Sequence record: MH494197.1
DNA length: 64,000 bases
Strand: one strand, 5' to 3'
Shown: one piece after another, positions 1 through 64,000 of the stretch
How the letters are laid out: the number at the start of each line of letters is the position of its first letter
Position numbering within the stretch: the first letter of the stretch is position 1
The notes under the pieces: model-generated
What the model saw: the letters and a program-made list of their open reading frames with translations, nothing else
What the model was told of the DNA's origin: nothing
Databases searched by the model: none
Translations under genes and position numbers: made by a program

Positions 1-194
1 CAAAATCATTTACACCATGCACATTCAATACACCGTCGATGAAATAGATTCGGTCAATGGTGAGTTCACGTTTATAATCCGAATCATCATACCAGCACAG
101 AACACGAATACCTTTATACTTTGTAGTTAGCTCTTTTCTAATGTAACTAAGTACTCGATATAACTTTTGAATAGCTCTAAGTCCTGCTCAAACA

Positions 195-455
195 TCATTG
201 TTCCTCGTATAATTCCATGTCATCAACTCCAACTTGGCGAATTGCAGTACTTCTTTTAAATGTACCTTTTTCATATAAACATACAGTTAAACGTATTTCA
301 CACTTCAATGCACTGTAATAAATCATATCAATAACACCATATGTTTCATACATTTCTAAGTATACATTTCGTCCTAAGTACTTTTCTTCTAAATCAGTAA
401 TTAGACTATTGATAAGATTACCTATCTGTGTTATATCTGTGTGAAATTTATCCAT
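195..455 (-). CDS. hypothetical protein
   Basis: 86-aa ORF in the dominant coding orientation; no recognisable motif. Confidence 0.5.
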   Translation of the reverse strand: MDKFHTDITQIGNLINSLITDLEEKYLGRNVYLEMYETYGVIDMIYYSALKCEIRLTVCLYEKGTFKRSTAIRQVGVDDMELYEEQ

Positions 456-643
456 TACAATAATCCTCTCACATAAAACATTGATGAAAATAGATAATCT
501 TCAGTACTGGAATTTAGTAGTTTATCAAAACTATAATTTTTATGCTTATTTTCATACAAAGACATTCTATAGTATCGTTCTATATTTTCTAAGTAGTCTT
601 TTCGTAATAACATCTGTGTTGTTACATTCACTATAATGTACCT

Positions 644-676
644 TAAAAGAAAAAGGGACCAATATATGATCCCTTT
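644..676 (-). terminator. Rho-independent terminator downstream of pseT
   Basis: minus strand GGGATC-ATATATT-GGTCCC followed by TTTTTCTTTT. Confidence 0.75.
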
Positions 677-679
677 GTA

Positions 680-1606
680 TTAGAAATTTCCTTCAGCCAC
701 TTGGAAAACTTTCAACCCAAGTAGCTTACGCCACATGAACACAACTTGATTGCGGTCATCATATACCTTTTAACATCGTAATGATCAACCACATTTTTCA
801 TGTACAGGTCGAATTTGACAACATCATCAGGACGTTTATCATCAATGTCTCGCATAAACAATGCATCGTAAGGAATACCCCAATTCTTAAGCCACTGTTC
901 GGTATCAGCACGACACCCTTCAGTACGCCCACTCATGACGATAATCTTGCGTTTATGAAAACTGCTTCTGCGATAATAGACAAAATAACTTCTTCGTCTG
1001 GTGTATCCGAGTACAGTACTTTCATCGAACGGGTTACGTCCCCATTTATGAGCAAGAGTACCGTCGATATCAACGATAATAGCAGCTTCTCGTGAATTAC
1101 CATAGTAACCAATGTGTAATGCCTTACTATAATAGTACGTATCTGCCATAGTGTCAATGATATTATCTTGTACTGAACGCTCACGCTGGAGGTTATATTT
1201 CTTACAAAGTTTTACGAACTCTTTAATCTTAAAGAATTCATGAACATCTGCACCACGGTCTTCATTAGGTACAAAATCATCATAGAAGTTCTTTTCTTTG
1301 TAATCATAACCATTATCTATAGCCCATACTTTCCATAGATTACGGAAATGTTGTTTAAGGTTTGTATCGGATATGATGATGTTCCAACCATTCTCTGCTG
1401 CTGAATTTGCTGCACTGAACTGTAAATTAGTTACGTACTGCTCATTAGCATCGTTGAATTTGTAAGCATCATGTGACCCAGCCATAGATTCACGAATATC
1501 ATCACGGTTGATGTTGATAGTCTTGGATTTGGCTTTTTAATCTCTTGCACTGCCCATGTAGTTTTACCACACCGTGCAATCCAACTGTTAGTGTGATAGT
1601 TGGCAT
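680..1606 (-). CDS. pseT: polynucleotide 5'-kinase/3'-phosphatase (T4 PseT-like), broken by apparent sequencing frameshifts
   Basis: N-terminal MPTITLTVG..G(C)GKTTW P-loop and NRDDIR in alternate frames upstream of track ORF 712..1485; HAD motif IIVDIDGTLAH, MSGR, FMRDIDDKRPDDVVK; C-terminus DDRNQVVFMWRKLLGLKVFQVAEGNF* in another frame. Confidence 0.92.
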
Positions 1607-1635
1607 CCTTTAATCCTCTAAAAATTTAACATGCT

Positions 1636-2055
1636 CTATATTATGATAGGTGAGCCATTCCTGTGGTGTTCCTTGCGTATTAAAACACCAATATACGCAA
1701 TACCATTAATTAGACCATTACTATCAGTATTCACATCAACTTTCACAATCTCGGAATCGTACCAGTGTTTGAATGTGTAATCCCAACATCTGACTTTCTT
1801 TCCAATAAGATTGCTCTTGTATTTGTCAATCATTTCATCGACGATAGTTTGTACTGAATTTTTAATTTCATCTTCTACTGACTTTATATATAGTAAATTA
1901 CTTTGTGCATTGTTTATCATTGTATTTCCCAATCCCAAATCGCTTGAGATTTTCACAAGTACAGATTCATCACAACGAATACTAGCAGTATCATTGGATG
2001 AACTGTACTTTAATGGGTCCACTGTAATTGAGATTCTTCTAGGAACTTGATACAT
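1636..2055 (-). CDS. hypothetical protein
   Basis: 139-aa ORF, no motif. Confidence 0.5.
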   Translation of the reverse strand: MYQVPRRISITVDPLKYSSSNDTASIRCDESVLVKISSDLGLGNTMINNAQSNLLYIKSVEDEIKNSVQTIVDEMIDKYKSNLIGKKVRCWDYTFKHWYDSEIVKVDVNTDSNGLINGIAYIGVLIRKEHHRNGSPIII

Positions 2056-2414
2056 CTGAAATAATCTTTCAAGGAAAGAAATTTAACTACTGACATATCC
2101 TGAACAATACTATGCTGAACTTCAACTTTCATATGAACTCCTTATAGTGGGTCGAATTTATTTTCACGTTTTGATGTATAGCGAGTTACATCATGTATTC
2201 TCGGCTTAACACCTTTTGGTTTCCTTTTCTTCTTGTATTCAGTACTACTACACCCGAAAGTATTCTCGATTCGTTTCTTACTAATCTTCACACCTTTCTT
2301 AGAGCGTTTGTGCTGTAATTCATCGATTTCTTCTTGTATTTTCCTGAATTCTGTCGGAGAAAGGGAACCGTCATTTTATACTTAGGTTTAGCCATCACTT
2401 CTCCTTGTGCTAGG

Positions 2415-3566
2415 CTAGATAGTACTAAAATCCTTTAGTACAATTTTCATGTACTTAATAAGAGTCTCTTTGTAATCGACTTTCTTATTGTTGTACATTG
2501 CAAAGGCCAAGCCCTGACGATTCAGTTCATTAGTTAAACACTCCTGAACCTTCTTAGCGAATTCCTTTCGCTCCAAGTGCTTGTGTTCCTTGACGAAGCT
2601 TTCAACTTCATCTTGTAAAGCATTATAGCACGAAAAGACTAGTTGTTCCATTCTTAATATCTTTTGGGTAGCATATTCGTCAGTACTGAACAACTGTTTT
2701 AAATCATCACTCGAACCATTTAATACAGCTTCATATAAATGGGAATCGATTATAATACTGTCTTTCGTTAAATGCAAAGAACAATACCAGTCGGTTTTGA
2801 TTTTGCACATTGTACCATTATTTAGGATGCACACAAAACCTTCAATGTCAAGCATTTTCTTAACTTCTTCAACACTTTCTTTGAATGTAGCACGAACAGG
2901 GAAAGTGTAATGAATATCTTTACCTGTCATGTTAGTACTGTACTGTGCAAGGCATGGGAACTTATTACGTAATGCAGAACCACATAATAGTTCACCACTC
3001 TTGCGATGGCGAACGTTTAGTACAAATATTTGTTCAACCCGGTATGGTAATACAATACGGTACTCTGGACTTGTATACTCCAGATTAACAGTATAGCCCA
3101 AACGGTCTGCTTCGTCAATGTATTGATACAAATTTTGGTTCTCATTGAGAAGACGAGTACTGTTAATCGCATGGTCTGAATACAATGCAGTATGTGATTT
3201 ACAACGAATTACACCATCATTATCACGGTAAGTACTGATTACTGAACCATCCAACTTAGGCATCACTACTGCAATGTCATCGAATGTGGTATCAGCAGGG
3301 AACATTGTAGTAGGATTTTCGTAAGCATTGAAGAACTTTTTCATAGTACGAGCAGCACAACGAATCATATCACCGTCTTCATCAATTTCCCACATAGAAC
3401 CACGGGTTTCTAATGCATTGGGTTGCATGAAATCGGTATATGATGCTAGACGATAACTGAATACACGATATGTTCCACCAGCAGGACTTTTATGATCCAC
3501 ATAAAAGAAAGCCTCACGAGTATTACATAAGTGCATTAAATCTTCATATATTTGTAAAAGGGTCAT
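2415..3566 (-). CDS. rnlA: RNA ligase 1 (T4 Rnl1/gp63-like)
   Basis: intact 383-aa ORF; nucleotidyltransferase motif I KLDGS, motif IV EGFV, motif V KIKTDWY; T4-like N-terminus (FSYRLASYTDF, KFFN). Confidence 0.95.
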   Translation of the reverse strand: MTLLQIYEDLMHLCNTREAFFYVDHKSPAGGTYRVFSYRLASYTDFMQPNALETRGSMWEIDEDGDMIRCAARTMKKFFNAYENPTTMFPADTTFDDIAVVMPKLDGSVISTYRDNDGVIRCKSHTALYSDHAINSTRLLNENQNLYQYIDEADRLGYTVNLEYTSPEYRIVLPYRVEQIFVLNVRHRKSGELLCGSALRNKFPCLAQYSTNMTGKDIHYTFPVRATFKESVEEVKKMLDIEGFVCILNNGTMCKIKTDWYCSLHLTKDSIIIDSHLYEAVLNGSSDDLKQLFSTDEYATQKILRMEQLVFSCYNALQDEVESFVKEHKHLERKEFAKKVQECLTNELNRQGLAFAMYNNKKVDYKETLIKYMKIVLKDFSTI

Positions 3567-3826
3567 TTTATTACCTCTATATCTACATCTGTGCCATAGT
3601 AGGAAACGTAACCATTATCTGAATTACATTGAATTGATAACTCTGATTCATAGTATGTTACTTTGATCACTGTTAGAACTTTTTCATCAATTTTTCCCGT
3701 TAAATAATCCATTTCACGAACACGAACTTTGGTTCCTTTTGGGAGTTCTTGTGCAATTTTATTAACAAGTTCAAAAGCAGCTTCTTCAAGTGTGTGCAAC
3801 AATTGCAATCTATCTTGGATATTCAT
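3563..3826 (-). CDS. hypothetical protein
   Basis: likely start MNIQDRL at 3826; stop overlaps rnlA start. Confidence 0.55.
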   Translation of the reverse strand: MNIQDRLQLLHTLEEAAFELVNKIAQELPKGTKVRVREMDYLTGKIDEKVLTVIKVTYYESELSIQCNSDNGYVSYYGTDVDIEVIK

Positions 3827-3827
3827 G

Positions 3828-4274
3828 TTATTTCCACCAAGTTGTATCACGACCACCAGACAAAGATTCATTGTACTGATGCCTGAAATTAGTATTTGGA
3901 TTATTTGTCATTGTACTAATAAAATCAAATTTAACATTCTCTTGAATGTAATTAATAACATTATCTTTAAATTTAATAGTACTGAAATCTAAATCCAAAT
4001 GTTCATACAATACCGGATGACAAAACTCATGTGTACGCAACGATGGCATGGTATCCTTAATGTATTGCACAGTGTTAATCATTGCATTGTATTCAGGCAT
4101 AGCACGCATCATCATTAGCTGAAAGTGTTCTTCCTCTGACATTGACTCATCCAAATCAATAACGACTTCATCATTTTTAGAGTCATATACTTTAATGGAA
4201 CTCTTGGTTGGATCAAGCATAGCCCACTCTGGATACAGGCATGTTTTCCAAAAAGGATTATTGCACTGAAACAT
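3828..4274 (-). CDS. family A hypothetical protein
   Basis: motif SEEEHFQLM. Confidence 0.6.
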   Translation of the reverse strand: MFQCNNPFWKTCLYPEWAMLDPTKSSIKVYDSKNDEVVIDLDESMSEEEHFQLMMMRAMPEYNAMINTVQYIKDTMPSLRTHEFCHPVLYEHLDLDFSTIKFKDNVINYIQENVKFDFISTMTNNPNTNFRHQYNESLSGGRDTTWWK

Positions 4275-4518
4275 ACTAATTAGATTTTGATTTTTATCAA
4301 AATAGCAAACCCAAGATCCGAACTTGGCTGTACTTCACATACACAAATATCATAAGGAGTCTTCAGTACTGAATGAACCAACTACATTTGATATATGTGA
4401 ATATGGAGTTTCTCTTGATTTTAATTCAAAGGCTCTCTCCATACGATTAACCTGTGGTTGTAATGTAATTACACCCCTCAGTACATATAAAATTCTATCT
4501 AAATCTTTAATCAAAATT

Positions 4519-4854
4519 CTATCCTCTTAGTTTAATAGTACTGGCTGGGTAATCTACCATAGTACTATCTGGTAATCCTATACAGTAATAAGGAAAATAT
4601 CCCATCATATTAATACCAATTAACATTCCTGTTTTATATGAAGTATTAATTTCATAGTGGTCGTCTATATCAACCGCCAGTCCATATAAGGATATGTTAC
4701 AATCCTTGATGTATCGTTCAAAGATTTTATACATTGATGGGTATACAGTTCCATTGGATTCTCTCACTACATCAGCCAACAACTTTATAGTACTGTTAAT
4801 CAAATCTATACTAATCATCTTTGTACTGAAAAGACCAGCAAACGCTGGCCTCAA
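4519..4854 (-). CDS. hypothetical protein
   Basis: 111-aa ORF in tight operon spacing. Confidence 0.5.
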   Translation of the reverse strand: MRPAFAGLFSTKMISIDLINSTIKLLADVVRESNGTVYPSMYKIFERYIKDCNISLYGLAVDIDDHYEINTSYKTGMLIGINMMGYFPYYCIGLPDSTMVDYPASTIKLRG

Positions 4855-4857
4855 AAT

Positions 4858-5139
4858 TTAAATTATTTCATATAGACAATATACACCATCAACGCCATCA
4901 CAAGGAAAATCAACATAGAAATTCACACTAACAGTATCATAATCAATCTCAGTGATGCGTCCGGTTTTACCTACACTCTTCACGAATAGGTCAGAGCCAA
5001 GATATACAAACTCAAACTCATCTGCATACTCTTTTATAATATCAGCAAAATCACAACCATATCTGGGATCAGTATTAATAATCTCAAGATATAATGTAAT
5101 GTATTGTTCGTATGACCATGTGTGTAGGTAAAAATCCAT
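4858..5139 (-). CDS. hypothetical protein
   Basis: 93-aa ORF with AGGAA RBS. Confidence 0.55.
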   Translation of the reverse strand: MDFYLHTWSYEQYITLYLEIINTDPRYGCDFADIIKEYADEFEFVYLGSDLFVKSVGKTGRITEIDYDTVSVNFYVDFPCDGVDGVYCLYEII

Positions 5140-5148
5140 AACAGTTCC

Positions 5149-5886
5149 TTAGAAATATACCATACCCATCAATTCTGAATCTTCAGGGCGAGTATAGCCT
5201 TGTTTCTTAACTTTAAAGTAGAAGGATTCATTGTCTTCTAAATTATAACGTTTCTTCAAGCAACGGGTATATGTCTGGCAATTAGGATGAACCCATTCAT
5301 ATATATGAACACCATCTTCATTATAACCATTTATACTACAACGGTTGCCTTCATGTTTCTTGTAGTTCTTGCTTTTCTCGGTAAATTCTTTTACAGCAGT
5401 AGTACTTGGTGATTTATATTCAAAAGGAACTTCAGTCATACGGAAATAATAATATTGATCGTCTTCATCATATCCCAAGAGCACTGTGTTAGTTTCACGT
5501 ACATTGTAATGATTCTTACTTTTCAATTCATTTTCATATATATCTTGAAGTACTTCTTCAAATACTGTAGTACTGTCAGCATTTGGGTTGGATACACCTG
5601 ATACTCTTCGTTCAATAATAAAATCAGTATATTTGCGGTCTTCTGCAATGTCTTCATTCATATAAAGACTAACGAACTTATCCTTGTACGTCTTTACACT
5701 GTATTGTTTACTTTGAACTTCGCTATATACATCTGCTAACATATTCTCCTGACCGCACTGCACACCACTTACAGAATAAGCACATGCATGTTCAGCCATT
5801 ACTGATGTTAACATTTGAAAATTTGCCATGTTTAATTCATTCGCCATCTCTGTAGCGAAACGGATACGGTCAAGCACTTTACACAC
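5149..5886 (-). CDS. hypothetical protein
   Basis: 245-aa ORF with AAGGAG RBS. Confidence 0.65.
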   Translation of the reverse strand: MCKVLDRIRFATEMANELNMANFQMLTSVMAEHACAYSVSGVQCGQENMLADVYSEVQSKQYSVKTYKDKFVSLYMNEDIAEDRKYTDFIIERRVSGVSNPNADSTTVFEEVLQDIYENELKSKNHYNVRETNTVLLGYDEDDQYYYFRMTEVPFEYKSPSTTAVKEFTEKSKNYKKHEGNRCSINGYNEDGVHIYEWVHPNCQTYTRCLKKRYNLEDNESFYFKVKKQGYTRPEDSELMGMVYF

Positions 5887-6919
5887 TCCTTGTGTTAGTT
5901 ATTGTTCCTCATCCAATATTATATCACTACTTGAGCTATTGTCCCGCTTTGTAACAATAAAGATTCTCAAATTTAAAGTTTTCTATATCACATTCCGAAC
6001 GAACTCGATTCTTGTTCCAGAACAAAATGCGAATCCTTTCATAGTCACGATAAACATTAATAATACTTTTGTGTTTAGATTTGTAGTACTGCTGTATAAC
6101 CTGAAGAGTTATATCCCTCAACTTGGACTTAATTGGGTAAGACATATCATTACTAGTTGTTATGGTATAAACCATCTTCATCGTTTCAGCAACAAGTACT
6201 TCATTCGATTTATTTGCCATTAAAATCCTTACAAACACTATGTAAAGTAAATCCTAAACCTACACCTACGAATGGGAATAGTAAATTAATGTACCAGACA
6301 TTCATTGTCGAAAGGAAACAAATCCCACTTACTGTCAGTACTGCTAGTGAGAAAAGACTCCAGATAAAAATAATGCTCTCATAAAAATGTTACCTCGTTA
6401 GATGAGTAGTTACGATATATTTGTGAATTATGTTCCACACCATGAATTGTTATATGCCCGTTGTAGAAAAAAGTAATATCTACAACTTTGAGTTCTTTAC
6501 GTTTTTAGTACTGAAATATCTACCCACTAACGCAGCATATATATAATCCCTGTACTCTTGAGTAATGAATTTATACATATTATGATTTGCACTACACTTT
6601 TCATCATAAGTATTAGTATATTCTTTCATCAATAACGCATATGTTTTTGTATCAATATAATATTCATCTATAGTTTAATATTGAAATGGGTAGACTATAT
6701 ATATGTACGTAAAGTTTATCAACTCTTTCCATATTCACTTTTAAAGTACTTCCAAGACGACTGATGCTATCTATACGATAAAGCACGTCATTCAGCATCA
6801 TTACGGTATCGGTGTAATCTTCACTAAGAGATTCAATGTAGATATCTTCAAGTTTCACATCCATGCGTGGGATATCTAAATCCCTCAATAAACGCAGTGT
6901 TTGCACGATCAGTTCAGCT

Positions 6920-7120
6920 TTAGTCATGGATACGCTCACAATTAAGGCAATAAATGCACTCAATGTCAGGTCGCCATGATTTATCGAAATCTTTGTGCTG
7001 TTCTTCAGTGTATTCCGAATCATCATTGATGGGAAAGAAATCACCAGCACCAGTGGCCCAGTCTGAATCTAAACGGAAACGAGCTAATTGAGTACTGTTG
7101 CAATATGGACATTTATTCAA
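6920..7120 (-). CDS. small zinc-ribbon protein
   Basis: CPYC near the N-terminus and CLNC near the C-terminus; AAGGA RBS. Confidence 0.6.
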   Translation of the reverse strand: MNKCPYCNSTQLARFRLDSDWATGAGDFFPINDDSEYTEEQHKDFDKSWRPDIECIYCLNCERIHD

Positions 7121-7982
7121 AATTTATTCCTTCTAACTGATATACGTTTAATGAAAATGACCCACTATTATTATCGCATCTGAAACACAGTGTTAAAGAA
7201 CCATTAAAACTAACAACATCAGTACATATACATTTTTCACCATTGGATATGATAGATTTTCCTATATATAAATCTCTTACTATAGTACGGTAATGTTGCC
7301 ATAAAAATAATACACACTTTCATAGTACTCATCTTTTACATATGACAAGTATAAGAATTTATAAAATACTTGTATTTCCTTTAAGTTGTTTTTCATTCTC
7401 CAACTCCAGTAAATTTACACCAATCCAATCAACATCACTATCAGTACTTAATTCCAATCGTAGCTTACCGCTATGACTAACAATATCGCGGAATTTGTAT
7501 ATTTTATTATCACGAACTATACACAAATCATGGTAATATTCATGTAATTCATCCAAAACTTTATCCATACCGAACGATAGATTTCACCGTAGAGATATTC
7601 TCCAGCATCAACCGTAGCGTATTGGATATACAAAAATTTGTATGTGAATTGTATATCATTAAGATTCATATGTCAATCCTTATAGGTCTGTCAACTTCAA
7701 AACTTTGATCTCCATAAATTCCTATCAGTTTTTCAAGAAATTCAACATGGATAATACCTTGATAAGATTTGACACCTGAGTATTCGAATATATCATCGCC
7801 ATCAGTGTAAGTACTGTAATTCTTTTTATATATTCAGCAATAGAATCTAAGTAATCATAGTAATTATTAATAAATGGTGATTCTTTTGATTCGACATGTT
7901 CACCAATCTTCCCACTAAAAGATACATGTCATACAAACCATATATATTTTATACGTGAATTGAACATCATTCAAATTTAATT

Positions 7983-8243
7983 TCAAGGGAATATCTCCAG
8001 AGGAACACTCGTAAATCCAAAATCAGTGTAGAACTGTACCTCTACTTTACCATCGAGCTTAATGATTATATCTGAAAATTCTGCATGATCGTTGTTGATC
8101 ATTACAGTACTGAATTTTTCTTTAATCCTCTCACGCACAATATTAATCATTTCAATACATGTATCTTCTAAAAATATACTATTATTTTTATTTGCTAGGT
8201 CACGAATGCACTTGAATGTTAATTGGAAATCTTTATAATTCAT
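7983..8243 (-). CDS. hypothetical protein (MNYK..Q(F/L)T mini-family)
   Basis: N-terminus resembles that of 8322..8507. Confidence 0.5.
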   Translation of the reverse strand: MNYKDFQLTFKCIRDLANKNNSIFLEDTCIEMINIVRERIKEKFSTVMINNDHAEFSDIIIKLDGKVEVQFYTDFGFTSVPLEIFP

Positions 8244-8321
8244 ATATTCACCAAATCAACAGAGAATAAGTCGTTATCAAATTTATATGAAAGTACTAAT
8301 CTACCACCAAAACTATCGACT

Positions 8322-8507
8322 CTAAGTATCTTTCGTTTTTCCATTAATGAAAATTTCAGTATCAACAAAATACTCACGTAATTCTTCTAGGTAATTTGAC
8401 CATAATTTATGAGTAAACGCATTTTTATTAATTGTATTAGTACTTCTATTATTGTGGTGTAATTTAAATAATTCCATATAAGTGAATTGTATATGTTTGT
8501 AATTCAT
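8322..8507 (-). CDS. hypothetical protein (MNYK..Q(F/L)T mini-family), probably frameshifted
   Basis: MNYKHIQFTY start. Confidence 0.45.
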   Translation of the reverse strand: MNYKHIQFTYMELFKLHHNNRSTNTINKNAFTHKLWSNYLEELREYFVDTEIFINGKTKDT

Positions 8508-8516
8508 ATTTCTTAC

Positions 8517-8541
8517 AAAAAGCCCGAACTTATGTCGGGCT
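8517..8541 (-). terminator. Rho-independent terminator
   Basis: minus strand AGCCCGA-CATAAGT-TCGGGCT followed by TTTT. Confidence 0.75.
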
Positions 8542-9401
8542 ATATGTATTATTCATCGTCATCATCGTCGTCGAGATCAGGTAAATGTCACTATCACCAT
8601 CATCGAAGTACTCAACCACTACACGGAATGTTCAGTGCTGTGAACATCGCATCATATTTTTCATCAGATGGGATAAGAACAAACTCATCAATGCTTTGAA
8701 TTTCAGGCATACGATCTTCAGGAATACCCATTTGCAACAAGGATTGGATGATTTTTCTTTGTATTCTTGGAACTTCTCTTCTGATTCAAAATCCATAATA
8801 AGTTGTGCTACATAACCATCTTCGTTACCAAATGCGATTGACATTTGTGCATCAGTACCGACATATGACCATGTACGCTTGCCAGTATTTTTCTCAATGA
8901 AGTTCTGAATTTCAAGAACGATTTCATGACGAGAACTATTGGCAATGTTGTTAAGGTTAGCAACACCAGCAATAATTTCTGAACTGTCATTGATTCTTCG
9001 AATGTGCCATAGTCACCTAATACATATTGAACACCATCACAATGTAATGCATATGCATAATCCAAATCAGCAAGTGAATCACACTTACCACGGATTGGGC
9101 GTAGGGAAAGCCCTAGGCGAAGATAACGAAAGTATGTATTAGTATTTGTATTTGTCAACGTAATGCTCCTTAACAATATAAAAGTAGTTGCTGTTGTTGT
9201 CAAAAAGATGACTAATCCTTTGTAGACATTTACACCAATCTTGATTTGGCATATTTTATTCGATTTACAAGCCTCAGTCAATAACATTTTGTGCTCTTTA
9301 CTGAAAGTGTGGAAGAGTGGTTTTACATGCCACATCTCCACACCATCTAGTACTGGAAATGTTCACTGAATTTGATCATTGATTCTTGCAAAAATAACCT
9401 G

Positions 9402-9707
9402 TTAGATTCGAATCATCAGACATGTAAGTTCGCCGAAGTCAATTACTTCGTCATGTGTTAACTTATCACTACGCTCTAGAACATTGATGATGAATGGTGT
9501 TTGACTATATAATTCAGCCAGAAACGCAACTTCATCAGATGTATAAGAATATCCCATAGGAACAACTTGTGCAGTCCAGTTTCCTAAAGTTTTGTTTGCA
9601 ATGATTGCAACCACCGTATTACCTTTGAATTCAACATGGATTGAACGGAAACCCGAATCCTCATTCTGATCCCAAAGTACTGGGTTAGTTTTAAACAGTA
9701 CTGACAT
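9402..9707 (-). CDS. hypothetical protein
   Basis: 101-aa ORF with GAGG RBS. Confidence 0.55.
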   Translation of the reverse strand: MSVLFKTNPVLWDQNEDSGFRSIHVEFKGNTVVAIIANKTLGNWTAQVVPMGYSYTSDEVAFLAELYSQTPFIINVLERSDKLTHDEVIDFGELTCLMIRI

Positions 9708-9709
9708 AG

Positions 9710-10238
9710 TTATTTCCTCATGTATTTTATTACATCTTCAAATAGTTTAGTTTTCAGTGCATCATCATTACGTAGAAAAGTACTGAAGCTATTAAAATCT
9801 TCATTCTTGGCAAACTCACGCATCTGTGTGGAACTGTAGCGACTTACATTTCGGTCAATTCCAGCTTGAACTGCCTTGATTGAACAAAAATTATATAACT
9901 TCCCATTGTACGTGTCAAGCGTTTTTGGAATGGTTCAAGTCTGTCTGAACCACATATGAAAAGAACATCTAAGTACTTTCCATCCAGTTCTCTCATTATA
10001 TCAAACAGATTATCTTCTGTATAGATATTTTCTTGTACAGATGGGTAAAATCCTTCTGTATAGTACATTTTCAGTTCAGGAGGTAATGGGTTTTGATGGC
10101 ATCAGTACTGGTACTAAGGAATATTTTCAAATCAGCATTGTACTGTTCTTGTAGTGCTTGAGCTTTTTCAAACACTAAACCATGACCTCGATGTACAGGG
10201 TTAATTCTTCCGAATGTCACTACGCATGTTTCTTTCAT
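9710..10238 (-). CDS. HIGH-superfamily nucleotidyltransferase (phage 'cytidyltransferase-like'), frameshifted in the assembly
   Basis: manual translation across two apparent frameshifts: MKETCVVTFGRINPVHRGH ... ICGSDR ... YSSTQMREFA; track ORF 9844..10068 is the middle piece. Confidence 0.8.
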
Positions 10239-10760
10239 ATGTTCTTCATCACCTGACCAATAGATTTAAGATGGTTGATTTTAGCTGGAGTCAAATACTT
10301 ATCCAGTACTATTAAACAACTAGGGAATGGAGCACTGTCAGTCTTTTATCTGGTTCTTCAGGGATACCGAACTTTAAGCGACCTTTTATAAAACAAATAC
10401 AATCACAAACTTTCGCAGCATAATCCTGAAAGGCTATAGTATCAGTTCTTGATGGTACGAGAATCAGTACTGTAGCACCTTTGTTATATGCATCAACTGC
10501 CTTAGATAACCACGTTTTCAAATCACTGTACGGTGGGTTGAGCCACACGATATTGTTTCCCAGTCCTGTTCAAGTGAATTGTCTTCTGGTGTAAAGAACT
10601 TATCACACAATGCAGTTTCTTTGACACACGCTGCATCTAGTGTAAATTCCCAGAGTTCATCCAAATCTTCAAAGAAATCCTTTGGAGTAGTCCAGTTATC
10701 TTTTCCAGTACTGAAATGTACTGATTGTTTTTCTTCGAAGCATCCTTCTTCGACATACAT
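10235..10760 (-). CDS. dam: phage DNA N6-adenine methyltransferase (PF05869 Dam-type), frameshifted in the assembly
   Basis: W.TPKDFF, FTLDAAC, WLNPPYS (motif IV), LVPSRTDT, FIKGRLKF across track ORFs 10518..10760 and 10312..10548; TGA stop overlaps the next ATG (ATGA). Confidence 0.88.
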
Positions 10761-10772
10761 AATTTCCTTTGA

Positions 10773-11174
10773 TTATAGACAGTTAAGTACTATGTCATCA
10801 AAAGTACTACTGTCAATGTTGTATTCATATAAAAATTTAAAATGTGATCCATAACGCATCATCAGATTAAACTCTTCTTCAGTATTAAATTTGTAATCAT
10901 GAAGAGTTTCAAGGGTACATGTTAAACCTAAAAACTCAATAATTTCTGATGTTACATCATTTCCTGAATTGAAGTATTTAACCCAAACACATTTTCCTTG
11001 TGGGTTGAATTTTCTATATTCTCCTTCTAGTTCTCCATTGACGATATGTGCTTTCGCACTGATTAGATTATTACTATAACGCTCTTCGTAGTAGTTCCCA
11101 TAACGAGCTTTAAGAATTGTAGGCTTCTTGGTTGGGAATAACTTAATGGAAGTTAATTCAAAACCGCACTGCAA
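10773..11174 (-). CDS. hypothetical protein with one MORN-variant-like repeat; true start probably 11311
   Basis: NGELEGEYRKFNPQGK segment; weak family A-like TEEEFNLMM. Confidence 0.45.
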   Translation of the reverse strand: MQCGFELTSIKLFPTKKPTILKARYGNYYEERYSNNLISAKAHIVNGELEGEYRKFNPQGKCVWVKYFNSGNDVTSEIIEFLGLTCTLETLHDYKFNTEEEFNLMMRYGSHFKFLYEYNIDSSTFDDIVLNCL

Positions 11175-11709
11175 CTCTTTGATGTACGAAATACATCCTT
11201 TTCTTTAATCACAACAAAACCAGTAAAATTCTCGGTCTTGTTTCTGATTTTCTGAATCAACAAATTCTAGTGTTTTATAAGTGACGCTTTTAGATTTTTA
11301 ATAAATGACATCATTATTCCTATGGAAACATCAATGACTGTACATGGCGTTGACTTCATCAACACCAGTCGAATTATACACGCTTCGCATGTCTAATTCA
11401 ACGAAAGTACTATGATTTGTTTTAATTAATATTGACGGGTTTGCTTGAGCATATTTCATCCCCAGAAAGAACAAAAAGTTTGACGCTGGTGGCCTTCACA
11501 TAGTTCATATCACGAATTCTCTTACGAGGCGAAAGCGGGTTGCTCTGTTTCTCTCTATCGCGGTTCTTGTAGCAACGGTCGTCGGTCTTAAACATCCCGA
11601 CACATAATACAAATACCATATGACCAGTACTTGTATTTGATTTCACGAATTTTGGACGCAACTATTTTGTATAAATTACGACCGCAAATTTCTCATGAAA
11701 TCTCCTTAG

Positions 11710-11922
11710 ATAATTGGTAAGGTGCGATCCTTATATGTCTATCGAGGAACTCTCTTTATCCTATTGGAGTTCTTTATACAGCCGCATTGCCGTGAGTGGT
11801 TCAAACTATGCCATCATCTAACGGGTTTCATTTGCTGTTCGTACTGAAAGGACTACTCATCTACCCTCTACTTTTCGAGTGGATTAGGCTTTAATCATTT
11901 CCATATGGAACCTTTCAGGATT
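11710..11922 (-). ncRNA. candidate structured RNA or long 5' leader
   Basis: ~210-nt stretch with no ORF in the track and several hairpins (TTCCATATGGAA, GAACTC..GAGTTC, AAGG-ATCGCA-CCTT), downstream of a promoter; no family recognised. Confidence 0.3.
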
Positions 11923-11955
11923 AAAAAAGGCGACAACATATTCTGCTGTCACCTT
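11923..11955 (-). terminator. Rho-independent terminator
   Basis: AAGGTGACAGCA-GAATA-TGTTGTCGCCTT followed by TTTT. Confidence 0.7.
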
Positions 11956-11957
11956 AC

Positions 11958-11985
11958 ATTATATCATAAACTTATGGTATGTCTC
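11958..11985 (-). promoter_or_regulatory. promoter GAGACA-N16-TATAAT (TG extended -10)
   Basis: GAGACAtaccataagtttatgaTATAATg. Confidence 0.5.
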
Positions 11986-12038
11986 AGTTGTATTCTGTTT
12001 TTCAGTGAAATTAGTTAAGATATCTGCACTTAAGCTTC

Positions 12039-12830
12039 TCATAACCTCAATCTTACTTGGCATGAACCTGTGCTTGTTTTTACATACAACTCATCATCTT
12101 CAATGAAAGATGTGAACATGAATACCATATCTTCACGTGGAATTGAGAGAATATTACAGTTTTCATTTTCAGCAACAGGGGAATCATTGTAGTACTTAGA
12201 GAATGCAGTACTTTGACGACCGATTATGATAGAATTTCGGATTAGAAAATTACTACAGTACTGAAAATCTTTGTAGTACTTGTCAAGGATATATGGCATT
12301 ATCGCTTCTTTCACTTCTTCATATCCATTTGAACTATCAATTGCAGTACAATAATCTTCTCGGTCTTTATTCCCTCGATGATTATCAAACTCGTACTCAA
12401 AGAATAAATTTTCATTTAATGAATTATTTGAACCAACTGATCCACTATAGTATGATTTTCTATCATTCATTCGATCATCGGGGCATGATGCATACATAGA
12501 AATGTCATGTGTTGACGTACCGATATAAATTTTCTTAGTAATGTGATTGTACGCGATGTAATCATAATCTTGTACTCCAGTGAGCATTAACTGGAACATC
12601 AATTCATCAGGAACATCAATTAACGGGTACTCAAACTTCGAATATCTACTACGACAGAAATTCTTTTCAAATGCTCGATATGCGATGAAATCTTTTAGGT
12701 TTGTAATAGATTCATGCTCATGTGTATTACTTGTGCGTACATTGACATTAGTAGACGAGCAATACCCTTCAGATTCTTCTGCGTAGTCATAATAACCCTT
12801 ACTGTAGTCAACGATTAGATAAAGTTTCAT
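12039..12830 (-). CDS. family A hypothetical protein
   Basis: 263-aa ORF; motif PDELMFQLM. Confidence 0.6.
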   Translation of the reverse strand: MKLYLIVDYSKGYYDYAEESEGYCSSTNVNVRTSNTHEHESITNLKDFIAYRAFEKNFCRSRYSKFEYPLIDVPDELMFQLMLTGVQDYDYIAYNHITKKIYIGTSTHDISMYASCPDDRMNDRKSYYSGSVGSNNSLNENLFFEYEFDNHRGNKDREDYCTAIDSSNGYEEVKEAIMPYILDKYYKDFQYCSNFLIRNSIIIGRQSTAFSKYYNDSPVAENENCNILSIPREDMVFMFTSFIEDDELYVKTSTGSCQVRLRL

Positions 12831-12842
12831 ATATCTCCAGAC

Positions 12843-12873
12843 AAAAAGGACGAGATATTATATCCCGTCCTTT
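12843..12873 (-). terminator. Rho-independent terminator
   Basis: GGACGGGAT-ATAAT-ATCTCGTCC followed by TTTTT. Confidence 0.7.
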
Positions 12874-13233
12874 GGTTTATTAGTGGCTTGCCCAGCAGTA
12901 AACAGGACGTAGATTTTCCATTGGGTTTACTTCAGGCTTCAGTACTGTAACACGAACTTCATACGGAGTACCATCTGCATGATGGAACGTTTCGTAATGA
13001 ATACTCTCAATGAAGGTTTCATATTCTTCTTGAGAACGTGAACGAACTGATGGGGAATATTTCTTTTGGTATCTGATTTTAGTGTAACACTTACTAGTTC
13101 TGATTCTTCACCATTTTCAAGTTTATTGAAATCGAACTCTGGTACACCTTCAAACATATCAAATTTCATTCCGTTGTCTTCCATTTTAAATTCCTTTTAT
13201 ATAATGTTAGTTAGATAGTTTTAATAAATCAGA

Positions 13234-13572
13234 TTAGATTACGTCATACGGTAGAGTACCGTGACGGAATTTATCAAGTTGTGCAAGAACTTCTTTACGT
13301 TCGACAATCTCTGGCACATCTTCTTGCAGTTGGTCACATACTTCAACGATGAAATCCCAATCGCTCTCACAACTCACACGTACTGCTTCAATTGTTTTCC
13401 AATCAGCACTAATTTCACCTTCAGGATTTACATACGAAGGCCATACCTTTCCATAGTCTTGTACTGATTTGTCGTTAAGAACACGAATAGCATTGAAAAT
13501 CTGTCCAGTACTGAAGTGTTTAGTATTCTTCATGTCTTCTAAGCAACATAGCTTAGGTTCACCCGACTTCAA
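13234..13572 (-). CDS. hypothetical protein
   Basis: 112-aa ORF. Confidence 0.5.
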   Translation of the reverse strand: MKSGEPKLCCLEDMKNTKHFSTGQIFNAIRVLNDKSVQDYGKVWPSYVNPEGEISADWKTIEAVRVSCESDWDFIVEVCDQLQEDVPEIVERKEVLAQLDKFRHGTLPYDVI

Positions 13573-13649
13573 TCAGAAGTACACCACCAATAGCTTTTAG
13601 AACAGAACTTGTATTCATCTATATCTCCATTTATCAAAAAGATGTGAAC

Positions 13650-13677
13650 ATTATATCACAAGGAATTGTCATGTCCA
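13650..13677 (-). promoter_or_regulatory. promoter TGGACA-N16-TATAAT (TG extended -10)
   Basis: TGGACAtgacaattccttgtgaTATAATg. Confidence 0.6.
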
Positions 13678-14048
13678 CAATATTTTATCAAATAGTCAAA
13701 CTTTCGTGCCAGTTATTGAAATCGTTAATAGCCAGCATAAACATATTCTCATCATTAAATTCTAGAATATGTTCATTGTATAAGTAGCTAATGTACTTAT
13801 TACTACAGTGTTTGCTATTCATAATTAGCATTTCAACTGCACGTTCATACGAACATGGGCTGAGATACAATTTTGTTCCATCAGGATGCTCAATCTCCAC
13901 TGCACGTGGAATAAAACGTTCACCAGTATAAGGGATATACGGCTCTGTTTTGAAAATAAGTTTGAATTTAGTATCCATACCAAATCCTCCATAATTACAT
14001 TGTTTCTTTTATGTTGCGTAACATAGTATTAACTATGTTCATCTTCCC

Positions 14049-14756
14049 CTAACTTGAAGTAATATTCCAATTTATTAATAATATTACTTTTAATATCTCA
14101 AATATTTGATATTCATTTGTTTCGAAACTAAGTTCGAATTGGAAAGTATATAAATTGTTGAATAGATGTACCAACGATGCATCAGGTGATTCCATTGTAA
14201 ATGTGTAGTTGGCACGATAACCAGTACTAATCACCACTTCCGATGATTCACCTTTCATGGATATGTCAATATTATACATCATTGGGCGACCAGTTGCAAT
14301 ATCTTTCATTCGGAAGAATGCAGTACTGCGATACACAACACCATCTTCGGTAACCTTTTCTTGTATAGTGATATTTGAAACTTCACTCTCTTTGAATTTG
14401 GATTCGAATGAATGAATACGATTTGATTTTTCATCATCCGTATACATAGTGCATGTATATTTTCCAAAATCATCTCTAGATGTATATGATTTATCGCTGG
14501 CGGTTTTATAAAACGAAACCCCATTGATGTGTTCTTCTTTGTACATCATTGTGTCATTGGATTTGTAGTATGAACAATTAGGTGTTGAAAGAGATTCAAA
14601 ATTGTTCACATCATGACAGTAAGAAATAGAAGAATCGCTATACAGTACTACATCACGAATTGCAACTTCTTTTGAAGTACCTTTTGACAGAAATTTGAAA
14701 GTCATTGCATGGGAAGATTCTATATCCATCGTATGTATCTGATGTACTGATACCAA
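14049..14756 (-). CDS. hypothetical protein
   Basis: 235-aa ORF. Confidence 0.55.
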   Translation of the reverse strand: MVSVHQIHTMDIESSHAMTFKFLSKGTSKEVAIRDVVLYSDSSISYCHDVNNFESLSTPNCSYYKSNDTMMYKEEHINGVSFYKTASDKSYTSRDDFGKYTCTMYTDDEKSNRIHSFESKFKESEVSNITIQEKVTEDGVVYRSTAFFRMKDIATGRPMMYNIDISMKGESSEVVISTGYRANYTFTMESPDASLVHLFNNLYTFQFELSFETNEYQIFEILKVILLINWNITSS

Positions 14757-15396
14757 ATGGTGTTGGGGAATTCAGAAATTCGTTGATATGTTCAAGTACT
14801 GAATACTTTTGAAATTACGAAAATCTGTTGTATCCATAGTAATACAATCTCCTAAATTTCGGACAAAATTAGTCGAGAATAAATCTCGACTTGTGTTTTA
14901 CTTTACCATTCTTCATTGCTTTTTACGGTCCACATGTGTTTGAGGTTTATTAAACTCATTCATATGCTTTTGTACAAAGTTGTTTACATTTTTAGCCATA
15001 CTTACTCCAAATCGGATCTTTAACTGTTAGGCTTTCAATATCACTTGCGTAAAGAACTACATTAGTTTGTGTCTCTGATACTTTAAAATCATGATAACTA
15101 TCTTTCACTTTAAAATTATCCAAAATAAACCCTTTACTACAACACATCATGATTTTATCATCTTTGATAGTGTATGTATTCTTTTTCTTACGTACTTCAG
15201 ATTGTGGGGTAATATTATCATTGTTACGAATAACACAATCAATGTACTCGTCATTTGTACTCATAGGCATACCCATGATAAACGAATTGCTAGTACTGAT
15301 TGTTAGTATGAAAACATTAGTATTTGGATTGTGAAAGAAGTCGTGCATAGTTTTACTGCATAAAACAAGCACTGAATTATGTCCTTTACATTGAAC

Positions 15397-15424
15397 ATTA
15401 TATCATGAACTTTGAATGCGTCCA
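15397..15424 (-). promoter_or_regulatory. promoter TGGACG-N16-TATAAT (TG extended -10)
   Basis: TGGACGcattcaaagttcatgaTATAATg. Confidence 0.55.
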
Positions 15425-15556
15425 ACTCTAAAATGTCATCTATCTTTCCATTCTCAACAGTTTTAATCTCCATGATCTATCCTTGATCTTCAAAGGCACT
15501 CCATGTGCACATATATTAGGTCACAGCTTTGTATTTCTCCATTGCTTCGGTGATAT

Positions 15557-16015
15557 TCAATACTGCTTGCGGTACGTCATTTTGTTGTATGCAGTGGTTA
15601 GTTTTTCCATGTTATTGAGAAGACTTAGAAACAATGGAAGTACTTCTGCATTGTCACTGAAGTTACAATCATTGACAGTACTCAATTGGAATAACTCACC
15701 AGCATCAACATTGAGTGTGTTGTATTCTTTAACAATGTTTTCTTCAGTATTGAAGATGTAGAATACAGTCCCCATGTGGTGTAAGTATACACCAGTATCA
15801 TTCTGAATATGACATGGGGTGATTACAATTGCTGTGTTATCAATATTATTTACTATTGTCAAACGCAGACTATGTAACCCAAAGATTACAGTACAATCCT
15901 TTGTACTGTGTTGGATCTGGTCACTAGTAAAGGAAGACCCACTATGATTTTTAGATCCATTTAGTATTTCTTTGATAATTTTAAATGAATACTTCATAGA
16001 ATTAGTTAAAAGCAT
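15557..16015 (-). CDS. family A hypothetical protein
   Basis: motif DAGELFQLSTV. Confidence 0.65.
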   Translation of the reverse strand: MLLTNSMKYSFKIIKEILNGSKNHSGSSFTSDQIQHSTKDCTVIFGLHSLRLTIVNNIDNTAIVITPCHIQNDTGVYLHHMGTVFYIFNTEENIVKEYNTLNVDAGELFQLSTVNDCNFSDNAEVLPLFLSLLNNMEKLTTAYNKMTYRKQY

Positions 16016-16911
16016 GAACTTTACCTTTAAGTAAATTAATTAATGTTCGCATAGATTCAGTACTGACAGTACCAAAATCAACACCTAAGCACTCGTATTG
16101 AAAGAACTCAATAGAATCAATTGAGTCCAAAGGAATCTCAACAACCTGATTCCCTATACCAGACATAGTAACATTGCTTTTATTAATCGTCAAGAAGTTT
16201 TTGAATAAGTATTAAATTTTAGTGAAATCGCATCGGGTGCTTTGTAACAATGCAGTACTGGGAGCCATACACATATAGTACTTTACTTTCACTAAGATCC
16301 GTTTTAAAAAATGAATCCCATTGAAGTATTTCTCATTGGCTCCCATCGCCGCGATTAGTTCATCTGTTGTTGTTAACCTTGTTTCGTTCTTCGTTAAACT
16401 GTTGAAAAGCATAGAATACTACCTTAACCATTTGTAGTGTTTCAGACATTACTTCTGATGAAAATTCAACATCATTGAATTTCAGCATAGTGTTCTGTGT
16501 AAAGAAAGTTGCTTCTAAGTCTTCCAGATTGAAGGGTTCATCAAACAAATTAGTACTGAACATGTCAGTCTTCTTCTTGTATGTGAACAAGAATTTGGAA
16601 TTATAACGAAGAACTATTTCATCTTTATTAACCAAAATACGTGCAATGTTCTGACGTGTCAATGTGGTAATGTTTAAATTGAACACGTTCTTGCGTGTTT
16701 CAGTGATATCAACAAAATACCCATCTCCTGATGGATATTACATCGTACATCCAACCCTTTCTGTACTGTATTGAACAGTGCATCTTGAATAAAATAATTT
16801 GCTGTATCGATGTTTCCTAAAATGTCTAACATAACTTCTCCTTGATTGCTGTCATATTTAGAAGAAATTCTTCAAGCAATTCCTCTGTAACATACTCAAC
16901 ATACCAGAATA

Positions 16912-17343
16912 TCACAATATCTTTGAAAGTCGAGTATTCTTAAAAATATCTACTAACTCTTTGTAGTACTCAAGATCATATACATCTTTTATAATTAGTG
17001 AGTACTGAAATAGTGATTCTTCAGTTAACTTAAATTCTGGATATAGTAAGTCATTAAATTCTAATGATTCTGATTGTACTTTTATTTTAGTGAAGTCATT
17101 TGTTAATCCACCATTATATCCATATAATGCAGCGTAATTCACGAACTTGGCTTTTGGATTAAAATCAAGAACAGTTTCACCTTTATATGACAATCGGTGG
17201 AACGCCGTGAACTTTGTAATTTGCCACGGTTGCTTAATGCCTAAGTCATTTATGTCTTTATTATTGTACATAAGAACTGTGAATATTTCAGCAATCTTCA
17301 ATAATAATTTAGTACGTGCTAGTACTGTCATAGGTTCAATCAT
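16912..17343 (-). CDS. family A hypothetical protein
   Basis: motif TEESLFQYSLI. Confidence 0.65.
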   Translation of the reverse strand: MIEPMTVLARTKLLLKIAEIFTVLMYNNKDINDLGIKQPWQITKFTAFHRLSYKGETVLDFNPKAKFVNYAALYGYNGGLTNDFTKIKVQSESLEFNDLLYPEFKLTEESLFQYSLIIKDVYDLEYYKELVDIFKNTRLSKIL

Positions 17344-17813
17344 TATACACCTTCATATTCATCAAGGAAATCTTCGATGATCATTTCTGCATCATCCATA
17401 TGCATAGCATCTACTTCAACAATGCGAACCTTAGATGCATCCCAAATCATATAGCTAGGAACTGTATCTGGTTCGTAATCGTTCTTGTACTGAACTGCAT
17501 CATAGCCGTTAATTTCGCAGTACTCAATCACTCCACGCCATTCGTCGTCACTGCCCATATCCGTCCACAGAAGCACGTTATCAACATCAACTTCTAAGGT
17601 ATGTAAGTATACTGTATCAGCGTCAACAACGTTCAGTGGGCTTCTCAGCTTGCGTAATGCAGCTTCTAAAGCACTGTGTTTACCTCCCATATGAAGGCCA
17701 CCATACGGGATATAAAAGTTATCAATTTTACAGTACTCGCATGATACAGTTTCATTATTCATTCCTATTTCAGTACTTTGACCGGGCTTTAACCGCTGTT
17801 TCAAGTTGTGCAA
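17343..17813 (-). CDS. possible ADP-ribosyltransferase-fold protein (ART-PolyVal-like)
   Basis: GGLHMG..SALEAA and NGYDAVQYKNDYE..SYMIWDASKVRIV resemble the GYDG..N..E..y.vf.p.qik tail of ART-PolyVal domains; pattern recognition only. Confidence 0.4.
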   Translation of the reverse strand: MHNLKQRLKPGQSTEIGMNNETVSCEYCKIDNFYIPYGGLHMGGKHSALEAALRKLRSPLNVVDADTVYLHTLEVDVDNVLLWTDMGSDDEWRGVIEYCEINGYDAVQYKNDYEPDTVPSYMIWDASKVRIVEVDAMHMDDAEMIIEDFLDEYEGV

Positions 17814-18219
17814 AGTCGTTGATTGTAAGATAATGAATACCCAATGTACTCATTTCTGAATCTATTTTACTATACAAATCGAACATGTCAAGTAGATATT
17901 GATATGTATATGACTCCGATGACACACATGATTCTTGAAATAGACGTTCTTCCATATCATTTACTACTTCATCATTTACGTCTCGAATCACACCATCTTT
18001 GTATGTGTAGTAAATCTCATCCCATTCATCTGATAAGCGGAATAGTAAAGGCTTACCATTAAACATCTCAAGGTCATATGCATTGACTTCACTCAATAAC
18101 ATATCATCAGGATCAGGTGTGAAATCGAATTGAGCGAGTGAAGAACCATCATAATCCTTAAGGAATACACCAATAGCATTCAATTTAACTTCGCCATAAT
18201 TGCCATTCTTGAACTTCAC
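17770..18219 (-). CDS. family A hypothetical protein
   Basis: motif MEERLFQESCV. Confidence 0.65.
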   Translation of the reverse strand: MKFKNGNYGEVKLNAIGVFLKDYDGSSLAQFDFTPDPDDMLLSEVNAYDLEMFNGKPLLFRLSDEWDEIYYTYKDGVIRDVNDEVVNDMEERLFQESCVSSESYTYQYLLDMFDLYSKIDSEMSTLGIHYLTINDFAQLETAVKARSKY

Positions 18220-18930
18220 ACGAATATTAATATCAATGCTTTGAACCGTATCATCATCTTGGAACTGATAATCAATTTTATACTTTTCCCAAAGTTTTTA
18301 ATATCTTTGAAGTACTTAATTTTACTTTCTATTTCTTTAAAGTTCATCTGGAACCACCATCTCTTGTATGTTCTTGCATTTTATCATTGCACAATTAGTA
18401 TGTAAAATGATAGAGTACTTATGTAATGATTTAATTTTATAACACTCATTAAGTACTGAAATGATGCCCCATAACTCTTCTACATCAATAGTGATAGGTT
18501 CACTAGTACTAAGTTGCATTAGTGCTGCTTCCACATCATCTTTGTTATTGATTTTGAACTGCATACCACGTTTCAGTATTTTGGTTTTGGATTATACTCT
18601 GCCATTACATCACCTTCAGGGTAACCCTCGTGTAATAATAATGTAGTCTCATAATCTCCACAATTGAAATTAATTTCATCATAGTCAGGAACACAAATCA
18701 TTCCTTCACCATATTGATTATCTACTGATTCGATTGTTAAAATACGCTGATGTTCATTACTCAGGATAATAGAATCGTGCCAGTACTGCGTAGTGAATTT
18801 ACTACGTTTCTTTTGACAGCACATACTTGACATGGGACCATACTTTTATATAGGGACTTCTTGAATGCTATCGCACGAGCCACCTTAATAACTTCTCGAA
18901 TTAGGTCAATAGCTTCTTGATAACTTTTTC

Positions 18931-19137
18931 TCATTTGTCGTACCCATATAAAATATGATCTAGTGTGCATTGTACTTCTTCATGGAAGAACAATGGGTAA
19001 ATTTGTATTAATTTTTCTTTAAGTTCAAGTGAATGGCATAATTCTAATGCTTTGATACAATCTTCATATTGAACTAAGCTATGTATTGTACTTAACTGGA
19101 AATGTTGTTCTTCAGAGTAAGCTAAATCATATACCAA
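18931..19137 (-). CDS. family A hypothetical protein (C-terminal fragment)
   Basis: motif SEEQHFQLSTI. Confidence 0.6.
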   Translation of the reverse strand: MVYDLAYSEEQHFQLSTIHSLVQYEDCIKALELCHSLELKEKLIQIYPLFFHEEVQCTLDHILYGYDK

Positions 19138-20555
19138 ATTATCATCTAAAAGGTTTGATTTCTTTGAAGGATCAAGTACTGTGTTGCTATGACCTACCCA
19201 GAAAAAGCATTGGTGTTCATATTATTACAACCCCAACCTGCCCCATTTTTGGTGAATAGCAAAGACACAACTATCATAGAGATTAATACCAAGACGCTCT
19301 TCGTTGACATAAATCGTAACACCATCGATTGTCATGGTTATTTGGAAACGCATTGAACCTTCACTTCGTGATCGTGCACAGAAGCCAAGATAACGGTTGA
19401 TAATTGTATTGATTTTATCTGCCCATCCTTCCACATCTTTGGATGCACATAATTTAAAAAGATCATGACTTTGATTCATGTAGTTCTCCGTTAATCAAGC
19501 ATAAGTGGCATCATCGCCCATATCTTTTCATAATCATATCTTCAGTAAAACAAACGTTTTAGGTGCAGTATATGATATTGACAACCCAAATGGAAGTACG
19601 ATTGCATCATCAATTATATTATGAATATCAAACCATGTTTTACACAATCATATGGTGGAAGTTCATGTATTGTACTTAACTGAAAGTATTGTTCTTCACC
19701 AAATGTACTGCAATCAATATCACAAATTTTAGTGAATTGATGATTCCATTTAGATATAATACTGTTTTATTATTGAACATATTAGTTCTATGCATGAAAC
19801 CATTTCTGCTAATATGATTTGATATTGCGTTTTCTTCAATATCATTGCTTATTTTAAAATTCATGTCAAAGTTGTAGTGCGAACTCGACGATTCTTTGAA
19901 TTTTAAATGAAAATAACGATTGTTATTAATTTCCATTTCAATACAAAACACATCTGAATCAAAACGATTAAACTTGTAATCGTTGTCTTCAGGTAGAGTT
20001 TGTAATTTTTCATAACACCAAGCATAGGGTGCACTAAGCTTCTAATAAAATCATTAGTTATTTTCATAGTATTCCTTTAGAACTTTAAATGATTCAACAA
20101 TACTATCTTGTGTGTAATTAGAACTATATACAATTGCATTTGATTTGATTGACCACAGATATGACATAAAGGTTATAACACTACTACATGAACTTAATGT
20201 ATTGTTTTGGAATTCATTTTCTTCAATGTTATCAGTACTGGTATTGATGAATTGGATAGTATCTTGTTTCTGATTAGACATTGAAACTAAAGTACAATCA
20301 GTATAAGGAGTGTACAAAAACGTCTCATTACTAATTGAACTATCATTAGTATATGATGGTTTGGTAATATAAATCAAACGCATGATATCACGCTCAATAC
20401 CCGATTTACGACTTTCCACTAAAGAAATCATATCTATATTTTTCATATGATCAACATTGACATGGAACTTTTGTTTAGAATTACATCTTTTGGGGAATTT
20501 TTATATGAAGATAAGATCTCATACATCTCAACTAATTCTCGTGCATTTAATAAAC

Positions 20556-20981
20556 TCATGTTTTGTCTCTTAATGAAAGAATATCCTTAGTATAAACTGA
20601 TACAGAAATGTGATTATATTTCATCATTAATTTATACACATAAGAAGCTAGTACTAAATCGTAAATTAATTTAGTATCATACAGTACTCCGTATTGTAAA
20701 GCAAGTGAATCAATATCATCTTTACTTTCAATATCCAGAAATGTGCCGAAATATGTAGTACCGTGGAGATGAAAATTGGAATTAATGCAATCAATGCATT
20801 CATTGTCCAACAGAGTAGATGATGATGCCCTCGGTGAATCCCAAATAGTCACTGCGTGTATGCCCTCAACGAACAAATCTATCCATATTTTGTGTCGTTG
20901 TCTTTTTGTTTTATAATTTTCTGGATTTGAAAGTGTAGTTTCAATTATATCCCATATGTATAAGCATTCATCTCTTGTCAT
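20556..20981 (-). CDS. hypothetical protein
   Basis: 141-aa ORF. Confidence 0.5.
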   Translation of the reverse strand: MTRDECLYIWDIIETTLSNPENYKTKRQRHKIWIDLFVEGIHAVTIWDSPRASSSTLLDNECIDCINSNFHLHGTTYFGTFLDIESKDDIDSLALQYGVLYDTKLIYDLVLASYVYKLMMKYNHISVSVYTKDILSLRDKT

Positions 20982-21099
20982 TATAGCACCTTATCCATTG
21001 CTGCATTTAATGCTTTTAAACGATCAACATTCAAAGTATTGAAGATGTACGTTCCTAAAATGTGGAAATCGAACTGGTTCTTTTTGTATGTGTGATAAA

Positions 21100-21555
21100 T
21101 TAAACTACAAAAACAACAGTACTAAGAACCTCTTCCGGTATAACGGTGCTCATCTGAAACAGTTCTTCATCAACTGTACTTGATTCTGGATTGATAGCTT
21201 TTAACTCATACTCTTTATCACCGAATAGTACTTTAATATTATATAAAACACCAACAGTACTAATATGAAATGGATGGTGTGAAAAACTTCCATCATCATT
21301 AATTTGGATATCGGATCTAATCTCGCACTCTTCATTACTTTTACTATTATTTTTACAATACAAATATTCCGCACCAGAAATAGTAAGAATACCGTGATCG
21401 TAATATTCTTTGGACAAACATTTAGATGAAAATGACACATCACGAATGAGGTAATGTTTGTTAATTTCTTTGGCACTACCAACAATGTGTAGCATCTTTG
21501 TGCTGATATCATATAGCTGTTGGTGTCGGGCTGTCATATAACTATAAGCGTTCAT
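21100..21555 (-). CDS. family A hypothetical protein
   Basis: motif VDEELFQMSTV. Confidence 0.65.
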   Translation of the reverse strand: MNAYSYMTARHQQLYDISTKMLHIVGSAKEINKHYLIRDVSFSSKCLSKEYYDHGILTISGAEYLYCKNNSKSNEECEIRSDIQINDDGSFSHHPFHISTVGVLYNIKVLFGDKEYELKAINPESSTVDEELFQMSTVIPEEVLSTVVFVV

Positions 21556-21919
21556 ATGTATCCTTGATGTTTTGATTGCCGTGTAGCTCTTTTAATGTAT
21601 CGGATTCACAGTTAATGAACTTACTATACATTACCAATTCACCAGTGTCAATAGCTTTTGCAGTTTCATAGCAAAGCATCATGTACTCAAACTCCTTGAA
21701 GTTGTCAAGTACTGATCTCTGGAAAATGTATGCTTCACGAATGTCTTCACTTTGATCTAGTTCTGGTGGAATTTCCAAATATGTATCATTCTCTACGTCA
21801 TCAAAATTAGATTCAACAATTCGATTAATATCTTCGTGTAAAGCATTGACAAATATCATGTTTGGAGTAATGGAACCGATTTGCTCACTATGCCTTGATG
21901 TGCGGATATACATTGCCAT
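21542..21919 (-). CDS. family A hypothetical protein
   Basis: motif IREAYIFQRSVL. Confidence 0.55.
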   Translation of the reverse strand: MAMYIRTSRHSEQIGSITPNMIFVNALHEDINRIVESNFDDVENDTYLEIPPELDQSEDIREAYIFQRSVLDNFKEFEYMMLCYETAKAIDTGELVMYSKFINCESDTLKELHGNQNIKDTYERL

Positions 21920-22711
21920 AGTATCCCATGAACCTTTTTCGTCGTTCCATAATCGTAAACTTTATAAGACTCCAGTACTACTGAACCAAAACGATATGGT
22001 GATTTGCATTCAACTTTAAGACGATAATTTCCAATAGGCTCATGTTCAGTAATGTTGTGCTTTTCAGATAGTTCTGCAATGTCATGCATCAATTTCATAA
22101 TTTGAATGTGTTCAGCTTGCATTATAAGTCCTCTAATTTAACAGGTACATGTTCATTGATGAACGTCTTAAGAGCCAGTACTAGATCTTCTAATTCTTCT
22201 GTACTGAATTTTAATATAGTTTTAAAGATTATCAATTCATTTCTTTCTATAATCTTTGGAATTTCATATGCTAACATAAGATTGCGAACAGTACCAGCGT
22301 TGTGTATGAGGTTCGCATTGAATAAAAGTACATCGTACTCGTCTTTTTAATTTTATAATTGTACTCTTCAATTACTTCATGTGTGTATGTATTCTTATAG
22401 GCAATTTTATTTTTATGAAATTTATAACCAACAGTAACACTATCATCATAAAATGTAGAACGATAATCTTGTTTTCTATCGCCGGACGAAATGATGTGTA
22501 ATGCTGTGTATTTGTCCTCAACATCTAACTCAATGTTTGCATAACTGTTAACGGTTTCATTCTTTAGGACGTTAATGTTATATTTCTCATTAACTTTAAT
22601 GTACTGGCGTGAACCATTATCATCAATGAACTTAAAACAATGCTTTACCAACAATGTGATTTCTTTAATTAATTCAGTACTCATATCTTCTCCTGTACTC
22701 TGTTAAAAGCG

Positions 22712-22740
22712 ATTATAACACACCTGAATGCTCATGTAAA
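22712..22740 (-). promoter_or_regulatory. sigma70 promoter TTTACA-N17-TATAAT with TGn
   Basis: TTTACAtgagcattcaggtgtgtTATAAT, 30 nt upstream of an AGGAG RBS/ATG. Confidence 0.75.
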
Positions 22741-22749
22741 GCACTAAAC

Positions 22750-22774
22750 ACAAAAAGACCCATAAGGGTCTTTA
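22750..22774 (-). terminator. Rho-independent terminator
   Basis: AAAGACCC-TTAT-GGGTCTTT followed by TTGTGTTT. Confidence 0.7.
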
Positions 22775-23049
22775 TTTTGGTAAAACGCTGTCAATGTACG
22801 CTAGAGCCTCATCTCGGAGGTACGTTCCATCTATTGTTATGTAATAGTTCTTAGGATATCACTCCCAATCTTCTCGTAAATTTTCATACATGATATCACA
22901 TCTTCATCACAAATGGTACTCAATTGAAACTGTACTTCATCAGTTAAAGGTACGATATCATGTTTAGATGGGGTTGGTATTTTCATTCAAAACAATATCA
23001 AACAAATTAGGAGTATTCTTTGACGAAATGTAACGATGTTTACTACGAA

Positions 23050-23649
23050 TTACCATTCTCGACAGAGAAATACTGGAACTCCATCTTGGTCCACATCTTC
23101 GTATGTTAACGCAATTAACATTTCATAATAATCTTGGAATTTCATTGATGCATAATATGTTTTGTCCTCACCGTACATTCCAAATGATTTGAATTCAATG
23201 TCACCTACATTGTGTGTATCGCTATCACTATTCACGAATTTTAACAGACTGTTGATTAGTCTGATTAGAATATCATCTTTATTCATTATCAGATAACTCC
23301 CTGTGCATGTTGTATAAATCTCTAAAGTCCTGATAGAAATCTTTTCTTCAAGAATATCTTTTAAACTAGGAATCTCATCCATAATCTCATCGATATCAGT
23401 TTCAATAGTAAAACCTGATTTATAATTTTGTAAGAGATAACTAAAAGCAACAAGATAAAGAATTTCATTTGGTTTATGGATTAACATGTGTTGGAACATA
23501 ACTGATTCTAAATCAGATTCAGTACTAAGGTCAGCATAACATGTATCGTTGGTGTCAATTCGTACTTTACTTGAATTTGGATTCCATGTAAAGCAATGTG
23601 TTCCAACTGTTCCCAAACATCCTACTCTTGTACTATCATTTGTTCCCAA
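23050..23649 (-). CDS. family A hypothetical protein
   Basis: motif DLESVMFQHML. Confidence 0.55.
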   Translation of the reverse strand: MGTNDSTRVGCLGTVGTHCFTWNPNSSKVRIDTNDTCYADLSTESDLESVMFQHMLIHKPNEILYLVAFSYLLQNYKSGFTIETDIDEIMDEIPSLKDILEEKISIRTLEIYTTCTGSYLIMNKDDILIRLINSLLKFVNSDSDTHNVGDIEFKSFGMYGEDKTYYASMKFQDYYEMLIALTYEDVDQDGVPVFLCREW

Positions 23650-24418
23650 AAGATATCAAAATACGTTTCATCTGTATAATCGTATTTTTGTACTTTACCT
23701 TTTTAAGGCATAAATCATTATCCTTTCGAAAAGTTTTAGATGATAGTGTATCAATGATGCACATTAATGTTTTTGCAAATGCAATACAATGACGTAATTC
23801 AAGTCTATGGAAATTATAATTAGTAAAATTCATAAAATTCATAATTGTACCTTCAATATTTTATCAGCAATTGATATAACCTTGTCATTGAATACATTAC
23901 CAATCTCAATTCTTATATACATCGCAGGTGGAATCTTTCCCTGAAGTGCATAATATGTTTGTATACCTAAGTACTCATTATTTGATAATGAAAATTTGAT
24001 TCTCTCCATATCTATGTCTGATTTTGGTAAATCTAGTAGTTCATGGTGGTAGTCAACATTTTCAGTGTATATTGATTTAAGTAATTTGAATGATCACTAC
24101 TAATGTAGATGCTATCATCACGAATAATTACTTTATAATCAGAAGGTTCAAACTTATCTTTAGGAGAAAAGAAGACATCATCTATCTTCTTCTCGTATAC
24201 CGAATAACAATTTACCATCGTACTTTACATCAAGCATATTACCTAGAATAGTAATTACACAATGTTCATCAATGTCATGACGTAATGAACGAGTCTTGTA
24301 TTTTGGGTTAATGAAAATTTTCATTAATTTTATACAAATGTCGGCAATGCATTTTACATTATCATTTTCTATGTACATCAAAACCCTCTTTAATTCTTTT
24401 ACATTTTAATGAATACTT

Positions 24419-24853
24419 TCATTGCAGAGATCTCAAAAGATAATGATTTAAAATTGCAGTACTTTTAAAGTACGACATAATGAATAGCATTTTGAGTTCT
24501 TTTTCTGTGTAAATTAAACTATTTTGAAAGTAACTTTCTTCTGATAAATCATCAAGAAAAGGATATACAACTCCATTTGGAGTCAAGAACATGACACGTT
24601 CACTCCAAGATCTAAATGAAATGTAATCAGTCTTACCACATTCATATAAGGAGTTTATCATTCCATCAATCATTAAGGAGAACTCAATACTGTATCCTAA
24701 TCTTTGACACTTGTATCTCTTATCTTCTTTCTTTGTAATTACGAAGTGACGACCCAATGAGTCTTTGTTATCGAAAATGAAATCAACTGTCTCTAAACAC
24801 TCCTTAGCGAACTTCATAGTTTCTCTGTACTTTCGGTTCATTAGTCTCTCCAA
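24419..24853 (-). CDS. family A hypothetical protein
   Basis: motif SEESYFQNSLI. Confidence 0.65.
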   Translation of the reverse strand: MERLMNRKYRETMKFAKECLETVDFIFDNKDSLGRHFVITKKEDKRYKCQRLGYSIEFSLMIDGMINSLYECGKTDYISFRSWSERVMFLTPNGVVYPFLDDLSEESYFQNSLIYTEKELKMLFIMSYFKSTAILNHYLLRSLQ

Positions 24854-25587
24854 ACTTTACGGAAGTGTTTCTCGTAGAACTCATCATCACTTAACATATA
24901 ATCAGGTGTTTCTACTTCTATGGGTTTGTAGAATGTTTCTGGAATGTGTGTAATTTTATTTGGTTGTACTTTATGTTCGCGTAAAACCTTCTGTATAGCT
25001 CCTAGGCGTTGTAAATCAATACAGGTGGGCAGAACTAAGCTGTACTGAAATAGCTCATCAGGGTCATTATAGATACATCCTTGGCTTGTTTGATTTTATT
25101 GTTGGCATCAATGAATATATCAAATCCAAGTACTGCATTATAGCTTACATATGTTGTTTTGTTTTTGTCAATAGCTGCACTTAAACTATATCCATATATT
25201 CCATGTTGGTCAACAATGCATCGTTGCATAATTTTAATCATTTCGAACATAATTTACCTCGTATGTGTTATAATTCCACGTTTTAACACTATCCATTTGT
25301 ATATCCTGAACTTCATGGAAATATTTAAGTACCTTCTGGTATTCCATTAGTTCGTACACATCTTCAGTATTGACAGTGCTCTCCTGAAACAATTCCTCTT
25401 CTGATAAAGTACTATAATCAGGATTTTTATTTCAGAATATATCTCATTCATATATGAATCATTTTGGTAAATCTGTAGATAAAACTGATTATATTCAGGG
25501 ATATAGGTTACGAAATGGTTCTTGATGAATTCATATCTTGAAGCAAAGCAATCATTGCCATCCGTCATGTACTGAATTGTTGTTGTA

Positions 25588-26070
25588 TTATGCATTCAAA
25601 TAATCCACGCATTTATGGTATACATCTAAATCTAAAAAGAATCGTTGTTTGTATTTGTAATGATGAAGTAGTGCACCATAAAGTAATATAGCATTAAGTA
25701 CTTTTGCATCATGAATACAAGACCCTTGGAAGTACATTTCTTCAGTCATGAAAACTAACTCATTGTAAGGGATAAGCACTGAATCTCTAAATGTATCAAT
25801 GTTAATCTTCAAATCGGACCCTTGGCAATATGAAATATATTCACCTCTGTAATGAAAGTCATTATCGTCAAAGTACTCAGCATATACTTGATTGTTCCTA
25901 TTATTTTTAAAGGCAAGTCTTCCTTTGGTTGAACTGAATTGGTCATATTGGAACATTCCACCAAAAGGCATTCCACCGAAAGGTTGGGGACTTCTGAACT
26001 CCTTTGCAATGCGATGAATGTTAGATGCAAATTCTAAAACACCATCGTAATCATATTCTGTTGTAATCAT
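25588..26070 (-). CDS. family A hypothetical protein
   Basis: motif TEEMYFQGSCI. Confidence 0.65.
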   Translation of the reverse strand: MITTEYDYDGVLEFASNIHRIAKEFRSPQPFGGMPFGGMFQYDQFSSTKGRLAFKNNRNNQVYAEYFDDNDFHYRGEYISYCQGSDLKINIDTFRDSVLIPYNELVFMTEEMYFQGSCIHDAKVLNAILLYGALLHHYKYKQRFFLDLDVYHKCVDYLNA

Positions 26071-26575
26071 AGACCATTTTTCTCCATGTACTCAATGATT
26101 TCATCTACGAAGTTTAAATCCATATAGAATCTATCATTTGCGTCATTGAGTTCATCTTTAAGTACTGTAAAAATTGTAGAACTAAACACGATTCTCTCAT
26201 TGTACAAAGTACTGTACTGGAAGAATTCTTCTTCTGATCTAACATTAAATGTGTCATATTCATCATCAACATCAGATCAGGATGATAGTACTTAAAACTA
26301 TCAGATGTATGGAAACAATATGAGATAAAATCCTGATGGTGCATCGTCAAGTACACGAATACCACAGAAATTCTCATCTGTAGTATGCAACAAATTGCTA
26401 TTCATTGACAAATAATTTTTGTACGCATAAAGTGTGCATCTTGGGAGAATTATATTCTCTTTAACTGTTACAAGGAACTTATGAAGTTTAATGATATTTT
26501 GTGCGATTTTTTGTGCATTGCTAAATGATAGGTCTTTGACATTGTGATATAACCCTTTACAATTAATATAAAGAG

Positions 26576-26605
26576 ATTATATCACAAAGATTTGGAGGGT
26601 GTCAA
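26576..26605 (-). promoter_or_regulatory. sigma70 promoter TTGACA-N18-TATAAT with TGn
   Basis: TTGACAccctccaaatctttgtgaTATAAT. Confidence 0.7.
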
Positions 26606-26856
26606 GAGTTCTCACGAAGTTCTACCATTTCTTTCCATACTAAATGGTAATCTTCTAAGTCCAGATAGAAGTCTTCATTTAAGTGCTCATATAAGTACTT
26701 GTACATGAATAGTACACCTAAATTATATTCAGTATTAAGTAATGATTGTTGGAAGTAGTTTTCTTCATTTAGTTCTATATCCATGAACTCAAATCTACCT
26801 AGACCTTTTAATGTACGTATCTCAACATGTGAAGTATCTGTTTTACTGAAGCACAT
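26602..26856 (-). CDS. family A hypothetical protein (C-terminal part)
   Basis: motif NEENYFQQSLL. Confidence 0.6.
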   Translation of the reverse strand: MCFSKTDTSHVEIRTLKGLGRFEFMDIELNEENYFQQSLLNTEYNLGVLFMYKYLYEHLNEDFYLDLEDYHLVWKEMVELRENS

Positions 26857-27140
26857 GAATCCACCTCTAAATTCGGATCATATTCACATTCATACTGTCC
26901 ACTGTTATTATAGAAATCTCTATTACCATCCTTATCTTTTGGCTTAACAACTGATACGTGAAGGTCGTCATCTTTGTACATTGTACGTTCTGGCGTTTTC
27001 ACACATTTTAACTTATTTTCTTTAATGTACTTGATAATATCAATTATATCTTGTGCAGTACTGATTGCTGCCTCAAACGTATCCAACTTAAGATGATTGT
27101 ATAGAGTTCCCTCGTTCTTTATTTTATCTAACATAAAACC

Positions 27141-27479
27141 TCATAGTTCATACATCTTTGATTTGAATTGCATTGGTCCACCAACTTCACATGGATAATT
27201 TTCCATAATACGATTCAAAAGTATCTGGTACTGTTGTAGTACTTCAATTTCCAAATGTATACTACTATCCAGTACTAATGACTCCTGAAACAATTCACCT
27301 CTATCTAAACCTGAAAAATCATTTATAGTTAGCATTGGCTTATCATTTGTACGCAATGTAAATGATTCCTCATTTCGGATTAATGTACAGAATTCATTAT
27401 GTTTTCTGTTGTAATCCATTTTAACCAATAATAACTTGGTGTGAGTTGCGTACATTATTTTTACTAATTCAGTCTTCAT
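27141..27479 (-). CDS. family A hypothetical protein
   Basis: motif DRGELFQESLV. Confidence 0.65.
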   Translation of the reverse strand: MKTELVKIMYATHTKLLLVKMDYNRKHNEFCTLIRNEESFTLRTNDKPMLTINDFSGLDRGELFQESLVLDSSIHLEIEVLQQYQILLNRIMENYPCEVGGPMQFKSKMYEL

Positions 27480-27750
27480 AACGGAATAAAATTCTCCTGT
27501 ACTGCTCCGGCTTAGTACTCAATCTCTTCACTGGATAATTGTCGAAGATCCTTTTCATTTCTTTCTGGATTAAACAAAGAAAATCAAAATCACAATAGTA
27601 TTTTTTATCCCATACTAAACTTTCTTGAAACAACTCATCTTCTTGCATTAGCGTAGTATCAATTGTATCTTCACGTGTATTTGAGTACGCTTCATGACAT
27701 TGAAAACCATCCTCGGATAATCCTAATGTATATGCCGCCATTTCAAACAT
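27469..27750 (-). CDS. family A hypothetical protein
   Basis: motif QEDELFQESLVW. Confidence 0.65.
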   Translation of the reverse strand: MFEMAAYTLGLSEDGFQCHEAYSNTREDTIDTTLMQEDELFQESLVWDKKYYCDFDFLCLIQKEMKRIFDNYPVKRLSTKPEQYRRILFRYED

Positions 27751-27832
27751 ATCATCATTTGTCTTTAACGAAAGTAAACAACAAACGTATTTTTCGTTGT
27801 GTAGTAAGTAATGCTAATGGTATTCATTGGAT

Positions 27833-28435
27833 TTAAACCTCAGTATAAAGCTTACAATAGCTTTCATCGAAATCAAAAATACTTCTCAAGAACTGACAAA
27901 GGTCAGTAAAAATATTTACATTTGCTATATACACATTATCAAATTCTGTTCTTTCGAAGAATGTATGCATAGAATTTGTAATATATCTCATTGCAGATTC
28001 ACGCTGCATTGTTATATCATTTGTGAACATCGCATCTTCATCAGTACTGACTAATTCAATATCAAATGATTGCATATATGGGATACTCTTCCCTAGTGCA
28101 AAGCTATCACCGTATGATGCTTCAACTGCACCTTTAGAATACACCAATTGATATAAGTCCGAAATAGGGTTATAAAAAGTACGACATATTGATGAACATA
28201 ATTTATTATCTATCCAAAAGAAAACCCTATTTGTATTACCGTCAAATGCTATACGCAATCCATCACCATCTAACGATATATCACCATCGAGATTAAAAGA
28301 GAACTGAACTAATGCTTTTTCTAAGTCCATTCTTTTGTGATAAATGATTTCTTGCATATAGATAATATCATTTACTAATTTCTTAAAATACAAATGAACC
28401 TCAGTACTACAACATTTATTTGCATTTAATAACAT
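27833..28435 (-). CDS. hypothetical protein
   Basis: 200-aa ORF. Confidence 0.55.
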   Translation of the reverse strand: MLLNANKCCSTEVHLYFKKLVNDIIYMQEIIYHKRMDLEKALVQFSFNLDGDISLDGDGLRIAFDGNTNRVFFWIDNKLCSSICRTFYNPISDLYQLVYSKGAVEASYGDSFALGKSIPYMQSFDIELVSTDEDAMFTNDITMQRESAMRYITNSMHTFFERTEFDNVYIANVNIFTDLCQFLRSIFDFDESYCKLYTEV

Positions 28436-28484
28436 AGTAGATCCTTATACATTGCATGTATTCTTACAATGTCTCTGTAATAAC

Positions 28485-28727
28485 TCATATCTTCACGATT
28501 ATCATTAAAACAGTAACACTGAATACAGCAGTACTAATTGAACTATCAACAATGTACTCTTTTAATTTATTATAAAGATATATGCACTTAGTAGATGTAT
28601 CATCCCACATAAGACTATTTTGAAAGATGTTTTCTTCTGTGTTAGGATATAAGTACTGCTCAATCTTGTACCCCAATGAACTATCACAGTTTTTATATAC
28701 AGAAATAGATGGACATTCATATTGCAC
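28485..28727 (-). CDS. family A hypothetical protein (fragment)
   Basis: motif TEENIFQNSLMW. Confidence 0.6.
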   Translation of the reverse strand: MQYECPSISVYKNCDSSLGYKIEQYLYPNTEENIFQNSLMWDDTSTKCIYLYNKLKEYIVDSSISTAVFSVTVLMIIVKI

Positions 28728-28966
28728 ATAATACTAATAACATTATCATTGTATGTAGAAATTAAACTGGTACTGGATGCTACACTTTCATCGTAATTCA
28801 GTACTGAAATTCTTGCATTATCTGTGCAGTACAGATGTTTCATTCCACCTCTCATAGCTAGAGTAAGAAATTTATCAGTGAACCATATTCCTTTTGTTTT
28901 CAGTATAGTTTCATGCATAAGATAAGTTTCAATGAAGATTTTACACGCTCAAATGCCAAGTCAAGT

Positions 28967-29158
28967 TCATTGTACATAACGAATATCCTTCTGTAAGGAA
29001 TCAATATATTCTTTAACAACTTGTTCCTGATACTGTGTGCCCAAATACATCAGTACTTTTAACTCTTTGAATTCAGTACTATATGAGTCGGTTTGCATCA
29101 TTTTAGAAGAATATATATTGAATAGTTTAGCAATATCATCTTGGTCTATTATTTTCAT
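28967..29158 (-). CDS. family B small protein (orphan copy)
   Basis: motif LMYLGTQYQEQVVKEYI. Confidence 0.65.
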   Translation of the reverse strand: MKIIDQDDIAKLFNIYSSKMMQTDSYSTEFKELKVLMYLGTQYQEQVVKEYIDSLQKDIRYVQ

Positions 29159-29203
29159 TAACCCTCTTCTGAATAAGTTCCTGTAAGTGCTGAATATAAC
29201 CCT

Positions 29204-29653
29204 TCATTGCAACATCCTGTTTGTTAGAGCCAACGAAGAACAAGAGCTTAAAGTCATGGTAATCCATTTTGGTTTAGTAGTGAACCATATGTCCCACACT
29301 GCACTCACAGTTCTCATGTATTCAATTCGATTAAATGTTTTGAATACTTCATCGAAATCAACCTTTAATAAATTGATATTTAAATTACTGTTAAATGCCA
29401 TCTGCAATTCCATATAGAACTGAATAATAGCATAGTCAGGATCAGTACAAGATAGTTGAAAGCACTGTTCTTCAAATGAATTGTAATTGTACTTAGGAAT
29501 ATTAATAGTACGATATAACTCTGGATAACCCCATATCATAGTGTACACGTCAATTTCAGTACACTTTTTCTTAAAAGTCATCTGTCGAATAGTTTCAGAT
29601 CTGGATTCAAGGTATACAACATTCTTATGAACTGCTGAACCAATTGAAATCAA
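29204..29653 (-). CDS. family A hypothetical protein
   Basis: motif FEEQCFQLSCT. Confidence 0.55.
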   Translation of the reverse strand: MISIGSAVHKNVVYLESRSETIRQMTFKKKCTEIDVYTMIWGYPELYRTINIPKYNYNSFEEQCFQLSCTDPDYAIIQFYMELQMAFNSNLNINLLKVDFDEVFKTFNRIEYMRTVSAVWDIWFTTKPKWITMTLSSCSSLALTNRMLQ

Positions 29654-29914
29654 TGATGTATCAATGACGTGTTTTCCACGTATCTCACACTTCTGGAATG
29701 CACCATTCCCTGTAAAAGTTTATGGAAATCGTACTTCTCACTAATAACTGTACTAGGATCGATTAAACCAGTACTGCATTTTTCAGTACTGGTACGATAG
29801 TGCGAATCTTTTTGATAAATCTTGTAATGCATCATAATCATTAATGTTAATTTTTCTCAAAGGATGCCTCTTCTATAGTAACGAAATCAACTAACCTATC
29901 AAGTTTTTCAGTGT

Positions 29915-30298
29915 CTAGATAAAATATATCCAGTACTGACTTCTGATATAGTACACTAAATGTACATAGATTGTCAAGTGTTCCTTCATTATAAACAGTA
30001 CTTCGAAGTACCCTTCTTCTGTACTCAGAGATAAAATATCAGAAATTTTAAAAGATTCTTCATTCTCATGACGCTCTATCGTAACTTCATCATATTTTCT
30101 GTTCAATGAAATATAATCGTATGCTAATTCAATAGTACTACAGTTGTTGTTGCTAGTGTCAAATAAAGAATCAATTGTAATCTTCGTGCCATTAGAAACT
30201 TCTCTTCGTTCATCATCTACGTATTCAGGATTTTCTTTGAAGAACTTAACAACTTTTAGAATATCATTTGCTTTCTTGATTGCACTTTCGTAACTCAT
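29915..30298 (-). CDS. family A hypothetical protein (MSxxSA subfamily)
   Basis: MSYESAIKKA start; motif TEEGYFEV. Confidence 0.55.
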   Translation of the reverse strand: MSYESAIKKANDILKVVKFFKENPEYVDDERREVSNGTKITIDSLFDTSNNNCSTIELAYDYISLNRKYDEVTIERHENEESFKISDILSLSTEEGYFEVLFIMKEHLTIYVHLVYYIRSQYWIYFI

Positions 30299-30382
30299 TT
30301 TTTCTGGACTCCATATATATCACCTGATTTAGTTCATATACATAATCTAAATCAATGAATATAGAATTATTAAAGTTCTCTT

Positions 30383-30565
30383 TCAGAAATGCATTAAAAC
30401 TACTAAAGCTCTTAATGCACTATTTGGGTATATAGTACTGTACTGGAAGTAAGCATCTTCTGAATTTAAGAATAGTACTTCTTCTTCGGTGAATTCAAAA
30501 TATTTTCCACTTTCATCGATTGAATAGAAAGTTCCAGAATCCCATACGAAGTACTTGAATTCCAA
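30383..30565 (-). CDS. family A hypothetical protein (fragment)
   Basis: motif SEDAYFQYSTI. Confidence 0.6.
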   Translation of the reverse strand: MEFKYFVWDSGTFYSIDESGKYFEFTEEEVLFLNSEDAYFQYSTIYPNSALRALVVLMHF

Positions 30566-30734
30566 ATCATAATCATGGGACTCGTACTTATATTCATTAC
30601 CTAATCCTAGAATATCTGTACCAACACTTATAGTACTAATATATGCCCTTTATAGTCTAAGTACTTTACATTATTTTGAAAGAACTTTACTATATTAACT
30701 AATTCCTCAGCGTGCTTAAGATCACTTTCGTACA

Positions 30735-31109
30735 TTATATTTCAATCTCTATATATTTTTGGGTAATTAAGTAATCCCAGTAGTACTTCACATGTTTTTG
30801 TATCTCAAGTAAAGCATAAAAATTAATTCTCTTGTCCCATACAAGTGATTCCTGAAAAATAAATGATTCATGGTCATCTCTGTAATCACATTCAAGGAAG
30901 TCAGGAATATAATCACAATCGTGAAGATATTCAATCATTAAAGATTCATTACATCTTCTAACGGCAAGGTGCTGGAAATTATCATGATCGAAGAAATACA
31001 TTAAACTAATTGTACCGGAATGTACTGAATACTGTATAAGAATTTCATCGTTTGCCCTTATGTTCGGTACGTACATATTCATAATCCAAATAAAATCTTG
31101 TGCTATCAA
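30735..31109 (-). CDS. family A hypothetical protein
   Basis: motif DHESFIFQESLVW. Confidence 0.6.
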   Translation of the reverse strand: MIAQDFIWIMNMYVPNIRANDEILIQYSVHSGTISLMYFFDHDNFQHLAVRRCNESLMIEYLHDCDYIPDFLECDYRDDHESFIFQESLVWDKRINFYALLEIQKHVKYYWDYLITQKYIEIEI

Positions 31110-31227
31110 TACTTTTAAAGTACCACATAATAACTAAAGTATCTAGTACTTCATCATCATACAAAGTACTATTCTGAAAGTAATACTCTTCACTATCCCA
31201 CGGACCTTTCAGTACTTCAAAGTTCAA
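31045..31227 (-). CDS. family A protein, C-terminal part (gene probably starts MSLRSAL at ~31487)
   Basis: motif GPWDSEEYYFQNSTL. Confidence 0.6.
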   Translation of the reverse strand: MNFEVLKGPWDSEEYYFQNSTLYDDEVLDTLVIMWYFKSIDSTRFYLDYEYVRTEHKGKR

Positions 31228-31229
31228 TT

Positions 31230-31745
31230 TTAACGGTCTACTGCGATTATAAAACGGATTTCACCTCCATATGCATAACTAATAAATTCTGCATCTGGAT
31301 TGTATTGTGAAAAATCTGCTGGACTTTTGGAATTCAAACCAAGAATAACTGTAGTTGTAGCAAAATCACTATCCTTGTAGTAGTTACCATTCTCGGCTTT
31401 GTATACTTCTTCGAACTTCCCAGCCTTAATATCTTCAATATATGCCTGTAGTTCTTTTGCTTTATCAAGAGCACTTCGTAATGACATTATCTTCCCTACA
31501 GTATTCTCTACGTATTCATAATCGAAATAGAAACTACTAGAGCCAATACTTTTAAAGTACCACATAATTACAATAACATCTAATTCTTCTTCATTGTACA
31601 CAGTACTGTTCTGGAAGTAATATTCTTCACTATCCCACGGACCTTCCAGTACTGAATACGGAATGATTGTGTCATCATCATCGTAATCAGGGCTGTAAAT
31701 TATAATATCTTCATCTCTACAATAACTAATGTACTGATTGTACAT
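31230..31745 (-). CDS. family A protein; track ORF probably fuses two genes
   Basis: motif GPWDSEEYYFQNSTV followed by an internal MSLRSALDKAK start. Confidence 0.55.
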   Translation of the reverse strand: MYNQYISYCRDEDIIIYSPDYDDDDTIIPYSVLEGPWDSEEYYFQNSTVYNEEELDVIVIMWYFKSIGSSSFYFDYEYVENTVGKIMSLRSALDKAKELQAYIEDIKAGKFEEVYKAENGNYYKDSDFATTTVILGLNSKSPADFSQYNPDAEFISYAYGGEIRFIIAVDR

Positions 31746-31905
31746 ATGATATTCACAGTCATCAGTATCACCCGTATCAGTGTGTAGTACTAACGTTTCT
31801 GCACATATCTCTGACTCATCATAATCGTCGCGGTCTTTTACAAAAATTCAGTATCAGATGTTTTATACACACGGCACTGAACCTTCTTGTACCATAATCA
31901 TGTAA

Positions 31906-32103
31906 TCATGAATCTTCTTTGCTTCTTTCAATGCACTTTCTAATGACATTACTAATCCCTGTACTTAAATATTCACATGCTCCCCAGTCAAGGAAGAAGG
32001 GTTCAAAATTCAATTCCTTAAAGTACCACAAAACAACCAAGGAATCAAGCATTTCTTGGTTAAAAATAAGACTCTGTTGGAAGTAATACTCTTCAGTACC
32101 CAC
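31906..32103 (-). CDS. family A protein (fragment)
   Basis: motif GTEEYYFQQSLI. Confidence 0.6.
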   Translation of the reverse strand: MGTEEYYFQQSLIFNQEMLDSLVVLWYFKELNFEPFFLDWGACEYLSTGISNVIRKCIERSKEDS

Positions 32104-32363
32104 GGCCCATCAAGTACCCGAAGTCAACAGGTGTATTTGATGTGTCAAAAGTAATCTTAGTACGGAATATATACAAAGAAACTAGTATATTGACTACATG
32201 AAGAGTACTGTATAGTATTGTCTTTATCATGGCCCATAAGTAAAATATCATCAGAGTATGTCTTTATACCTGATAGATAATACTCATTACCAAATGCACT
32301 TACTTTATCACCATAGAAACCACTTTTATGTTATCGTGGAAGTGATGTATTTTGTGTGCCAGT

Positions 32364-32738
32364 TTAAGTGCACTTGCTAAACTCATATATCCTCTTTAAT
32401 AACTCGTAGTAGATCCAAGTCCAGATAGAAGCTAGGACAATCGGTATTATTAAAGTACCACAGAATGACAAGCTTGTCAAGCACATATTCCTCGTAGATA
32501 GTATTCTGCTGGAAGTAGAACTCTTCACTTCCCAGTCATTATCCAGTACTGAATACGGAAGATGTTTCTCTGCTGCACCAGTTATAATGTCAGTATATTG
32601 TATTAAAATATCAGCATCACGACAGAAGTACATGTAATTATCTTCCAGATTAACATCACACCCAGTGAGTGTTGTTTCAGAAGAATCTAAGTTTTCTTCG
32701 TACATGTGAATGTACTCACTACTGTCATCGTATATCAT
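32364..32738 (-). CDS. family A protein (frameshifted)
   Basis: motif EEFYFQQNT in the alternate frame at ~32500-32530. Confidence 0.5.
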   Translation of the reverse strand: MIYDDSSEYIHMYEENLDSSETTLTGCDVNLEDNYMYFCRDADILIQYTDIITGAAEKHLPYSVLDNDWEVKSSTSSRILSTRNMCLTSLSFCGTLIIPIVLASIWTWIYYELLKRIYEFSKCT

Positions 32739-33124
32739 TCGACAATAAGCTTTACCTTCCTTGAATAGATACCCATTGAGACGATTGAGTACTATTTCCT
32801 TTTACATAAATCAATTAACTTAGCAATTTCTAATGCTCTTGTAAAACTCATATCAACTCCTGTGTTGTGTCTTGATATAATCTCGGTACACCATGTGAAT
32901 ATTAGCTATATACAATTCACTAATATCATATGTACCGAAGTTCATGTCATTCCTAATGCTGTTGTTATGTCTAATATCAATTACGAATCGTCGAAGTATT
33001 GTATTCATGAATGATTCCATTTGTTCTTTTTATTCATAGCTTAAAACGATACCTATCTTTGAATCAGACTCTATACAGATTCTTCTATATTCTTTCATCT
33101 TCTGTTGGAGTTCAATTACTTCCT

Positions 33125-33448
33125 CTAGTGTACACAAGTACTTTTGTCAAATATTAATGACTCTTGAAATATTTCAGCCTCACCATGTACTGTTGTATAG
33201 TCTTTCATATTTTCTACAACTGTTCCTTTGGACTGATAATCAATGAAGCTAAAGTAAGCACCATTAAATTTAATGTACTGATCCATTTTGTGTTCATAAT
33301 CACCTTTGTTAAGATTGCAATACACTTCTAGCGAAGTACTAATCTTAGGTATAAACATAGAAAAATCATATTCCATATTACTCACCTGTATTGAAATAAT
33401 AATTACTTGTTGTTGGTGTAGATGTATCAAAGGTGTTTTCTTTAACAT
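33125..33448 (-). CDS. family A protein (CNLxKGD subfamily); likely start 33378
   Basis: YCNLNKGD and GEAEIFQESLIFDK. Confidence 0.65.
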   Translation of the reverse strand: MLKKTPLIHLHQQQVIIISIQVSNMEYDFSMFIPKISTSLEVYCNLNKGDYEHKMDQYIKFNGAYFSFIDYQSKGTVVENMKDYTTVHGEAEIFQESLIFDKSTCVH

Positions 33449-33743
33449 ATCTCTTCATTTCATTTTGTATAAAAATCATATCTTCTATTGTACATGAGTA
33501 CTTATTCTTGTCAAACACCAAAGAAGCTTGAAATAGTTCAGCATTATCTAGTACTGTATAATCTGTAATACTTTCAGAGTTATAGTCGAAGTCATCATGT
33601 AATACATCAATGAAATTAAAACACAAATCGGAGTACTGAATATATAAACTCAACTCATGTTCCGAATCACCCTTGATAAGATTACAGCATAAATCCCATC
33701 CTGTTCTGGACCTGCAAACGTACATTGAATAATCATATGTCAT
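33378..33743 (-). CDS. family A protein (CNLxKGD subfamily)
   Basis: CCNLIKGD and DNAELFQASLVFDK. Confidence 0.7.
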   Translation of the reverse strand: MTYDYSMYVCRSRTGWDLCCNLIKGDSEHELSLYIQYSDLCFNFIDVLHDDFDYNSESITDYTVLDNAELFQASLVFDKNKYSCTIEDMIFIQNEMKRYVKENTFDTSTPTTSNYYFNTGE

Positions 33744-34099
33744 TATGTAATTCCTATATTGAATTTGTATTCTTGATTAATACTTACATTGGATGTATTC
33801 AAAGCAGCATACTCTTTCATTTCATTTTGTATAGCAATTACTTCTTCTAGTGTACACAAGTACTTCTTATCAAATACTAATGCAGCTTGGAATAGTTCAG
33901 CGGCATCCATTACTGTATAATCCGGCATATCTTGATGTGGATACTGTAATGAATCGTAATCAATAAATGTAAATTTACCCTGAGTGTAATGAATATACTC
34001 ATTTGCACTGTGCATTAAATCACCTTTGTTTAAATTACAAAAGTACTGAAAACTGTTCTTAAAAGAATGTACTGATATTACAAAATCAAATTCCATCAC
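33743..34099 (-). CDS. family A protein (CNLxKGD subfamily)
   Basis: FCNLNKGD and DAAELFQAALVFDK. Confidence 0.7.
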   Translation of the reverse strand: MMEFDFVISVHSFKNSFQYFCNLNKGDLMHSANEYIHYTQGKFTFIDYDSLQYPHQDMPDYTVMDAAELFQAALVFDKKYLCTLEEVIAIQNEMKEYAALNTSNVSINQEYKFNIGIT

Positions 34100-35230
34100 T
34101 CTTCCCTAGATTGAAATGATTACTAAAATTAGTTTCACCAGTTTTACACCATTTATCTATACATTCCCTGTGAATGCATTTAATTCTACGCTGGATTTCA
34201 ACAATCTCTTCTAATGTACAGATGTACTTTTGTCAAATACTAATGACTCCTGAAATAGTGCAGCATCATCCATTAAGGTATAGTCCAGCATATCGGTTGC
34301 TTTACAACTAAATCCAGTACCAAGATCCATTAAATAAAATTGTGAATTCCAGAACTTTATAACCTTGCCCTTGTGTAGTTTAAATCACCTTTGTACAAAT
34401 TACAACACGTAATCAACTCACCCGTGTACATCCATGTCCCTATACAAAATTCTTTATATTTTATTTCCATCTTAATCTCTACTGTAATTAATAAGGTAAA
34501 CTCCAATATAAGGAGCACGTTGGGGCGGGGTATTTTTGTTTCAGGAAACATGAACTGTACTCTGAAAACACATTTTAAAACTTTATATTAAACATATACC
34601 TTAACATGTTTTTCAGCGAAAATTTTTTGACCCCAGCGGCCTGTGAAAATGAAACGTCTCTATTTATTCAGCCTAGAAAGCTTGATTTCTTCAATCCTTT
34701 TCATCGCACAAAGCCTTCGACTCGTCCTCTCGTACATATTCAATACTCGCTGTAATGCATTATCTGTATTATCTGAACTGCAATCTGAACCAAATATGTA
34801 TCCTTCAAAATCGAATCCATCATGAATTCAAAACCTTTCACACTAAAGCAATATACCACTTCCGGCTCTTCAAACGTAATCATAATTCCAATCTGTCCCA
34901 TCTAACCTTCTAAGATATCTTGCGTAAATTATTTCGAAATATCTGTGCAACGAAATTACGGATTGCTCATAATCATCATTCCTGTACATTGTGCATGTAA
35001 GAAAATCATTTAAACCGTAATCTAAACTGCACTTGAACTTCTCCTTTGCAACATCTCTAAAATTATCCATAATATGTCCTCTGCACAGCGTAGGTGTACT
35101 GTGAACTCAGCACCGTTAATAGGTAATCTATATTGTAAGCACGATTTCCTCGTTGACTAGCACGACTAGAATAAAGAATATTATCCACATATGTATTGAA
35201 CTGTTCTTCAAATAACTCTTTCATCAGCAC

Positions 35231-35260
35231 CCTTTAACAACCTTTAACAACCTTTAACAA
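35231..35260. repeat. perfect tandem repeat (CCTTTAACAA)x3
   Basis: three exact 10-mers spanning the stop codon of 35244..35600. Confidence 0.9.
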
Positions 35261-35600
35261 CTTTTGAAATGTAATCTTCTAATACACCAATGTTCTTTGT
35301 ATTCGTTCGAACTAAAAGATAACTTAAATTCTCGAACTCCTGAACATAATGCTTAACAGCGTACATGCATCGTAATTCAAAATCTGTATGAACCGTTTTG
35401 TACTGAAATAACATCTCTTCTGATGCATCTAAAAGCTCTGTAGCTTGTTCTGTACTGAACTTAAAGGGATTCTGTACTCCTGAACTAAAACACTTTTGTA
35501 CGTTCGTCTGGACACCCTGTGATAGATATAATCCTGTACTACCATCTTGTGTTGATATCGAATTGAAACCATTACTTGCAACCATTAAATCTGAACTCAA
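35244..35600 (-). CDS. family A hypothetical protein
   Basis: motif SEEMLFQYKTV. Confidence 0.6.
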   Translation of the reverse strand: MSSDLMVASNGFNSISTQDGSTGLYLSQGVQTNVQKCFSSGVQNPFKFSTEQATELLDASEEMLFQYKTVHTDFELRCMYAVKHYVQEFENLSYLLVRTNTKNIGVLEDYISKVVKGC

Positions 35601-35806
35601 TACAAATAATAATTTATCTTCCTTATGAATTAATAAATCTGACTTCAGGATTTTATTCCTGTACTGGTTATATCACCTATACTAAGATTGTCACTGAACT
35701 TCTCAGCGTTGTTCGCAATGCTCTGGACAAGATTTTTAATCTCTTAATGGCACTTCTGTCTTTTTCTAATGTATCTAATAAACTCATTGAACTCATTGTA
35801 CTTTCC

Positions 35807-36151
35807 TTACATATTTGTACCGAACAAAACGGAACTTTGAATACCATTAATCGACACTTCATGTACATATATATTTTGTCTGAATACCTGAAGCAATTGA
35901 ACTAAACTTTGTTGCATAATAATATGCATCGCTACATTATCAAAGGCCGTTTCGTATTGGAATCGTGCAGCTTCATCTTCTATTAAATTCGGAACTTGGA
36001 CTGGATTCTCAAAATTTGTCCTTGTACTGAACTGTACATCATTGTCCTGTACCTTAATACCATATGAATTATCATTGTTATCAACTACATCAAATTCAAT
36101 TAAACTACCATCTTTACTGACGTTCACTATATACACTGAAAATCTACTCAT
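35807..36151 (-). CDS. family A hypothetical protein
   Basis: motif DEAARFQYETA. Confidence 0.6.
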   Translation of the reverse strand: MSRFSVYIVNVSKDGSLIEFDVVDNNDNSYGIKVQDNDVQFSTRTNFENPVQVPNLIEDEAARFQYETAFDNVAMHIIMQQSLVQLLQVFRQNIYVHEVSINGIQSSVLFGTNM

Positions 36152-36194
36152 AATCCTATTTCCTTTAAATCTTCCAAAAATGTTTCATAATCAC

Positions 36195-36464
36195 TTAAGG
36201 AAAAAAGATATCCGTATCGATGTTCGCATCTAATACATTATACAAATTCTGCATCTGTAACACATCAGGAGCATCAATCAATGATTGCTGGAAATAGGCA
36301 GCTTCATCTTCTAAAATATCCCTGAATGTTCTCTCTCGTACTCTGTGGTGTACTGAATTGAATATTGATTTCTCATCCTTAAGCATTGGTAGGTATCGAA
36401 TGTACATGTGTTCTCTTAGCTCAGGACTGATGGAACCCTGAACTGTAACACGTATTCGAAGCAC
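36195..36464 (-). CDS. family A hypothetical protein (C-terminal part)
   Basis: motif DEAAYFQQSLI. Confidence 0.6.
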   Translation of the reverse strand: MLRIRVTVQGSISPELREHMYIRYLPMLKDEKSIFNSVHHRVRERTFRDILEDEAAYFQQSLIDAPDVLQMQNLYNVLDANIDTDIFFP

Positions 36465-36876
36465 ATAGCAACATCCTGAAGGTAATTGGCACTGTAATTA
36501 TTGCTGTAAACAATCTTATGACTTCTGAACTCATCATCATTTCTGAACCAATTGTCACCTACTTTGGTGTACTTATGACTAAGCAATCCACCCTCTAACG
36601 CTTTGATGATCTTCAAAATGTTGTGTGCAAATGCATATGATGTATTGTACTTGGCCTGATACATGTGTGCCTCATCTGCCTCATTTGGCGTTAAAATATT
36701 CACTGAAATGATTATAACACAAAAGCACCACTATGTTAAGCACTCTGTTGTCAAAATCATCTTGTGATGCAGGATGCAAGGACGCATTGATGTTAAAATT
36801 CACTATATCATTGTGGAATTGGTATGTGAACAAATCAAACTTCGTATGCCTTTGTTTGATATCATAGGCGGTCATA

Positions 36877-37080
36877 TTATATATTCAACCCTTTAACAAT
36901 GGAAATAAATTCTTTGTATACATTTTCAGGTAAAGCTTTACTACCATAAAGAATACTAAATTCAGGTAACATATCCGAAATCTCTTTCGCTAAATTTATT
37001 TCATCCCTGAACATTTGCACAGGCATGATATCCTGTACCAATGATAACTGAAAGAAAAATGATTCAATATCTTCATGCAC
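36877..37080 (-). CDS. family A hypothetical protein (fragment)
   Basis: motif IESFFFQLSLV. Confidence 0.55.
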   Translation of the reverse strand: MHEDIESFFFQLSLVQDIMPVQMFRDEINLAKEISDMLPEFSILYGSKALPENVYKEFISIVKGLNI

Positions 37081-37478
37081 CTCTGAATTTAAATAAATCT
37101 CTTCTGGAAACTGGGCTGTACTGTAATAATAAAATACATCAATTCTTTTTCATTATTTTGTACAAGAGGTAAATTTCTTTCGTCTCTCTTATTAATATTT
37201 GTTTTCCATGACTCAATGTTATTCGGAATCCAAAACTCATAAGGTGTCTTCTCCTGAAATATTATCCAGCTTCAATCCATAATATTCACCTTCTCCGTAC
37301 TTTTGCTTCAAAACAATACCTGTACTACTAATGTTTACAATGTACGTATCAACAATCCCTTCTGTGCTAAAAGGAATATTTAACTCTGAACCTTCAGGGT
37401 ACTTAGCATTGAATGCATCTAATGCTTTACTTAGCACTGGGATTGCACTGGTACTGTACTTCATTAATTGGTCTATGA

Positions 37479-37853
37479 TCATTTTAATTCTGTAATCACT
37501 GCATTTACTGCACTTGATGCAAATAAACTGATATTTGAACGATACATATCGTACACTGTACTTTCTTTCTTGTGCACAATGAAATCATAAAGATCAACGA
37601 ATGCAGGAATAATAATCTTGAATGATTTATTTGGGTACGTCCCAAAATCAACTGTACTCAATTTTGCAACGAGCATAACAACAAAGATTTCTTCTGGACT
37701 ATGCAATGTACTGTACTGAAAATATTCCTCAGCACTCATGGCACTTATTGCATTTATATCTTGTGTTTGTAATGTAATATTAAGATATTCAAAAATAGAA
37801 TAAAACTCTGATTTTGTTTGTATTTTGTATTTGTCAATTGGGGTATCTCTCAT
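37479..37853 (-). CDS. family A hypothetical protein
   Basis: motif SAEEYFQYSTL. Confidence 0.65.
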   Translation of the reverse strand: MRDTPIDKYKIQTKSEFYSIFEYLNITLQTQDINAISAMSAEEYFQYSTLHSPEEIFVVMLVAKLSTVDFGTYPNKSFKIIIPAFVDLYDFIVHKKESTVYDMYRSNISLFASSAVNAVITELK

Positions 37854-38120
37854 GAACCATAAACGATCTTGTCCATAAAAGGAATGATTGAATTTGGGGA
37901 AGCCAGAAATACTTCTTCACTATCAATATCCTTTAACTCAATTTGCATACCGGATGAATTGGCAATAATTAATTCATTAAAAATATAATGAACCTTGTGT
38001 ACAATCTCTTGTACTGAATTGAAATCATCTGGTATTTTAAAATTTTCCATAGGTATCTCCTTAAAATGATTACACATTGTACCATGCATTTGTACTCGTG
38101 TCAAACAAAAAGCCCATATC

Positions 38121-38618
38121 TTACGATACAGGCATGTTTATTTGAATTTCATTGTACAAATCATCAATATATAGACATGAAAACGATAAACTTTCTTTAA
38201 CTATATTGTTGTGATAAAGCATTTTAAATGCAATATAGAAAAATAAATCAATATCATCATGTACTAAATTCTGCTGGAACCACCACTCTTCTGTTAAATC
38301 TTGTGCATTAAAATCATCAGGAACTACAATTGACGACATATCAGCATCTTCTTTGTACTCAAACCACATGTCGTCATTTGGATAACGTTCATGCTTCTCT
38401 GGGTAACAATTGCTGGGATTAAATGCTAAAATATAAAATGCCGTCGCAGAATGTTCTTTATTATAAAATGAATTATTCCACACCTGATACCTTTCACCAA
38501 CATCAAACTCTTTTGATACTGATGTTATTGCACATAATGTACGATATATTGTTTCTATTTTGTGAACAAATTTAAAGGCTGCATCTAAACTGAACTCTAA
38601 ATCAGACATGCGGTGCAT
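38121..38618 (-). CDS. family A hypothetical protein
   Basis: motif TEEWWFQQNLV. Confidence 0.6.
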   Translation of the reverse strand: MHRMSDLEFSLDAAFKFVHKIETIYRTLCAITSVSKEFDVGERYQVWNNSFYNKEHSATAFYILAFNPSNCYPEKHERYPNDDMWFEYKEDADMSSIVVPDDFNAQDLTEEWWFQQNLVHDDIDLFFYIAFKMLYHNNIVKESLSFSCLYIDDLYNEIQINMPVS

Positions 38619-39042
38619 AAAATTACCTCAACTAAAATAAGAACGGTATTGAATTCGAGGCAACCTTTGATACCTTGATTGTACATGTACTTTGCTACTA
38701 CATATTTCTGTACTAAATTATAATTATTAAATTCCTCAAAATTGTAATTTAGAATGAAATTTGTACTCAAAAATAACTTATGCATCTCTAATGCACTCTG
38801 ATAATATTTGTACAACTCACTGATATCAATACTTTGTAAATCACTTTGTTCATATGTATGATAAGGAATGGCGTCAATATCAATATTATTAAACCATTCT
38901 CTTAACTTATTAATATCAAATGTATTATTCAGCTTCATAACTCAATACCTCCATTAAGCACTCATAAACACCATCAATCGCATAAGCACAAAACTGAAAT
39001 TAATTTTGTTATTCTTGTGTAATGGACTATCGTGTACTGTAC

Positions 39043-39336
39043 TCAACATAACACTATAAAACAAAGAACGTTCATGTGTAAATAATGATTCCTGAAAAAT
39101 GCTTCCTCTGATTTAATTTTATTATATTCAATCGATTGATCATTAGAATAAAATGAATCTTGATTTGAATTGTACCATGTGTAATCCAAATCATTCTTTG
39201 ATATAACTGGTGTTGGATTAAACTGTAAAAGACTAATAACACTACGGGCATTTGGGGTATCAGGTGTATTGAATCGTTTATCAAAATGACTCGTGCACGC
39301 AATATGTGAATCAAAATCAGATGGTTTAAACCCCAT
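39043..39336 (-). CDS. family A hypothetical protein (frameshifted)
   Basis: adding one T to a T-run restores EEAFFQESLF. Confidence 0.5.
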   Translation of the reverse strand: MGFKPSDFDSHIACTSHFDKRFNTPDTPNARSVISLLQFNPTPVISKNDLDYTWYNSNQDSFYSNDQSIEYNKIKSEEAFFRNHYLHMNVLCFIVLC

Positions 39337-39480
39337 GAATGCGTTAATGATTCTTGTATATGGTTTTTATTATGTGCTGCTTTCTGTACATTATATAAGG
39401 CTGCAACAATACAAGCTAACTTTTGTCCCATAAGGATTGCATTAGCGTAGGTGTACTGAATTTCATTGTACTCATTGCTT

Positions 39481-39690
39481 TCATTGTACTTCGAGATCAT
39501 GGAACAGCCTCACTTTGCCTAACTCGTCATTGGATATTAATTCGTTAACAGCTTTTTGTATATTCTTTAATAATAGCACATCAAATCCTTTTGTGTCAAG
39601 CACACATTGCATTTGGAAGAATTCTTCTTCTGATAATGTATTAAAATCCACAAAATTGTCTAATATTACGTCATTATCCAAATGTGCCAT
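39481..39690 (-). CDS. family A protein, paralog of 39818..40129 (true start ~39795)
   Basis: DFNTLSEEEFFQMQ shared with the neighbouring gene. Confidence 0.7.
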   Translation of the reverse strand: MAHLDNDVILDNFVDFNTLSEEEFFQMQCVLDTKGFDVLLLKNIQKAVNELISNDELGKVRLFHDLEVQ

Positions 39691-39817
39691 GTGCCATGTA
39701 TTTCTTTCGAGCGTTTAATAAAATTCCATCCATCTGGATAATCGGGTTCTAATTCTACATATATCCCCGATACTGTATAAAGCATTTTATATATCATAAC
39801 TATTGTACTCATTGTTT

Positions 39818-40129
39818 TCACTGTACGTCGATGTCATAATACGCTCCTACCTCATAATCTTTCTTGCTTTGGAATTCATTAACGACTTTCTGTATATTTC
39901 TTAATGTTACCATGTCATGTCCGTACATGTCAACCACCAATTGCATTTGGAAAAATTCTTCTTCAGATAATGTATTAAAATCTATAAAATAATCCGTAAC
40001 AACCTGTGCGTCTAAATTTGCCATGTACCATTGATTGGTATCGACCTCTTTAACCAAATTCCATGCATCTGGATCGGATTCTAATTCTACATATATTAAT
40101 GTTAATGTATAAAGCATTTTATACTTCAT
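39818..40129 (-). CDS. family A protein
   Basis: MKYKMLYT start; DFNTLSEEEFFQMQLV. Confidence 0.7.
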   Translation of the reverse strand: MKYKMLYTLTLIYVELESDPDAWNLVKEVDTNQWYMANLDAQVVTDYFIDFNTLSEEEFFQMQLVVDMYGHDMVTLRNIQKVVNEFQSKKDYEVGAYYDIDVQ

Positions 40130-40463
40130 AACTATATCCTTGCATTAATAAATCATAAACGTTTGAAAGGTGCGGAATTTTGATATAAAATTTAAAACCC
40201 TTAATTAAAGGATTCGCGTACAATGAACTGAATAACTTTAGATAATGTATTTGACGAGGACTGTATAATAACGATTTCTGAAATAATTCAGCACTACAAT
40301 CTGAACTAATATCAATTAAATCAATTCGTGCTTCTACTTCATCATCTTGTTTCAAAACATAAAAGAAATAATCGTTTGTGTTGACCCACAAATACCCTTC
40401 ACTATTTTCGTATATAACAGGAGATGCTTGTTCTGGATTGCCTTGGCAAATGCTGCAAAACAA
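40119..40463 (-). CDS. family A protein, paralog of 40700..41014
   Basis: EGYLW, AELFQKSLLY, C-terminus YDLLMQGYSYEV. Confidence 0.7.
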   Translation of the reverse strand: MFCSICQGNPEQASPVIYENSEGYLWVNTNDYFFYVLKQDDEVEARIDLIDISSDCSAELFQKSLLYSPRQIHYLKLFSSLYANPLIKGFKFYIKIPHLSNVYDLLMQGYSYEV

Positions 40464-40699
40464 ACTTTTGCATTACTTTCATCTTTAAACATAAACGATA
40501 ATTTATCATATCTATCTTCTATGCGTAAATCACCTATAAAATGTACTTATGCATAGAATGATTATTCTTGAGCATAAGCATTACTGTACTAATCTTGTGT
40601 GCTAATAATTCTATCTCATTCATATATTATTACCTATTGATTGATACATCGTCATTGTCTTCTAATTCAACATAAATCATATCTTTTGTATAAAGCATT

Positions 40700-41014
40700 T
40701 TATACTTCATAACTATATCCTTGCATTAAAAGATCATAAGCAATATCAACTAATTCTAAACGAATGAAAAATTTTAAATTATCTTTCAATGGATTCAAAT
40801 GCATTGTACTAAACAACATAAGATACTTCATTTGATTTGTATTGTATATTAGGGATGTCTGGAATACTTCTGCTTCATTGTAAGGATCAATGAATTTTAT
40901 ACCTTCTTCACTGTAATCCGTTTTGGAATTCTGATATATAAAATAATCATCACCAGCATTGTACCACAAATAACCTTCAAAACTGGAATCAAATTCTGAA
41001 TTTTCATTTCGCAT
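40700..41014 (-). CDS. family A protein
   Basis: EGYLW, AEVFQTSLIY, C-terminus YDLLMQGYSYEV. Confidence 0.7.
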   Translation of the reverse strand: MRNENSEFDSSFEGYLWYNAGDDYFIYQNSKTDYSEEGIKFIDPYNEAEVFQTSLIYNTNQMKYLMLFSTMHLNPLKDNLKFFIRLELVDIAYDLLMQGYSYEV

Positions 41015-41964
41015 TAAAGGTGATACTGAAATTGGATTTGAACCAACTGTTGCACAAACCTCAATGAAAGCATCTTCATTTCCTTAACTTCTTCTTTGAT
41101 TTTATCATTGTACTGACCTGCAAAACCAGCTTTCACTTCCAAATATAAACTACTCCCAACTTTATTAATTCTTAAAAGGGAACTCTGTACTGTATTCGCA
41201 TTGTTCAGCACTAACGATATTGTGCAAATCTTATGTACCAATAACTCAATATCATTCATATTGGTATTCCTTAATTTGGTGGATTTGGATGTAATAACTG
41301 ATCTATATAATTTAAATGTTCTATTGTAACTAATGAAAGATAATAATTGTAATTATCTATACCACCCTTTAAATGTATATTGTAATACATCTTGATACTT
41401 ACTAATAAAGAATCATTTAAATCATTTATTGCTTTTGTATTAACGGTTTTCATTAATGTTCTTCTCTTAAAAACGCTTAATGGCACAATCTAAATAAAAA
41501 TCATAATACATCATATCTCTATTCTTAACCCATACACAATAATCTGCATTAATATTTCTTAATAATATATTCATATTATAATCTTCACACCCTAATCGTG
41601 CCATTTAATAGGATACTCCGTTCCATTTATTGTATAAGATATAATCCATCCGTAATGAATAGGATGATTTTTGTCTGAATCAGGAATAAAATATAAAGAT
41701 GTACTGGGTTATAACTGAATAAATCGTTGTTACCAATTGTAAAATGTGATAACTCAATCTTCCTTGTACCTGTACTTGGACGAAGAACATTCTTAACACC
41801 GAAGACTGTACCTTGATATTTCTCGGAAAATTCAAACAATGCATCTGCAATTAAATCACGAAACTCCGCATGTATGGTTTCAAAAAATCTATATTACACG
41901 ATGTTTTAATATCCTTGAACTCCTTATATAAAGAGCTTCTTGTATTCAAAAGAAATATTACTTT

Positions 41965-42165
41965 TTAAGATCCTGAACTATTTCTGGATTCATATTCATT
42001 TATCTCATTCTGTAACTTAAGCATCAAAATTTGCATATTAATTTTTTGTACAAGGTGATTGAGAAATTTCTGTACTGTATCTTCTTGTTCTTTTGACCCA
42101 AGATAAAATAACATATTAAATTCCGATAACCTCAGAGCAAAATCTTCCTCTCCCCTCGTAAACAA
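41965..42165 (-). CDS. family B small protein
   Basis: LFYLGSKEQED. Confidence 0.6.
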   Translation of the reverse strand: MFTRGEEDFALRLSEFNMLFYLGSKEQEDTVQKFLNHLVQKINMQILMLKLQNEINEYESRNSSGS

Positions 42166-42199
42166 AAATCCCTGTACTTTGAAGCGTACAAATATTGGT

Positions 42200-42412
42200 T
42201 TACCTTTTTATACCTTTGGGTCTGCATTGTATCTCCTTTTTCAAACACCTTATTAGATTATCAACGTATTGGTCCTGTACTATTGTCCCTAGATAAAATA
42301 ATACATCGAACTCTGATAATTTTATATTGAAAGGATCTACATATACATCTTTAATAAACTCTTTGTACTTCAAAATATATGCATTAGGTAAATTCTTATA
42401 TATCGATTTCAA
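42200..42412 (-). CDS. family B small protein
   Basis: LFYLGTIVQDQYV. Confidence 0.65.
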   Translation of the reverse strand: MKSIYKNLPNAYILKYKEFIKDVYVDPFNIKLSEFDVLFYLGTIVQDQYVDNLIRCLKKEIQCRPKGIKR

Positions 42413-42626
42413 TGATCCTCCCTGACATACCTTGTATTAGCTTATCATACATATCTAGCATTACTTTTTGAATACTAATTAATACTGGCATCGTGCAAAT
42501 ATCAATGTCGTATATTAAGCTGTACTGGAATAATTCCTCTTCCTGCATTTGTACTAAATTAGGTAAAAGATAATTGTCTGCCTCTTCATCCGGTACTTGA
42601 ATGCATAACGCCATCCTTTTGTACAA
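42396..42626 (-). CDS. family A protein (C-terminal part)
   Basis: QEEELFQYSLI. Confidence 0.6.
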   Translation of the reverse strand: MYKRMALCIQVPDEEADNYLLPNLVQMQEEELFQYSLIYDIDICTMPVLISIQKVMLDMYDKLIQGMSGRIIEIDI

Positions 42627-42712
42627 AAGAATGTCAATATCACCTAACTCTTCTGCATAACCAAAAATACATATACTGATGTTTTTGCTATATTAAATTT
42701 CATATTCTTCTC

Positions 42713-43063
42713 TTATATGTGGAATTCACATACGTGTTGAACAAAATTCTTTGGAAGATGACAATGTGTAATCATCTGCTTTTGTACTTCCTTCATATCT
42801 TCGAATGTAAATCCTAAAGAATCATCATGTACTAACAAGTACTGAAACTCTTCTTCTTCAGAGATAGAACATAAATTCGGTACTGAAATTGTGTTTGTTT
42901 TTCTTGCACCTAATTTCCAATGAAAAGAATTATTGCATTTTCTGTACTCAAATATCTTCAACCCAGAACCTGTATTAAAATCAGCTACTACAATGTAACA
43001 TGAATTCTTACGTACAATACAATTGAACTTACGCATTATCTCCACCTCTCTCCGTCTGTACAA
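42713..43063 (-). CDS. family A protein
   Basis: SEEEEFQYLLVH. Confidence 0.6.
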   Translation of the reverse strand: MYRRREVEIMRKFNCIVRKNSCYIVVADFNTGSGLKIFEYRKCNNSFHWKLGARKTNTISVPNLCSISEEEEFQYLLVHDDSLGFTFEDMKEVQKQMITHCHLPKNFVQHVCEFHI

Positions 43064-43340
43064 GAGTACTGGTACGTTGTAGTTAGGGTAGGGACCATGT
43101 TTGTAATGGGCATATTATTAACAATAACGGTAACAGGCATAAGAATCGTCTCTTCTCTACTCTGTCCTGTCCTTGTGCAATTCATCTTTTGCATTTCATC
43201 GGACTCCATGAAATACAATACAAATGGTGCAATCCCAAGAACAATACACAAGACGATAAGGAAATTTAAAAATTCAACATAATTTTCTACCCTATGATTA
43301 ACGTACAGGTACTATATCAGTAATGAAAAGTACTGTCAAG

Positions 43341-43715
43341 CTAGTATTGCACTGTTCTAATGAAAGTACCTTTACTCATGGATTTAAGCTTATGAACCTC
43401 TTCCTGCATACCCTTAATTAACCCTAAAGGTATAGGTAAATCATGTACTAAGCTGTACTGAAAGTATTCTTCTTCAGATAAAGTACTAACATCTGGAATG
43501 CCAATTTTAGTTAGATAATCTTGATGTGTTGACCAATAAATTATATCTTCAGTACTATTGTACTCCCCATATACTGAACAATATTGATGAATATCTTTCC
43601 TGTACCCTTGAGCAATAAAGAACTTATCTACTGCATTACCAGCATTAATAGAATTCACTTCGATTGTCACAGTACTTGAGCTTGTTTTTCCTTTACTATG
43701 CATATTAATCCCCAA
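43341..43715 (-). CDS. family A protein
   Basis: LSEEEYFQYSLVH. Confidence 0.65.
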   Translation of the reverse strand: MGINMHSKGKTSSSTVTIEVNSINAGNAVDKFFIAQGYRKDIHQYCSVYGEYNSTEDIIYWSTHQDYLTKIGIPDVSTLSEEEYFQYSLVHDLPIPLGLIKGMQEEVHKLKSMSKGTFIRTVQY

Positions 43716-43891
43716 ATTAGATATCGAACACTATCAGCTTGATAGTTAGTTCCTACTGTGTGTTTTAATATTAACTCATCTTTCAGTACTGAACATTCTG
43801 CATTAGATATAGGAAGAGAATTAATTCTTTGAATTTCTGGTCGCAAAATACCGCGAAGCTTGCGGTAATCTTCGTATGATAATATTTTCAT
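43667..43891 (-). CDS. family B small protein
   Basis: HTVGTNYQ. Confidence 0.65.
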   Translation of the reverse strand: MKILSYEDYRKLRGILRPEIQRINSLPISNAECSVLKDELILKHTVGTNYQADSVRYLIWGLICIVKEKQAQVL

Positions 43892-44238
43892 TGTTTAGTA
43901 CTCAATAATGTGTTCTTCATAATCACCATTAGGCTCTGTTTAGCTTCTTTCATTAGTACTATCATTTTATGTACTAATGGCATAGGAAATTCTAAATCCC
44001 ATACTAATGATTCTTGAAAGTATTCCTCTGGTGATAAAGTACTTAAATCTTTAATATCAACGTGCTTGTATATTTTATTTTCGTAATTAACAAATGATAT
44101 ATATAAATCATTAATATAAGAATCATACGTAATTGTGAATGGCTTACCCTTGTAGTCCATTACATCTCTACATAGACTACTTTTGATATATATATGTTCA
44201 TAGGATTTATATACCTTGAGTTGTATATTAGTTTTCAT
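43888..44238 (-). CDS. family A protein
   Basis: LSPEEYFQESLVW. Confidence 0.65.
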   Translation of the reverse strand: MKTNIQLKVYKSYEHIYIKSSLCRDVMDYKGKPFTITYDSYINDLYISFVNYENKIYKHVDIKDLSTLSPEEYFQESLVWDLEFPMPLVHKMIVLMKEAKQSLMVIMKNTLLSTKQ

Positions 44239-44471
44239 ATTTCTCTTTATTAGATTGTGTGGTTTTATAGTGAATGAAATCTATTAATGTAATCAAGTAC
44301 AACGTCAAATAGTACTCTTGTTGATCTGTACCTAATGATACAAAGAACTTGTGCTCATAGATTAAAACCTGTTTCTCTTCAAATGGACATTTAATCCTCT
44401 GTATAGGCTTAAGTAAATGATAGTACTTATTAAATCTATGATACATTTCTAGTTCTGTCAGTACTTTCATA

Positions 44472-44693
44472 TTAAACACGTACTCCATTAGCTGTAGCAT
44501 CACGTAAAGCTGTCAAATACTTCTGTACTGCTTGCTCTTGCTTATTTGTACCTAAAAGTATATACATCCATAATTCACTGTAATGTACATCTTCTGTATA
44601 AGGGTTGTTGTAACTTTTTGATAATATAGCATCAAATTCAGATGCATGAACCCTTGTGAACTTAAGAATATCTTGTTGTGTTATGATTCTCAT
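44472..44693 (-). CDS. family B small protein
   Basis: MRIITQ start; ILLGTNKQEQAVQKYL. Confidence 0.7.
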   Translation of the reverse strand: MRIITQQDILKFTRVHASEFDAILSKSYNNPYTEDVHYSELWMYILLGTNKQEQAVQKYLTALRDATANGVRV

Positions 44694-45533
44694 ATTTTTC
44701 CTGTACTATCTGTATAAGAATACCTATGTGTGAATTAACAGTTCTCTCTTGATGCTGTGTTCCTAAGAGTGTCAGTACTATCATATCTGAACGCAAAAGA
44801 TTTTTTCAAGTTCACTTATATCAGTTCTTGAATCAAGTGCCATATATTTGTGATTATTCTTCCTGAATAGTGCCAAGTACTCTTGATTTGATATTTCCTT
44901 CATAGTTTATCCCTGATGCCATTTAAAAGTGCTCTAATATGTTCCTGTACGAATTTGTACTGACTGTCTGTTCCTAGAGTGAGTAGCAATCTTAAATCTG
45001 AACTTTTGATGTGATATTCTAAATCATTATTTGATTCTTGCATCAGTTTCTTAAAGGATGAGAAGTTTGCAGCCATTAGTTCAATGTATTCTGCTGTTCC
45101 TAGTGGTTTGTGTATTGGCTGTTTGTGCATTTTAATTTTATTACCCTTTGAGTGTATTAATGTAATTATACACATTGGCTTTTGATAGTTAGTTCCCAGT
45201 GTAGCTTGAACATAGATTTCATTTAACTTAATAATTTTATCAGTATCTGGTAGTTTTGATGTGTTAATGGCAAATAACTTCAAAACAGTCCATTTAAGAT
45301 TGTTAGGTATTCTTCGTCGGTAATGATTCGCATTTGCATTGGATAAACCTTTTAGTTCTTTGATGTAATCATTAATATTGCATTCTTGATAGTTAGTCCC
45401 TAGGGTAGCTTGAACATAGATTTCACTCATTAGAATATTTTTTCTTCATCAGGTAAATCTGTGGTCTTTGCTATATACAATTTTAGAATTAAACTACTTA
45501 ATAGTTCGTGGTATTCACTTGGTGAAAGGATTT

Positions 45534-45749
45534 TCATTTGCATGTTCTCAGTACAGATTCTTTAAGTTCATCGATGTAGTCCTCAACGAATTGCTCTTGG
45601 AAGTTAGTTCCAACATATAAAAGAACTCTTAAATCTGCTCTAAGTAACTCTTTTTCATCCTCATCTATATCAGACAATGTTATGTTTAAGAATTTACTTG
45701 TATTAAAGATTAACAATTCTGTTTGTTCACTGTGGTTTAAAATTTTCAT
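45534..45749 (-). CDS. family B small protein
   Basis: LYVGTNFQEQFVEDYI. Confidence 0.75.
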   Translation of the reverse strand: MKILNHSEQTELLIFNTSKFLNITLSDIDEDEKELLRADLRVLLYVGTNFQEQFVEDYIDELKESVLRTCK

Positions 45750-46162
45750 AATCTCTTTTTGCTTTCCTCGACAGTAGGTACAAATACGATTCTTCGTATT
45801 GTGCTTGGAAGTTTGTGTTTAAGAGTCGAAACAACTTCTGTTCTTCTAGAACGAGTTGCTTATCTTCATAACAACGGTAGCGTATCAACTTTTTGTATTC
45901 GATGTTGATTACATCCATTACTATAAGCCCATGTTCATCATCTGTCAAGTGCTTCATGCTTTTTTCTTTTCCTGATGTGTTTAGTTAAAAGGTATATTAG
46001 TTTTCTGATGTATTCTTCCTGATAGTTTGTTCCTAGGAGTGCAAGAAGTTTTGCTTCAACTAAAGCTAATTGACGTTCTTCGAATGTGTGTTCCAGTATG
46101 TACTTTGGGTTTGATTTTTAGATATTGCACTATTAGTTTTCATTACAATCTTATGATATTCA

Positions 46163-46420
46163 TTAACTGTTAGGATTTTTAAATTCTTGAGCATGTACCT
46201 TTTCCTTTATAGAGAATTTAAGATATCGAAGCATACTTTCAATGTAATACTCTTGTCTGTCAGTTCCAAGAAAGTACAGGAGTTGAATGTATAAAACTTC
46301 TGCACTCCTTTCGGCATGTGACTTGTTTGTGTCGTTTGGAAGTTGATTTGTAAGTTTTCTGGATTTAATTAATCGTTCTTTTAACTCATCGTCTGTTAAG
46401 TATATCATTTCATTTTGCAT
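46163..46420 (-). CDS. family B small protein
   Basis: YFLGTDRQEYYI; near-identical to 46457..46645. Confidence 0.75.
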   Translation of the reverse strand: MQNEMIYLTDDELKERLIKSRKLTNQLPNDTNKSHAERSAEVLYIQLLYFLGTDRQEYYIESMLRYLKFSIKEKVHAQEFKNPNS

Positions 46421-47562
46421 TTACTTTTTCCATAATAGTAATTTTGAGATATTTAATTATACGTTCAATGTGATACTTTGCCTATCAGTTCCAAGAAGGT
46501 ATGGTAATGACTGGAATAAAACTTCTGCACTCCTTTCTGCTGGGGTTTGGTTTGGGTCATTTGGAAGTTTATTTGTAAGTCTTTTGGATTTATCTAGTCT
46601 TTCTGTTAACTCATCATGTGTTAAGTATATCATTTCATTTTGCATTTAATGTTCCTTACGTAAATTGTCTGGATTAAAAGTGAAATCCATTTTTCTACAT
46701 ATTGGTTTTGATACTGTGTGCCTAAAAGACTCTGCATTTTAAACTCTTCTTCGAGTGCATATCTCGTTTCTATAGTAAAGCTTAAATGACCATATTCTTT
46801 ATCGTATCTTCTCAGTGCTTCCCCAATTCTATCAAATCTTTCTGCTATTCTGATGTTATTAATTTTATTCATCGCATTCATCGATCAGTACACCTTAGTG
46901 GACGGGTCATTTGATAAAAGTACAGCTTACCTTTGATTTCCAATAGTAACTCAGCAATTAATCGATTTACTTCTGGCTCTTGATAGTTTGTCCTAACAAT
47001 GCACCCATCTTTAACTCACGCATCATAATCATTTTCTTACTGTGTTGAATTTCTGGGTTGTGATAGATTGTATTACGTTTGTGTGTAATTTTTGTCATAC
47101 GCTCGGTATATTCATCTTTACTTAAATTGATCATTTGCATGTTCATCAACCTCACATTTATTTTCGATACAAATCATTAGTTCTCTAAGATAGTTTTTAT
47201 CTTACCTTCCTGATGGTTCGTCCCGAAAGTTGCATAACTCTGCTTCTATCATTTTGATTCTTCTGGTGTCAGGTTTCAATCTTTTGTTATTGAAGATTTG
47301 AATCCTTATATCCCTTGATGCATTTAAACGTTTTGATATTCATGGAAAGATAAATTAATCATTTACTTTGTATCTCTCTCTTGAGGGCATCAATTAACAA
47401 CAGTACAGCATTCTCTTGATAGTTTGTTCCTAAGACTGAAAGCATCTTAATCTCATTTACTACGATCAACTTCTTTGAGCGTTCAATAATGTTACTATTA
47501 TAAACGGCGTTACGTGCTGGATAAGTTTTGCAAGACGATCATAATATTCATCTTTACTTAAA

Positions 47563-47811
47563 TTAATCATTTGCATTTCTCGTACATTTACTTAGTTTAC
47601 TCCCAATGTATTTCTTAAGTGTAATTATATATTCCTCTACATAATACTCCTGATAGTTAGTTCCTAAGAATGCACATAGCTTTGTCTCACGCTTCATAAT
47701 CATCTTATTTTCGTGTTTGTTTACTTCACCGAAATGGATTTCATTAAGTTTAGGTAAGATTTTTGCTTGGCGTTCTTTATATTCAGATTTACTTAAATTA
47801 ATCATTTGCAT
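47563..47811 (-). CDS. family B small protein
   Basis: AFLGTNYQEYYVEEYI. Confidence 0.75.
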   Translation of the reverse strand: MQMINLSKSEYKERQAKILPKLNEIHFGEVNKHENKMIMKRETKLCAFLGTNYQEYYVEEYIITLKKYIGSKLSKCTRNAND

Positions 47812-49963
47812 TTACTTTGGATCTCCTTGACTAATGCATCAACCCACATGTCTATATACATTTGTTGATAGTTTGTCCCTATGAGTGCCCTGCATAGAGT
47901 TCAGCTATCATTGCATGTTTTAGGTTGGCAGGATGCTCTTATCAGATTGAATCTTTACTCTTCTGTTGGCACATGTTTTCAGGAGTCTGATGTATTCAAA
48001 GCCTTGTAATTTTCTCATTCTTTAGATATCACCTTGTTACGTAAGGCACTTAACAATACGTCAGTGTAGATGTTTTGATAGTTTGTTCCTACGAAAGCAC
48101 CCAACTTCATTTCAGCTATTATAACACATTTGTCCTCTTGTGCAATAGACTTGTCTAAAGAAATACTAACAACTTTCCTTCTTATAGCTTGTAATCTCCA
48201 ATGATACTGATACTCATTTAGGGTTATCATTCTCTCGCCTCCATATCTCGGTTCTAATGTGTTGACATTGTGCTTCGATGAACATATCTATTGATTTGGC
48301 AATTGCGTTTTTATCTGTGCCAGTCATCAGTACAAGCATCTCGGCCTCACAGTGAAGTAAACGCATGATATCATAGGGTAATATTCCAGATACCGTGTCA
48401 TAGTGTTTCTGTGCCAGTGTCTGTAATAGTTTACAATACATTTTGTGATTTAGTCTGTGTCGCATTGTTTATTCCATTCTTTTTGGCCCTCTGGGTTTTA
48501 TATTGGATTTGGTTTCTTAATGCTGATAAGTATCGTTGAATGAACAGATCTTGATAGTTTGTTCCAATGAATTTCATAAGATAAAGTTCACCGTTGATAA
48601 CATCCACTTCAGGTGCACCATATAAGGCATTGTTTTTCTAAGGGCATGGATTAAAGAGAATAGGGCAGTTTGATACTCAACTCCTGATAAAGTCTTCATG
48701 TTTTGTGAGCCAATAATCATCTAGTTTATCCTGTATAACATTCATTAATTGTTCGACATATTCTGTGCAAAACTTATCTTGATATTGAGTCCCATAAAGT
48801 ACAGCAACCATAGCTCATTAACTTTAGCTCGCATTTGGTTCCATGTAAGGCTGGGGTCATCGTAGACTATCCTTGCTATAGGGTTAGTTTACGGACTATA
48901 GTTTCATATTCATCTAGTGTTAAGTGTTTCATTTACATTTGTCCCTTATTAGATCAGTGAGGGCAACTATGTGTGCAACAACATACTCTTCCTGAAAGTT
49001 CGTCCCAGTACAGCCATCATGCGTATATCGGTGGTGTTTATCCTGTGTTCCCTTACACATAAACCTTCTGTGTGAGGAAGTGTAAAATATTTGTTTATTG
49101 CAGCAATGATAATTTTATTCTTCTCGGAATTACTTAAATGTTTCATAGTTTGCTCTTAATGTATTTCTGGAGTGCAATTATATACTCATTCAAGAAGTGC
49201 TCTGATAATCTGTGCCGAGGAATGCACCCAATAGTATATCATTTTCCAATACTAATGCTAAGTTCAAATCATCAGTCTCTTCATATACTATGAGAATTTC
49301 AAGTTGTCTGGCAGCGACGCGTTCGGTATATTGATTTGAGTTTGCAATGATATTCATAGTTTACTCTTTATGTAATTCTTGAGTGCAATTAAGTATTCCC
49401 CTACATAATACTCCTGAAAGTCTGTATCCAAAAATGCACCCATAAGTAAATCTTTTTCTAATACCCTTGATAAGTTAAGGTCTGCATTTGAAAGGTATAT
49501 AAGTAAGATTTCACCCTGTGCGGAATTGAAACGTTTCTTATATTCTTCTGGTGTTAAAAAATCATAGTTTACTCTTAATATCTTCTATTAAAAATGAATC
49601 CAATCGTCAACATACTCTTCCTGATGGTTTGTGTTCAGTACAGCCAACATGCGGATCTCTGCTCTTGCAACTTGGATTTCAGTTTTAGAAAGGTCTTTGC
49701 TGATATCAAACATTAAGTCCATGTATTTCAAGATAAGACCGAATGATTGGGTTCGTGTTATAGTTTTCATTGTTTCCTCGTGGACAATATTTCATTTTTC
49801 AATGCATCCATATATTGAATCACCCATCTTCCCTGATAGCTTGTTCCCAATGTAATCAAAAGGTATAACTCAATTCGTTCTAAGTTTGTGTCTGTGTTAT
49901 AAATCTTTACCATGTTTTTACGTAACAGTTCTTGATAATCTTCTTTATTTAAAATACGCATTT

Positions 49964-50161
49964 TCATAGTCTACCTTTTATGTCCCTTCGTAATTCTTGT
50001 AAGTATAGTTCGATATACTTTTCTTGATAGTTAGTTCCTATGAAAAGTTTCATAACCAATTCACGCTTATATGCAATACCACGGATATGTGACATATGTA
50101 GGATATATGCCATGTTGGATATGAGTGTGTGGTTGTGCTCTTCTTCAGTTAAAATACGCAT
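49964..50161 (-). CDS. family B small protein (first gene of the array)
   Basis: MRILTEEEH start; LFIGTNYQEKYIELYL. Confidence 0.75.
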   Translation of the reverse strand: MRILTEEEHNHTLISNMAYILHMSHIRGIAYKRELVMKLFIGTNYQEKYIELYLQELRRDIKGRL

Positions 50162-50309
50162 AGGGACTCCATTAAAAATAATATCAATCCCATAATATAC
50201 GATTCATATAAAAGTCAATAACATTTTATTCGTAATACCCTTTATCGAAGTCGCTAAGGTTACCCGCCCTTTAGCCCCTACGCATTTTGCCATAGTCCAA
50301 TCCTTTTAT

Positions 50310-50379
50310 TCATAAAAGTCAAGGGATTACCTATGCATTTTTTAACGCTGAAGTTTAAAAATGCCTTGACTTTTTATGA
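50310..50379. repeat. nested inverted repeat at the array/early-region junction
   Basis: TCATAAAAGTCAAGG ... CCTTGACTTTTTATGA arms enclosing a GCATTTTTTAAC/GTTTAAAAATGC inner stem; third ATAAAAGTCAA copy at 50208. Confidence 0.7.
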
Positions 50380-50637
50380 TTCAGTACTAAATCCTTTTAC
50401 GCATTAATCCTTCGTTACGCTTACGATTATCTGTGTATCCCCATAGTCCTGCCATACTTCCACGCCAGCCGTCGCCCGGTTAGTCGTGCTGTCATCTGCT
50501 TAATGGTCTTAGGCTTTAGTGGAACCTGTTGCAGTACTGTACGCATAGTATCATCGACGTTATCGTGTACGCCTGCAATAGTGCCTAGGACGCTGTATAC
50601 GTGTATAGAACATATGTATGCCCTCCTGATATAGTTA

Positions 50638-50657
50638 AGGCCGCTACAAGGCGGCCT
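50638..50657 (-). terminator. GC-rich hairpin, probable terminator
   Basis: AGGCCGC-CTTGTA-GCGGCCT followed by TAACT. Confidence 0.5.
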
Positions 50658-51646
50658 ATGATGTTTGGTGATGTGTAACGCTTACAGTCCTAAGATAGTG
50701 CGTGCTTCGTTACGTTCCGTGCACAGCTGCATGATGTGAGCAAGTAAGTCCTTGCTAATGTATCCGGTGTTCATAGCTTCACGAATAGATACATCATAAG
50801 CACCGAACCCGTGCGAACGATACGCACATCATTCAGGTTAGTATTATAGATACCGCCGAGATCAACGGCTTCGAATACTACATCAACAGAATATTCATTG
50901 TTGCCATCGTGGAAGTTTTCCAGTGCAATAGTATTGGATACCGCCCAACGTTTGCAGTTTCAATGATGCGGCACTGTTCCGGTTGGATAGTGCCATTACT
51001 TACAGCGTACTCCAGTGCATCTTTACCAAAAGTCCGAGCCAGTACTAAAACGTCAGCGAAGGAAGTGATTGAGAAGGTCATGATAAAACTCCTTAATTTA
51101 GGAGGGAGAACCATTTCCTCTCTATGTAAAACATTATACATGAATCTAAGTACTATGCAAGTACTTTTACATTTTAATACCGGATTCAGGTAGCGGTGAG
51201 ATCCATATTCTGGATCGGTTTCGGTCCAGTACTGTAAATCGATAGTACCTTTCGCGTTAATCTTGTCTACCAGCTTATTCATCTTAGCGTATACTACGTC
51301 AGCATCGATGCGTTTAAAGCCAGTAGCTTTAGTGAAGTAGTAGTGATTTGCTTCACTATCATTAAGGATATACCGAGCACCGTTTGCCGTTTGTGCGATA
51401 ATGATTGAGTATTCTACGTTACGGTCGAGGCCGTCGATGAATACAGAGGAAACATTAGTACGGATGAAAGCTTTAACGATAGCGATTGAAGTAGTCATTT
51501 TGAATCTCCTAACTTTGTGGGCCGTCGCACCATTGCCGCCCTACGAGATACATTATTGCAGTACTGATATACTTTGTCAATACTTTTTATTAATAGTTTT
51601 AGTTCCACCAGCAGATAGTTACTCACCGTTATTAACTATATATTTT

Positions 51647-51724
51647 GGATACACCTATGCACCCTGTGGGCTAGTTTTTGTCTATGCGTATATATAGCAG
51701 GACTGACCGAGTCAATCCCTTTTT
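51647..51724 (-). repeat. CCCAYAGGGTGC element, copy 1
   Basis: GGGATTGACTCGGTCAGTCC..GCTATATATA..TAGCCCACAGGGTGCATAGGTGTATCC. Confidence 0.85.
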
Positions 51725-52022
51725 ATTCTTTTTGTTAGATGATTCTCCAATCATCAACGATCATGGTAAGATACCGAACCAGTGATTCGAGTGATTCGTG
51801 TTCTCGATAGTCTGCCGCTCCACCAGCGGTACAAGTACAGCCGATTAAGCCGTTTTGTAGTTCCGGATCTTTACGTCGATCTGGTTGGCTTTAGCTTCTT
51901 TCAGTACTTCAACCGGGCGAGAGCGATAGACATAATGTTTTACTCCAAACTATTGGCGGGAGAACTATTCCCCGCTCTATGTAAAACATTATACATTACT
52001 GGTTAGTACTGTCAAATAGTTT

Positions 52023-52280
52023 TTATGAAATATCTTCGATGTAGTCGGCCCATTTCATTTTTTCAGTACTGTCAATGGCTACCGGATTATTTGGATCAAA
52101 CCATTCACCATTACCGCAGTACATACCCACGGCTACGGTTTTATAGCCATCCCGGGCCGCACACCACGACATTGCACGATAGATATGGCCTTTAACTGGT
52201 TGCAGTACTGGTAACGTTTTATGGTCTTCTACGTAGGCCATAGCTTGTGGATTTACCCGATATTGTGTGAACTGTTCCAT
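52023..52280 (-). CDS. hypothetical early protein
   Basis: 85-aa ORF with its own promoter (52309) and RBS. Confidence 0.65.
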   Translation of the reverse strand: MEQFTQYRVNPQAMAYVEDHKTLPVLQPVKGHIYRAMSWCAARDGYKTVAVGMYCGNGEWFDPNNPVAIDSTEKMKWADYIEDIS

Positions 52281-52716
52281 TATGTTTCCCCTTGTAGTTA
52301 GTAAAGTTATTACATCAGTACTATCAAGCTATGTCAATAGTACTGAAATAAAACTTTTAGATTAGATTATTGAGGCCGTCAATGGTAGACTCACTTTCTT
52401 CTTTCTCCCATTGTCGGTAGTACTTCCATGCTTCATGATAGGTGGCGATCAGTTCATCTTTTGATCCGGTTACATGCCAGTACTGAATCACGGTGAGCGG
52501 TGTTATAGATAGAATCGAATGATTTCTTCTCTTCTGCCGTTAGCTACTTCCCGCATCAGTTCATCAAAGTTAGCCATTTTATTACTCCTTTTAGTGGGGA
52601 GGATATCTCCCTATGCAAAACATTATACTTTGTTTTAGTTATTATGCAAGTACTTTTTCATATAAACATTAAATTCTACACCGCCGTAACCTTCCACGAT
52701 GATATGTTTTGCGTTA

Positions 52717-52902
52717 TCACGTTTGCACATAGTGAAACCATCGTTTACGTGTTTTGCATTTTCGGGCGACATCACCGATAGCGGCACATACGGCACTAAT
52801 AACAGTATTCCGCAAAGTACTGGTATCATTGGCGGTCATAGTAGTTTGCAGTACTACGTTGTCGTATACGTGTGCATTGATAGTGATTTCGATAGTGTTC
52901 AT
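52717..52902 (-). CDS. hypothetical early protein (frameshifted)
   Basis: own cassette promoter at 52950. Confidence 0.55.
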   Translation of the reverse strand: MNTIEITINAHVYDNVVLQTTMTANDTSTLRNTVISAVCAAIGDVARKCKTRKRWFHYVQT

Positions 52903-53233
52903 GGTGTATCTCGACTGGCGGGAGAACTATTCCCCGCTCTATGTAAAACATTATACGTTAATCTAACTACAATGCAAGTACTTTTAAATTTTATTTCCGA
53001 TATAGTCCGGTCTATTCTTTTCGGTCATACGCTTTGCTAATGTTTGCATATGGCTTATTGCTTGTAGTGTATCCTCTTCCGGGATGAATCGAGATAATCA
53101 GGATCATTCTTCACCTTGCAATGATTATGATAGCGTAGTACTGCCAGTACTTTTTAACTTCTTCTACTGTCATAATAAGTACCCACTTCGTTAGCTTTCA
53201 GGTTAGTATCAATCATCAGTGGATTTTTGTAGT

Positions 53234-53440
53234 TCACAAAACGAGTAGTTTTCTCGATAGCGAATCCCATATAATCCAGCTTACTAACAGTACATTCATT
53301 CTTAAAACTTCTTTCGCTGCATCGATGGCTGATTGCATGGATAACCGACCATCTAAATTAATGTTTCCAAATGATCCACCAGCAGAAGTAGGATTACCGT
53401 TCATATCTTTAATGATCATAGTAGCGGAGTAGCTGGACAT
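53234..53440 (-). CDS. hypothetical early protein
   Basis: own cassette promoter at 53494. Confidence 0.6.
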   Translation of the reverse strand: MSSYSATMIIKDMNGNPTSAGGSFGNINLDGRLSMQSAIDAAKEVLRMNVLLVSWIIWDSLSRKLLVL

Positions 53441-53527
53441 AATTTTGTTTCCTTTTATTGGTGTGGGAGAACTATTCTCCCTTGATGTAAACTATTATAC
53501 AGTACTGATATACTTTGTCAAATACTT

Positions 53528-53931
53528 TTATTCGCCCATATAGATTAGATTATCATCGCCTACATAGGATCGCAAACGTTGATTTCTTCGCAGTACTTCG
53601 TGAATACATCGCCATAGTGACCTAAACCACGATCCCAAAACCAGTTCCGTGACCTTCGCGGGTAAGGAACAGATCATGACCAGCTTGCTCATAACCGTAA
53701 TCAATAAACATACCGCGAACTACTTCCAGATCATTACCGTGTTTCTCAATGAAGCGAGAACATGCAATCACTGCCGCTTGATGGGCTTGCTCTGATAATT
53801 CATAATCTTCCGTAATCGCCGTTCTCATTGTGTACAGTACTGAATTGCATAGCTTCAATGTAAGCTACAACCATTGCAGCATGATTTTTATCGTTAGTGA
53901 TGTTCCGAGCGAGATTAGTAGTAGTAGACAT
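53528..53931 (-). CDS. conserved phage protein with GHD(L/F)(F/W)LTRxGHGxGFWD motif
   Basis: GHDLFLTREGHGTGF; one extra T restores WDRGLG; own cassette promoter at 53983. Confidence 0.7.
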
Positions 53932-54347
53932 GATTTTATTCCTTTTAGTATCGGGGAGAACTATTCTCCCTTGATGTAAACTATTATACAGTACTAATAT
54001 ACTTTGTCAATACTTAATTACGTTTAAAATGATATGTGCCTTTATCATCCTGTACGCCCCATACTGATTTACCATCAACACCAGTGAAGCCGGATTGTAA
54101 TTCAATATGGAAACCATTATTATCAACTACAAAAACTTTTTATTTTCATCCCGATAACATTGATATTCTGAATCAACATTAAAGGCCGCATCATTCAGAA
54201 GATTAGAAGCGTAAATGCAAGTCATTGTAGTCATGATTTTATTCCTTATTGCCGTGGAACCGTTCCTCTCGATATAAAACATTATACTTGATTCTAAGTA
54301 TAATGCAAGTACTTTTTAAAATAGTTTTCAGTACTGAATACTTATAT

Positions 54348-54435
54348 AATAGATACACTTCCGCACCCTATGGGTCAGTGAGTTATCTCTCAATGGATAT
54401 ATATAGCAAAGGACTGACCGAGTCAATCCCTTTTT
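54348..54435 (-). repeat. CCCAYAGGGTGC element, copy 2
   Basis: GGGATTGACTCGGTCAGTCC..CTGACCCATAGGGTGCGGAAGTGTATCTATT. Confidence 0.85.
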
Positions 54436-54507
54436 AATCTTTTTATCGTGTTACCTTACTTGCTGCCACATCACGCTTTTTATAGTACTGATTCCAGATA
54501 TTGCTGG

Positions 54508-54825
54508 TTAAACCGTAATCAAGTACTTTAATAAGTCCATTACGATCCCGCCGATATTCTGTTTTCTGATATCTCTTATCGTTAGTGTTGATAATGTATC
54601 ATCGACGTGTTGTAGTGCATCAGCAAAGCGGTGCTGGCGTTCAATGGCATTACGTTTAATATTGTACTTTAATTCATTGCACGCGTTTACGTGCTTTACA
54701 CTGCCTTTACTTGCAGTACTCAACCGATCCATAACGATAAACATATTATCAGGATCGCATAAATGCATATGCACCTTTGCAAAGTACTGTTTCAACTGAG
54801 GGCGGTCATAGTCTAAAAATTCCAT
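54508..54825 (-). CDS. hypothetical early protein
   Basis: 105-aa ORF with AAGG RBS. Confidence 0.55.
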   Translation of the reverse strand: MEFLDYDRPQLKQYFAKVHMHLCDPDNMFIVMDRLSTASKGSVKHVNACNELKYNIKRNAIERQHRFADALQHVDDTLSTLTIRDIRKQNIGGIVMDLLKYLITV

Positions 54826-55892
54826 ACCTTACATTCAGTTTCATTTTGTTCGACACCCGCATCACAATTCGCGACCTTAATCACTAACCGATCATTTAAA
54901 GCGAAAACTATACGGGAAGATCCGCCCGATGATCTCCAGTCCAGCTAACCGACAAGCTGAAAGGATCTCTTTGTTGGTTTCCATTTCTGACAGTGTACGG
55001 ATGAATTTAGTATAATTACGCATTGCATGTTCTCCTTGAGTTAATGAAACTATATTACAGTACTTTACTATCAATGGCAACTACTTTTTAACATTAACGG
55101 CGTGAATCACTTCCTTAGTGTTTTTAGTACTGAATACTTTCGCCGCTCCTTGTTCGACCGTGATACGATAGCGACCATTAACATCAACCATATTAATAAA
55201 GTCCGGCGTGCTGAATGGTGTTGTTTTGCATTTGAGTACTGTTAACAGTTCCACCAGCGATGTAGTTTCTTTGATACGTTTTTCTAAAGTAATCATTTTG
55301 TTTCTCCCCGTGTTGGTATGTACATATAGTACTAAAACATTTGAGTACTGTCAATTAGATAATATTATATTTCTTAAAATAAAATGCGTCTTGTGTTGGT
55401 TGATACTCGATACCGTTACCGTTATTGACTTCAACTAATAAACCTTTGTCAATAAGTTTTTAATAGTACGATACCCTTGTTGAAAATTGGTAAAATGTGA
55501 ATCATTACGAAAGGTATAACCGTGCTTAACTGCTTCATCAATAGTTTTCTTTTCGATTTTAGATAATTTCATTTTGTTTCTCCCGTGTTGGTATATGTAC
55601 ATAGTACTAAAACATTTGAGTACTGTCAACGTGATATTAGTTTTATTTTCTTATTGTATTGTTGATGCTCATAAAGGTTTATCTTTCCTGTGTTCTCGAT
55701 TACTATCCTGTTGTTAGTGTCCACATCGATTACACGCAGTTTCCGTTGCTTAACTTCCGGGTAATAGGTTACCATTAATAAACTCATTAGCAAGCTGTAC
55801 GGCCTTTGTGATGATTCTCTTCGGTGCTTTATAGTGTACCCGTAAGATGTTATCTTTATATAGTTGAACCTTAATCATTTTGTTTGTCCTAT

Positions 55893-55916
55893 AAAAAGGC
55901 GGGAACTGATCCCGCC
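55893..55916 (-). terminator. Rho-independent terminator
   Basis: GGCGGGA-TCAGT-TCCCGCC followed by TTTTT. Confidence 0.8.
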
Positions 55917-57581
55917 GTGTTGTTAGTACTGCAAGTTATTAGATAACCGGCGGCGTTTACTGTATACTGTTACACGATTACCCTTACGGTCGTGTCGGAT
56001 CTCTTTCTGGTTGCGAATCAGTTCACTTGGACGCTTAAGGTTTGCCGTGATCCGCGTGAGTCCATGCATTGGCATTTACCTGTACTTTGATATCAGAACC
56101 AGCGATAAACTCATCTTGTGCGTCAGTATTGCCGCCAGCATATCCGCTCGTTTTAGTTCTGCTGCTGTTAGTACTGGCTCAGGTGAATTCACAATATCAG
56201 AGATCTTTGAACTGTACGGCCCAGCGTTGGCCTTTCGGTGCATCTTTGCCCATGTCTTTAAATGCTGCTCCTTCCTCGCGTGCAACAATACGGGCAGCTT
56301 CACGGGTAGCGTAGAATTTAGTAATCATGGTATACATCCTATTAGTTAAGTTAGTACTACAAGTTAGAGTCTATTATAAAGTACTATCTGGGCAATGTCA
56401 AATAGTACTTTAAATGGATTCTATTACATGTCTTTCTTACGTTTTACATCGTGGTAGCGAACTGTTATTTCTTTGTTGATCTCTTCCTCGATGCGGTGAA
56501 TAACTTTTTCTTTCGGGTTGAAACCTATAACGGTTTCTTTAATGATCTCAAGCCCGTGTATTCGCCTTGTGTACCGTAACCGTATGTAAAGGTTTCGTGT
56601 CCCGTGTCTTCCAGCGGTCGCCAATTAACGCAGACACGTAGCAAGAGTGGTAAGTATTGCCGTGTGAATCAGTCCACCGATTAACGTTAATGTCAAAGGA
56701 GGTTACAATTTTCAATTCTACTTTCTGGGCAAGGATCATAGCCATTTTATTTCTCTCTTTTAGTTAGGAGGAACCATTCCCTCACTTGATGTAAACTATT
56801 ATACAGTACTAAGATACTTTGTCAATACTTATTTTTGGAAAGTTTACGCATTAATTCTACGCTTTCTTGTGAACGTTTTGCTACCGGCAAGCTGCATGGG
56901 TAGTAAACATTTTGTATAGTCTGACGCTTTGCCACCGAACCGAGCGGCACGTTCACGGGCACTTGGAACTAATACTATTTCTTTCTTGCAGATAGTGCAC
57001 TTAGCCATTTTATTTCTCTCTCTTTGTTAGAGGGGAACCGTTTCCTCACTCGATGTAAACTATTATACAGTACTAAGATACTTTGTCAATACTTAATTAT
57101 TGTAAATGTCGTGAATAGTGATAAAGTTTTTACGACCGTAAACCTGCAAATCAATATCAATGTAGTGCTTATCTAGTACATCCTCGACGCTTAACGCGGT
57201 GTCGTGGATATCTTCGTAGAATTGAGTATCTACAATCTTGCTTAAGTCATCCGGCGTTAACTCATCGTTAAGCAGTTGAACCGCCGGATATCTGCTTCAC
57301 GTTTCCAGTCTTCCAGTTAGTAGTCAGTACTTGTTCGATTTCGTTAGCTGTCAGTAGAATCCGCATTTTTATGTTTCCTTATCAGTGGTTGATGTAAGTA
57401 TTATACTCGTTTACTTTCTATTGTCAAACTATTTTATCAGGGAGTTTTTCGTATGTCTTACTCGACTACTTAACGGGGTTACTTGTTTCGTTCCCCGTCC
57501 TGATGTAAAACATTATACTTGATTCTAAGTACAATGCAAGTACTTTTTAAAAATAGTTTTCAGTACTAGCCACCAGCAAAC

Positions 57582-57653
57582 AATAGATACATTTATGCAC
57601 CCTGTGGGCTGATTTGTTTCTATGCGTATATAATAGCAAAGGACTGAATCCCT
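57582..57653 (-). repeat. CCCAYAGGGTGC element, copy 3
   Basis: GGGATTCAGTCCTTTGCTATTATATA..CAGCCCACAGGGTGCATAAATGTATCTATT. Confidence 0.8.
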
Positions 57654-58959
57654 TATTCAATTATTTTTAAACTTCTTTCGGGTTGCGATAGGTGATAGCG
57701 TTCGGGTACATTTGTTTAATGTTATTCCATGCCCGGTTGACATTGTAACCACTTGATCGAATCAGTTGGTTACTACCGACACCTTGAAACACTACTTCGA
57801 ATAAGAATTCTTTCATGCTTTCACCTCGCGATCTGCTTTACCTTTACGCCGACATTACTAATTGTTCGCGTTGCCATAAGTCGAGTGATACAAAAGTTTT
57901 GCGGTATCACTTTTAGGATACTCGCCATTAGTACCTAACCGATAAAACAGATCTTTCAGTACTGATAATTCTACTTGGATCATTATACTTTCTCTTTGTT
58001 GGGAGGGAACTATTCTTCCGATATAAAACATTATACACTTTATTCAGTACAAGTACTTTTAATCTTTCAGCCAATGATCCTGAATGAATTTTTCACCGGA
58101 ACCTTGCTGCATTGATTGTAACAGACGTTCACGATGAGCGGCGGCGAATTGCTCAGTACTATGCGTTACACCGGTTGATATCTGGATTCACCATTGGGGC
58201 TGATGTATTGTACATCCCACGGTTTTTCGTTAGTATCAGACCATTTACGAACGATTAGTTGACCTTGCATTTTTCTTTCTCTTAGTGGGGAGAATCATTT
58301 CTCCCCTTCATGTAACTTATTATACAGTACTAGATTATCTTGTCAATAGTTTTATTCACCTTGTTTGAATTTAGTTTTCTCCATTGATTCCATGATTGCA
58401 ACCAATACGCCGTGGATCTCGCTTAACGCGGAATCACTAAAAGCATTAATGAATAGTCGATCATTCTCGCGAATATTTTTAATGTACTTTTCAGCAGTAG
58501 TTGCGAATTCATTCAACGGTAGATCAAATGCTTTATCCCATGATGGATGGCGTAATTGTAACAGTACTGGATTATCACGATCACGGGAAAACGTACCAGT
58601 GATGAAACATACGCCCGAATACTTTCGAACTGGCAACGGACTTCCTTTGTGATAGTAGTATGAATGTACATTTATTGTTATCCTCTATTAAATTAATATT
58701 ACAGTTTATGAATCAATTCTTTATCTAAGCGATAGCGTACATTATTAATAGTAACGGCATTGTTTTAATGCTACGCTGTACAGGTCCACCAGCAATAACA
58801 AATGTTGCTTTATTACCCCGAACAATGATAGCACTTCCGTGATTACCGAAATCATCTTGTACTAAAATACTTGATAAGTTTTCCATTTTATTTCTCTTAG
58901 TAGGGAAGATGTTTCCTTGATGTAAGTACTATAACAGTACTGAAAACTAATTGCAAGTA

Positions 58960-59313
58960 CTATGATAAAATCATGATAGGATATTCACTATCGATCAGTA
59001 CCTCGAATCCGAACCCTTCGTACCATTCTTTAAGATTAAAGGCGTTATCTTCTCCGTATCGCATTCTAAGATGATACAATCTGAATCATCAGCGGCATCG
59101 ATAAAGGCATTCATTAATTCGTTACCTTCACCATTGCCCCGACTATCAGGATCAACATAAAGAGAATCAATGAAAGCAACACGGTCATAATCAAGATCCG
59201 GTGCAATGATTCCACGTTTAACAAACCAGTACTGCAATTGTGCTACTTTGCTGTACCTGATAACCAGTGATCTCGCCATTGTCAGTAGTACGCGTGATAT
59301 GTTGTATTCCCAT
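58960..59313 (-). CDS. GNAT-family acetyltransferase (frameshifted in the assembly)
   Basis: FIDSLYVDPDSRGNGEGNELM (acetyl-CoA-binding motif A) and, in the next frame, LKEWYEGFGF (motif B); own promoter at 59343. Confidence 0.8.
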
Positions 59314-59877
59314 GATTTCTATCCTCAGTTAAGATATAAAACATTATACACTATCTTTCAGTACTGTCAATTACTTTTATCTCATAGATCTATGCCAACA
59401 ATTACGCGGATCTCTTTAAAAGTACTATCATGATCCTCCGGCAAGTAATACAATACATGCACCTATAACGGCCCGGCGTCGATTCTCAGGGATTTTACCG
59501 CCGCAGTCGAGGCAATGTACAGTGATTCTCTTTGTGCGTTAATTTGCTTTCTAGCGTGGTTAACGGCGGCCTGAATCACTGCGTTAATCTCGTCTTGTTC
59601 GGCCCCGTCTTTCGCGAATCCTACAGCCATTATTTTAACCTCATTATAAAAATACTATAGTACTGTAATGCTACAATAATACTACTAGTGCTAATCTTAT
59701 TCAAACCACATGATACTACATATCCACCAGCATTACCACGGATAGTAACGCCTTTGTACTGTCTATATAAATTCAACTGCGTATATTGCCTTTGATCAAG
59801 AATTGATCAGAATTATACGCCTTATGCTAAATTGATCCAGTACTTTTGATCATTTATTGATCGATGTTATATAGTTA

Positions 59878-59912
59878 CATTTGTGCACCCTATGGGTTAG
59901 TGACGTTCTCGT
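59878..59912 (-). repeat. CCCAYAGGGTGC element, partial copy 4
   Basis: CACTAACCCATAGGGTGCACAAATGTA downstream of the cassette promoter at 59925. Confidence 0.7.
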
Positions 59913-60224
59913 CTTGATGTAAGTATTATGCCAGTACTGGAGGATATTGTCAATAGATTATTTTAATTTTTTCTATCATTAATTAATGCTTTCAGTACTA
60001 TACTAATAACTTGCAATGATTCATCAATGACAATGAAATTATTCTCTTTCATTAGATGATAGTTACCATTGATTGTATATTCTAACGAGTACTGTTTACG
60101 TTTAATTTTTGATAATGTTTCTATTTGTTTTTGTACTGATTTCATGCTAATCATTGTCAAACGTCCTGTAACGCATTCTAACGAGATAAACGGTTGAGTA
60201 CTGGCATTGTATAGGGTAATGATT

Positions 60225-60252
60225 AAAGCCCACCAGCGTTAACCAGTGGGCT
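60225..60252 (-). terminator. probable terminator
   Basis: AGCCCACTGG-TTAACG-CTGGTGGGCT followed by TTAAT. Confidence 0.55.
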
Positions 60253-62066
60253 ATAATCTTACATCTTGCGGATAATCTTAACAGTATCTTTCACCGATTT
60301 ACCGTTTTGCTGACATTGCTCGATCATCGCGTATTGTTCTGCGGTCAGATCCTCGCCAGTTTTTGCCAGTACTGCGTCGATGAATGAATCCAGTGCGATC
60401 ATTTTGTTTCTCTCTTAGGTTAAGTTAACTACTGTTTATAAAACTTATTATACAGTACTATCAAACTATGTCAATAGTACTGGTAATATATTTTAGCGGT
60501 AGTCGTCGTATGCTTTATTCACGGCGAATATAACTTTCAAAGGCTTCGTCTACCGTTTCATACTCCCGAACATAATCACCATATGAAACTACATACATAC
60601 CTTTTGATCTTCAAACGTCATGATGATAGAATCCAGACCAACGATTTCAGTTTTTGCGATGATAGCCATTTTTAATTCCTTAGTAGTGTAGTTGATAAAA
60701 GTTATTATGTCAGTACTATCAAACTATGTCAATAGTACTGTGATAATATTTTAGTTAATGATAGTCAGTGTAAAATTGTAATCCCCTGCCCGTATAGTAC
60801 TTTATCGCCGAACGTTCCAACACGTTTCATATTGCAATAGATACCCATAACACTTTTACATCTTTGATATTCCGAACGCCAGTAATATCCTTGTTTAAAT
60901 GATCGTGATCAGAAAATAAAACTTGTTTTGCATTTTTCAGTACAGTGCAGATATTAGCCATTTTGTTTTCTCTTCTGTTAGTGGGGAGAAGTTTTTCTCC
61001 CTTGATGTAAACTATTATACAGTACTATAATCTATTGTCAAACTATTTTTTATATTATTCGAAATCTTCTGGACCGGACTGATAATCATCTTCACCGTAT
61101 GCACTTTCTAACCGCTCGCCAGTGCAATCATCAGTTAGTGAGTCATCCTCATAGTTCACGTCTACGCCAGTGATGTAAAACTGGCTATCGTCTGGATCAT
61201 TGAAATTAATTTTCTGGATGTTTACAATAACTGTATTGATGCCGTGACACCGCCATCAGCCGTTACAAAGTACTGATATTTTTCACAACCGCCTGAATTG
61301 AAACCGTAATTAATTTCGGCCCGACCATCACTTAAACGCAGTGTCTGAGCGATGATTTCATTTTCAAAGTTAGATTGAGCAATTGCAATAGTCATGATTT
61401 GTTTCTTATTATCAGGGAAACCGTTTCCCTTTCGATGTAAAACATTATACGCTTATCAGGAAGTAATGCAAGTACTATTTCACGTTAATTTCAAAGTACT
61501 GCTCTTTGATGTTTTCCTGTTGGTAAATCTCGTTTAATGCTTTAAGATCTAAAACCTGTTTACCTGCTGCCTGAATATACTTTTAAGAGTCGCTAACAGC
61601 TTCTCAGGCGTGTTTGTAGTCTTACGTGTTGGGATCTTATCGTGCCCCATAGCGTAGTACTGCTTACGTGCTATAGTACTGATAACACTGCGGTACGGTT
61701 CCATGATCAGCTTGTCTGTATTCGTCGCTATCCCCAAACTTCATACCGTGGATCGCAAAGGTCATCATCATGCGGTCGTTATCGCGGATATTGTGGGGCA
61801 GTCGGCAAGCTCGCGAGTCAGTGACATAGTGATCCCCACGTCGCCACCCAGCGGTAAAGGTCGGGCGATAAAGAAACCGTTAGGGAATACTTTCAGGAAG
61901 TTTTCTTGAACTGCTGCGACGAATTCGATGCTATTCATAATTCATTTCCTTAATTAGTGGGGAAGTTGTTTCCTCTTGATGTAAAACATTATACGCCTAT
62001 TGAGATAGTTTGCAAGTACTTTCTACAAATACTTTTAAAATAGTTTTCAGTACTCAATACTCATAT

Positions 62067-62156
62067 AATAGATACACTTATGCACCCTGTGGGCTAGTGA
62101 GCTATCTCTCAATGAATATATAATAGCAAAATGGCTGACCGAGTCAACCACTTTTT
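62067..62156 (-). repeat. CCCAYAGGGTGC element, copy 5
   Basis: GGTTGACTCGGTCAGCC..TGCTATTATATA..CTAGCCCACAGGGTGCATAAGTGTATCTATT. Confidence 0.85.
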
Positions 62157-63652
62157 CATTTATTTTAGCTTTTAGAATCGCCGCCTTTCGCGTCATGCCT
62201 TGCTTGATGTATTCTGTACTTTCGCTTTACGTGCATTCGCTTTATTTGCTTTCGTAAACGCCGAACAACTTTTATAGTTTAAACCTGTTGGATTCATTTA
62301 AATCACCATAAAGAATAGATAGGTTACTAACAACGCCGCGATCAATGCACCGACCGAACTGTAATAAGCTAATGATCTCATTTTTAGCCTGAAAATAATG
62401 TTTAATTTGAGCGGCGGTCAGTGCACAATTACGCAGGAAGTTTTCTGTATAACTTTTGCGAGTACTGAAAGAGAATTGACCTTTGCTGCTGCCGATAGTA
62501 ACATCAAACCGAGCGTTGTATTGTTTCATTTTGTTTCTCCTGTTATTGGGGAGAATCATTTCTCCCTTCATGTAAAACATTATACAGTACTAAAACTAAT
62601 TGCAAGTACTATTTTTAGATTTACGCAAACTTTCTACCATCTCAGGAGTAAGGTCTGCGGGTAGGAAACTACTTCATCAACGAAACGTAAAGGAATACCC
62701 CAGCGAAAGGTGAACGTGCTTTCTTAGTATTACTCTTTTTGATGCTTTCATTTCATATTCTTAATTAGTGGGGAGAATCATTTCTCCCTTCATGTAAAAC
62801 ATTATACGCGTTTAAAACTAATTGCAAGTACTATTTGAAAGTAAATGCTCATACGCTACATTAACTACGTTTTCAATAACCGACTGTACAGAAAGATCCC
62901 CACTTCCGGCTATAGTAGAAATCGCTTACAGTAGTGTCATCGTATGCAAATACTTTACCGTGACTGCATCAATCACATACATATTAACCTTTAAGATGTC
63001 GATCTTATCCTGTACAGTAAGCATATTAATTAACCTTTTAAGTACTGACTTAAGTAATCTTGTTGATCTTCGGTGATTGCAGCCATCTTCCCTAGTACTG
63101 GATTAATGATATAATCCCTGTAACGTCCTGTAACGCATTCTCAGGCGGTTTAACGGCTGGGGTAGCCATAGCCATTGCCGACTTGTTCGACGCTGTAACG
63201 CTCATAAAGGCGGCATTCTTCCGGTGTTAACATAGCATCAATGCGTTTCATTGGTTTAATGATGCTTTCGATCTCATTCAGTACTTGATTAACGTTCATG
63301 GTATAATCCCAATATAAGCGGCCTAAATCGACCGCTAACGATGTTTTGATTAATAGGTGTATGGTTGACGTTCAAACAATGATTGCACGTTGTACGCCCC
63401 GCTTATGGGCTTTGCTGGTAAATCAATTTTATATTGTTCACGCTTAAAGATAATAAAACGGCAATTGTTTTAACATCAAAATTGATTGAACGTTCCGAGT
63501 TTACCATCGTGCACAAATACAAGATAACCGCTCGCTACTTGTTTTGTAGTACTGGTTGCAACCATAGACCGCCGAACATGTGTACCTGCGTCGATTAAAG
63601 TACTGATATTTTTCATTTTACTATCCTCTTAAGTTGATTTAATTTCTTTCCC

Positions 63653-63690
63653 TATGCAGACACTGTACCAAAGTATCTGCATAAAGTAAA
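63653..63690 (-). promoter_or_regulatory. promoter TTTACT-N17-TACAGT overlapped by an operator-like inverted repeat
   Basis: TATGCAGA(C)ACT-GTACCAA-AGT(A)TCTGCATA spans the spacer, -10 and +1. Confidence 0.5.
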
Positions 63691-64000
63691 GCTAATTAAA
63701 GATCTTTTTACGTTTTACATCCTGTACAGTACAATGCAACGGGATAGACAAATCATTGCACAAACGATAGAGGGAGGTTTCATCAGTATTAAGCCCGTCT
63801 ACTGATTCCTTTAAGAGAGATAACGCCGTTTGTTGGTATGCATCTTCATAGCCATAAGTAAATGATTCAACCGCCAGATCATTCAAGCCGTTATCCAGTT
63901 CGACGCTTACATGACAAGAATGATGTATTGCCATATGAATCAGACCAACGTTTACCGTCAACATTGATTGCACGGATTGCAGCCGAAACGGTGTTAATGA

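Follow-up and report, generated by a model that had tools for sequence, protein, structure and literature searches.

The window analysed here, a stretch of 64,000 nucleotides, comprises bases 62001-126000 of Escherichia phage CMSTMSU (Asteriusvirus), a RaK2-like jumbo phage, and its GC content is 34.1%, close to the 33% estimated by eye in a preliminary description. It carries an RNA ligase gene, a Dam-type methyltransferase gene, two AGTACT-free islands and part of a direct terminal repeat (Table 1). Very small immediate-early genes are arrayed along the repeat portion; most have a σ70-type promoter of their own, and a short G/C hairpin follows many of these promoters.

Table 1. Position of the features discussed in the text
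Feature	Position	Strand	Remarks
AGTACT copies	1..64000	.	236 in total, 43 as CAGTACTG
RNA ligase gene	2415..3566	-	Example of coding sites; AGTACT x5 (2421, 2682, 2934, 3156, 3231)
Dam-type (PF05869) N6-adenine DNA methyltransferase gene	10235..10736	-	tblastn, Pfam; split over three frames
Island I, AGTACT-free	34048..42837	-	8.8 kb; array of small overlapping ORFs, apparently paralogous
Island II, AGTACT-free	44882..50382	-	5.5 kb; same kind of region as island I
Part of direct terminal repeat of about 21 kb	50260..64000	-	Mapped to fEgEco12 1-20993; PMC13070987
Early promoter	60447..60481	-	Sense strand: AGTACT-A-TTGACA-TAGTTTGAT-AGTACT-G-TATAAT
Early promoter, second class	62579..62610	-	AGTAC/TTGCAA ... 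AGTACT-G-TATAAT

AGTACT is the most over-represented 6-mer of the window

When all 6-mers of the window were compared, AGTACT ranked first, with 236 copies against 21.4 expected from base composition (about 11-fold) and 42.9 from an order-2 Markov model; it also stands alone among 6-bp palindromes in being strongly enriched, the runners-up reaching 2.3x. Both the core GTAC (n = 603 vs 198 expected) and the octamer CAGTACTG (n = 43 vs 0.61) are in excess. In the high-quality genome of the close relative fEgEco12, which is free of frameshifts and served for a codon-aware control, 1115 copies were found vs 126 expected, with an excess along the entire genome. Enrichment rises through the nested palindrome, from GTAC (2.3x) through AGTACT (8.8x) to CAGTACTG (65x). 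Within the window 149 sites lie inside ORFs and 87 outside, the minus-strand frames being occupied 61/35/35 times. Separately, of the 64 possible six-base palindromes the window lacks 24, GGTACC and CGTACG included; this avoidance affects most G+C-containing palindromes, in line with the expectation that phages usually avoid such sequences.

The sites form two layers, a uniform carpet (about 2-3 per kb) and fixed positions in the early promoters of the terminal repeat. Outside the repeat the carpet is nearly even, with about one site per 360-400 bp, a spacing slightly more regular than random (coefficient of variation 0.86-0.89) and an even placement along genes, and it is independent of gene class and strand. 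The preliminary description had counted nine sites by hand (150, 246, 377, 503, 1015, 2241, 2421, 2682 and 2934), all of them correct, and had placed the highest density in the promoters of 51-64 kb, where we indeed found 88 sites in 50.3-64 kb, or 6.4 per kb. Its statement that the excess persists throughout holds except in the two islands, which contain no AGTACT at all. The gap in island I measures 8631 bp vs a mean spacing of 362 bp, while the sense strand there still has frequent GTAC in the form (A/G/T)GTACA; by eye, several of these copies fall within a recurring Phe-Gln-Tyr ... Leu-Val-His coding pattern.

The excess does not derive from coding

Synonymous codons were shuffled within genes for the window ORFs of 1-34.1 kb, and 102 AGTACT were observed vs 29.6±4.4, with per-frame counts of 51/24/27 vs 15.5/8.7/5.5. 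The fEgEco12 ORFs contain 912 sites vs 249±14 when proteins and codon usage are kept and 149±12 when the null fixes codon composition only, distributed over the frames as 435/171/306 vs 134/46/70 expected. AGT-ACT encodes 52% of the Ser-Thr dipeptides (15% expected) and the reversed pair ACT-AGT occurs less often than expected; the proteins themselves use Ser-Thr and Val-Leu dipeptides in excess. AGTACT sites are thus selected and are no by-product of coding. A DNA-level constraint, as previously suggested, is borne out in both sets of ORFs, being frame-independent, visible in non-coding DNA too and beyond what amino-acid and codon usage explain. Given the codon-aware and per-frame controls, neither an observed/expected ratio near 1 nor an enrichment limited to a single frame was found, the two outcomes named in the preliminary description as contrary to its proposal. 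The order-4 Markov null that it also recommended predicts 196 copies in the window and absorbs the signal rather than testing it, because it is built on the AGTAC and GTACT counts, both about 5x enriched themselves.

AGTACT occupies fixed positions in early promoters

AGTACT is present in 19 of the 20 σ70-type early promoters of the window repeat (50.3-64 kb) and in 25 of 28 promoters of fEgEco12, the sites clustering sharply at -27/-26 and -7, counted from the start of the -10 hexamer. In one promoter (60447..60481) the first site adjoins the -35 hexamer and the second lies immediately upstream of the -10 hexamer, while in a second class (62579..62610) the first site extends one base into the -35 hexamer. 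Non-coding density reaches 13 per kb in the repeat and is similar to the coding density elsewhere. A homologous promoter of Justusliebigvirus PHB05 keeps both hexamers with TAATAATAAA in place of CAGTACTAAG, and AGTACT is therefore unnecessary for σ70 recognition. The geometry is operator-like; duplication of promoter cassettes could partly explain the positions, which would then be less independent than they appear.

The motif itself is shaped like the site of a dimer or an enzyme: the palindrome is perfect, and its flanking bases are preferred symmetrically (H-AGTACT-D). The best flank pair is C/G, while G at -1 and C at +1 are disfavoured (C..G at 221 and G..C at 6 of 977 sites), and sequence information ends at 8 bp. 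Contiguous palindromes of 6-8 bp typify restriction/modification enzymes more than they do classical operators, a point that counts against the operator reading.

Sites are conserved within the genus and turn over between genera

At the 87.7% identity found within the genus, full conservation extends to 27 of 30 promoter sites, the most conserved class, and to 42 of 51 others, vs 56.6% of all hexamers, with 97.8% conservation in the site core vs 85.4% in the flanks. Between genera (55-69% amino-acid identity), 18-45% of the sites are in shared register vs 9.5-19% for any hexamer; the total counts are equal (84 vs 84), which indicates positional turnover at constant density. From these alignments the sites are under purifying selection; their conservation could also be imitated by biased gene conversion. 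Copies reach 3-7.5 times expectation in RaK2, GAP32 and every locus whose capsid protein is at least 90% identical; the ratio drops to 2.4 at 72% and to about 1 or less at 64-69% and in PA5oct. The related lineage L039 is enriched for another restriction-type palindrome, TTCGAA (68 vs 7.1; TCGA 4.3x).

A lineage-specific repair or gene-conversion bias that makes functionless AGTACT from near-matches would fit the occurrence of sites in all frames and in non-coding DNA, the grading of enrichment by similarity to CAGTACTG and the acquired cassettes, whose differences from homologues in other phages fall exactly at AGTACT/GTAC positions. We consider it quite unlikely, as none of the 18 one-mismatch neighbours is clearly depleted (observed/expected 0.60-4.8; 1.1-1.6 for the transition neighbours AGTATT, AATACT, AGCACT and AGTGCT), so that very-short-patch-type repair leaves no sign. 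It also faces the excess of core over flank conservation, non-coding DNA that is no richer than coding DNA outside the repeat while early promoters are 5-fold richer, proteins themselves bent towards the motif, and two adjacent islands of the same genome that escape the process.

The host and other coliphages differ from this clade. In one 50-kb sample of E. coli K-12, GTAC is low and AGTACT is neutral to depleted (3 vs 11.6 expected), about 45-fold rarer than in the phage by this single sample; three other coliphage regions hold 0-5 AGTACT per 12-20 kb, with GTAC at 0.38-0.61 of expectation. Accumulation of sites for an Enterobacterales-conserved protein such as SlmA or LexA would agree with the Enterobacterales hosts of the enriched clade, with the SlmA site, which we take to have an AGTACT core, and with the LexA half-sites CAGTA and TACTG, which presumably overlap in CAGTACTG. 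This explanation is nevertheless very unlikely, since SlmA-type flanks are the most disfavoured (GAGTACTC at 6 of 977 sites vs about 31 expected from composition; TGAGTACTCA found only twice), the LexA half-sites are wrongly arranged and have no spacer, AGTACT is scarce in the E. coli sample and the three coliphage regions show no enrichment.

Methyltransferases and candidate binding proteins

Pfam recognised two DNA methyltransferases only, a C5-cytosine enzyme and the small Dam-type enzyme, intact in fEgEco12 (g162, L005:11064-11588) and sharing 45-47% identity with those of Lactococcus phage MP1 and Staphylococcus phage phi11; no further methyltransferase was among the matches listed in the protein-family scans. 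M.Phi93DAM, of the same small NPPY-only type, experimentally makes G(m6A)TC, i.e. methylates GATC (PMC4190342), and bisulfite work on RaK2 reported m5C in the CpG context (PMC3622015), a dinucleotide absent from AGTACT. No methyltransferase link to AGTACT was found, the Dam-like enzyme resembling GATC methylases. Digests of fEgEco12 DNA with ten restriction enzymes gave the predicted cuts (PMC13070987), and the bases therefore appear standard. Pfam scans of 486 small ORFs (in four batches, two represented by the best 25 of 36 families) and about 30 further proteins scanned singly gave no candidate AGTACT-binding protein, and helix-turn-helix, ribbon-helix-helix, Phd/YefM, AbrB and ScaI-type families were not among the matches listed; about 80% of the proteome lacks any family assignment.

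A DNA-modifying enzyme of the phage could act on AGTACT or GTAC, whether a methyltransferase of unrecognised specificity or one among the numerous unassigned proteins, the sites being enriched because modification would be useful in timing promoters with replication, in distinguishing phage from host DNA or in protecting against host enzymes that cut GTAC or AGTACT. Palindromes of this kind, contiguous over 6-8 bp with a 4-bp core nested inside, characterise Type II specificities, the nesting is as in HIP1 (PMC4390886), the pair of methyltransferases is conserved across the clade (PMC3622015, PMC5259590), and the palindrome of L039 is likewise of restriction type. The low GTAC of E. coli and coliphages, together with neutral to depleted AGTACT, hints at a restriction pressure that a phage carrying about 1000 sites must escape. 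We regard this epigenetic explanation as doubtful, given the GATC specificity of M.Phi93DAM and the CpG context reported for the C5 enzyme in RaK2, the lack of a third among the matches listed, and the complete absence of GGTACC and CGTACG, from which GTAC as such is apparently unprotected; moreover, modification accounts for tolerance of the sites and not for their enrichment.

Discussion

The enrichment, its independence of coding, the conservation, the clade limits, the promoter geometry and the contrast with host and coliphages are observations; a protein that would read AGTACT, its encoding by the phage and the effect of its binding are inferred. We tentatively propose, at somewhat less than an even chance, that AGTACT (optimum CAGTACTG) serves, under selection, as a recognition site for a putative symmetric DNA-binding factor of the phage. 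Such an activity, probably homodimeric, would bind double-stranded DNA and be specific to the enterobacterial RaK2-like lineage, with selection maintaining the density of its sites. In the repeat, the one to three sites with fixed places across the -35 hexamer and just upstream of the -10 hexamer would act as operators, which most likely switch off, or time, the transcription of the σ70-dependent immediate-early genes. Over the rest of the genome, the even carpet may mark phage DNA; the motif being about 45-fold rarer in the host sample, the factor could find, coat or organise phage DNA preferentially. A strict whole-genome coating role is unlikely, as the two islands, 16.6 kb of early genes, are nearly site-free.

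An even, genome-wide carpet indifferent to gene class and strand, whose positions turn over at constant density, would also suit a preferred entry or cutting site for phage recombination, replication or nicking (a Chi-like or priming hotspot), its density selected for recombination-dependent replication or exchange among related phages, as recently proposed for HIP1. That HIP1 work ties the motif to homologous recombination and transformation (bioRxiv 10.1101/2024.09.10.611283, PMC13756078), and RecA/UvsX-like, Mre11/Rad50-like, endonuclease VII and TnsA-like proteins and several HNH nucleases are encoded by the phage. Such a role is unlikely, however: it leaves the fixed early-promoter positions and the top conservation of promoter sites unexplained, no sequence-specific nuclease was identified, and known recombination hotspots are oriented sequences, not palindromes.

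Of the interpretation first offered for the motif, the DNA-level constraint and the HIP1-like statistics stand, whereas the inference of a modification/repair system lacks support, the methyltransferases pointing to CpG and GATC and the AGTACT neighbours being undepleted. Its other half, a binding site for a phage DNA protein, seems to fit the anatomy best, to judge from the symmetric 8-bp motif and its operator-like positions in early promoters.

Comparison with known systems

HIP1 (GCGATCGC) is the highly iterated palindrome of cyanobacteria (PMC4390886, PMC5861425). The two motifs are alike as octameric palindromes with a nested 4- and 6-bp core, over-represented tens-fold (65x in the phage, 15-300x for HIP1), present in all coding frames and in non-coding DNA, and conserved above background across a clade; the function of HIP1, too, was long unknown. 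HIP1 differs in sequence and belongs to cellular genomes. It holds the targets of two orphan methyltransferases, whereas no cognate enzyme could be assigned to AGTACT, which has in addition a layer of fixed early-promoter positions and only weak spacing regularity. The likeness of AGTACT to HIP1 observed here is one of statistics.

TF1 of phage SPO1 and similar phage proteins prefer sites on their own DNA and repress early promoters, and the logic proposed here is similar, with a phage factor favouring phage DNA through sites that overlap early promoters. TF1 depends on the modified base hydroxymethyluracil and on few preferred sites; in the present phage, with apparently standard bases, the mark would consist of a short sequence in about 1000 copies. 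The GATC/Dam/SeqA system of E. coli also uses a short palindrome, found once per few hundred bp, for genome-wide and promoter-specific purposes. GATC is barely above chance in E. coli, and neither a phage AGTACT methyltransferase nor a SeqA/MutH-like reader was among the matches listed. SlmA sites (GTGAGTACTCAC) and Phd/YefM-type operators (TGTACA core) are examples of dimeric proteins on a contiguous GTAC-centred palindrome; SlmA-type flanks, however, are selected against in the phage, and a PhdYeFM domain is not among its listed Pfam matches. Finally, restriction-site avoidance is evident in the missing palindromes of the window and in the low GTAC of other coliphages, and it is reversed for AGTACT, 11-fold enriched despite being a ScaI-type site.

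Results

A short palindrome is massively over-represented throughout the genome

The window matches nucleotides 62001-126000 of MH494197.1 at 100% identity, and its genes are all encoded on the minus strand. The source, Escherichia phage CMSTMSU, belongs to Asteriusvirus, jumbo myoviruses (about 350-390 kb) of the RaK2/121Q/PBECO4 group. Its record carries the flag UNVERIFIED_ORG and displays many apparent frameshifts and single-base indels when compared to fEgEco12 and WPEC3; for instance, 14000 CMSTMSU bases align with 14195 in WPEC3, and most early ORFs between 51 and 64 kb are broken, as is a Dam-type methyltransferase gene (Table). Sequencing errors are a more likely source of the indels than real pseudogenes. 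Because of the frameshifts, codon-level and genome-wide work was done on fEgEco12 (PP777464.1), which is 98% identical, has experimentally mapped ends and is colinear with the window (71875→7609).

The nine AGTACT positions counted by hand in the first 3 kb for the preliminary description are all correct. Over the window we found 236 copies, when 21.4 are expected from base composition or 42.9 from an order-2 Markov chain, and AGTACT ranks first among all 4096 hexamers. No other of the 64 hexamer palindromes comes near its 11x, the runners-up being at 2.3x. The excess is nested, increasing from the GTAC core (603 versus 198 expected, 3.0x) through the hexamer to the best octamer form, CAGTACTG (43 versus 0.61, 70x). 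The whole fEgEco12 genome behaves likewise, with 2.3x for GTAC, 8.8x for AGTACT (1115 versus 126) and 65x for the octamer (261 versus 4.0), and enrichment of the hexamer is at least 3.3x in every 10-kb bin. An order-4 or maximal-order Markov null, which yields 196 expected sites in the window, cannot refute the signal because it is computed from AGTAC and GTACT, themselves about 5-fold enriched.

Phages are a textbook case of palindrome avoidance; with an observed/expected ratio of 11, AGTACT is not a restriction-avoided palindrome. Avoidance is nonetheless found beside this excess, since 24 of the 64 six-base palindromes, nearly all G+C-containing, are missing from the window (GGATCC, CTGCAG, GTCGAC, GGTACC and CGTACG among them), and CTAG stands at 0.37x.

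The flanks of AGTACT show a symmetric preference for C and against G at -1, mirrored by the complementary bases at +1. G at -1 or C at +1 is depleted 3-5 fold, and the fEgEco12 flank pairs are C..G at 221 of 977 sites and G..C at 6. Beyond ±1, base frequencies are at background. A dispersed repeat or mobile element of the REP or MITE kind was rejected, as no flank similarity extends past the core and longer similarity is confined to the promoter cassettes of the terminal repeat. The flanks also bear on whether AGTACT is the site of a host factor. The SlmA-binding consensus has GTG...CAC flanks around an AGTACT core; the corresponding form GAGTACTC is the rarest of all (6/977), so AGTACT is not an SlmA site, and LexA was likewise dismissed on disfavoured flanks. 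We regard a host-factor site as highly improbable.

Coding does not account for the excess

When synonymous codons were shuffled within each gene, keeping the proteins and the per-gene codon usage, the fEgEco12 ORFs gave 249±14 AGTACT, versus 912 observed; shuffling codon order gave 149±12. In the window ORFs, 102 sites compare with 29.6±4.4 after shuffling. The excess is present in each reading frame (435/171/306 versus 134/46/70, 3.2-4.4 fold) and in non-coding DNA. Thus the constraint at DNA level proposed in the preliminary description withstands control for amino-acid and codon usage, and it is independent of frame. The pair AGT-ACT spells 52% of Ser-Thr dipeptides when codon usage predicts 15%, while the reverse pair ACT-AGT is under expectation (43 versus 81). 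The dipeptides themselves are over-used (Ser-Thr, 786 versus 536; Val-Leu, 758 versus 592), and the pressure for AGTACT therefore reaches into protein sequence. The two shuffles and the dipeptide analysis rule out a codon or amino-acid artefact.

The enrichment is conserved across the clade while positions turn over

AGTACT is enriched 7.5x in Klebsiella phage RaK2 and 6.2x in Cronobacter phage GAP32. The same holds for every metagenomic relative with 90% or more identity in the major capsid protein (3.2-6.5x); enrichment is weak (2.4x) at 72% capsid identity, and none was observed at 64-69% or in Pseudomonas phage PA5oct (3 versus 16.6). The enrichment is real, robust and clade-wide. Between genera, where orthologues have 55-69% protein identity, 18-45% of sites occupy the same aligned position, compared to 9.5-19% for the average hexamer, and the totals are equal (84 and 84). 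With equal totals and only partly common positions, density is held while the positions turn over.

Outside the terminal repeat, AGTACT forms a carpet of 2-3 sites per kb with the same density in coding and non-coding DNA, which rules out the idea that sites accumulate where constraint is weak. Sites are even along genes, except for dips at ribosome-binding sites and at gene ends. They are spaced a little more evenly than at random (coefficient of variation 0.86-0.89, all gaps at most 2 kb); strict periodicity is absent, with only this slight under-dispersion and a modest excess at 20-24 bp from promoter pairs.

Two adjacent stretches of the window have no AGTACT (Table) and are the sole large parts of the genome without it. 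Small overlapping ORFs of about 70-120 residues are arrayed in both stretches, which vary among Asteriusviruses and in which GTAC is numerous as GTACA on the sense strand. A Phe-Gln-Tyr ... Leu-Val-His coding pattern, read by eye, recurs at several GTACA copies, and from this pattern the ORFs look paralogous.

Features of the window and of fEgEco12 discussed in the text
Feature	Sequence	Coordinates	Remark
Polynucleotide kinase/3'-phosphatase gene near RNA ligase 1 gene	window	712-3566	T4-like RNA repair pair
Dam-type methyltransferase (PF05869)	window	10235-10736	174 residues; broken over three frames
AGTACT-free island I	window	34048-42837	
AGTACT-free island II	window	44882-50382	
Part inside the direct terminal repeat	window	~50260-64000	
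Early cassette, putatively exchanged	window	52984-53176	
Early cassette, putatively exchanged	window	56752-57069	
Early cassette, putatively exchanged	window	60757-60983	
Hairpin GGGGAGAAATGATTCTCCCC	window	58287-58306	after early promoter
Direct terminal repeat, two copies	fEgEco12	1-20993 and 353741-374733	
'Starvation-inducible DNA-binding protein' gene	fEgEco12	111745-112185	outside the window

AGTACT occurs at nearly every early promoter of the terminal repeat

The last part of the window falls inside the direct terminal repeat, which measures 20,993 bp in fEgEco12 (PMC13070987). AGTACT density here is 4.7 per kb in coding and 13 per kb in non-coding DNA. The repeat carries about 55 very small genes, most with their own near-consensus σ70 promoter. 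Downstream of many of these promoters, within about 10-50 nt, there is a short G/C-rich hairpin (Table); lying just after the promoter and lacking a T-run, it would be located at the transcript's 5' end rather than serve as a terminator. In fEgEco12 1-46.5 kb, equivalent to about 25-64 kb of the window, one small early protein matches the ParE-like toxin domain of Pfam (PF24732, E=6e-11).

AGTACT accompanies 19 of 20 σ70-type early promoters in the window and 25 of 28 in fEgEco12, in several registers from -31 to -7. In the first main register the site lies next to the -10 hexamer (AGTACT-G-TATAAT, offset -7), and in the second it overlaps or flanks the -35 hexamer (AGTAC|TTGCAT, or a site flanking TTGACA, offset -27/-26). 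These registers may have been inherited in part through duplication of promoter cassettes. In a comparison within the genus, between the terminal repeats of fEgEco12 and 121Q (87.7% identity), full conservation was found for 27 of 30 promoter sites and for 42 of 51 sites elsewhere, versus 56.6% of all hexamers; at the promoter sites 97.8% of core bases and 85.4% of neighbouring bases are conserved, and the -10 hexamer is so at 100%.

An extended -10 element has TG at -15/-14 in a fixed register. AGTACT is neither this nor a -35 element: the TG in AGTACT-G-TATAAT is one base too near the hexamer, the registers vary, and a homologous promoter in another coliphage, PHB05, keeps TTGACA and TATAAT without the site (TAATAATAAA there versus CAGTACTAAG here). 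As the promoter elsewhere retains its -35 and -10, AGTACT is not needed for σ70 promoter function. In one homologous gene AATACC/CAACAA of the other phage corresponds to AGTACT/CAGTAC here, and in a third both phages have two AGTACT.

This phage shares small early genes, in one case together with the promoter, with unrelated coliphages at 85-90% nucleotide identity, homologous cassettes being found in Vequintavirus, Justusliebigvirus, Phapecoctavirus and records labelled Campylobacter phage. This level of identity indicates that the cassettes were probably exchanged horizontally in recent times.

AGTACT discriminates the lineage from its host and from other coliphages

In the early regions of the first three of these groups AGTACT is not enriched (0-5 sites per 12-20 kb versus 4.0-6.4 expected) and GTAC stands at 0.38-0.61 of expectation. 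A 50-kb sample of E. coli K-12 has 3 AGTACT versus 11.6 expected (0.26), with GTAC at 0.71; its density of 0.06 per kb is roughly 45-fold below the 2.8 per kb of the phage. AGTACT thus strongly discriminates this phage lineage from the host sample and the three other coliphages.

A related environmental jumbo-phage locus (IMGVR_UViG_3300044959_000303, 50176-71393; capsid 65% identical) over-represents TTCGAA (68 versus 7.1), TCGA (313 versus 72, 4.3x) and CCGG (91 versus 25), and nearly lacks TTAA (7 versus 206), CTAG (2 versus 72) and TTTAAA (0 versus 20). TTCGAA is enriched there in all three frames (57 versus 22 after synonymous shuffling). This single 21-kb locus hints that different lineages iterate different palindromes.

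The recognizable methyltransferases point to other targets

The preliminary description offered two readings, a phage modification or repair system that creates or maintains the site, or binding by a phage DNA-organising protein. We scanned 486 ORFs of up to 230 residues, and some 30 proteins one by one, against Pfam and PHROG, and two DNA methyltransferases are among the families listed: a 286-residue C5-cytosine enzyme (PF00145) and the Dam-type enzyme (PF05869). Bisulfite data on RaK2 report m5C in CpG context (PMC3622015); AGTACT contains no CpG. By tblastn, the Dam-type enzyme has its nearest outside relatives in Gram-positive phages, being 45-47% identical to the methyltransferases of Lactococcus phage MP1 and Staphylococcus phage phi11, and a related-locus search with it returned 121Q only. 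M.Phi93DAM, a small NPPY-only enzyme of that kind, makes G(m6A)TC, as determined by SMRT sequencing and DpnI/DpnII digestion (PMC4190342). Homology and published data on relatives thus point to CpG-context and GATC as the probable targets. Ten restriction enzymes, a set without ScaI and RsaI, cut fEgEco12 DNA as predicted (PMC13070987), so this DNA is not hypermodified.

The 18 one-mismatch neighbours of AGTACT have observed/expected ratios of 0.60-4.8, none being clearly depleted, and the transition neighbours are at 1.14 (AGTATT), 1.42 (AATACT), 1.58 (AGCACT) and 1.21 (AGTGCT). A very-short-patch-type repair product, as for CCWGG in E. coli, was rejected on the latter values. The lack of clear depletion also speaks against a neutral conversion bias as the origin of the excess, which we consider very unlikely. 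Altogether, a modification or repair system finds no support in these data. Since about 80% of the proteome is without family assignment, such a link keeps some room, and we rate AGTACT as the target of a modifying enzyme as unlikely rather than far-fetched.

Regarding a reader protein, no ScaI-type nuclease, Phd/YefM, helix-turn-helix or ribbon-helix-helix family was found among the families listed (up to 25 per batch). For the proteins annotated 'transcriptional regulator' Pfam gives no family, and PHROG places them in unnamed families or, in one case, under 'virion structural protein'; one of these proteins, g185, has no significant match in the PDB. Outside the window, fEgEco12 encodes a protein annotated with the name used for Dps (Table), with matches to DUF5856 and to the PHROG family 'starvation-inducible transcriptional regulator'; a role as a general DNA-binding protein is conceivable for it. 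Among the Pfam matches of small ORFs in fEgEco12 46-125 kb are a cyclic-phosphate-processing receiver domain and a 2H phosphoesterase domain, and the window carries a T4-like RNA repair gene pair (Table).

Discussion

We tentatively propose, at somewhat less than even confidence, that a symmetric DNA-binding activity confined to this lineage recognizes AGTACT. This reading draws on the symmetric 8-bp motif, the purifying selection, the operator-like registers, the dispensability for σ70 function and the phage/host contrast. In the terminal repeat the site would serve as an operator, lying over the -35 and next to the -10 of nearly every early promoter, and elsewhere it would be a genome-wide mark. 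An alternative role of AGTACT as a signal for recombination, replication or nicking we hold to be distinctly unlikely. In a broader and more speculative form, which we think improbable but worth stating, jumbo phages with unmodified DNA would carry a sequence-encoded identity, a short palindrome present ~1000 times and avoided by host and rival phages, through which a lineage-specific reader separates phage from host DNA and shuts off the immediate-early promoters. Such an identity could be switchable between lineages, as in the environmental locus with TTCGAA/TCGA instead of AGTACT/GTAC; if so, the palindrome would be an evolvable 'barcode' with a role comparable to that of the hypermodified bases of T-even phages.

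In a clade of 350-kb phages, an accumulation of about 10-fold for a ScaI-type site and about 65-fold for its octamer calls for a positive explanation, especially because both codon choice and protein sequences are bent by it. The prediction is that AGTACT either bears a modified base or is bound by an abundant site-specific protein encoded among the roughly 80% of unassigned genes, and that it has a role at nearly every immediate-early promoter. ScaI/RsaI fingerprints and simple k-mer counts identify the AGTACT-rich clade. In derivatives that are engineered or meant for therapy, it may be necessary to retain the sites. In the literature on RaK2, CBB, fEgEco12 and Sharanji, and in full-text searches for the motif, neither the enrichment nor a digest of these phages with ScaI or RsaI is mentioned; as far as we can tell, the enrichment has not been described before.

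By its statistics, the closest analogue known to us is HIP1, the highly iterated palindrome of cyanobacteria (PMC4390886, PMC5861425). The likeness drawn in the preliminary description stands as an analogy and not as family membership. As with HIP1, an octameric palindrome is over-represented tens-fold around a nested enriched core, its excess goes beyond amino-acid and codon usage in all frames and in non-coding DNA, and its instances are conserved above control sequence, here clade-wide. The two differ in sequence and host, GCGATCGC in a cyanobacterial genome versus AGTACT in that of a coliphage, and while HIP1 has cognate (orphan) methyltransferases for its nested core, none could be assigned for AGTACT. 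AGTACT has in addition a promoter layer, for which HIP1 is, to our knowledge, not known. With E. coli K-12 hosts, these phages offer a second and genetically tractable system for the 30-year-old question raised by HIP1, why genomes iterate a palindrome.

Follow-up and report, generated by a model that had tools for sequence, protein, structure and literature searches.

A tandem multigene family of small, divergent proteins sharing an EExxFQxS motif in RaK2-like jumbo phages

The window (the whole 64,000-nucleotide stretch of record MH494197.1 that was analysed) belongs to Escherichia phage CMSTMSU (Asteriusvirus), a giant E. coli phage akin to 121Q, and it carries a lineage-specific multigene family of about 45 tandem, same-strand paralogues, here called family A. 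Only RaK2-like jumbo myoviruses (Asteriusvirus and Alcyoneusvirus) carry this family, whose one invariant feature is a motif with the consensus (S/T)EExxFQxS(L/T)(V/I)(aromatic)D. As a whole explanation, to which we give an even chance, family A would be an early, non-virion multigene family of cytoplasmic binders of host or defence proteins.

Motif copies and state of the assembly

The original prediction of an acidic EExxFQxS module in some 44 copies is borne out, as is its description of a constant module within otherwise strongly divergent small proteins. A motif HMM iterated from 11 strict seeds (cut-off E<0.01) recovers 38 copies, all on the minus strand (core motifs 16990-44034), against 0–1 matches in 20 shuffled ORF sets, and about nine weaker or degenerate copies lie beyond these, for a total of ~44–48. 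The regular expression [ED][ED]..FQ has 30 matches over the three minus-strand frames, with none in the plus frames; in minus-strand stop-to-stop segments it matches 29 times, far above composition-shuffled sequences (mean 0.73, maximum 4 in 200 residue shuffles). The motif F and Q are invariant (38/38 copies), while S at +3 is found in 30/38, E at -4 in 28/38 and E at -3 in 26/38, and position +2 varies. Both codons are used at F (TTT 22, TTC 16) and at Q (CAG 23, CAA 15), and Ser is encoded by AGY as well as TCN; as synonymous codons are free to vary, conservation acts on the protein and does not reflect a DNA repeat. The HMM-significant copies, including three that had been read by hand, are the following.

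16990..17025, minus: motif TEESLFQYSLII, E=6.5e-06
17920..17955, minus: motif MEERLFQESCVS, E=7.3e-07
19081..19116, minus: motif SEEQHFQLSTIH, E=7.3e-12
19665..19700, minus: motif GEEQYFQLSTIH, E=1.6e-09 (hand-read at ~19690)
20192..20227, minus: motif IEENEFQNNTLS, E=8.7e-09
21139..21174, minus: motif VDEELFQMSTVI, E=2.1e-05
22909..22944, minus: motif TDEVQFQLSTIC, E=3.2e-10
24509..24544, minus: motif SEESYFQNSLIY, E=5.6e-16
25030..25065, minus: motif DPDELFQYSLVL, E=1.8e-03
25369..25404, minus: motif SEEELFQESTVN, E=2.4e-14
25711..25746, minus: motif TEEMYFQGSCIH, intact 160-aa gene 25588-26070 (modelled long member)
26202..26237, minus: motif SEEEFFQYSTLY, E=3.0e-14 (hand-read at ~26220)
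26734..26769, minus: motif NEENYFQQSLLN, E=1.9e-13
27270..27305, minus: motif DRGELFQESLVL, intact 112-aa gene 27141-27479
27610..27645, minus: motif QEDELFQESLVW, E=3.1e-15
28605..28640, minus: motif TEENIFQNSLMW, E=1.5e-14
30428..30463, minus: motif SEDAYFQYSTIY, E=1.5e-08
30837..30872, minus: motif HESFIFQESLVW, E=2.5e-07
31159..31194, minus: motif SEEYYFQNSTLY, E=2.0e-18
31596..31631, minus: motif SEEYYFQNSTVY, E=2.1e-16
32062..32097, minus: motif TEEYYFQQSLIF, E=1.9e-11
32494..32529, minus: motif SEEFYFQQNTIY, E=3.0e-15
33149..33184, minus: motif GEAEIFQESLIF, E=1.6e-06
33513..33548, minus: motif DNAELFQASLVF, intact 121-aa gene 33378-33743 (modelled short member)
33872..33907, minus: motif DAAELFQAALVF, E=1.5e-11
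34235..34270, minus: motif DDAALFQESLVF, E=4.3e-07 (hand-read at ~34250)
35388..35423, minus: motif SEEMLFQYKTVH, E=2.4e-09
36273..36308, minus: motif DEAAYFQQSLID, E=5.6e-03
37701..37736, minus: motif SAEEYFQYSTLH, E=1.4e-09
38259..38294, minus: motif TEEWWFQQNLVH, intact 165-aa gene 38121-38618
39598..39633, minus: motif SEEEFFQMQCVL, E=6.3e-13
39932..39967, minus: motif SEEEFFQMQLVV, intact 103-aa gene 39818-40129
40263..40298, minus: motif CSAELFQKSLLY, E=2.5e-06
40844..40879, minus: motif NEAEVFQTSLIY, E=5.9e-08
42510..42545, minus: motif QEEELFQYSLIY, E=3.6e-15
42827..42862, minus: motif SEEEEFQYLLVH, intact gene 42713-43036
43443..43478, minus: motif SEEEYFQYSLVH, intact gene 43341-43703
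43999..44034, minus: motif SPEEYFQESLVW, E=4.4e-16

Weaker or degenerate copies are listed separately.

4107..4136, minus: outlying weak copy EEEHFQLMMM in ORF 3828-4274
10854..10883, minus: degenerate copy TEEEFNLMMR in ORF 10773-11174
15674..15703, minus: weak copy AGELFQLSTV, E=0.015 in the window, 0.0017 in the WPEC3 orthologue
21707..21736, minus: degenerate copy EAYIFQRSVL
23479..23508, minus: degenerate copy ESVMFQHMLI
29444..29473, minus: degenerate copy EEQCFQLSCT, regular expression only
37036..37065, minus: weak copy ESFFFQLSLV, E=0.53

The weak copy announced at 10773 does exist, but it is degenerate, lacks FQ and is not significant. At the end of the syntenic region corresponding to the outlying copy 4107..4136, the phAPEC6 ORF gp379c passes the motif HMM. 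The long full-length profile hits the WPEC3 orthologue of the copy at 23479..23508 (L002:19186-19743) at 6e-16 and, weakly (E 1.5e-3), L002:17440-18024, a candidate counterpart of 21707..21736 by position only.

Compared with WPEC3 (97.8% identical), the window shows 172 deletions of 1–2 bases and 1 insertion, 75% of these indels falling in homopolymers. Family-A genes are intact for 8 of the 37 that could be mapped, and a motif copy near 30002 has been lost through a frameshift. Owing to these homopolymer-rich deletions in the CMSTMSU assembly, most of the ORFs on which the module was first recognised are fragments, and both these ORFs and the motif-to-C-terminus distances read from them are partly artefacts: the motif had been placed mostly 30–60 aa from the C-terminus, a range that becomes 40–81 aa (from the motif F; median 51) in intact WPEC3 proteins. 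The array, which extends over ~29 kb, is located as follows.

16829..44280, minus: main tandem array of family A, ~40 genes, broken up in the CMSTMSU assembly
L002:11384-40450: intact counterpart of the main array in WPEC3

Relatives, age and selection

In the intact relatives WPEC3, phAPEC6 and 121Q, family A forms a tight tandem array of 42–44 proteins of 103–212 aa. The members number 42 in WPEC3 (plus 2 recovered through the full-length profile), 42 in phAPEC6 (gp379c and gp404c–gp466c), 29 within 20 kb in 121Q and at least 28 in RaK2 (40 kb), several of the latter being collinear with WPEC3. Between RaK2 and WPEC3, we obtained 16 reciprocal best hits, of which 6 are collinear, 4 of these aligning over their full length; the expansion is older than the split between Asteriusvirus and Alcyoneusvirus. 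Each paralogue is held by purifying selection (dN/dS ~0.2), the pooled values for 121Q vs WPEC3 being 0.24 for the N-terminal parts, 0.20 for the C-terminal module and 0.26 for neighbouring genes, and this average gives no hint of an arms race still under way.

The claim that no described family accounts for these proteins stands: searches of Pfam, NCBIfam and PDB with family A returned zero matches. In PHROGs, the same proteins are spread over at least 25 groups, all of unknown function (phrog_13866, phrog_12674, phrog_9317, phrog_15629 and 21 or more others). At a cut-off of E<1e-5, matches were obtained for 43 WPEC3 members, among which 12 fall in phrog_13866, 10 in phrog_12674 and 9 in phrog_9317. 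These entries have neither name nor function, and they do not record the shared motif or the unity of the array. We found no experimental or transcriptomic data on family-A genes in the Asteriusvirus/Alcyoneusvirus literature.

Predicted fold and domain architecture

AlphaFold2 models were computed for one long and one short member from shallow alignments (17 and 33 sequences for the two models). In the long member (pTM 0.74), the motif forms a helix at 110-116 within a stretch of pLDDT ~94, and in the short one (pLDDT 86.5, pTM 0.83) a helix at 67-76 with pLDDT 94-96; it is the highest-confidence part of the protein in both. The order of elements is the same (beta-sheet, motif as a short helix, long helix, strand), and this order alone suggests a common fold; Foldseek found no similarity among PDB structures. 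As a high-confidence helix amid a beta-sheet and a long helix, the motif looks like the core of a compact domain, and it is thus predicted to be a core helix rather than a detachable tag, which goes against the earlier picture of a tag borne by unrelated domains. The domain would be compact alpha/beta, with a beta-meander, a short N-capped motif helix at the centre, a long helix and a beta-strand; long members would carry, in addition, a helix at the N-terminus and an acidic loop that varies. The hydrophobic residues buried within the motif, F and those beside it, would keep the fold together as sheet and loops diverge, and a shared surface may moreover be provided by Q and the conserved EE patch.

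This last point bears on the rival that we regard as doubtful yet the most credible, already the main idea of the original prediction, i.e., that the acidic motif is an adaptor or docking tag binding one shared partner (possibly the RNA polymerase of the host, a chaperone, or a Clp-type machine encoded by host or phage), while the variable remainder picks the client, an architecture recalling poxvirus ankyrin/PRANC or BTB-Kelch adaptors. The (near-)invariance of the polar Q, EE and S goes beyond the needs of a hydrophobic core, and a structural role by itself does not account for it in full; position +2 varies as a residue facing the surface would, divergence is extreme over the remainder of the sequence (mean column identity 12%), and the relatives encode an annotated ATP-dependent Clp protease (phAPEC6 gp246c). 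However, the motif is predicted to be an integral, high-confidence helix of the domain, neither a terminal nor a disordered peptide, the S/T-E-E at its start is also a plain helix-capping arrangement, and the module was never met on other domain types.

At face value, the N-terminal regions might instead suggest domain shuffling, in which a mobile ~50-aa C-terminal module was recombined onto several unrelated N-terminal domains. By BLASTP, N-terminal parts match in 11/861 pairs vs 68/861 for C-terminal parts, so that the regions are indeed dissimilar at this level; ~25 of them in WPEC3 are left as singletons by sequence, and hhalign of the long vs short subfamilies aligns the 17-residue motif alone (probability 83%). 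Profiles, however, unite many long members over their full length. From 1.84 billion proteins, the long-subfamily profile retrieves 110 representatives, almost all of which measure 145-195 aa and align over their entire length, and a profile of N-terminal parts only (90 database relatives) recovers 31/97 N-terminal parts vs 2/341 decoys, both of which bear degenerate motifs; long members are thus homologous over their whole length. Moreover, these profile searches yielded no match above 202 aa, no Pfam domain on the matches (where such domains were reported), no module joined to other domain types, no module by itself and no N-terminal domain free of any motif trace. With the module always at the same relative position (40–81 aa from the C-terminus) and the element order around it identical in both models, we consider shuffling unlikely.

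Expression and candidate function

Among the eight intergenic gaps of the array, five contain a sigma-70 match of at least 11/12, with an extended -10 TG in four of the five. The following elements were located.

22712..22740, minus: 11/12 sigma-70 promoter with TG, intergenic gap
22754-22773: terminator-like hairpin directly upstream of the preceding promoter
26576..26605, minus: perfect sigma-70 promoter, TTGACA-18-TATAAT with TG, intergenic gap of the array
38076..38104, minus: 11/12 sigma-70 promoter with TG, intergenic gap
43311..43339, minus: 11/12 sigma-70 promoter with TG, intergenic gap

Sites of at least 11/12 are ~3.6-fold enriched in gaps (10/50 sites in 5.6% of the sequence); promoter-like sites over the whole region are not enriched (98 found vs 122 expected). 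An upstream cluster (51.5-61 kb) holds 15 near-perfect sigma-70 promoters, and the array is flanked by T4-type early functions (polynucleotide kinase, RNA ligase, Dam). From promoter consensus, the sole basis for the timing, we infer that family-A genes are probably transcribed early by the host sigma-70 RNA polymerase.

Such promoters and early-type neighbours point away from late expression, and hence from the suggestion that the proteins are packaged in the virion or injected, the motif serving as packaging signal. It is true that jumbo phage virions contain many small proteins, and that small low-copy ones can escape mass spectrometry; nevertheless, the one published virion proteome of a close relative, that of phAPEC6 (62 proteins identified by mass spectrometry, PMC7247149), includes not one of the 42 members of this phage, which makes packaging highly improbable. 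Finally, cleavage after Q at a 3C/NIa-type cysteine protease-like site is hardly credible because the motif segment is confidently helical, the best-ordered part of both models, whereas a protease requires its site to be extended and accessible: its sole support is a residue pattern (acidic P6, aromatic P3, Gln P1, small residue nearby) that we take to resemble the recognition sites of such proteases, but Ser is at P2' instead of P1', the annotations consulted for the relatives include no 3C-like protease, only a Clp-type protein and a T4-type prohead protease (which cleaves after Glu), and we know of no 3C/NIa-type enzyme in E. coli.

Under the preferred reading of early, non-virion binders, host sigma-70 RNA polymerase would transcribe the array early, and its products would work in the cytoplasm as a set of binders or inhibitors acting stoichiometrically, with a separate host or anti-phage-defence protein as the target of each paralogue. 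Such a binder or counter-defence role is pure inference, and known systems offer partial parallels. T7 Ocr, T4 Arn and similar DNA mimics are likewise small, acidic, early-type and non-virion, and family A (median pI 4.86, median net charge -8, mostly acidic) also adjoins anti-restriction and RNA-repair genes; yet those inhibitors are single genes as opposed to 45 members, Foldseek finds no PDB similarity, and genes adjoining the array come close to it in acidity (median pI 5.33). For giant phages, large tandem expansions of small proteins whose role is unknown have been published, and the remark made on RaK2 probably includes family-A genes, but family A has no zinc ribbon or other known domain, and the two papers describe neither the family nor its motif. 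The African swine fever virus MGF 110/360/505 and the poxvirus Bcl-2-like and ankyrin/PRANC families are also tandem sets of paralogues that have diverged strongly but keep a conserved core or C-terminal motif, expressed early and thought to counter host defences; the likeness is one of logic only, with no relationship of sequence or fold and a bacterium as host. If the proposal is true, the array would amount to a repertoire for host takeover or counter-defence, and its logic would resemble that of the multigene families in large DNA viruses of eukaryotes.

Assembly quality and extent of the family A array

The window corresponds to positions 62001–126000 of MH494197.1 (100% identity), the record of CMSTMSU, a 386-kb Asteriusvirus and 121Q/PBECO4-like jumbo myovirus, which is flagged UNVERIFIED_ORG. 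Every gene in the first 50 kb of the window lies on the minus strand; a tRNA scan of the window found no tRNA genes, and neither tRNA nor Rfam scans, run on the window or on its 3′ part, gave any match. Compared with the 97.8%-identical genome of phage WPEC3, one or two bases are missing at 172 sites of the window (4216–48934) and one base is inserted at a single site, 75% of these indels falling in homopolymer runs, and eight of the 37 mapped genes of family A, i.e., the array proteins sharing the EExxFQxS motif, are intact. The apparent fragmentation of the family A genes in the window is an assembly artefact. The deposited annotation, with its many CDS of 40–80 aa, is unreliable and the assembly is riddled with frameshift errors, so that the CMSTMSU record is unfit for gene-level inference. 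Because of these frameshifts, most ORFs on which the original prediction was based are fragments, which makes their N-termini look more unrelated and distorts the distances to the C-terminus. Intact family A genes were thus taken from WPEC3 (L002), 121Q (L004), phAPEC6 (L006) and RaK2 (L003).

The motif itself is real. The pattern [ED][ED]..FQ has 30 matches in the minus-strand frames of the window and none in the plus-strand frames, and 29 in minus-strand segments; residue-shuffled segments contain 0.73 on average, which rules out a chance origin. Starting from 11 strict seeds, an HMM iterated on the window sequence converged on 38 copies, all on the minus strand (core motifs at 16990–44034), while the same HMM yielded 0–1 matches in shuffled segment sets. 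Nine weaker or degenerate copies, including one in ORF 3828–4274 and a copy devoid of FQ in ORF 10773–11174, come in addition, and a further copy at ~30002 has been lost through a frameshift. Hence, the original count of at least 44 copies was fair, its three hand-read copies are all among the 38, and a constant module within divergent proteins does exist. In this module, F and Q are invariant, position +2 is variable and no conserved His was found in the motif region. The invariant residues are encoded by freely varying codons, with Ser drawn from both codon families; what is constrained is therefore the protein, and a DNA repeat is ruled out as the source of the motif.

In WPEC3, 42 motif-bearing proteins of 103–212 aa are encoded by tightly packed genes, the stop codon of one frequently overlapping the start codon of the next, and a full-length profile recovered a further two genes of the array, whose motifs are degenerate, i.e., 42–44 genes in about 29 kb, all on the same strand. 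The distance from the motif F to the C-terminus is 40–81 aa (median 51) in the WPEC3 proteins. Arrays of 42 members in phAPEC6 (gp379c and gp404c–gp466c), of 29 members within 20 kb in 121Q and of at least 28 members within 40 kb in Klebsiella phage RaK2 complete the picture of a tandem viral multigene family, with many same-strand paralogues and collinear orthologues. Between RaK2 and WPEC3 there are 16 reciprocal best hits; six are collinear, four of these six being aligned over their full length, which implies that the expansion is older than the split between Alcyoneusvirus and Asteriusvirus. Pooled dN/dS values between 121Q and WPEC3 orthologues are 0.24 for the N-terminal parts, 0.20 for the C-terminal module and 0.26 for neighbouring genes. 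With dN/dS at about 0.2 and orthology across genera, an array of pseudogenes or junk is ruled out; on this evidence, the family A genes are maintained and functional, and devoid of a gross signal of positive selection. Family A is a large, old and selectively maintained paralogue array, restricted to one phage group and carrying one invariant motif. With real members as queries, tblastn reached only jumbo phages of Escherichia, Salmonella and Klebsiella, and an HMM consensus gave no tblastn match, perhaps owing to low-complexity filtering. Family A proteins also occur on ~350-kb contigs deposited as Escherichia coli assemblies, where whole jumbo-phage genomes seem to lie within bacterial genome records, through either a carrier state or contamination.

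Predicted fold and relatedness of the members

Two members were modelled. In the long one (window 25588–26070, 160 aa; pTM 0.74), a helix (residues 8–24) and a low-confidence acidic loop (27–66) precede four strands (70–100), a helix containing EEMYFQG (110–116), a second helix (122–137), a strand (144–147) and a last helix (148–159), with a pLDDT of about 94 over residues 101–140. The short one (window 33378–33743, 121 aa; pLDDT 86.5, pTM 0.83) has five strands (5–59), the motif as helix 67–76, a short helix (79–82), a longer helix (86–102) and a strand (111–117), its pLDDT peaking at the motif. In both models, the motif is a predicted helix with a pLDDT of about 94–96, and the order of elements is the same (sheet, motif helix, long helix, strand), a topology from which we infer a common fold for long and short members. 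The motif is predicted to be the central helix of one small alpha/beta domain, of which the sheet and loops would have diverged beyond sequence recognition. In these models, the S/T-E-E ahead of the helix is compatible with an N-cap and acidic turns at the N-terminal end, and the hydrophobic positions (−6, −1, F and +4 to +6) fit a buried core. Rather than the tag initially envisaged, the motif thus appears as the best-defined part of a compact domain, neither disordered nor terminal, and we propose that it would mainly hold the scaffold together.

The main rival, modified from the docking idea of the original prediction, is that all members dock onto a single shared partner through the conserved acidic and Q surface; since the motif is predicted to lie within the domain core in both models, we regard it as unlikely. 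Less probable still is a scheme in which FQ and the acidic EE patch form a docking surface by which each of the ~45 paralogues would bring its own host or defence protein to a single hub, e.g., RNA polymerase or a Clp-type unfoldase/protease encoded by phage or host. At 176659–178947 of phAPEC6 (L005), the 762-aa gp246c is annotated as an ATP-dependent Clp protease and is a conceivable docking partner.

Sequence relationships bear on another rival, domain shuffling, in which the motif module would have been joined to unrelated N-terminal domains. Matching BLASTP pairs amount to 11/861 for the N-terminal parts vs. 68/861 for the C-terminal parts, iterated HMMs resolve the WPEC3 proteins into one long cluster of nine members, one short cluster of four, a few pairs and about 25 singletons, and in a profile–profile comparison, the alignment of the long with the short subfamily is confined to the 17-residue motif (probability 83%). 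The A1 profile (long subfamily) retrieved 110 representatives among 1.84 billion proteins, from ~350-kb contigs or named jumbo coliphages, nearly all of them 145–195 aa long and matched end to end. A profile computed solely from the N-terminal parts of 90 of the 110 matches 31 of 97 such parts vs. two of 341 decoys, of which at least the WPEC3 one has a degenerate motif; the N-terminal regions are therefore not simply unrelated, as had been supposed. Among the profile matches, none of which exceeds 202 aa, the module was never found attached to other domains; those with a reported Pfam annotation carry no Pfam domain, and the precomputed Pfam field is “-” for all homologues. Compared to divergence within one preferred alpha/beta domain, domain shuffling is rather improbable.

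Genomic setting and expression

Sigma-70 matches of at least 11/12 are present in five of the eight intergenic gaps of the array, and four of these have an extended −10 TG. On the coding strand, sites scoring 10/12 or better show an enrichment of about 3.6-fold in the gaps, while the entire region shows none. Two of the sites are listed below.

Sigma-70 sites in intergenic gaps of the array (window coordinates)
26605–26576, minus strand: perfect (12/12) sigma-70 site in an intergenic gap
22740–22712, minus strand: sigma-70 site in an intergenic gap, right after a terminator-like hairpin

Upstream of the array, 15 near-perfect sigma-70 promoters are found on the minus strand of window 51500–61100, 11 of them being 12/12 (TTGACA-16/17-TATAAT). 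They lie within a ~90-nt repeat, followed by a GGGGAGAA..TTCTCCCC hairpin, in a stretch with few ORFs and no Rfam or tRNA match, and have the appearance of a set of strong early promoters heading the leftward gene block. A further repeat, with the core GCACCCTGTGGGC, has five copies in window 51645–62100, some of them inside the longer 90-nt copies (repeat families D8 and D11–D13). A second tandem paralogue family is located directly upstream of family A (window ~44230–50160, minus strand; WPEC3 L002:40440–46849), in which BLASTP connects 28 of 29 consecutive genes of 70–90 aa, with LGT(D/N)xQE as their common motif. Just downstream of the array, also on the minus strand, polynucleotide kinase/3′-phosphatase and RNA ligase genes (window 712–1485 and 2415–3566) form a T4-like tRNA-repair pair countering anticodon nucleases; in the relatives, a Dam methylase and a cytidylyltransferase are encoded between this pair and the array. 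The T4 counterparts of the polynucleotide kinase/3′-phosphatase, the RNA ligase and Dam are early proteins.

Most family A proteins are acidic, with a median pI of 4.86 and a net charge of −8, but only slightly more so than their neighbours. Mass spectrometry of phAPEC6 virions identified 62 proteins (Table 1, PMC7247149), and none of the 42 phAPEC6 members (gp379c and gp404c–gp466c) is among them, bearing in mind that sensitivity is limited for small low-copy proteins. Packaging into the virion, one of the roles first suggested for the motif, is thus very improbable. Our literature search found neither transcriptome nor phenotype data for this phage group, and the best-supported inference is that family A is expressed early, in the cytoplasm and outside of the virion.

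Identity, proposed role and significance

When ten members were searched, none exceeded the Pfam-A cut-off (best 17.8 bits vs. 32.2) and NCBIfam returned no match. Structural searches were equally negative: Foldseek of both models against the PDB gave best E-values of 3.0 and 0.63 (TM ≤0.28), i.e., no relative, hmmsearch of the A1 and A3 profiles against the PDB gave nothing below E = 0.79, and BFVD yielded only uncharacterised proteins from the phage group itself, along with marginal matches in Eneladusvirus (E about 1e-2). In contrast, window 25588–26070 matches phrog_12674 (4.5e-60, positions 1–157 of 160); this and the other PHROGs concerned (e.g., phrog_9317 and phrog_13866) are unknown-function groups, and 43 WPEC3 members are spread over at least 25 of them. 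PADLOC reported a JAB/MPN profile (PDLC00899) for one of ten members (18.1 bits, E = 4e-4, profile positions 94–147 of 160) and none for the other nine; this identity was rejected, as the match is weak and partial, Foldseek recovers no MPN fold and JAMM residues are lacking. The literature examined on 121Q-like phages (PBECO4), RaK2, GAP32, CBB and Asteriusvirus, as well as comparative studies and reviews of jumbo-phage genomics, does not describe the family or its motif, while the RaK2 paper states that nearly 10% of the RaK2 gene products are paralogues. The initial reader, who recognised no described family, was right in this respect: family A is a new, uncharacterised protein family, albeit of a known general kind, the lineage-specific multigene expansions of giant viruses.

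Regarding the function of the motif, a cleavage site for a 3C/NIa-type protease is hardly credible, for such a site needs an extended accessible segment and the motif is confidently predicted to be helical in both models; no chymotrypsin-like cysteine protease is annotated in the examined regions and tables of the relatives. We propose that the proteins of family A, probably expressed early, would constitute a repertoire of binders or inhibitors, directed at various targets in the host or its defences.

With a length of about 29 kb, the array fills roughly 8% of a 350–386-kb genome and comprises about 45 of some 750 genes. Since purifying selection has preserved it in two genera of giant enterobacterial phages, it must be worth its cost to them. 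If the docking hub were true, family A would amount to a phage-encoded combinatorial system for targeted inactivation, built on a fold without a solved relative. As a single family with a diagnostic motif, it provides a handle to annotate hundreds of “hypothetical proteins” in RaK2-like phages and a defined candidate set for host-takeover and counter-defence screens, along with a natural series in which one scaffold bears many surfaces.

Follow-up and report, generated by a model that had tools for sequence, protein, structure and literature searches.

Directly following the terminal repeat of the Escherichia coli jumbo phage CMSTMSU (Escherichia phage CMSTMSU, Asteriusvirus) is a real block of some 30 old, individually conserved paralogous genes encoding small, predicted three-helix proteins. 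The window, that is the whole 64,000-nt stretch of record MH494197.1 that was analysed, was searched with an HMM of the family derived from the intact genes of a relative, WPEC3. Matches occurred on the minus strand only, with best E-values down to 4e-26, and comprised 27 units at 44.2–50.2 kb, three at 42.0–43.9 kb and two at 28.97–29.32 kb. A first-pass annotation had described a tandem array of about 30 divergent small genes, and HMM mapping and PHROG matches bear this out, although five corrections were needed. Its count of about 27 genes between 44.2 and 50.2 kb agrees with the 27 units matched, but the strand of the genes has to be corrected to minus. The three further copies that it placed at 42–43.9 kb are present but interleaved with members of a different family, and the 'orphan' at 28967..29158 is a family member but not a solitary one, having a broken second copy beside it. 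The units are listed below, with the supporting evidence in brackets (tblastn refers to searches with WPEC3 genes).

44228..50161, minus: main block of 27 head-to-tail LGTNYQE units, read from 50161 downwards (HMM, tblastn, PHROG)
49964..50161, minus: unit 1, 65 aa, intact, first gene past the terminal repeat (ORF list, PHROG, tblastn)
49767..49967, minus: unit 2, 66 aa, intact (ORF list, PHROG, tblastn)
49561..49770, minus: unit 3, broken, truncated in one frame, lower bound approximate (ORF list, HMM, tblastn)
49354..49566, minus: unit 4, broken, open frame without a start codon (ORF list, tblastn)
49146..49357, minus: unit 5, broken, two frames (HMM, tblastn)
48929..49146, minus: unit 6, broken, 0.79 of the WPEC3 gene in one frame by tblastn and a C-terminal piece in a second frame by HMM and ORF list (ORF list, HMM, tblastn)
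48677..48932, minus: unit 7, corresponding to WPEC3 gene 8, broken, three frames; tblastn found no counterpart of WPEC3 gene 7 in the window (HMM, tblastn)
48431..48720, minus: unit 8, broken, three frames (HMM, tblastn)
48214..48465, minus: unit 9, 83 aa, intact, most divergent motif variant (ORF list, tblastn, structure model)
48015..48230, minus: unit 10, 71 aa, intact (ORF list, PHROG, tblastn)
47802..48018, minus: unit 11, broken, three frames (HMM, tblastn)
47563..47811, minus: unit 12, 82 aa, intact, modelled with AlphaFold (ORF list, PHROG, tblastn)
47359..47576, minus: unit 13, broken, two frames (HMM, tblastn)
47118..47365, minus: unit 14, broken, truncated, bounds approximate (HMM, tblastn)
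46881..47155, minus: unit 15, broken, two frames (ORF list, HMM, tblastn)
46630..46881, minus: unit 16, 83 aa, intact (ORF list, PHROG, tblastn)
46413..46645, minus: unit 17, broken, truncated, in the closest paralog pair (ORF list, tblastn, pairwise identity)
46163..46420, minus: unit 18, 85 aa, intact (ORF list, PHROG, tblastn)
45956..46194, minus: unit 19, broken, two frames (HMM, tblastn)
45727..45957, minus: unit 20, 76 aa, intact (ORF list, PHROG, tblastn)
45534..45749, minus: unit 21, 71 aa, intact (ORF list, PHROG, tblastn)
45318..45543, minus: unit 22, broken, three frames (HMM, tblastn)
45131..45320, minus: unit 23, broken, truncated, bounds approximate (HMM, tblastn)
44900..45133, minus: unit 24, in one frame throughout, as the tail of a 176-aa ORF (44900-45430) fused because of breaks upstream (ORF list, tblastn)
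44692..44903, minus: unit 25, broken, two frames (ORF list, HMM, tblastn)
44472..44693, minus: unit 26, 73 aa, intact (ORF list, PHROG, tblastn)
44228..44503, minus: unit 27, intact, end of the main block (ORF list, HMM, tblastn)
43667..43891, minus: outlying member, 74 aa, intact, second-family genes on both sides (ORF list, PHROG, tblastn)
42200..42412, minus: outlying member, 70 aa, matching PHROG 4148 less strongly (E = 3.5e-5), a diverged tandem copy of the next member with no WPEC3 counterpart (ORF list, HMM, PHROG)
41965..42180, minus: outlying member, broken, N-terminus shorter than in WPEC3 (ORF list, HMM, tblastn)
29136..29317, minus: remote member adjoining the orphan, broken, two frames (HMM, tblastn)
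28967..29158, minus: remote member (the orphan), 63 aa, intact (membership test, tblastn)

As the sequence stands, about half of the units are broken: of the 31 with a WPEC3 counterpart 17 are affected, six being split over two frames, four over three, six truncated in one frame and one without a start codon. Because frameshifting indels relative to WPEC3 occur at about 4 per kb across the whole window, and the 29 genes of the WPEC3 block are intact and gap-free, sequence quality accounts for these breaks better than decay. The overlapping start and stop codons reported initially are found at all 28 WPEC3 junctions (overlaps of 4–40 nt), where every start is ATG and the median pitch is 212 bp (range 194 to 260 bp); in the window itself, with so many units broken, the full picture emerges only from relatives, and what is said below of intact genes rests on these.

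All ten array ORFs tested matched PHROG 4148, a family of unknown function. Hence, the earlier statement that no described family is recognisable holds in so far as no characterised family matches, but the family had already been catalogued. No relative was found in Pfam, NCBIfam, PADLOC or the PDB, and the array proteins matched no helix-turn-helix or other nucleic-acid-binding family. An exhaustive HMMER search recovered only 60 family clusters among 1.84 billion representatives, all of 58–95 aa, and the weakest matches with a named source came either from records of Asteriusvirus phages or from assemblies of E. coli, several of them lying on contigs of about 350 kb. With tblastn, 34 of 50,697 phage records matched, all Escherichia or Salmonella. 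The LGTNYQE family thus appears to be specific to Asteriusvirus, none having been found in phages elsewhere. Hua et al. (2017; PMC5646251) mentioned an array of '>30 very similar genes' in phage 121Q, leaving the family unnamed and giving no function. This may be the same locus; since the main LGTNYQE block of 121Q comprises only 23 annotated genes, or 25 by HMM, the remark may instead refer to the neighbouring larger family.

AlphaFold, another of the checks first suggested, models unit 12 as a three-helix bundle (pLDDT 94.5) whose helices span residues 8-27, 33-47 and 54-81, residues 4 and 51 being joined by a strand bridge, and gives the same three helices for unit 9, the most divergent paralog (pLDDT 75.7). 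Family members are predicted to be cytoplasmic proteins of 65–93 aa in which a short N-terminal strand precedes a three-helix bundle, the LGTNYQE motif probably forming the loop and N-cap ahead of helix 3 and bridging to the N-terminal strand. Foldseek returned no match against the PDB below E = 1, and those with any probability were helical regulators and transporters only, at noise level. A three-helix bundle is compatible with many roles.

The array might be read as the recent adaptive amplification of a single anti-defence gene. In phage T4, tifA is amplified in tandem against ToxIN, and gene accordions are found in large DNA viruses; the tifA analogy had been drawn in the first-pass annotation. 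The head-to-tail tandem layout is the same, as is unit-sized gain and loss by unequal crossing-over: among the closest paralogs, the window lacks one unit of about 225 bp relative to WPEC3, which has one extra gene of that subgroup at the place of unit 17. However, paralog identity has a median of only 28% and a maximum of 63%, and the closest pair within the window, described as near-identical neighbours (46163/46457), shares just 73% of protein and 81% of DNA positions; a repeat at 45182/45386 does exist (57 nt, 82% identity). The copies thus appear ancient and diverged and are conserved across the genus, with slot orthologs common to phages from different continents. Recent tifA-like amplification is contradicted by these identities, and we find it scarcely credible.

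Comparison of eight genomes resolved 41 orthogroups, of which 17 occur in all eight and eight more in six or seven, always in the same order. Ortholog dN/dS is 0.21–0.38, against 0.22–0.30 in neighbouring genes, and three of four comparisons contain no ortholog pair with dN/dS above 1. Alignment columns have an entropy of 2.58 bits when paralogs are compared and of 0.18 bits inside orthogroups, in agreement with the proposal of one diversified family on a common scaffold. Judged from these alignments, the paralogs are old and each is retained by purifying selection. Array content does vary between isolates, with 25–33 copies per locus, but the slots are colinear and under purifying selection. 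This conservation bears on a further interpretation, that the array is largely dispensable and consists of tandem duplicates gathered while the genome was expanding into a larger capsid. This is the ratchet idea of Hua et al. (2017), who read the 121Q array as tandem duplication expanding the genome (PMC5646251). Varying copy number and a family without known function are what this would lead one to expect; yet good-quality genomes keep all copies intact, with ATG starts and coupled junctions, their dN/dS is that of genes under purifying selection, and the universal, colinear orthogroups scarcely vary within themselves. We regard dispensability as decidedly unlikely. On the other hand, a fast arms race would be expected to leave a different pattern from purifying selection with no pair above a dN/dS of 1 in three of four comparisons, and this weighs against the host-directed binders favoured below.

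The shared DNA core noted initially is real: ACWAACTATCAR occurs 11 times against 0.11 expected, always on the minus strand of the array. In WPEC3 all 19 motif Asn residues are encoded by AAC, a codon used for 37% of Asn in the rest of these genes, and all 17 Tyr residues by TAT; over seven genomes, AACTAT encodes the Asn-Tyr pair in every one of 77 copies, against 5 of 74 in 175 non-family ORFs. The rise in third-position information does not extend beyond four codons from the core. Furthermore, the two clear chimeras are both joined at the conserved motif, showing that recombination at the core, as had been conjectured, does happen. These observations would also suit a repeated DNA or RNA element as the selected object, a 12–15-nt core recurring every ~212 bp as a binding-site array or crossover point, with the protein motif partly its translation. 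Against this, where Asp replaces Asn, GAC and GAT are about equally frequent (4 and 5 copies), so that what is constrained is the Asn codon and not the nucleotide position; about half of the copies have a different core, an 8-mer of the core is at chance level outside the array, the spacing is irregular and the ORFs themselves are under purifying selection. A nucleic-acid element as the primary object of selection is, in our estimation, quite improbable.

The setting of the array in the genome is defined by three further features.

50260..64000, minus: part of the direct terminal repeat (DTR) inside the window (boundary at ~50,259 mapped from fEgEco12; GC step)
51988..61041, gene strand (minus): 11 perfect TTGACA-N16/17-TATAAT promoters in the DTR (promoter scan)
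50192..50218, minus: weak promoter-like site, TTGACT-15 nt-TATTAT, then a GGAG ribosome-binding site (read by eye)

In fEgEco12, the 20,993-bp DTR (PMC13070987) extends to 20,993, with the start of the first array gene at 21,091; in vB_Ec-M-J, a DTR of 21,525 bp is followed by the array match from 21,624 onwards. Transferred from these relatives, the inner boundary lies at position ~50,259 of the window, and the array begins about 100 bp into unique sequence, in the same orientation as the DTR genes. The window holds 12 perfect sigma-70 promoters against 0.15 expected, 11 of them in the DTR, and the scan (spacer 16–18 nt) found no perfect-consensus promoter within the array. The weak site between the DTR end and unit 1 has a 15-nt spacer, below the scan range. 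With no perfect-consensus promoter in the array, its timing has to be deduced from the surrounding genes, and these suggest early expression: in the distantly related PA5oct, genes in the DTR show high early transcription (PMC7318152), and in CBB RpoD-like promoters concentrate in the DTR region, the authors suspecting a host takeover role for short ORFs beside the repeat (PMC5259590).

The late-promoter motif TATAAATA does not occur anywhere in the 64 kb, where 13.8 copies would be expected; in the fEgEco12 structural module it precedes the major capsid gene and three further genes, two of them structural, by 36–60 nt. Its absence matters for the idea that family members are carried inside the virion and enter the cell along with the DNA, as do the diversified internal proteins of T4-type phages, whose hyperplastic locus likewise encodes small diversified proteins with a common N-terminal peptide and varies between isolates. 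The phAPEC6 capsid does contain an inner body (PMC7247149). However, none of its 62 virion proteins falls within the ~7.5–11 kDa expected for 65–93 aa, the nearest being 4.66 and 12.33 kDa (PMC7247149, Table 1), and the array stands at the promoter-rich early end rather than among head genes. Packaging in the virion is accordingly considered very improbable.

Our favoured reading, held tentatively and at a little short of even chances, is that the array is an early polycistronic set of diversified host-directed binders on one scaffold. Host RNA polymerase would produce an early, long polycistronic message over the block, with coupled translation. The paralogs have the hydrophobic core and the motif in common and differ at nearly all surface positions and in net charge (pI 4.4 to 10.0, charge -7 to +10, more than half basic); because each divergent surface is nevertheless retained, one scaffold may carry about 30 binding specificities, each member binding or neutralising a different host factor in takeover or counter-defence. 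The array evolves by birth and death: neighbouring genes cross over unequally, so that single genes are added or dropped, and now and then a chimera forms at the shared core. From their genomic context, the proteins may be the 'inhibitors or decoys' originally suggested. Alternatively, the proteins may serve the phage's own processes, whether as small regulators, in binding DNA or RNA, or as chaperone-like or adaptor subunits; the conserved end of the bundle would then dock on a single machine of phage or host. Conservation is highest in polar columns, those of the N-terminal strand and the G-T-x-x-Q loop, which lie together at one end of the model and suggest a common contact; selection resembles that on ordinary neighbouring genes, the basic majority would fit, and the noise-level Foldseek matches include regulators. 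Nevertheless, the lack of any match to nucleic-acid-binding families and the wide range of charge speak against one class of nucleic-acid binder, and there is no obvious rationale for thirty conserved versions of one housekeeping helper. We consider such a role unlikely, if the most serious competitor to host-directed binders.

Early host-takeover modules at genome ends have precedents. Bacillus phage SPO1 carries about two dozen small early genes in its terminal redundancy and T5 has a pre-early region in its terminal repeat, and the genes of both modules act against host functions in the first minutes of infection. Like the CMSTMSU array, these are many small co-oriented genes of unknown fold at a long terminal repeat with strong host-type promoters. 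However, theirs are unrelated genes, whereas the array has one fold in about 30 paralogs and lies just outside the repeat, without strong promoters of its own, and its early expression is a prediction. PA5oct (PMC7318152) and CBB (PMC5259590), jumbo myoviruses related by those papers to 121Q and PBECO4, also have long DTRs full of short hypothetical genes, with early transcription (PA5oct) and RpoD-like promoters (CBB), but the LGTNYQE family was found in no phage outside Asteriusvirus. Phage G, with about 35 zinc-ribbon genes in a lineage-specific expansion (PMC7824862), resembles 121Q in that one small domain has been multiplied into tens of tandem copies within a single jumbo-phage lineage; the reports on both phages do not define a family, nor do they treat its fold, its place relative to the genome termini or its evolution. 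Finally, while viruses, hosts and folds are unrelated and the analogy is one of genome architecture only, the terminal multigene families of large eukaryotic DNA viruses likewise consist of diverged paralogs near the ends, gained and lost as single genes and linked to interaction with the host.

The window covers positions 62,001-126,000 of MH494197.1, a 386-kb Asteriusvirus record. The window region 41,965-50,161 is 100% identical to this record, that of Escherichia phage CMSTMSU, and aligns at 60-99% with 35 other jumbo-phage records from Escherichia and Salmonella. Every gene of this region, the array of LGTNYQE-family genes, lies on the minus strand. A family HMM, trained on the genes annotated in WPEC3 (PV611058), a close relative, was run on the window, where the minus strand was the sole strand with matches. 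The members were located as follows:

44,228-50,161, minus strand, main block of 27 units
41,965-43,891, minus strand, three outlying members
28,967-29,317, minus strand, two remote members

The isolated copy that the first-pass annotation had placed at 28,967 is indeed present. All ten array ORFs compared with PHROG 4148, a profile with no annotated function, matched it significantly across most of its 74 positions (E 4e-25 to 1e-5), as did a remote copy (E = 1.4e-17) and the copy at 42200-42412 (E = 3.5e-5), while the truncated copy at 41965-42165 did not match the profile. The family is already catalogued, though uncharacterised.

The same annotation had proposed a DNA core shared through the LGTNYQE motif, and this core is real: ACWAACTATCAR occurs 11 times against 0.11 expected, on each occasion on the minus strand of the array. 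The repeat reported at 45182/45386 was also recovered; the pair 46163/46457, described as near-identical, shares only 73% protein and 81% DNA identity. Elsewhere in the window the core 8-mer is found at chance level only, and its use there as a general DNA element was rejected on this basis.

The gene packing is best seen in WPEC3, where all 28 junctions among the 29 genes of the main block overlap, by 4 nt in 11 cases and by 10-40 nt in the rest, with zero intergenic room for promoters or terminators. Every gene in this block starts with ATG, 20 are preceded by a Shine-Dalgarno-like core, and the start-to-start pitch is 194-260 bp (median 212). Internal promoters were rejected, promoter-like sites within the array numbering 48 against 58.8 in shuffled sequence, and there is no perfect (12/12) sigma-70 promoter inside the array. 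It is quite improbable that the array acts at all as a DNA- or RNA-level element, since the core is degenerate in about half of the copies and its spacing is irregular (194-260 bp). Nor does it resemble a non-coding repeat array of iterons or binding sites, because the ORFs of relatives are intact and under purifying selection.

As the sequence stands, 17 of the 31 window units that match WPEC3 are broken: six are spread over two frames and four over three, six are single-frame truncations, and one is an open frame without a start codon. In addition, the window lacks counterparts of two WPEC3 genes. Between 4530 and 53086, where the window is 96-98% identical to WPEC3, there are approximately 4 indels per kb of non-multiple-of-three length; segment by segment, the aligned part from 4.5 to 53 kb shows 3.8-8.5 per kb throughout, and homopolymer runs hold most of these frame-breaking differences. 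Pseudogenisation specific to the array in Escherichia phage CMSTMSU was rejected on account of this similar rate in every segment and its concentration in homopolymers. The record itself bears the flag UNVERIFIED_ORG, and the same genes are annotated as intact in WPEC3, fEgEco12, G17, JP4, SP27, SD-15_S21, 121Q and ph0011. Since the damage is not specific to the array and the genes are intact in relatives, the simplest and most likely explanation of the broken copies is that this single record is of poor sequence quality. Gene calls from the CMSTMSU window hence need checking against relatives, and what we say of intact genes rests on the relatives' sequences as they stand, the window sequence having been neither repaired nor joined.

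The initial statement that the genes belong to no recognised described family was borne out by comparison with Pfam, NCBIfam, PADLOC and the PDB, PHROG 4148 being their catalogue entry. The best matches in a Pfam-A scan reached 12-15 bits against cut-offs of at least 27, scans with NCBIfam and the PADLOC defence models returned only noise, and the best hit of a sequence profile search of the PDB had E = 0.94. An AlphaFold model, which the annotation had recommended, was obtained with AlphaFold2 from an alignment of 12 intact window copies and is a confident three-helix structure (pLDDT 94.5), in which helices at residues 8-27, 33-47 and 54-81 follow a short strand at the N-terminus. In this model a strand bridge links the Gly-Thr of the motif to residue 4, so that the motif would provide the helix-3 loop and N-cap, packed on the conserved N-terminus. 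The same three helices are predicted for the most divergent paralog (pLDDT 75.7). Foldseek identified no structural relative in the PDB (best E = 1.6), and in BFVD it retrieved family members alone, from 121Q, UB, PBECO4 and slurp01; the search for relatives among solved structures took in anti-restriction, anti-CRISPR, sponge and immunity-protein folds, none of which proved related.

An exhaustive HMMER search of 1.84 billion representatives returned 60 clusters, all of 58-95 aa, and no relative outside Asteriusvirus; the weakest matches with a named source were Asteriusvirus phage records or E. coli assemblies, several of them on contigs of approximately 350 kb. A word-indexed search of 5.8 billion proteins likewise found no relative outside the genus, and tblastn matched 34 of 50,697 phage records. 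By these searches the LGTNYQE family occurs in Asteriusvirus alone. It comprises about 30 small proteins, predicted to be three-helix bundles, whose genes stand in a gap-free, coupled arrangement.

Within a genome, the paralogs have a median identity of 28-29% and a maximum of 63%. Eight good genomes carry 25-33 copies per locus, which fall into 41 orthogroups, 17 of them represented in all eight genomes, eight in six or seven and 16 in four or fewer. Orthogroup order is colinear in these genomes bar two small local swaps, and with high copy number in 8/8 genomes and the universal orthogroups colinear there is no pattern of a single-copy ancestor. Column entropy is 2.58 bits between paralogs against 0.18 bits within orthogroups; 11 of 72 columns are conserved across paralogs, which range in predicted pI from 4.4 to 10.0 and in net charge from -7 to +10. 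Low identity between paralogs, conserved and colinear orthogroups, and conservation within orthogroups together indicate that the array is an old family in which each member has settled into a distinct conserved form, with no fresh amplification. The suggestion of recent amplification in the manner of T4 tifA is contradicted by these values, the closest pair in the window reaching 73% at the protein level; the 'accordion' model of recent tandem expansion was rejected on paralog identities, and with a median of 28% and a maximum of 63% we find it barely credible.

Selection on the individual genes resembles that on their surroundings. Median dN/dS between orthologs is 0.21-0.38, compared with 0.22-0.30 in neighbouring non-family genes, and in three of four comparisons no family ortholog pair exceeds 1. 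Each paralog is individually conserved, and it is improbable that the array is dispensable duplicated DNA.

Relative to WPEC3, the window is without one unit of approximately 225 bp among the three closest paralogs and has an extra diverged copy at 42,200-42,412. Mosaics of N- and C-terminal halves, which the first-pass annotation had advised looking for, were found as two clear chimeras with the junction at the motif. In the G17 clade, the first gene joins the N-half of the first WPEC3 gene to a C-half like that of the third gene, and a short G17 gene has its C-half in common with the sixth gene. Turnover is by birth and death, and chimeras at the core are rare. We doubt that the array is a cassette system, in which the short core, with its invariant synonymous sites, would be a designated crossover point for swapping the N- and C-terminal halves of some 30 paralogs. 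Were this so, a lytic jumbo phage would possess a recombination-based library of binder specificities near its genome end, and the conserved 'head' of the bundle would dock one common partner while the shuffled helices pick targets.

Codon usage at the motif is exceptionally uniform. Its Asn codon is AAC in 19 of 19 WPEC3 copies, against 37% elsewhere in the same genes (binomial p ~7e-9), and its Tyr codon is TAT in 17 of 17, against a background of 61% (p ~2e-4). Across seven genomes the motif Asn-Tyr is AACTAT in 77 of 77 copies; among 175 non-family ORFs of the same loci, Asn-Tyr is so encoded in 5 of 74 cases. Examples in the window are:

50024-50035, minus strand, motif codons of the family
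48075-48086, minus strand, motif codons of the family
47416-47427, minus strand, motif codons of the family

The conserved Gly, Thr, Gln, Glu and Leu residues use mixed synonymous codons, from which it follows that synonymous sites are otherwise saturated. Where Asp occupies the Asn position, GAC and GAT are about equally frequent, which favours a constraint acting on the Asn codon (decoding accuracy, for example) over one on the nucleotide as such; this explanation leaves TAT unaccounted for. AAC is the codon favoured in E. coli and TAT is not known to be favoured, so codon optimality was rejected as the sole cause. The reverse complement of the core was also rejected as an antisense promoter, there being no conserved -10 element at the right distance. 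Either accurate decoding of a critical residue or a role of the core at the nucleotide level could lie behind the invariance.

The array begins just beyond the direct terminal repeat (DTR). In fEgEco12 the direct terminal repeats of 20,993 bp are experimentally supported (PMC13070987), and the first array gene starts at 21,091; in vB_Ec-M-J, which has a repeat of 21,525 bp, the array match starts at 21,624. The array start is 98-99 bp past the DTR end in both phages, and these positions put the inner end of the repeat at approximately 50,259 in the window, 98 nt upstream of unit 1, the first array gene. A step in GC content from 0.35 to 0.41 coincides with this mapped end. The whole window contains 12 perfect sigma-70 promoters against 0.15 expected, 11 of them within the repeat part (50.3-64 kb):

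51988-61041, minus (gene) strand, eleven perfect TTGACA-N16/17-TATAAT promoters within the repeat
9890-9918, twelfth perfect sigma-70 promoter

Most of the eleven share the spacer end AGTACTG before TATAAT, which suggests a family of near-identical early promoters. Unit 1 itself is preceded only by a weaker site (TTGACT, 15 nt, TATTAT) and by a GGAG ribosome-binding site. At 50638-50657 there is a GC-rich hairpin (stem of 8 bp), flanked by a repeat gene and by the small gene that precedes the array; as it has no T-run on the gene strand, it would be at best a weak terminator ahead of the array.

The T4-type late-promoter motif, TATAAATA as quoted in PMC5259590, occurs 0 times on either strand of the 64-kb window, against 13.8 +/- 3.8 (SD) expected, as though late promoters had been purged from it throughout. 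The fEgEco12 structural module (190001-240000) has five copies of TATAAATA, the expected frequency, four of which lie 36-60 nt upstream of genes, the major capsid gene included. The array directly follows the terminal repeat, and the region in which it lies is rich in promoters and free of late ones.

In PA5oct, a distant relative, transcription of the repeat genes is high early on (PMC7318152), and the authors of the CBB genome inferred likewise for short ORFs beside the CBB repeat (PMC5259590). A literature search found no transcriptome or proteome time course for Asteriusvirus; for expression of the array in the first minutes, the one indirect indication is that the window lacks the late-promoter motif. 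It is highly improbable that the array encodes packaged internal virion proteins of the T4 type, as none of the 62 virion proteins of phAPEC6 (PMC7247149 Table 1) is of the family's size, ~7.5-11 kDa, bearing in mind that small proteins yield few peptides. Annotated among the terminal-repeat genes of relatives are a serine/threonine protein kinase, a GNAT acetyltransferase and a DksA-type zinc-finger protein, all candidates for early modification of the host and neighbours of the array. The fEgEco12 gene g044 is homologous to the repeat region beyond 55 kb in the window.

We tentatively favour a joint reading, to which we give a little under an even chance, in which host RNA polymerase would transcribe the array early and as a polycistronic unit, and the paralogs would constitute a panel of binders with different specificities aimed at host functions, either for takeover or for counter-defence. 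The main rival, which we think unlikely, is that the proteins would act in processes of the phage itself, the conserved end of the bundle contacting a common partner. The nearest known architecture is that of the early host-takeover clusters in or beside the terminal repeats of SPO1 and T5 and, by inference, of PA5oct and CBB. Like the SPO1 and T5 clusters, the array consists of co-oriented small genes adjoining a terminal repeat. Such clusters are served by strong host-type promoters; here eleven perfect sigma-70 promoters are situated upstream in the DTR, and immediately before unit 1 there is only the weak site. We rate the array as a terminal early-region accessory cluster in which a single fold has diverged into about 30 conserved paralogs.

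Jumbo phages have hundreds of genes without an assigned function, and those that act earliest on the host are expected in the stretch adjoining the terminal repeat. Here, the array offers about 30 conserved variants of one confidently modelled small scaffold, in one operon-like unit and with surfaces that differ almost completely. If these are host-directed binders, they would supply a ready panel with which to discover new points of contact between phage and host in E. coli and Salmonella, and a natural example of one fold re-used for many specificities.

The array is not the only gene family of the window. A second multigene family extends over ~19,000-44,700 on the minus strand, with products of 103-193 aa that share a conserved acidic-aromatic motif (EE-E/Y-FQ-Y/E-SL) in their C-terminal part. 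In WPEC3, BLAST connects at least 16 members, and the three short members compared with PHROG 13866 (no function annotated) all match it. Examples in the window are:

42396-42626, minus strand, second-family gene
42713-43063, minus strand, second-family gene
43341-43715, minus strand, second-family gene
43888-44238, minus strand, second-family gene

At 42.4-44.2 kb, four short members of this family lie in between LGTNYQE genes. Two more paralog groups of 6-7 members each (146-197 aa) are found at ~24-41 kb, and tandem gene families make up most of the window.

Follow-up and report, generated by a model that had tools for sequence, protein, structure and literature searches.

In PA5oct, a jumbo phage related to the one studied here, RNA-seq identified the genes of the direct terminal repeat (DTR) as highly transcribed early genes, with TTGAC/TATAATA promoters at the mapped starts. 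In the T4-type phages RB49 and phi1, the recombination pattern of the PeSL cassettes has been shown experimentally, including the production of excised circles, and the PeSL stem-loops, in which a poly-G tract precedes a poly-C tract, lower read-through as a strong terminator would. We propose that the DTR of Asteriusvirus contains an early-gene module whose standardised cassettes serve both as expression signals and as gene-shuffling joints, a reading to which we assign a probability of about 0.7.

The DNA analysed (64,000 nucleotides of record MH494197.1, hereafter the window) belongs to Escherichia phage CMSTMSU, an Asteriusvirus jumbo phage of E. coli. The junction between unique sequence and DTR lies at approximately 50,251, where the end of the fEgEco12 DTR (20,993) maps; the records of G17, WPEC3 and BF17 begin at window position 50,257, and the vB_Ec-M-J record carries a DTR annotation that covers the orthologous region. 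The fEgEco12 DTR was established by PhageTerm and restriction digests, and a DTR was also mapped in Sharanji. GC content increases from 0.35 to 0.41 at the junction. All DTR genes and promoters are on the minus strand and point from the chromosome end inward (Table 1). A previous sequence-only reading had likened the region to host-takeover modules, which agrees with its location inside a DTR mapped in relatives and with the early expression of the PA5oct DTR genes; that reading recognised neither the DTR, nor the second and third types of promoter, nor the scattered non-coding units. The repeated unit it described is present, but its strand had been missed, all copies being on the minus strand.

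Table 1. Features of the terminal repeat in the CMSTMSU window, listed in the direction of transcription
Position	Strand	Feature	Remarks
50251..64000	.	inner 13.7 kb of ~21-kb DTR	repeat runs past window end
62751..62827	-	cassette, TTGCAA-type promoter, hairpin 62771-62788, SD, ATG	near-identical (92%) to cassette 62529..62605
62529..62605	-	cassette, TTGCAA-type promoter, hairpin 62549-62566	
62033..62165	-	element C	box at 62,093
61938..62015	-	cassette, TTGCAA-16-TATAAT	upstream arm of 545-551 bp gene unit
61395..61471	-	cassette, TTGCAT-16-TATAAT, hairpin 61414-61430	downstream arm of 545-551 bp gene unit
60961..61041	-	cassette, exact TTGACA-16-TATAAT, hairpin 60984-61001	
60669..60732	-	cassette, TTGACA-17-CATAAT with TG, AGTACT on both flanks, short leader without hairpin	
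60402..60474	-	cassette, exact TTGACA-16-TATAAT, two AGTACT, without hairpin	
59776..59953	-	TTGACA-17-CATAAT promoter, then short hairpin and CCCAYMGGGTG box (59,896), then 48-aa gene	
59377..59630	-	TraR/DksA-type C4 zinc-finger gene, 85 aa in WPEC3	frame disrupted by 4 indel events in CMSTMSU assembly
59313..59370	-	cassette, exact TTGACA-16-TATAAT, short leader, drives GNAT gene	
58960..59313	-	GNAT N-acetyltransferase gene, 118 aa in WPEC3	Pfam; broken here, 2 indel events
58886..58956	-	cassette, TTGCAA-17-TATAGT	
58352..58671	-	DUF7247 gene, 107 aa, promoterless	broken here, 2 indel events
58270..58346	-	cassette, exact TTGACA-16-TATAAT, hairpin 58287-58306	
57983..58060	-	cassette, TATAAT at 58030-58035, AGTACTTG upstream	
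57550..57650	-	element C copy	box at 57,608; upstream hairpin incomplete in CMSTMSU assembly
57366..57539	-	tandem promoters, one gene: TTGCAT-16-TATAAT with long hairpin (57472-57499), then exact TTGACA-16-TATAAT (57400-57427)	
57008..57089	-	cassette, exact TTGACA-16-TATAAT, hairpin 57030-57051	upstream arm of 264-270 bp unit
56745..56825	-	cassette, exact TTGACA-16-TATAAT, spacer identical to cassette 57008..57089, hairpin 56766-56786	downstream arm of 264-270 bp unit
56328..56401	-	cassette, exact TTGACA-17-TATAAT, without hairpin	
55898..55916	-	intrinsic-terminator-like hairpin and T run	directly upstream of promoterless ParE-like gene
55626..55878	-	ParE-like toxin-domain gene, 84 aa in WPEC3, promoterless	broken here, 2 indel events
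55572..55629	-	TTGACA-17-TACTAT promoter, short leader	
55296..55354	-	TTGACA-17-TACTAT promoter	86% identical to promoter 55572..55629
54443..55023	-	candidate protein-kinase-like gene, 194 aa in WPEC3	broken here, 4 indel events
54314..54444	-	element C copy	box at 54,374
54234..54308	-	cassette, TTGCAT-16-TATAAT, hairpin leader	
53931..54010	-	cassette, exact TTGACA-16-TATAAT, hairpin 53950-53975	upstream arm of 488-495 bp unit
53440..53521	-	cassette, exact TTGACA-16-TATAAT, hairpin 53465-53481	downstream arm of 488-495 bp unit
52902..52977	-	cassette, TTGCAT-16-TATAAT, hairpin 52918-52937	upstream arm of 328-335 bp unit
52577..52649	-	cassette, TTGCAT-16-TATAAT, hairpin 52597-52611	downstream arm of 328-335 bp unit
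52280..52337	-	TTGACA-17-TGTAAT promoter, AGTACT on both flanks, short leader	
51933..52015	-	cassette, exact TTGACA-16-TATAAT, hairpin 51956-51975	
51610..51733	-	element C copy	box at 51,670
51498..51580	-	TTGACA-17-AATAAT promoter with TG, structured leader	
51081..51160	-	cassette, TTGCAT-16-TATAAT, hairpin 51106-51122	first unit of the sequence-only reading

Each cassette contains a host sigma-70 promoter that matches the consensus or comes close to it. Typically an A-rich upstream stretch is followed by the -35 hexamer, a spacer with AGTACTG at its end, TATAAT, an invariant initial transcribed sequence, a hairpin, the Shine-Dalgarno sequence and ATG. The window contains 12 exact TTGACA-N16/17-TATAAT sites, against an expectation of 0.15 +/- 0.36, and 11 of them lie on the minus strand at 51,988-61,041. 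The motif TATAATNNTTTACAT, with at most one mismatch, gave 18 matches in 51,124-62,806, all on the minus strand (1.2 expected per whole window). A relaxed-hexamer scan revealed 30 cassette-type promoters between 51,138 and 62,827; a clean relative has 12 exact and about 25 near-consensus promoters within 20 kb. The four near-identical pairs noticed earlier were all recovered as direct-repeat families (56748-56835/57012-57099; 53444-53531/53933-54020; 55307-55364/55582-55639, 86%; 62543-62614/62765-62836, 92%). The hexamer AGTACT is 13-fold in excess.

At least three promoter types are distinguishable: the TTGACA type, an AGTACTTGCAW type, and a TTGACT/extended -10 type inside a terminator hairpin. 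The TTGCAW hexamer, present in about half of the cassettes, matches TTGACA at only 3-4 of six positions and has an invariant AGTAC just upstream, which is kept in the divergent relative L011. Promoters of this type might not be immediate-early but depend on a phage activator or sigma factor, such that two temporal classes would be interleaved in the DTR; Asteriusvirus-type phages encode a sigma factor of their own, and one gene is preceded by both types in tandem. However, TTG, a 16-bp spacer and a perfect TATAAT normally suffice for sigma-70, and the downstream leader is common to both types. We consider a second temporal class unlikely, although it is the most probable of the alternatives.

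A comparison of nine genomes identified 13 distinct gene-sized indels in the DTR. Eight of them, not all independent since the genomes are mutually related, correspond to one cassette-to-cassette period, leave a single cassette and have 46-125 nt of junction homology, whereas the other five have 0-13 nt. Four of the eight fall within the window: the 545-551 bp gene unit is found only in CMSTMSU and WPEC3, the 264-270 bp unit is missing from 121Q and UE-S1, the 488-495 bp unit from 121Q, BF17 and UE-S1, and the 328-335 bp unit from 121Q. The DUF7247 unit (345-350 bp), missing from 121Q, vB_Ec-M-J and UE-S1, has zero junction homology. Behind near-identical cassettes the first 120 nt of the ORFs are at background identity, and some ORF alleles are 72-82% identical while their cassettes are 96-100% identical. 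These comparisons support the view that the cassettes are sites of gene gain and loss between related phages, as was suggested when they were first regarded as possible homology arms. Recurring as units of ~80-100 nt in direct orientation every 220-600 bp, they act as recombination substrates. Since relatives differ by one period of cassette plus ORF, with one cassette kept, the cassettes appear to be gene-shuffling joints as well as expression signals.

Alternatively, the cassettes could be expression signals only, their likeness maintained by purifying selection for the best promoter and leader. The coincidence of the junctions would then be a by-product rather than the result of selected shuffling, since repeats recombine irrespective of any benefit and indels within genes are purged. 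The five indels with microhomology fit this explanation, as does the similarity of adjacent cassettes, which is only marginally higher than that of random pairs (292/5000 permutations). Moreover, indel breakpoints of any kind lie nearly all at stop or start codons, and selection against gene disruption would also leave breakpoints at gene borders. Yet the near-identical pairs agree even in the promoter spacer, whose sequence is not dictated by selection for promoter strength; the eight events equal the cassette period in length and retain one cassette; and an equivalent pattern yielded the circles of RB49/phi1. A role in expression alone is therefore improbable.

The sequence-only reading had made the hairpin part of a standard cassette, which holds for about two thirds of the promoters; the remaining third have a short unstructured leader. 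The hairpin is G-rich, comprises 7-9 bp and begins 3-6 nt past the predicted start. Among 168 distinct cassettes of the nine genomes, 123 have a hairpin of -5 kcal/mol or lower within 9 nt of the predicted +1; the strongest in the window (58287-58306) reaches -13.9 kcal/mol (z -5.5). Cognate arms form 7.0 uninterrupted pairs and non-cognate arms 3.9, a value as high as the former being obtained in 0 of 2000 permutations. This co-variation of the arms argues for a structure at the RNA level, although the 5' arm, 91% purine in every copy, goes beyond what pairing alone requires. In the minimum-energy folds both the Shine-Dalgarno sequence and the ATG remain single-stranded.

The inverted repeat might instead be a double-stranded DNA operator at which a dimeric phage or host repressor shuts off the early promoters, without any RNA hairpin. 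The repeat, an 8-bp palindrome around a centre of 3-4 bp, lies at about +6 to +25, a typical roadblock position, and its sequence is partly conserved (G run, GAA, TTC, C run). A shared half-site consensus, however, does not predict that both arms change together; G.U pairs, which spoil DNA symmetry but keep RNA pairing, outnumber the reverse case of A.C juxtapositions by 33 to 14; and on the transcript it is always the 5' arm that is purine-rich. An operator is thus quite improbable. We give even less credence to a terminator or attenuator acting on transcripts that come from upstream, the role suggested for the PeSL stem-loops, despite their similar composition: the cassette hairpin comes after the predicted start of its own promoter, with an ACTAA-type sequence rather than a T run behind it, and a terminator scan of the gene strand passed over the cassette hairpins, selecting element C and a few others. 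Element C is non-coding and consists of an A run, a 9-12 bp hairpin containing TTGACT, TGnTATTAT, approximately 25 nt and an invariant CCCAYMGGGTG box. By these sequence features it is a predicted bidirectional terminator combined with a promoter and a small-RNA-like leader. It forms a conserved small-RNA-like unit.

Approximately 30 small genes, each with its own promoter, had been read from the sequence. The genes number ~39 (the WPEC3 annotation of the orthologous stretch less four spurious ORFs overlying a non-coding repeat), of which ~27 have their own promoter and ~12 are predicted to be co-transcribed. Relative to WPEC3, 38 of 44 genes in the CMSTMSU stretch have broken frames, with 152 indel events in 13.95 kb. 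That the genes have truly decayed and the module is a relic in CMSTMSU is scarcely credible, as 149 of the events consist of bases absent from the window sequence (116 single-base, 85 in homopolymer runs), two other genomes are separated by just 7 gap openings over 11.4 kb, the record bears an UNVERIFIED flag and the hairpin G runs are shortened likewise; to judge from this pattern, the single-base deletions are the signature of sequencing or assembly error.

Pfam searches of 40 orthologues revealed a TraR/DksA-like zinc finger, GNAT, a ParE-like domain, DUF7247 and three weak matches including Pkinase; PHROG matched 39 families, with no annotation among the 25 listed, and a defence-system search of the orthologues gave no solid matches. 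For most ORFs these searches detected no function. The TraR/DksA-type protein matches zf-dskA_traR (1.8e-9) and the solved structures of E. coli YbiI (9.6e-12) and TraR (2e-6), and the ParE-like match (ParE_like, 6.4e-11) exceeds the curated cut-off. The GNAT gene is missing from G17 and BF17. The kinase-like gene matches Pkinase below the cut-off (E 0.004) and PDB kinases at E 0.005-0.3, and is annotated "kinase" in ph0011 and fEgEco12. These four host-directed candidates hint at an anti-host role of the DTR genes. That the cassettes may titrate host RNA polymerase, as the sequence-only reading also proposed, is speculative.

In the proposed module, ~39 very small, mostly orphan genes would be driven by ~30 standardised cassettes and read inward from the chromosome end. 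The E. coli RNA polymerase, still unmodified, would fire the promoters upon DNA entry, and the transcripts would cross several genes up to the rare terminators (element C and 55,898-55,916), resulting in nested co-terminal mRNAs. There is close to an even chance that the 5' hairpin mainly shields the mRNA from 5'-end-dependent decay while the purine-rich start helps promoter escape; in most cassettes 3-6 unpaired nt remain at the predicted +1, which may exceed what full protection allows. Recombination between cassettes would remove or add one cassette plus ORF and leave a single cassette. Starts and immediate-early timing are predicted; a literature search found no transcriptome paper on the genus Asteriusvirus.

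The Asteriusvirus DTR resembles the terminal region of SPO1, which contains a host-takeover module, and the DTR-borne early module of T5. PA5oct likewise has an early module in its DTR, with the difference that its timing was measured whereas that of Asteriusvirus is inferred. The PeSL cassettes of RB49 and phi1, which also act as gene-shuffling joints, are among the closest known systems.

The array of promoter-leader cassettes in the inner part of the direct terminal repeat of Escherichia phage CMSTMSU is real and statistically overwhelming. The window contains 12 exact TTGACA-N16/17-TATAAT sequences, all but one within 51,988-61,041, against 0.15 expected occurrences, and a pattern combining the -10 element with the initially transcribed sequence, TATAATNNTTTACAT, is found with at most one mismatch 18 times in the region, compared with 1.2 expected for the whole window. 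A relaxed scan revealed 30 cassette-type promoters between 51,138 and 62,827. All cassette promoters and genes of the region are on the minus strand. The repeated promoter-leader unit described in the sequence-only reading is therefore present, and the four pairs of near-identical cassettes it named were all recovered as repeat families. In the related phage fEgEco12, whose genome sequence is cleaner, 20 kb of the repeat contain 12 exact promoters and about nine that match at 11 of 12 positions, together with eleven TTGCAA-16-TATAAT promoters and five TTGACT-17-TATTAT promoters with an extended -10. The genome papers on the Asteriusvirus phages fEgEco12 and Sharanji do not mention promoters.

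One cassette with the full layout is described in the table, along with the other features to which coordinates were assigned. Its hairpin, with an 8-bp stem and a 4-nt loop, begins 5 nt past the predicted +1 and has a folding energy of -13.9 kcal/mol (z -5.5). The layout varies: in about half of the cassettes TTGCAA or TTGCAT replaces TTGACA, with AGTAC immediately 5' of it, and in about one third the leader is short and lacks the hairpin. Upstream of the -35, the cassettes of both the window and fEgEco12 have A-rich runs.

Coordinates in the window of an example cassette, of the units gained or lost as single cassette periods, and of the copies of element C (an interspersed non-coding repeat)
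Feature	Position	Strand	Description
Full-layout cassette	58,270-58,346	minus	A-rich upstream, TTGACA, 16-bp spacer ending AGTACTG, TATAAT, T-rich discriminator, CAT, hairpin, ACTAA, purine-rich Shine-Dalgarno, ATG
Cassette-period indel unit	near 57,002		46-125 nt junction homology
Cassette-period indel unit	near 53,920		46-125 nt junction homology
Cassette-period indel unit	near 61,932		46-125 nt junction homology
Cassette-period indel unit	near 52,939		46-125 nt junction homology
Element C copy	62,033-62,165	minus	box at 62,093
Element C copy	59,816-59,926	minus	box at 59,896
Element C copy	57,550-57,650	minus	box at 57,608
Element C copy	54,314-54,444	minus	box at 54,374
Element C copy	51,610-51,733	minus	box at 51,670

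The location of the array follows from homology to repeats mapped in relatives. CMSTMSU is an Asteriusvirus jumbo phage. The window is 100% identical to its record MH494197.1 (record position = 62,000 + window position), which carries an UNVERIFIED_ORG flag, and 89-96% identical to relatives that include WPEC3, G17, vB_Ec-M-J, 121Q, ph0011, BF17, UE-S1 and fEgEco12. The homologous stretch of vB_Ec-M-J lies inside an annotated direct terminal repeat of 21,525 bp; the repeat of fEgEco12, confirmed by PhageTerm and restriction digests, comprises 20,993 bp and that of Sharanji 20,668 bp. Sequence mapping assigns the inner end of the fEgEco12 repeat to window position ~50,251 and the records of G17, WPEC3 and BF17 start at 50,257, which places window 50,251-64,000 in the terminal repeat as its inner 13.7 kb. 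At the repeat junction, the G+C content steps from 0.35 to 0.41. All 56 repeat genes of fEgEco12 are directed inward from the physical end, and the outermost 1.7 kb (1-1,688) contain no annotated gene. Both strands of this outermost segment have consensus-like promoters, several in all, and a 14-bp inverted repeat based on CAGTACTG is located there as well.

Just inward of the terminal repeat, at window ~43,000-50,250, there is a tandem array of overlapping, tightly packed genes of 65-85 aa. In its homologue in vB_Ec-M-J (L004 1-7,152), which has no internal promoters, 25 of the 29 genes form one paralogue family by blastp linkage (phrog_4148, function unknown). Records matched by a megablast search with a 12.9-kb query also included ten labelled as Campylobacter phage and one as Acinetobacter phage; none of them recurred in the cassette search.

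Most of the cassettes have a leader hairpin. Among 168 distinct cassettes from nine genomes, 123 have a hairpin of -5 kcal/mol or lower within 9 nt of the predicted start. The number of unpaired nucleotides between the start, which is predicted rather than mapped, and the hairpin is usually 5 and in most cases within 3-6. In a loop-anchored comparison of the arms of 64 distinct hairpins, cognate arms formed 7.0 uninterrupted pairs whereas arms taken from different cassettes formed 3.9, and the cognate value was reached in none of 2000 permutations. G.U pairs (33) outnumbered A.C juxtapositions (14). The covariation of the arms and the excess of G.U pairs are better explained by a helix in the sense RNA than by a DNA operator. 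Purines make up 91% of the 5' arm and 10% of the 3' arm. RNAalifold applied to a plain MAFFT alignment of 66 leaders yielded no structure; the alignment gaps fell inside the 5' arm. A terminator role is made less likely by the lack of a T run after the hairpin, and a terminator scan of the gene strand does not select the leader hairpins. In the minimum-energy folds the Shine-Dalgarno sequence and the start codon are unpaired. As a best guess, the hairpin would protect the 5' end of the mRNA, but the predicted 3-6 unpaired 5' nucleotides exceed what classical 5' stabiliser hairpins tolerate and may be too many. With the 5'-terminal stabiliser stem-loops of the E. coli ompA and papA mRNAs (Emory, Bouvet and Belasco 1992, listed in PMC3997798), the leader would share a stable hairpin near the transcript 5' end and an accessible ribosome binding site 3' of the hairpin.

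The sequence-only reading had also suggested that the cassettes serve as homology arms for the exchange of genes, and had proposed to examine whether indel breakpoints map to them. For most of the indels they do. When the window was compared with eight relatives, nearly all breakpoints coincided with a stop codon or the edge of a promoter, or followed a start codon by a few bases. In a scan of pure indels that allowed alignment blocks to overlap, 8 of 13 distinct repeat indels displayed junction homologies of 46-125 nt and had the length of one cassette period. A 60-aa gene provides an example: UE-S1 and 121Q retain a single cassette that aligns to both of the cassettes flanking the gene in fEgEco12, with an overlap of ~108 nt and a length difference of 270 bp, the cassette period. 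The other five indels have junction homologies of at most 13 nt; among them are a GNAT gene with CAGTACT at both junctions and a promoterless DUF7247 gene. Sequence similarity among the ORFs behind near-identical cassettes is at background level, and some ORF alleles are only 72-82% identical although the cassettes in front of them are 96-100% identical. The weight of these comparisons is limited by selection against indels that cut genes and by the shared ancestry of the genomes. Similarity between cassettes does not clearly increase with proximity, so that local gene conversion is not established. The gene content of the repeat varies among the relatives, and recombination at the cassettes explains how it can differ between near-identical isolates.

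The CMSTMSU record is unusable for gene calls. In the region, 21 coding sequences are annotated in CMSTMSU versus 44 in WPEC3. The alignment of the two over window 50,257-64,000 contains 152 indel events in 13.95 kb, of which 149 consist of bases that the window lacks, 116 involve a single base and 85 lie in homopolymer runs of at least three; as a result, the frames of 38 of 44 genes are broken in the window. Genuine pseudogenisation of the small genes was rejected in favour of assembly error because of this pattern of missing bases and because an alignment of WPEC3 with fEgEco12 has no more than 7 gap openings over 11.4 kb. Protein analyses were therefore performed on intact orthologues. Four annotated ORFs of 30-39 aa overlie element C and begin upstream of the element's own promoter; they are probably spurious, which leaves ~39 genes. 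About 27 of these are preceded by a promoter of their own, and ~12 lie behind another gene and have just a ribosome site, such that the earlier picture of about 30 small genes, each with a promoter, is borne out for most of the genes but not for their number nor for the promoterless minority.

Among 40 WPEC3 orthologues, Pfam identified a TraR/DksA zinc finger, a GNAT domain, DUF7247 and, in a protein of 84 aa, a ParE-like domain that scores above the cut-off; a match to a kinase was weak. Among solved structures, E. coli YbiI (9.6e-12) and TraR (2e-6) are matches of the zinc-finger protein. TraR binds in the secondary channel of RNA polymerase, and resistance to a factor of this type would be expected of the A/T-rich discriminators in the cassettes. 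No PHROG function was obtained for the orthologues, all matches listed being families of unknown function; PADLOC found no solid defence system among the 40 proteins, sequence comparison found no solved-structure relative of the ParE-like protein, and no tRNA was found in the region. Alone among the genes, the ParE-like gene has a classical terminator rather than a promoter in front of it (window 55,626-55,916 for gene and terminator together), and no antitoxin-like partner of it was identified. The TraR/YbiI-like, GNAT, ParE-like and weak kinase matches mark candidates for an action on the host. For the small genes of the region, transcription in the first minutes by unmodified host RNA polymerase would be expected from the promoter sequences and from RNA-sequencing of phage PA5oct. 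The ~39 orphan genes constitute a set to be examined for host-directed functions, with the putative TraR-like RNA-polymerase binder and the ParE-like protein as candidates.

Putative transcription units of a second kind are interspersed among the cassettes. Element C is present in five copies in the window. In the clean genomes its order is an A run, then a 9-12 bp hairpin with TTGACT inside it, a T-rich tail forming TGnTATTAT and, after ~25 nt, an invariant CCCAYMGGGTG box. Judged by its sequence, the hairpin is terminator-like in both directions, and the strong embedded promoter would start a transcript that runs through the box. The fEgEco12 repeat has nine copies, three of them antisense and with their own terminators, which yields units of ~95 nt. 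The unit is conserved in RaK2-like jumbo phages. Box units are also found in a RaK2-sized contig and in other jumbo-phage contigs, and in relatives they occur on both strands. At 3,167-3,295 in the outer fEgEco12 repeat, two overlapping box units point towards each other, which would make ~70 nt of their transcripts complementary. The consensus fold comprises only a 4-bp box hairpin; what the folds of single units share is confined to the 3' terminator and, for some units, the box hairpin, without an overall structure. An Rfam scan of the leaders and element C identified no family, the sole match being a snoRNA at chance level (E 0.41). With 5,426 complete E. coli genomes searched and none matching, derivation of element C from a host RNA was rejected. 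Exact-pattern scans of IMG/VR for the cassette retrieved few contigs, and half of the box-pattern matches were chance occurrences in collagen-like repeats. The copies of element C are probably small-RNA genes that also punctuate transcription.

AGTACT is the commonest hexamer of the 64-kb window, with 236 sites against 18 ± 4 expected, a 13-fold excess of which no mention was found in the literature. Within the cassettes, the palindrome is fixed at the -35 and just 5' of the -10. In the first 34 kb, most sites are within coding sequence, in all three frames and with non-conserved flanks. Two zones, 34,048-42,837 and 44,882-50,382, both arrays of small hypothetical genes, are free of the hexamer, which elsewhere occurs once per ~250 bp. 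Both the repeats of eight relatives and RaK2-like contigs contain 5-7 AGTACT sites per kb; the phage inny has 0 per kb. CGTACG and GGTACC have no sites. A far-reaching model would regard the repeat as a platform for gene capture and expression in which the cassettes are the joints, AGTACT as the site of a dimeric phage factor that times the shut-off of early promoters and marks or initiates exchange, and the box units as a new, abundant family of phage small RNAs conserved across RaK2-like jumbo phages. The joints would resemble integron cassettes but use homologous recombination. We consider this model in its entirety unlikely, with a probability of roughly 0.15; descriptive data would suffice to test both the AGTACT excess and the conserved small-RNA-like unit.

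Functional analogues of the region are the early modules in the terminal repeats of PA5oct, SPO1 and T5. The pre-early genes of T5 are located in its terminal repeat. In common with CMSTMSU, the SPO1 and T5 modules have small genes with strong host-type promoters; no protein homology to either was detected. According to a 1998 study cited in PMC6873191, the small genes of the SPO1 terminal-region module are transcribed early from strong host-type promoters, have strong ribosome binding sites and encode products that shut down host processes, but its 26 genes are arranged in operons with fewer promoters than in CMSTMSU. Host shut-off is demonstrated for the SPO1 and T5 modules, whereas for CMSTMSU it is a presumed function. 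PA5oct, from a related jumbo-phage clade, has a long repeat of small uncharacterised genes that RNA-sequencing revealed to be highly transcribed early; its transcript starts carry TTGAC and TATAATA promoters and the repeat includes two abundant non-coding RNAs (Lood et al. 2020, PMC7318152). It differs from CMSTMSU in its Pseudomonas host, its 39-kb repeat with 105 genes and the lack of sequence similarity, and neither a leader-hairpin cassette nor recombination at cassettes is described for it (PMC7318152). The Rak2-like phage CBB, of the same wider jumbo group, has a predicted terminal repeat of 22.5 kb and, like CMSTMSU, consensus sigma-70 promoters with UP-like elements in front of short hypothetical early genes; however, only 18 promoters are predicted genome-wide, 3 of them in the repeat, and leader hairpins, cassette repeats or recombination are not reported (Buttimer et al. 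2017, PMC5259590). The cassette design is not confined to jumbo phages, as it occurs without AGTACT in inny, a 147-kb phi92-like phage of another subfamily. There, most genes in a run of small genes (MN850601.1 128,787-131,881) have a TTGACA-type -35, a TATAAT-like -10, a leader with a G-rich hairpin and a Shine-Dalgarno sequence upstream, and over 94 nt one of the cassettes shares 83% identity with a cassette of the window. The likeness reflects either exchange between phage groups or convergence.

The closest known system is the promoter-early stem-loop (PeSL) cassette of the T4-type phages RB49 and phi1, in which recombination between cassettes explains gene differences and yields excised circles (Arbiol et al. 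2010, PMC2839356). Both types of cassette are intergenic, ~100 bp long and AT-rich upstream. Each combines a sigma-70 early promoter of consensus sequence with a stem-loop in which a C tract follows a G tract, has a Shine-Dalgarno sequence and start codon at the 3' end, and is sited upstream of orphan genes where the genomes are most plastic. With either type, related genomes have either an ORF between two cassettes or a single, chimeric cassette, in the present case in 8 distinct events. The PeSL stem-loop, which acts as a terminator, is found in the interval between the -35 and -10 or overlapping them, 5' of the -35, or immediately ahead of the start site. The stem-loop of CMSTMSU, by contrast, is not within or next to the promoter but begins 3-6 nt past the predicted +1; it is transcribed (~+4 to +27), lacks a T run, and has arms that co-vary as an RNA helix. 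Unlike PeSL, the array is part of the direct terminal repeat of a jumbo phage, has AGTACT at fixed promoter positions and is accompanied by separate terminator units. The interpretation of the sequence-only reading was largely right, though not new in kind: the cassettes are a PeSL-type variant in a terminal-repeat early module. They provide a concrete anatomy for the early module of widely isolated jumbo coliphages that are candidates for therapy, and they extend the PeSL principle, expression cassettes that double as recombination joints, from T4-type phages to a jumbo-phage terminal repeat, in a variant whose stem-loop is part of the mRNA.
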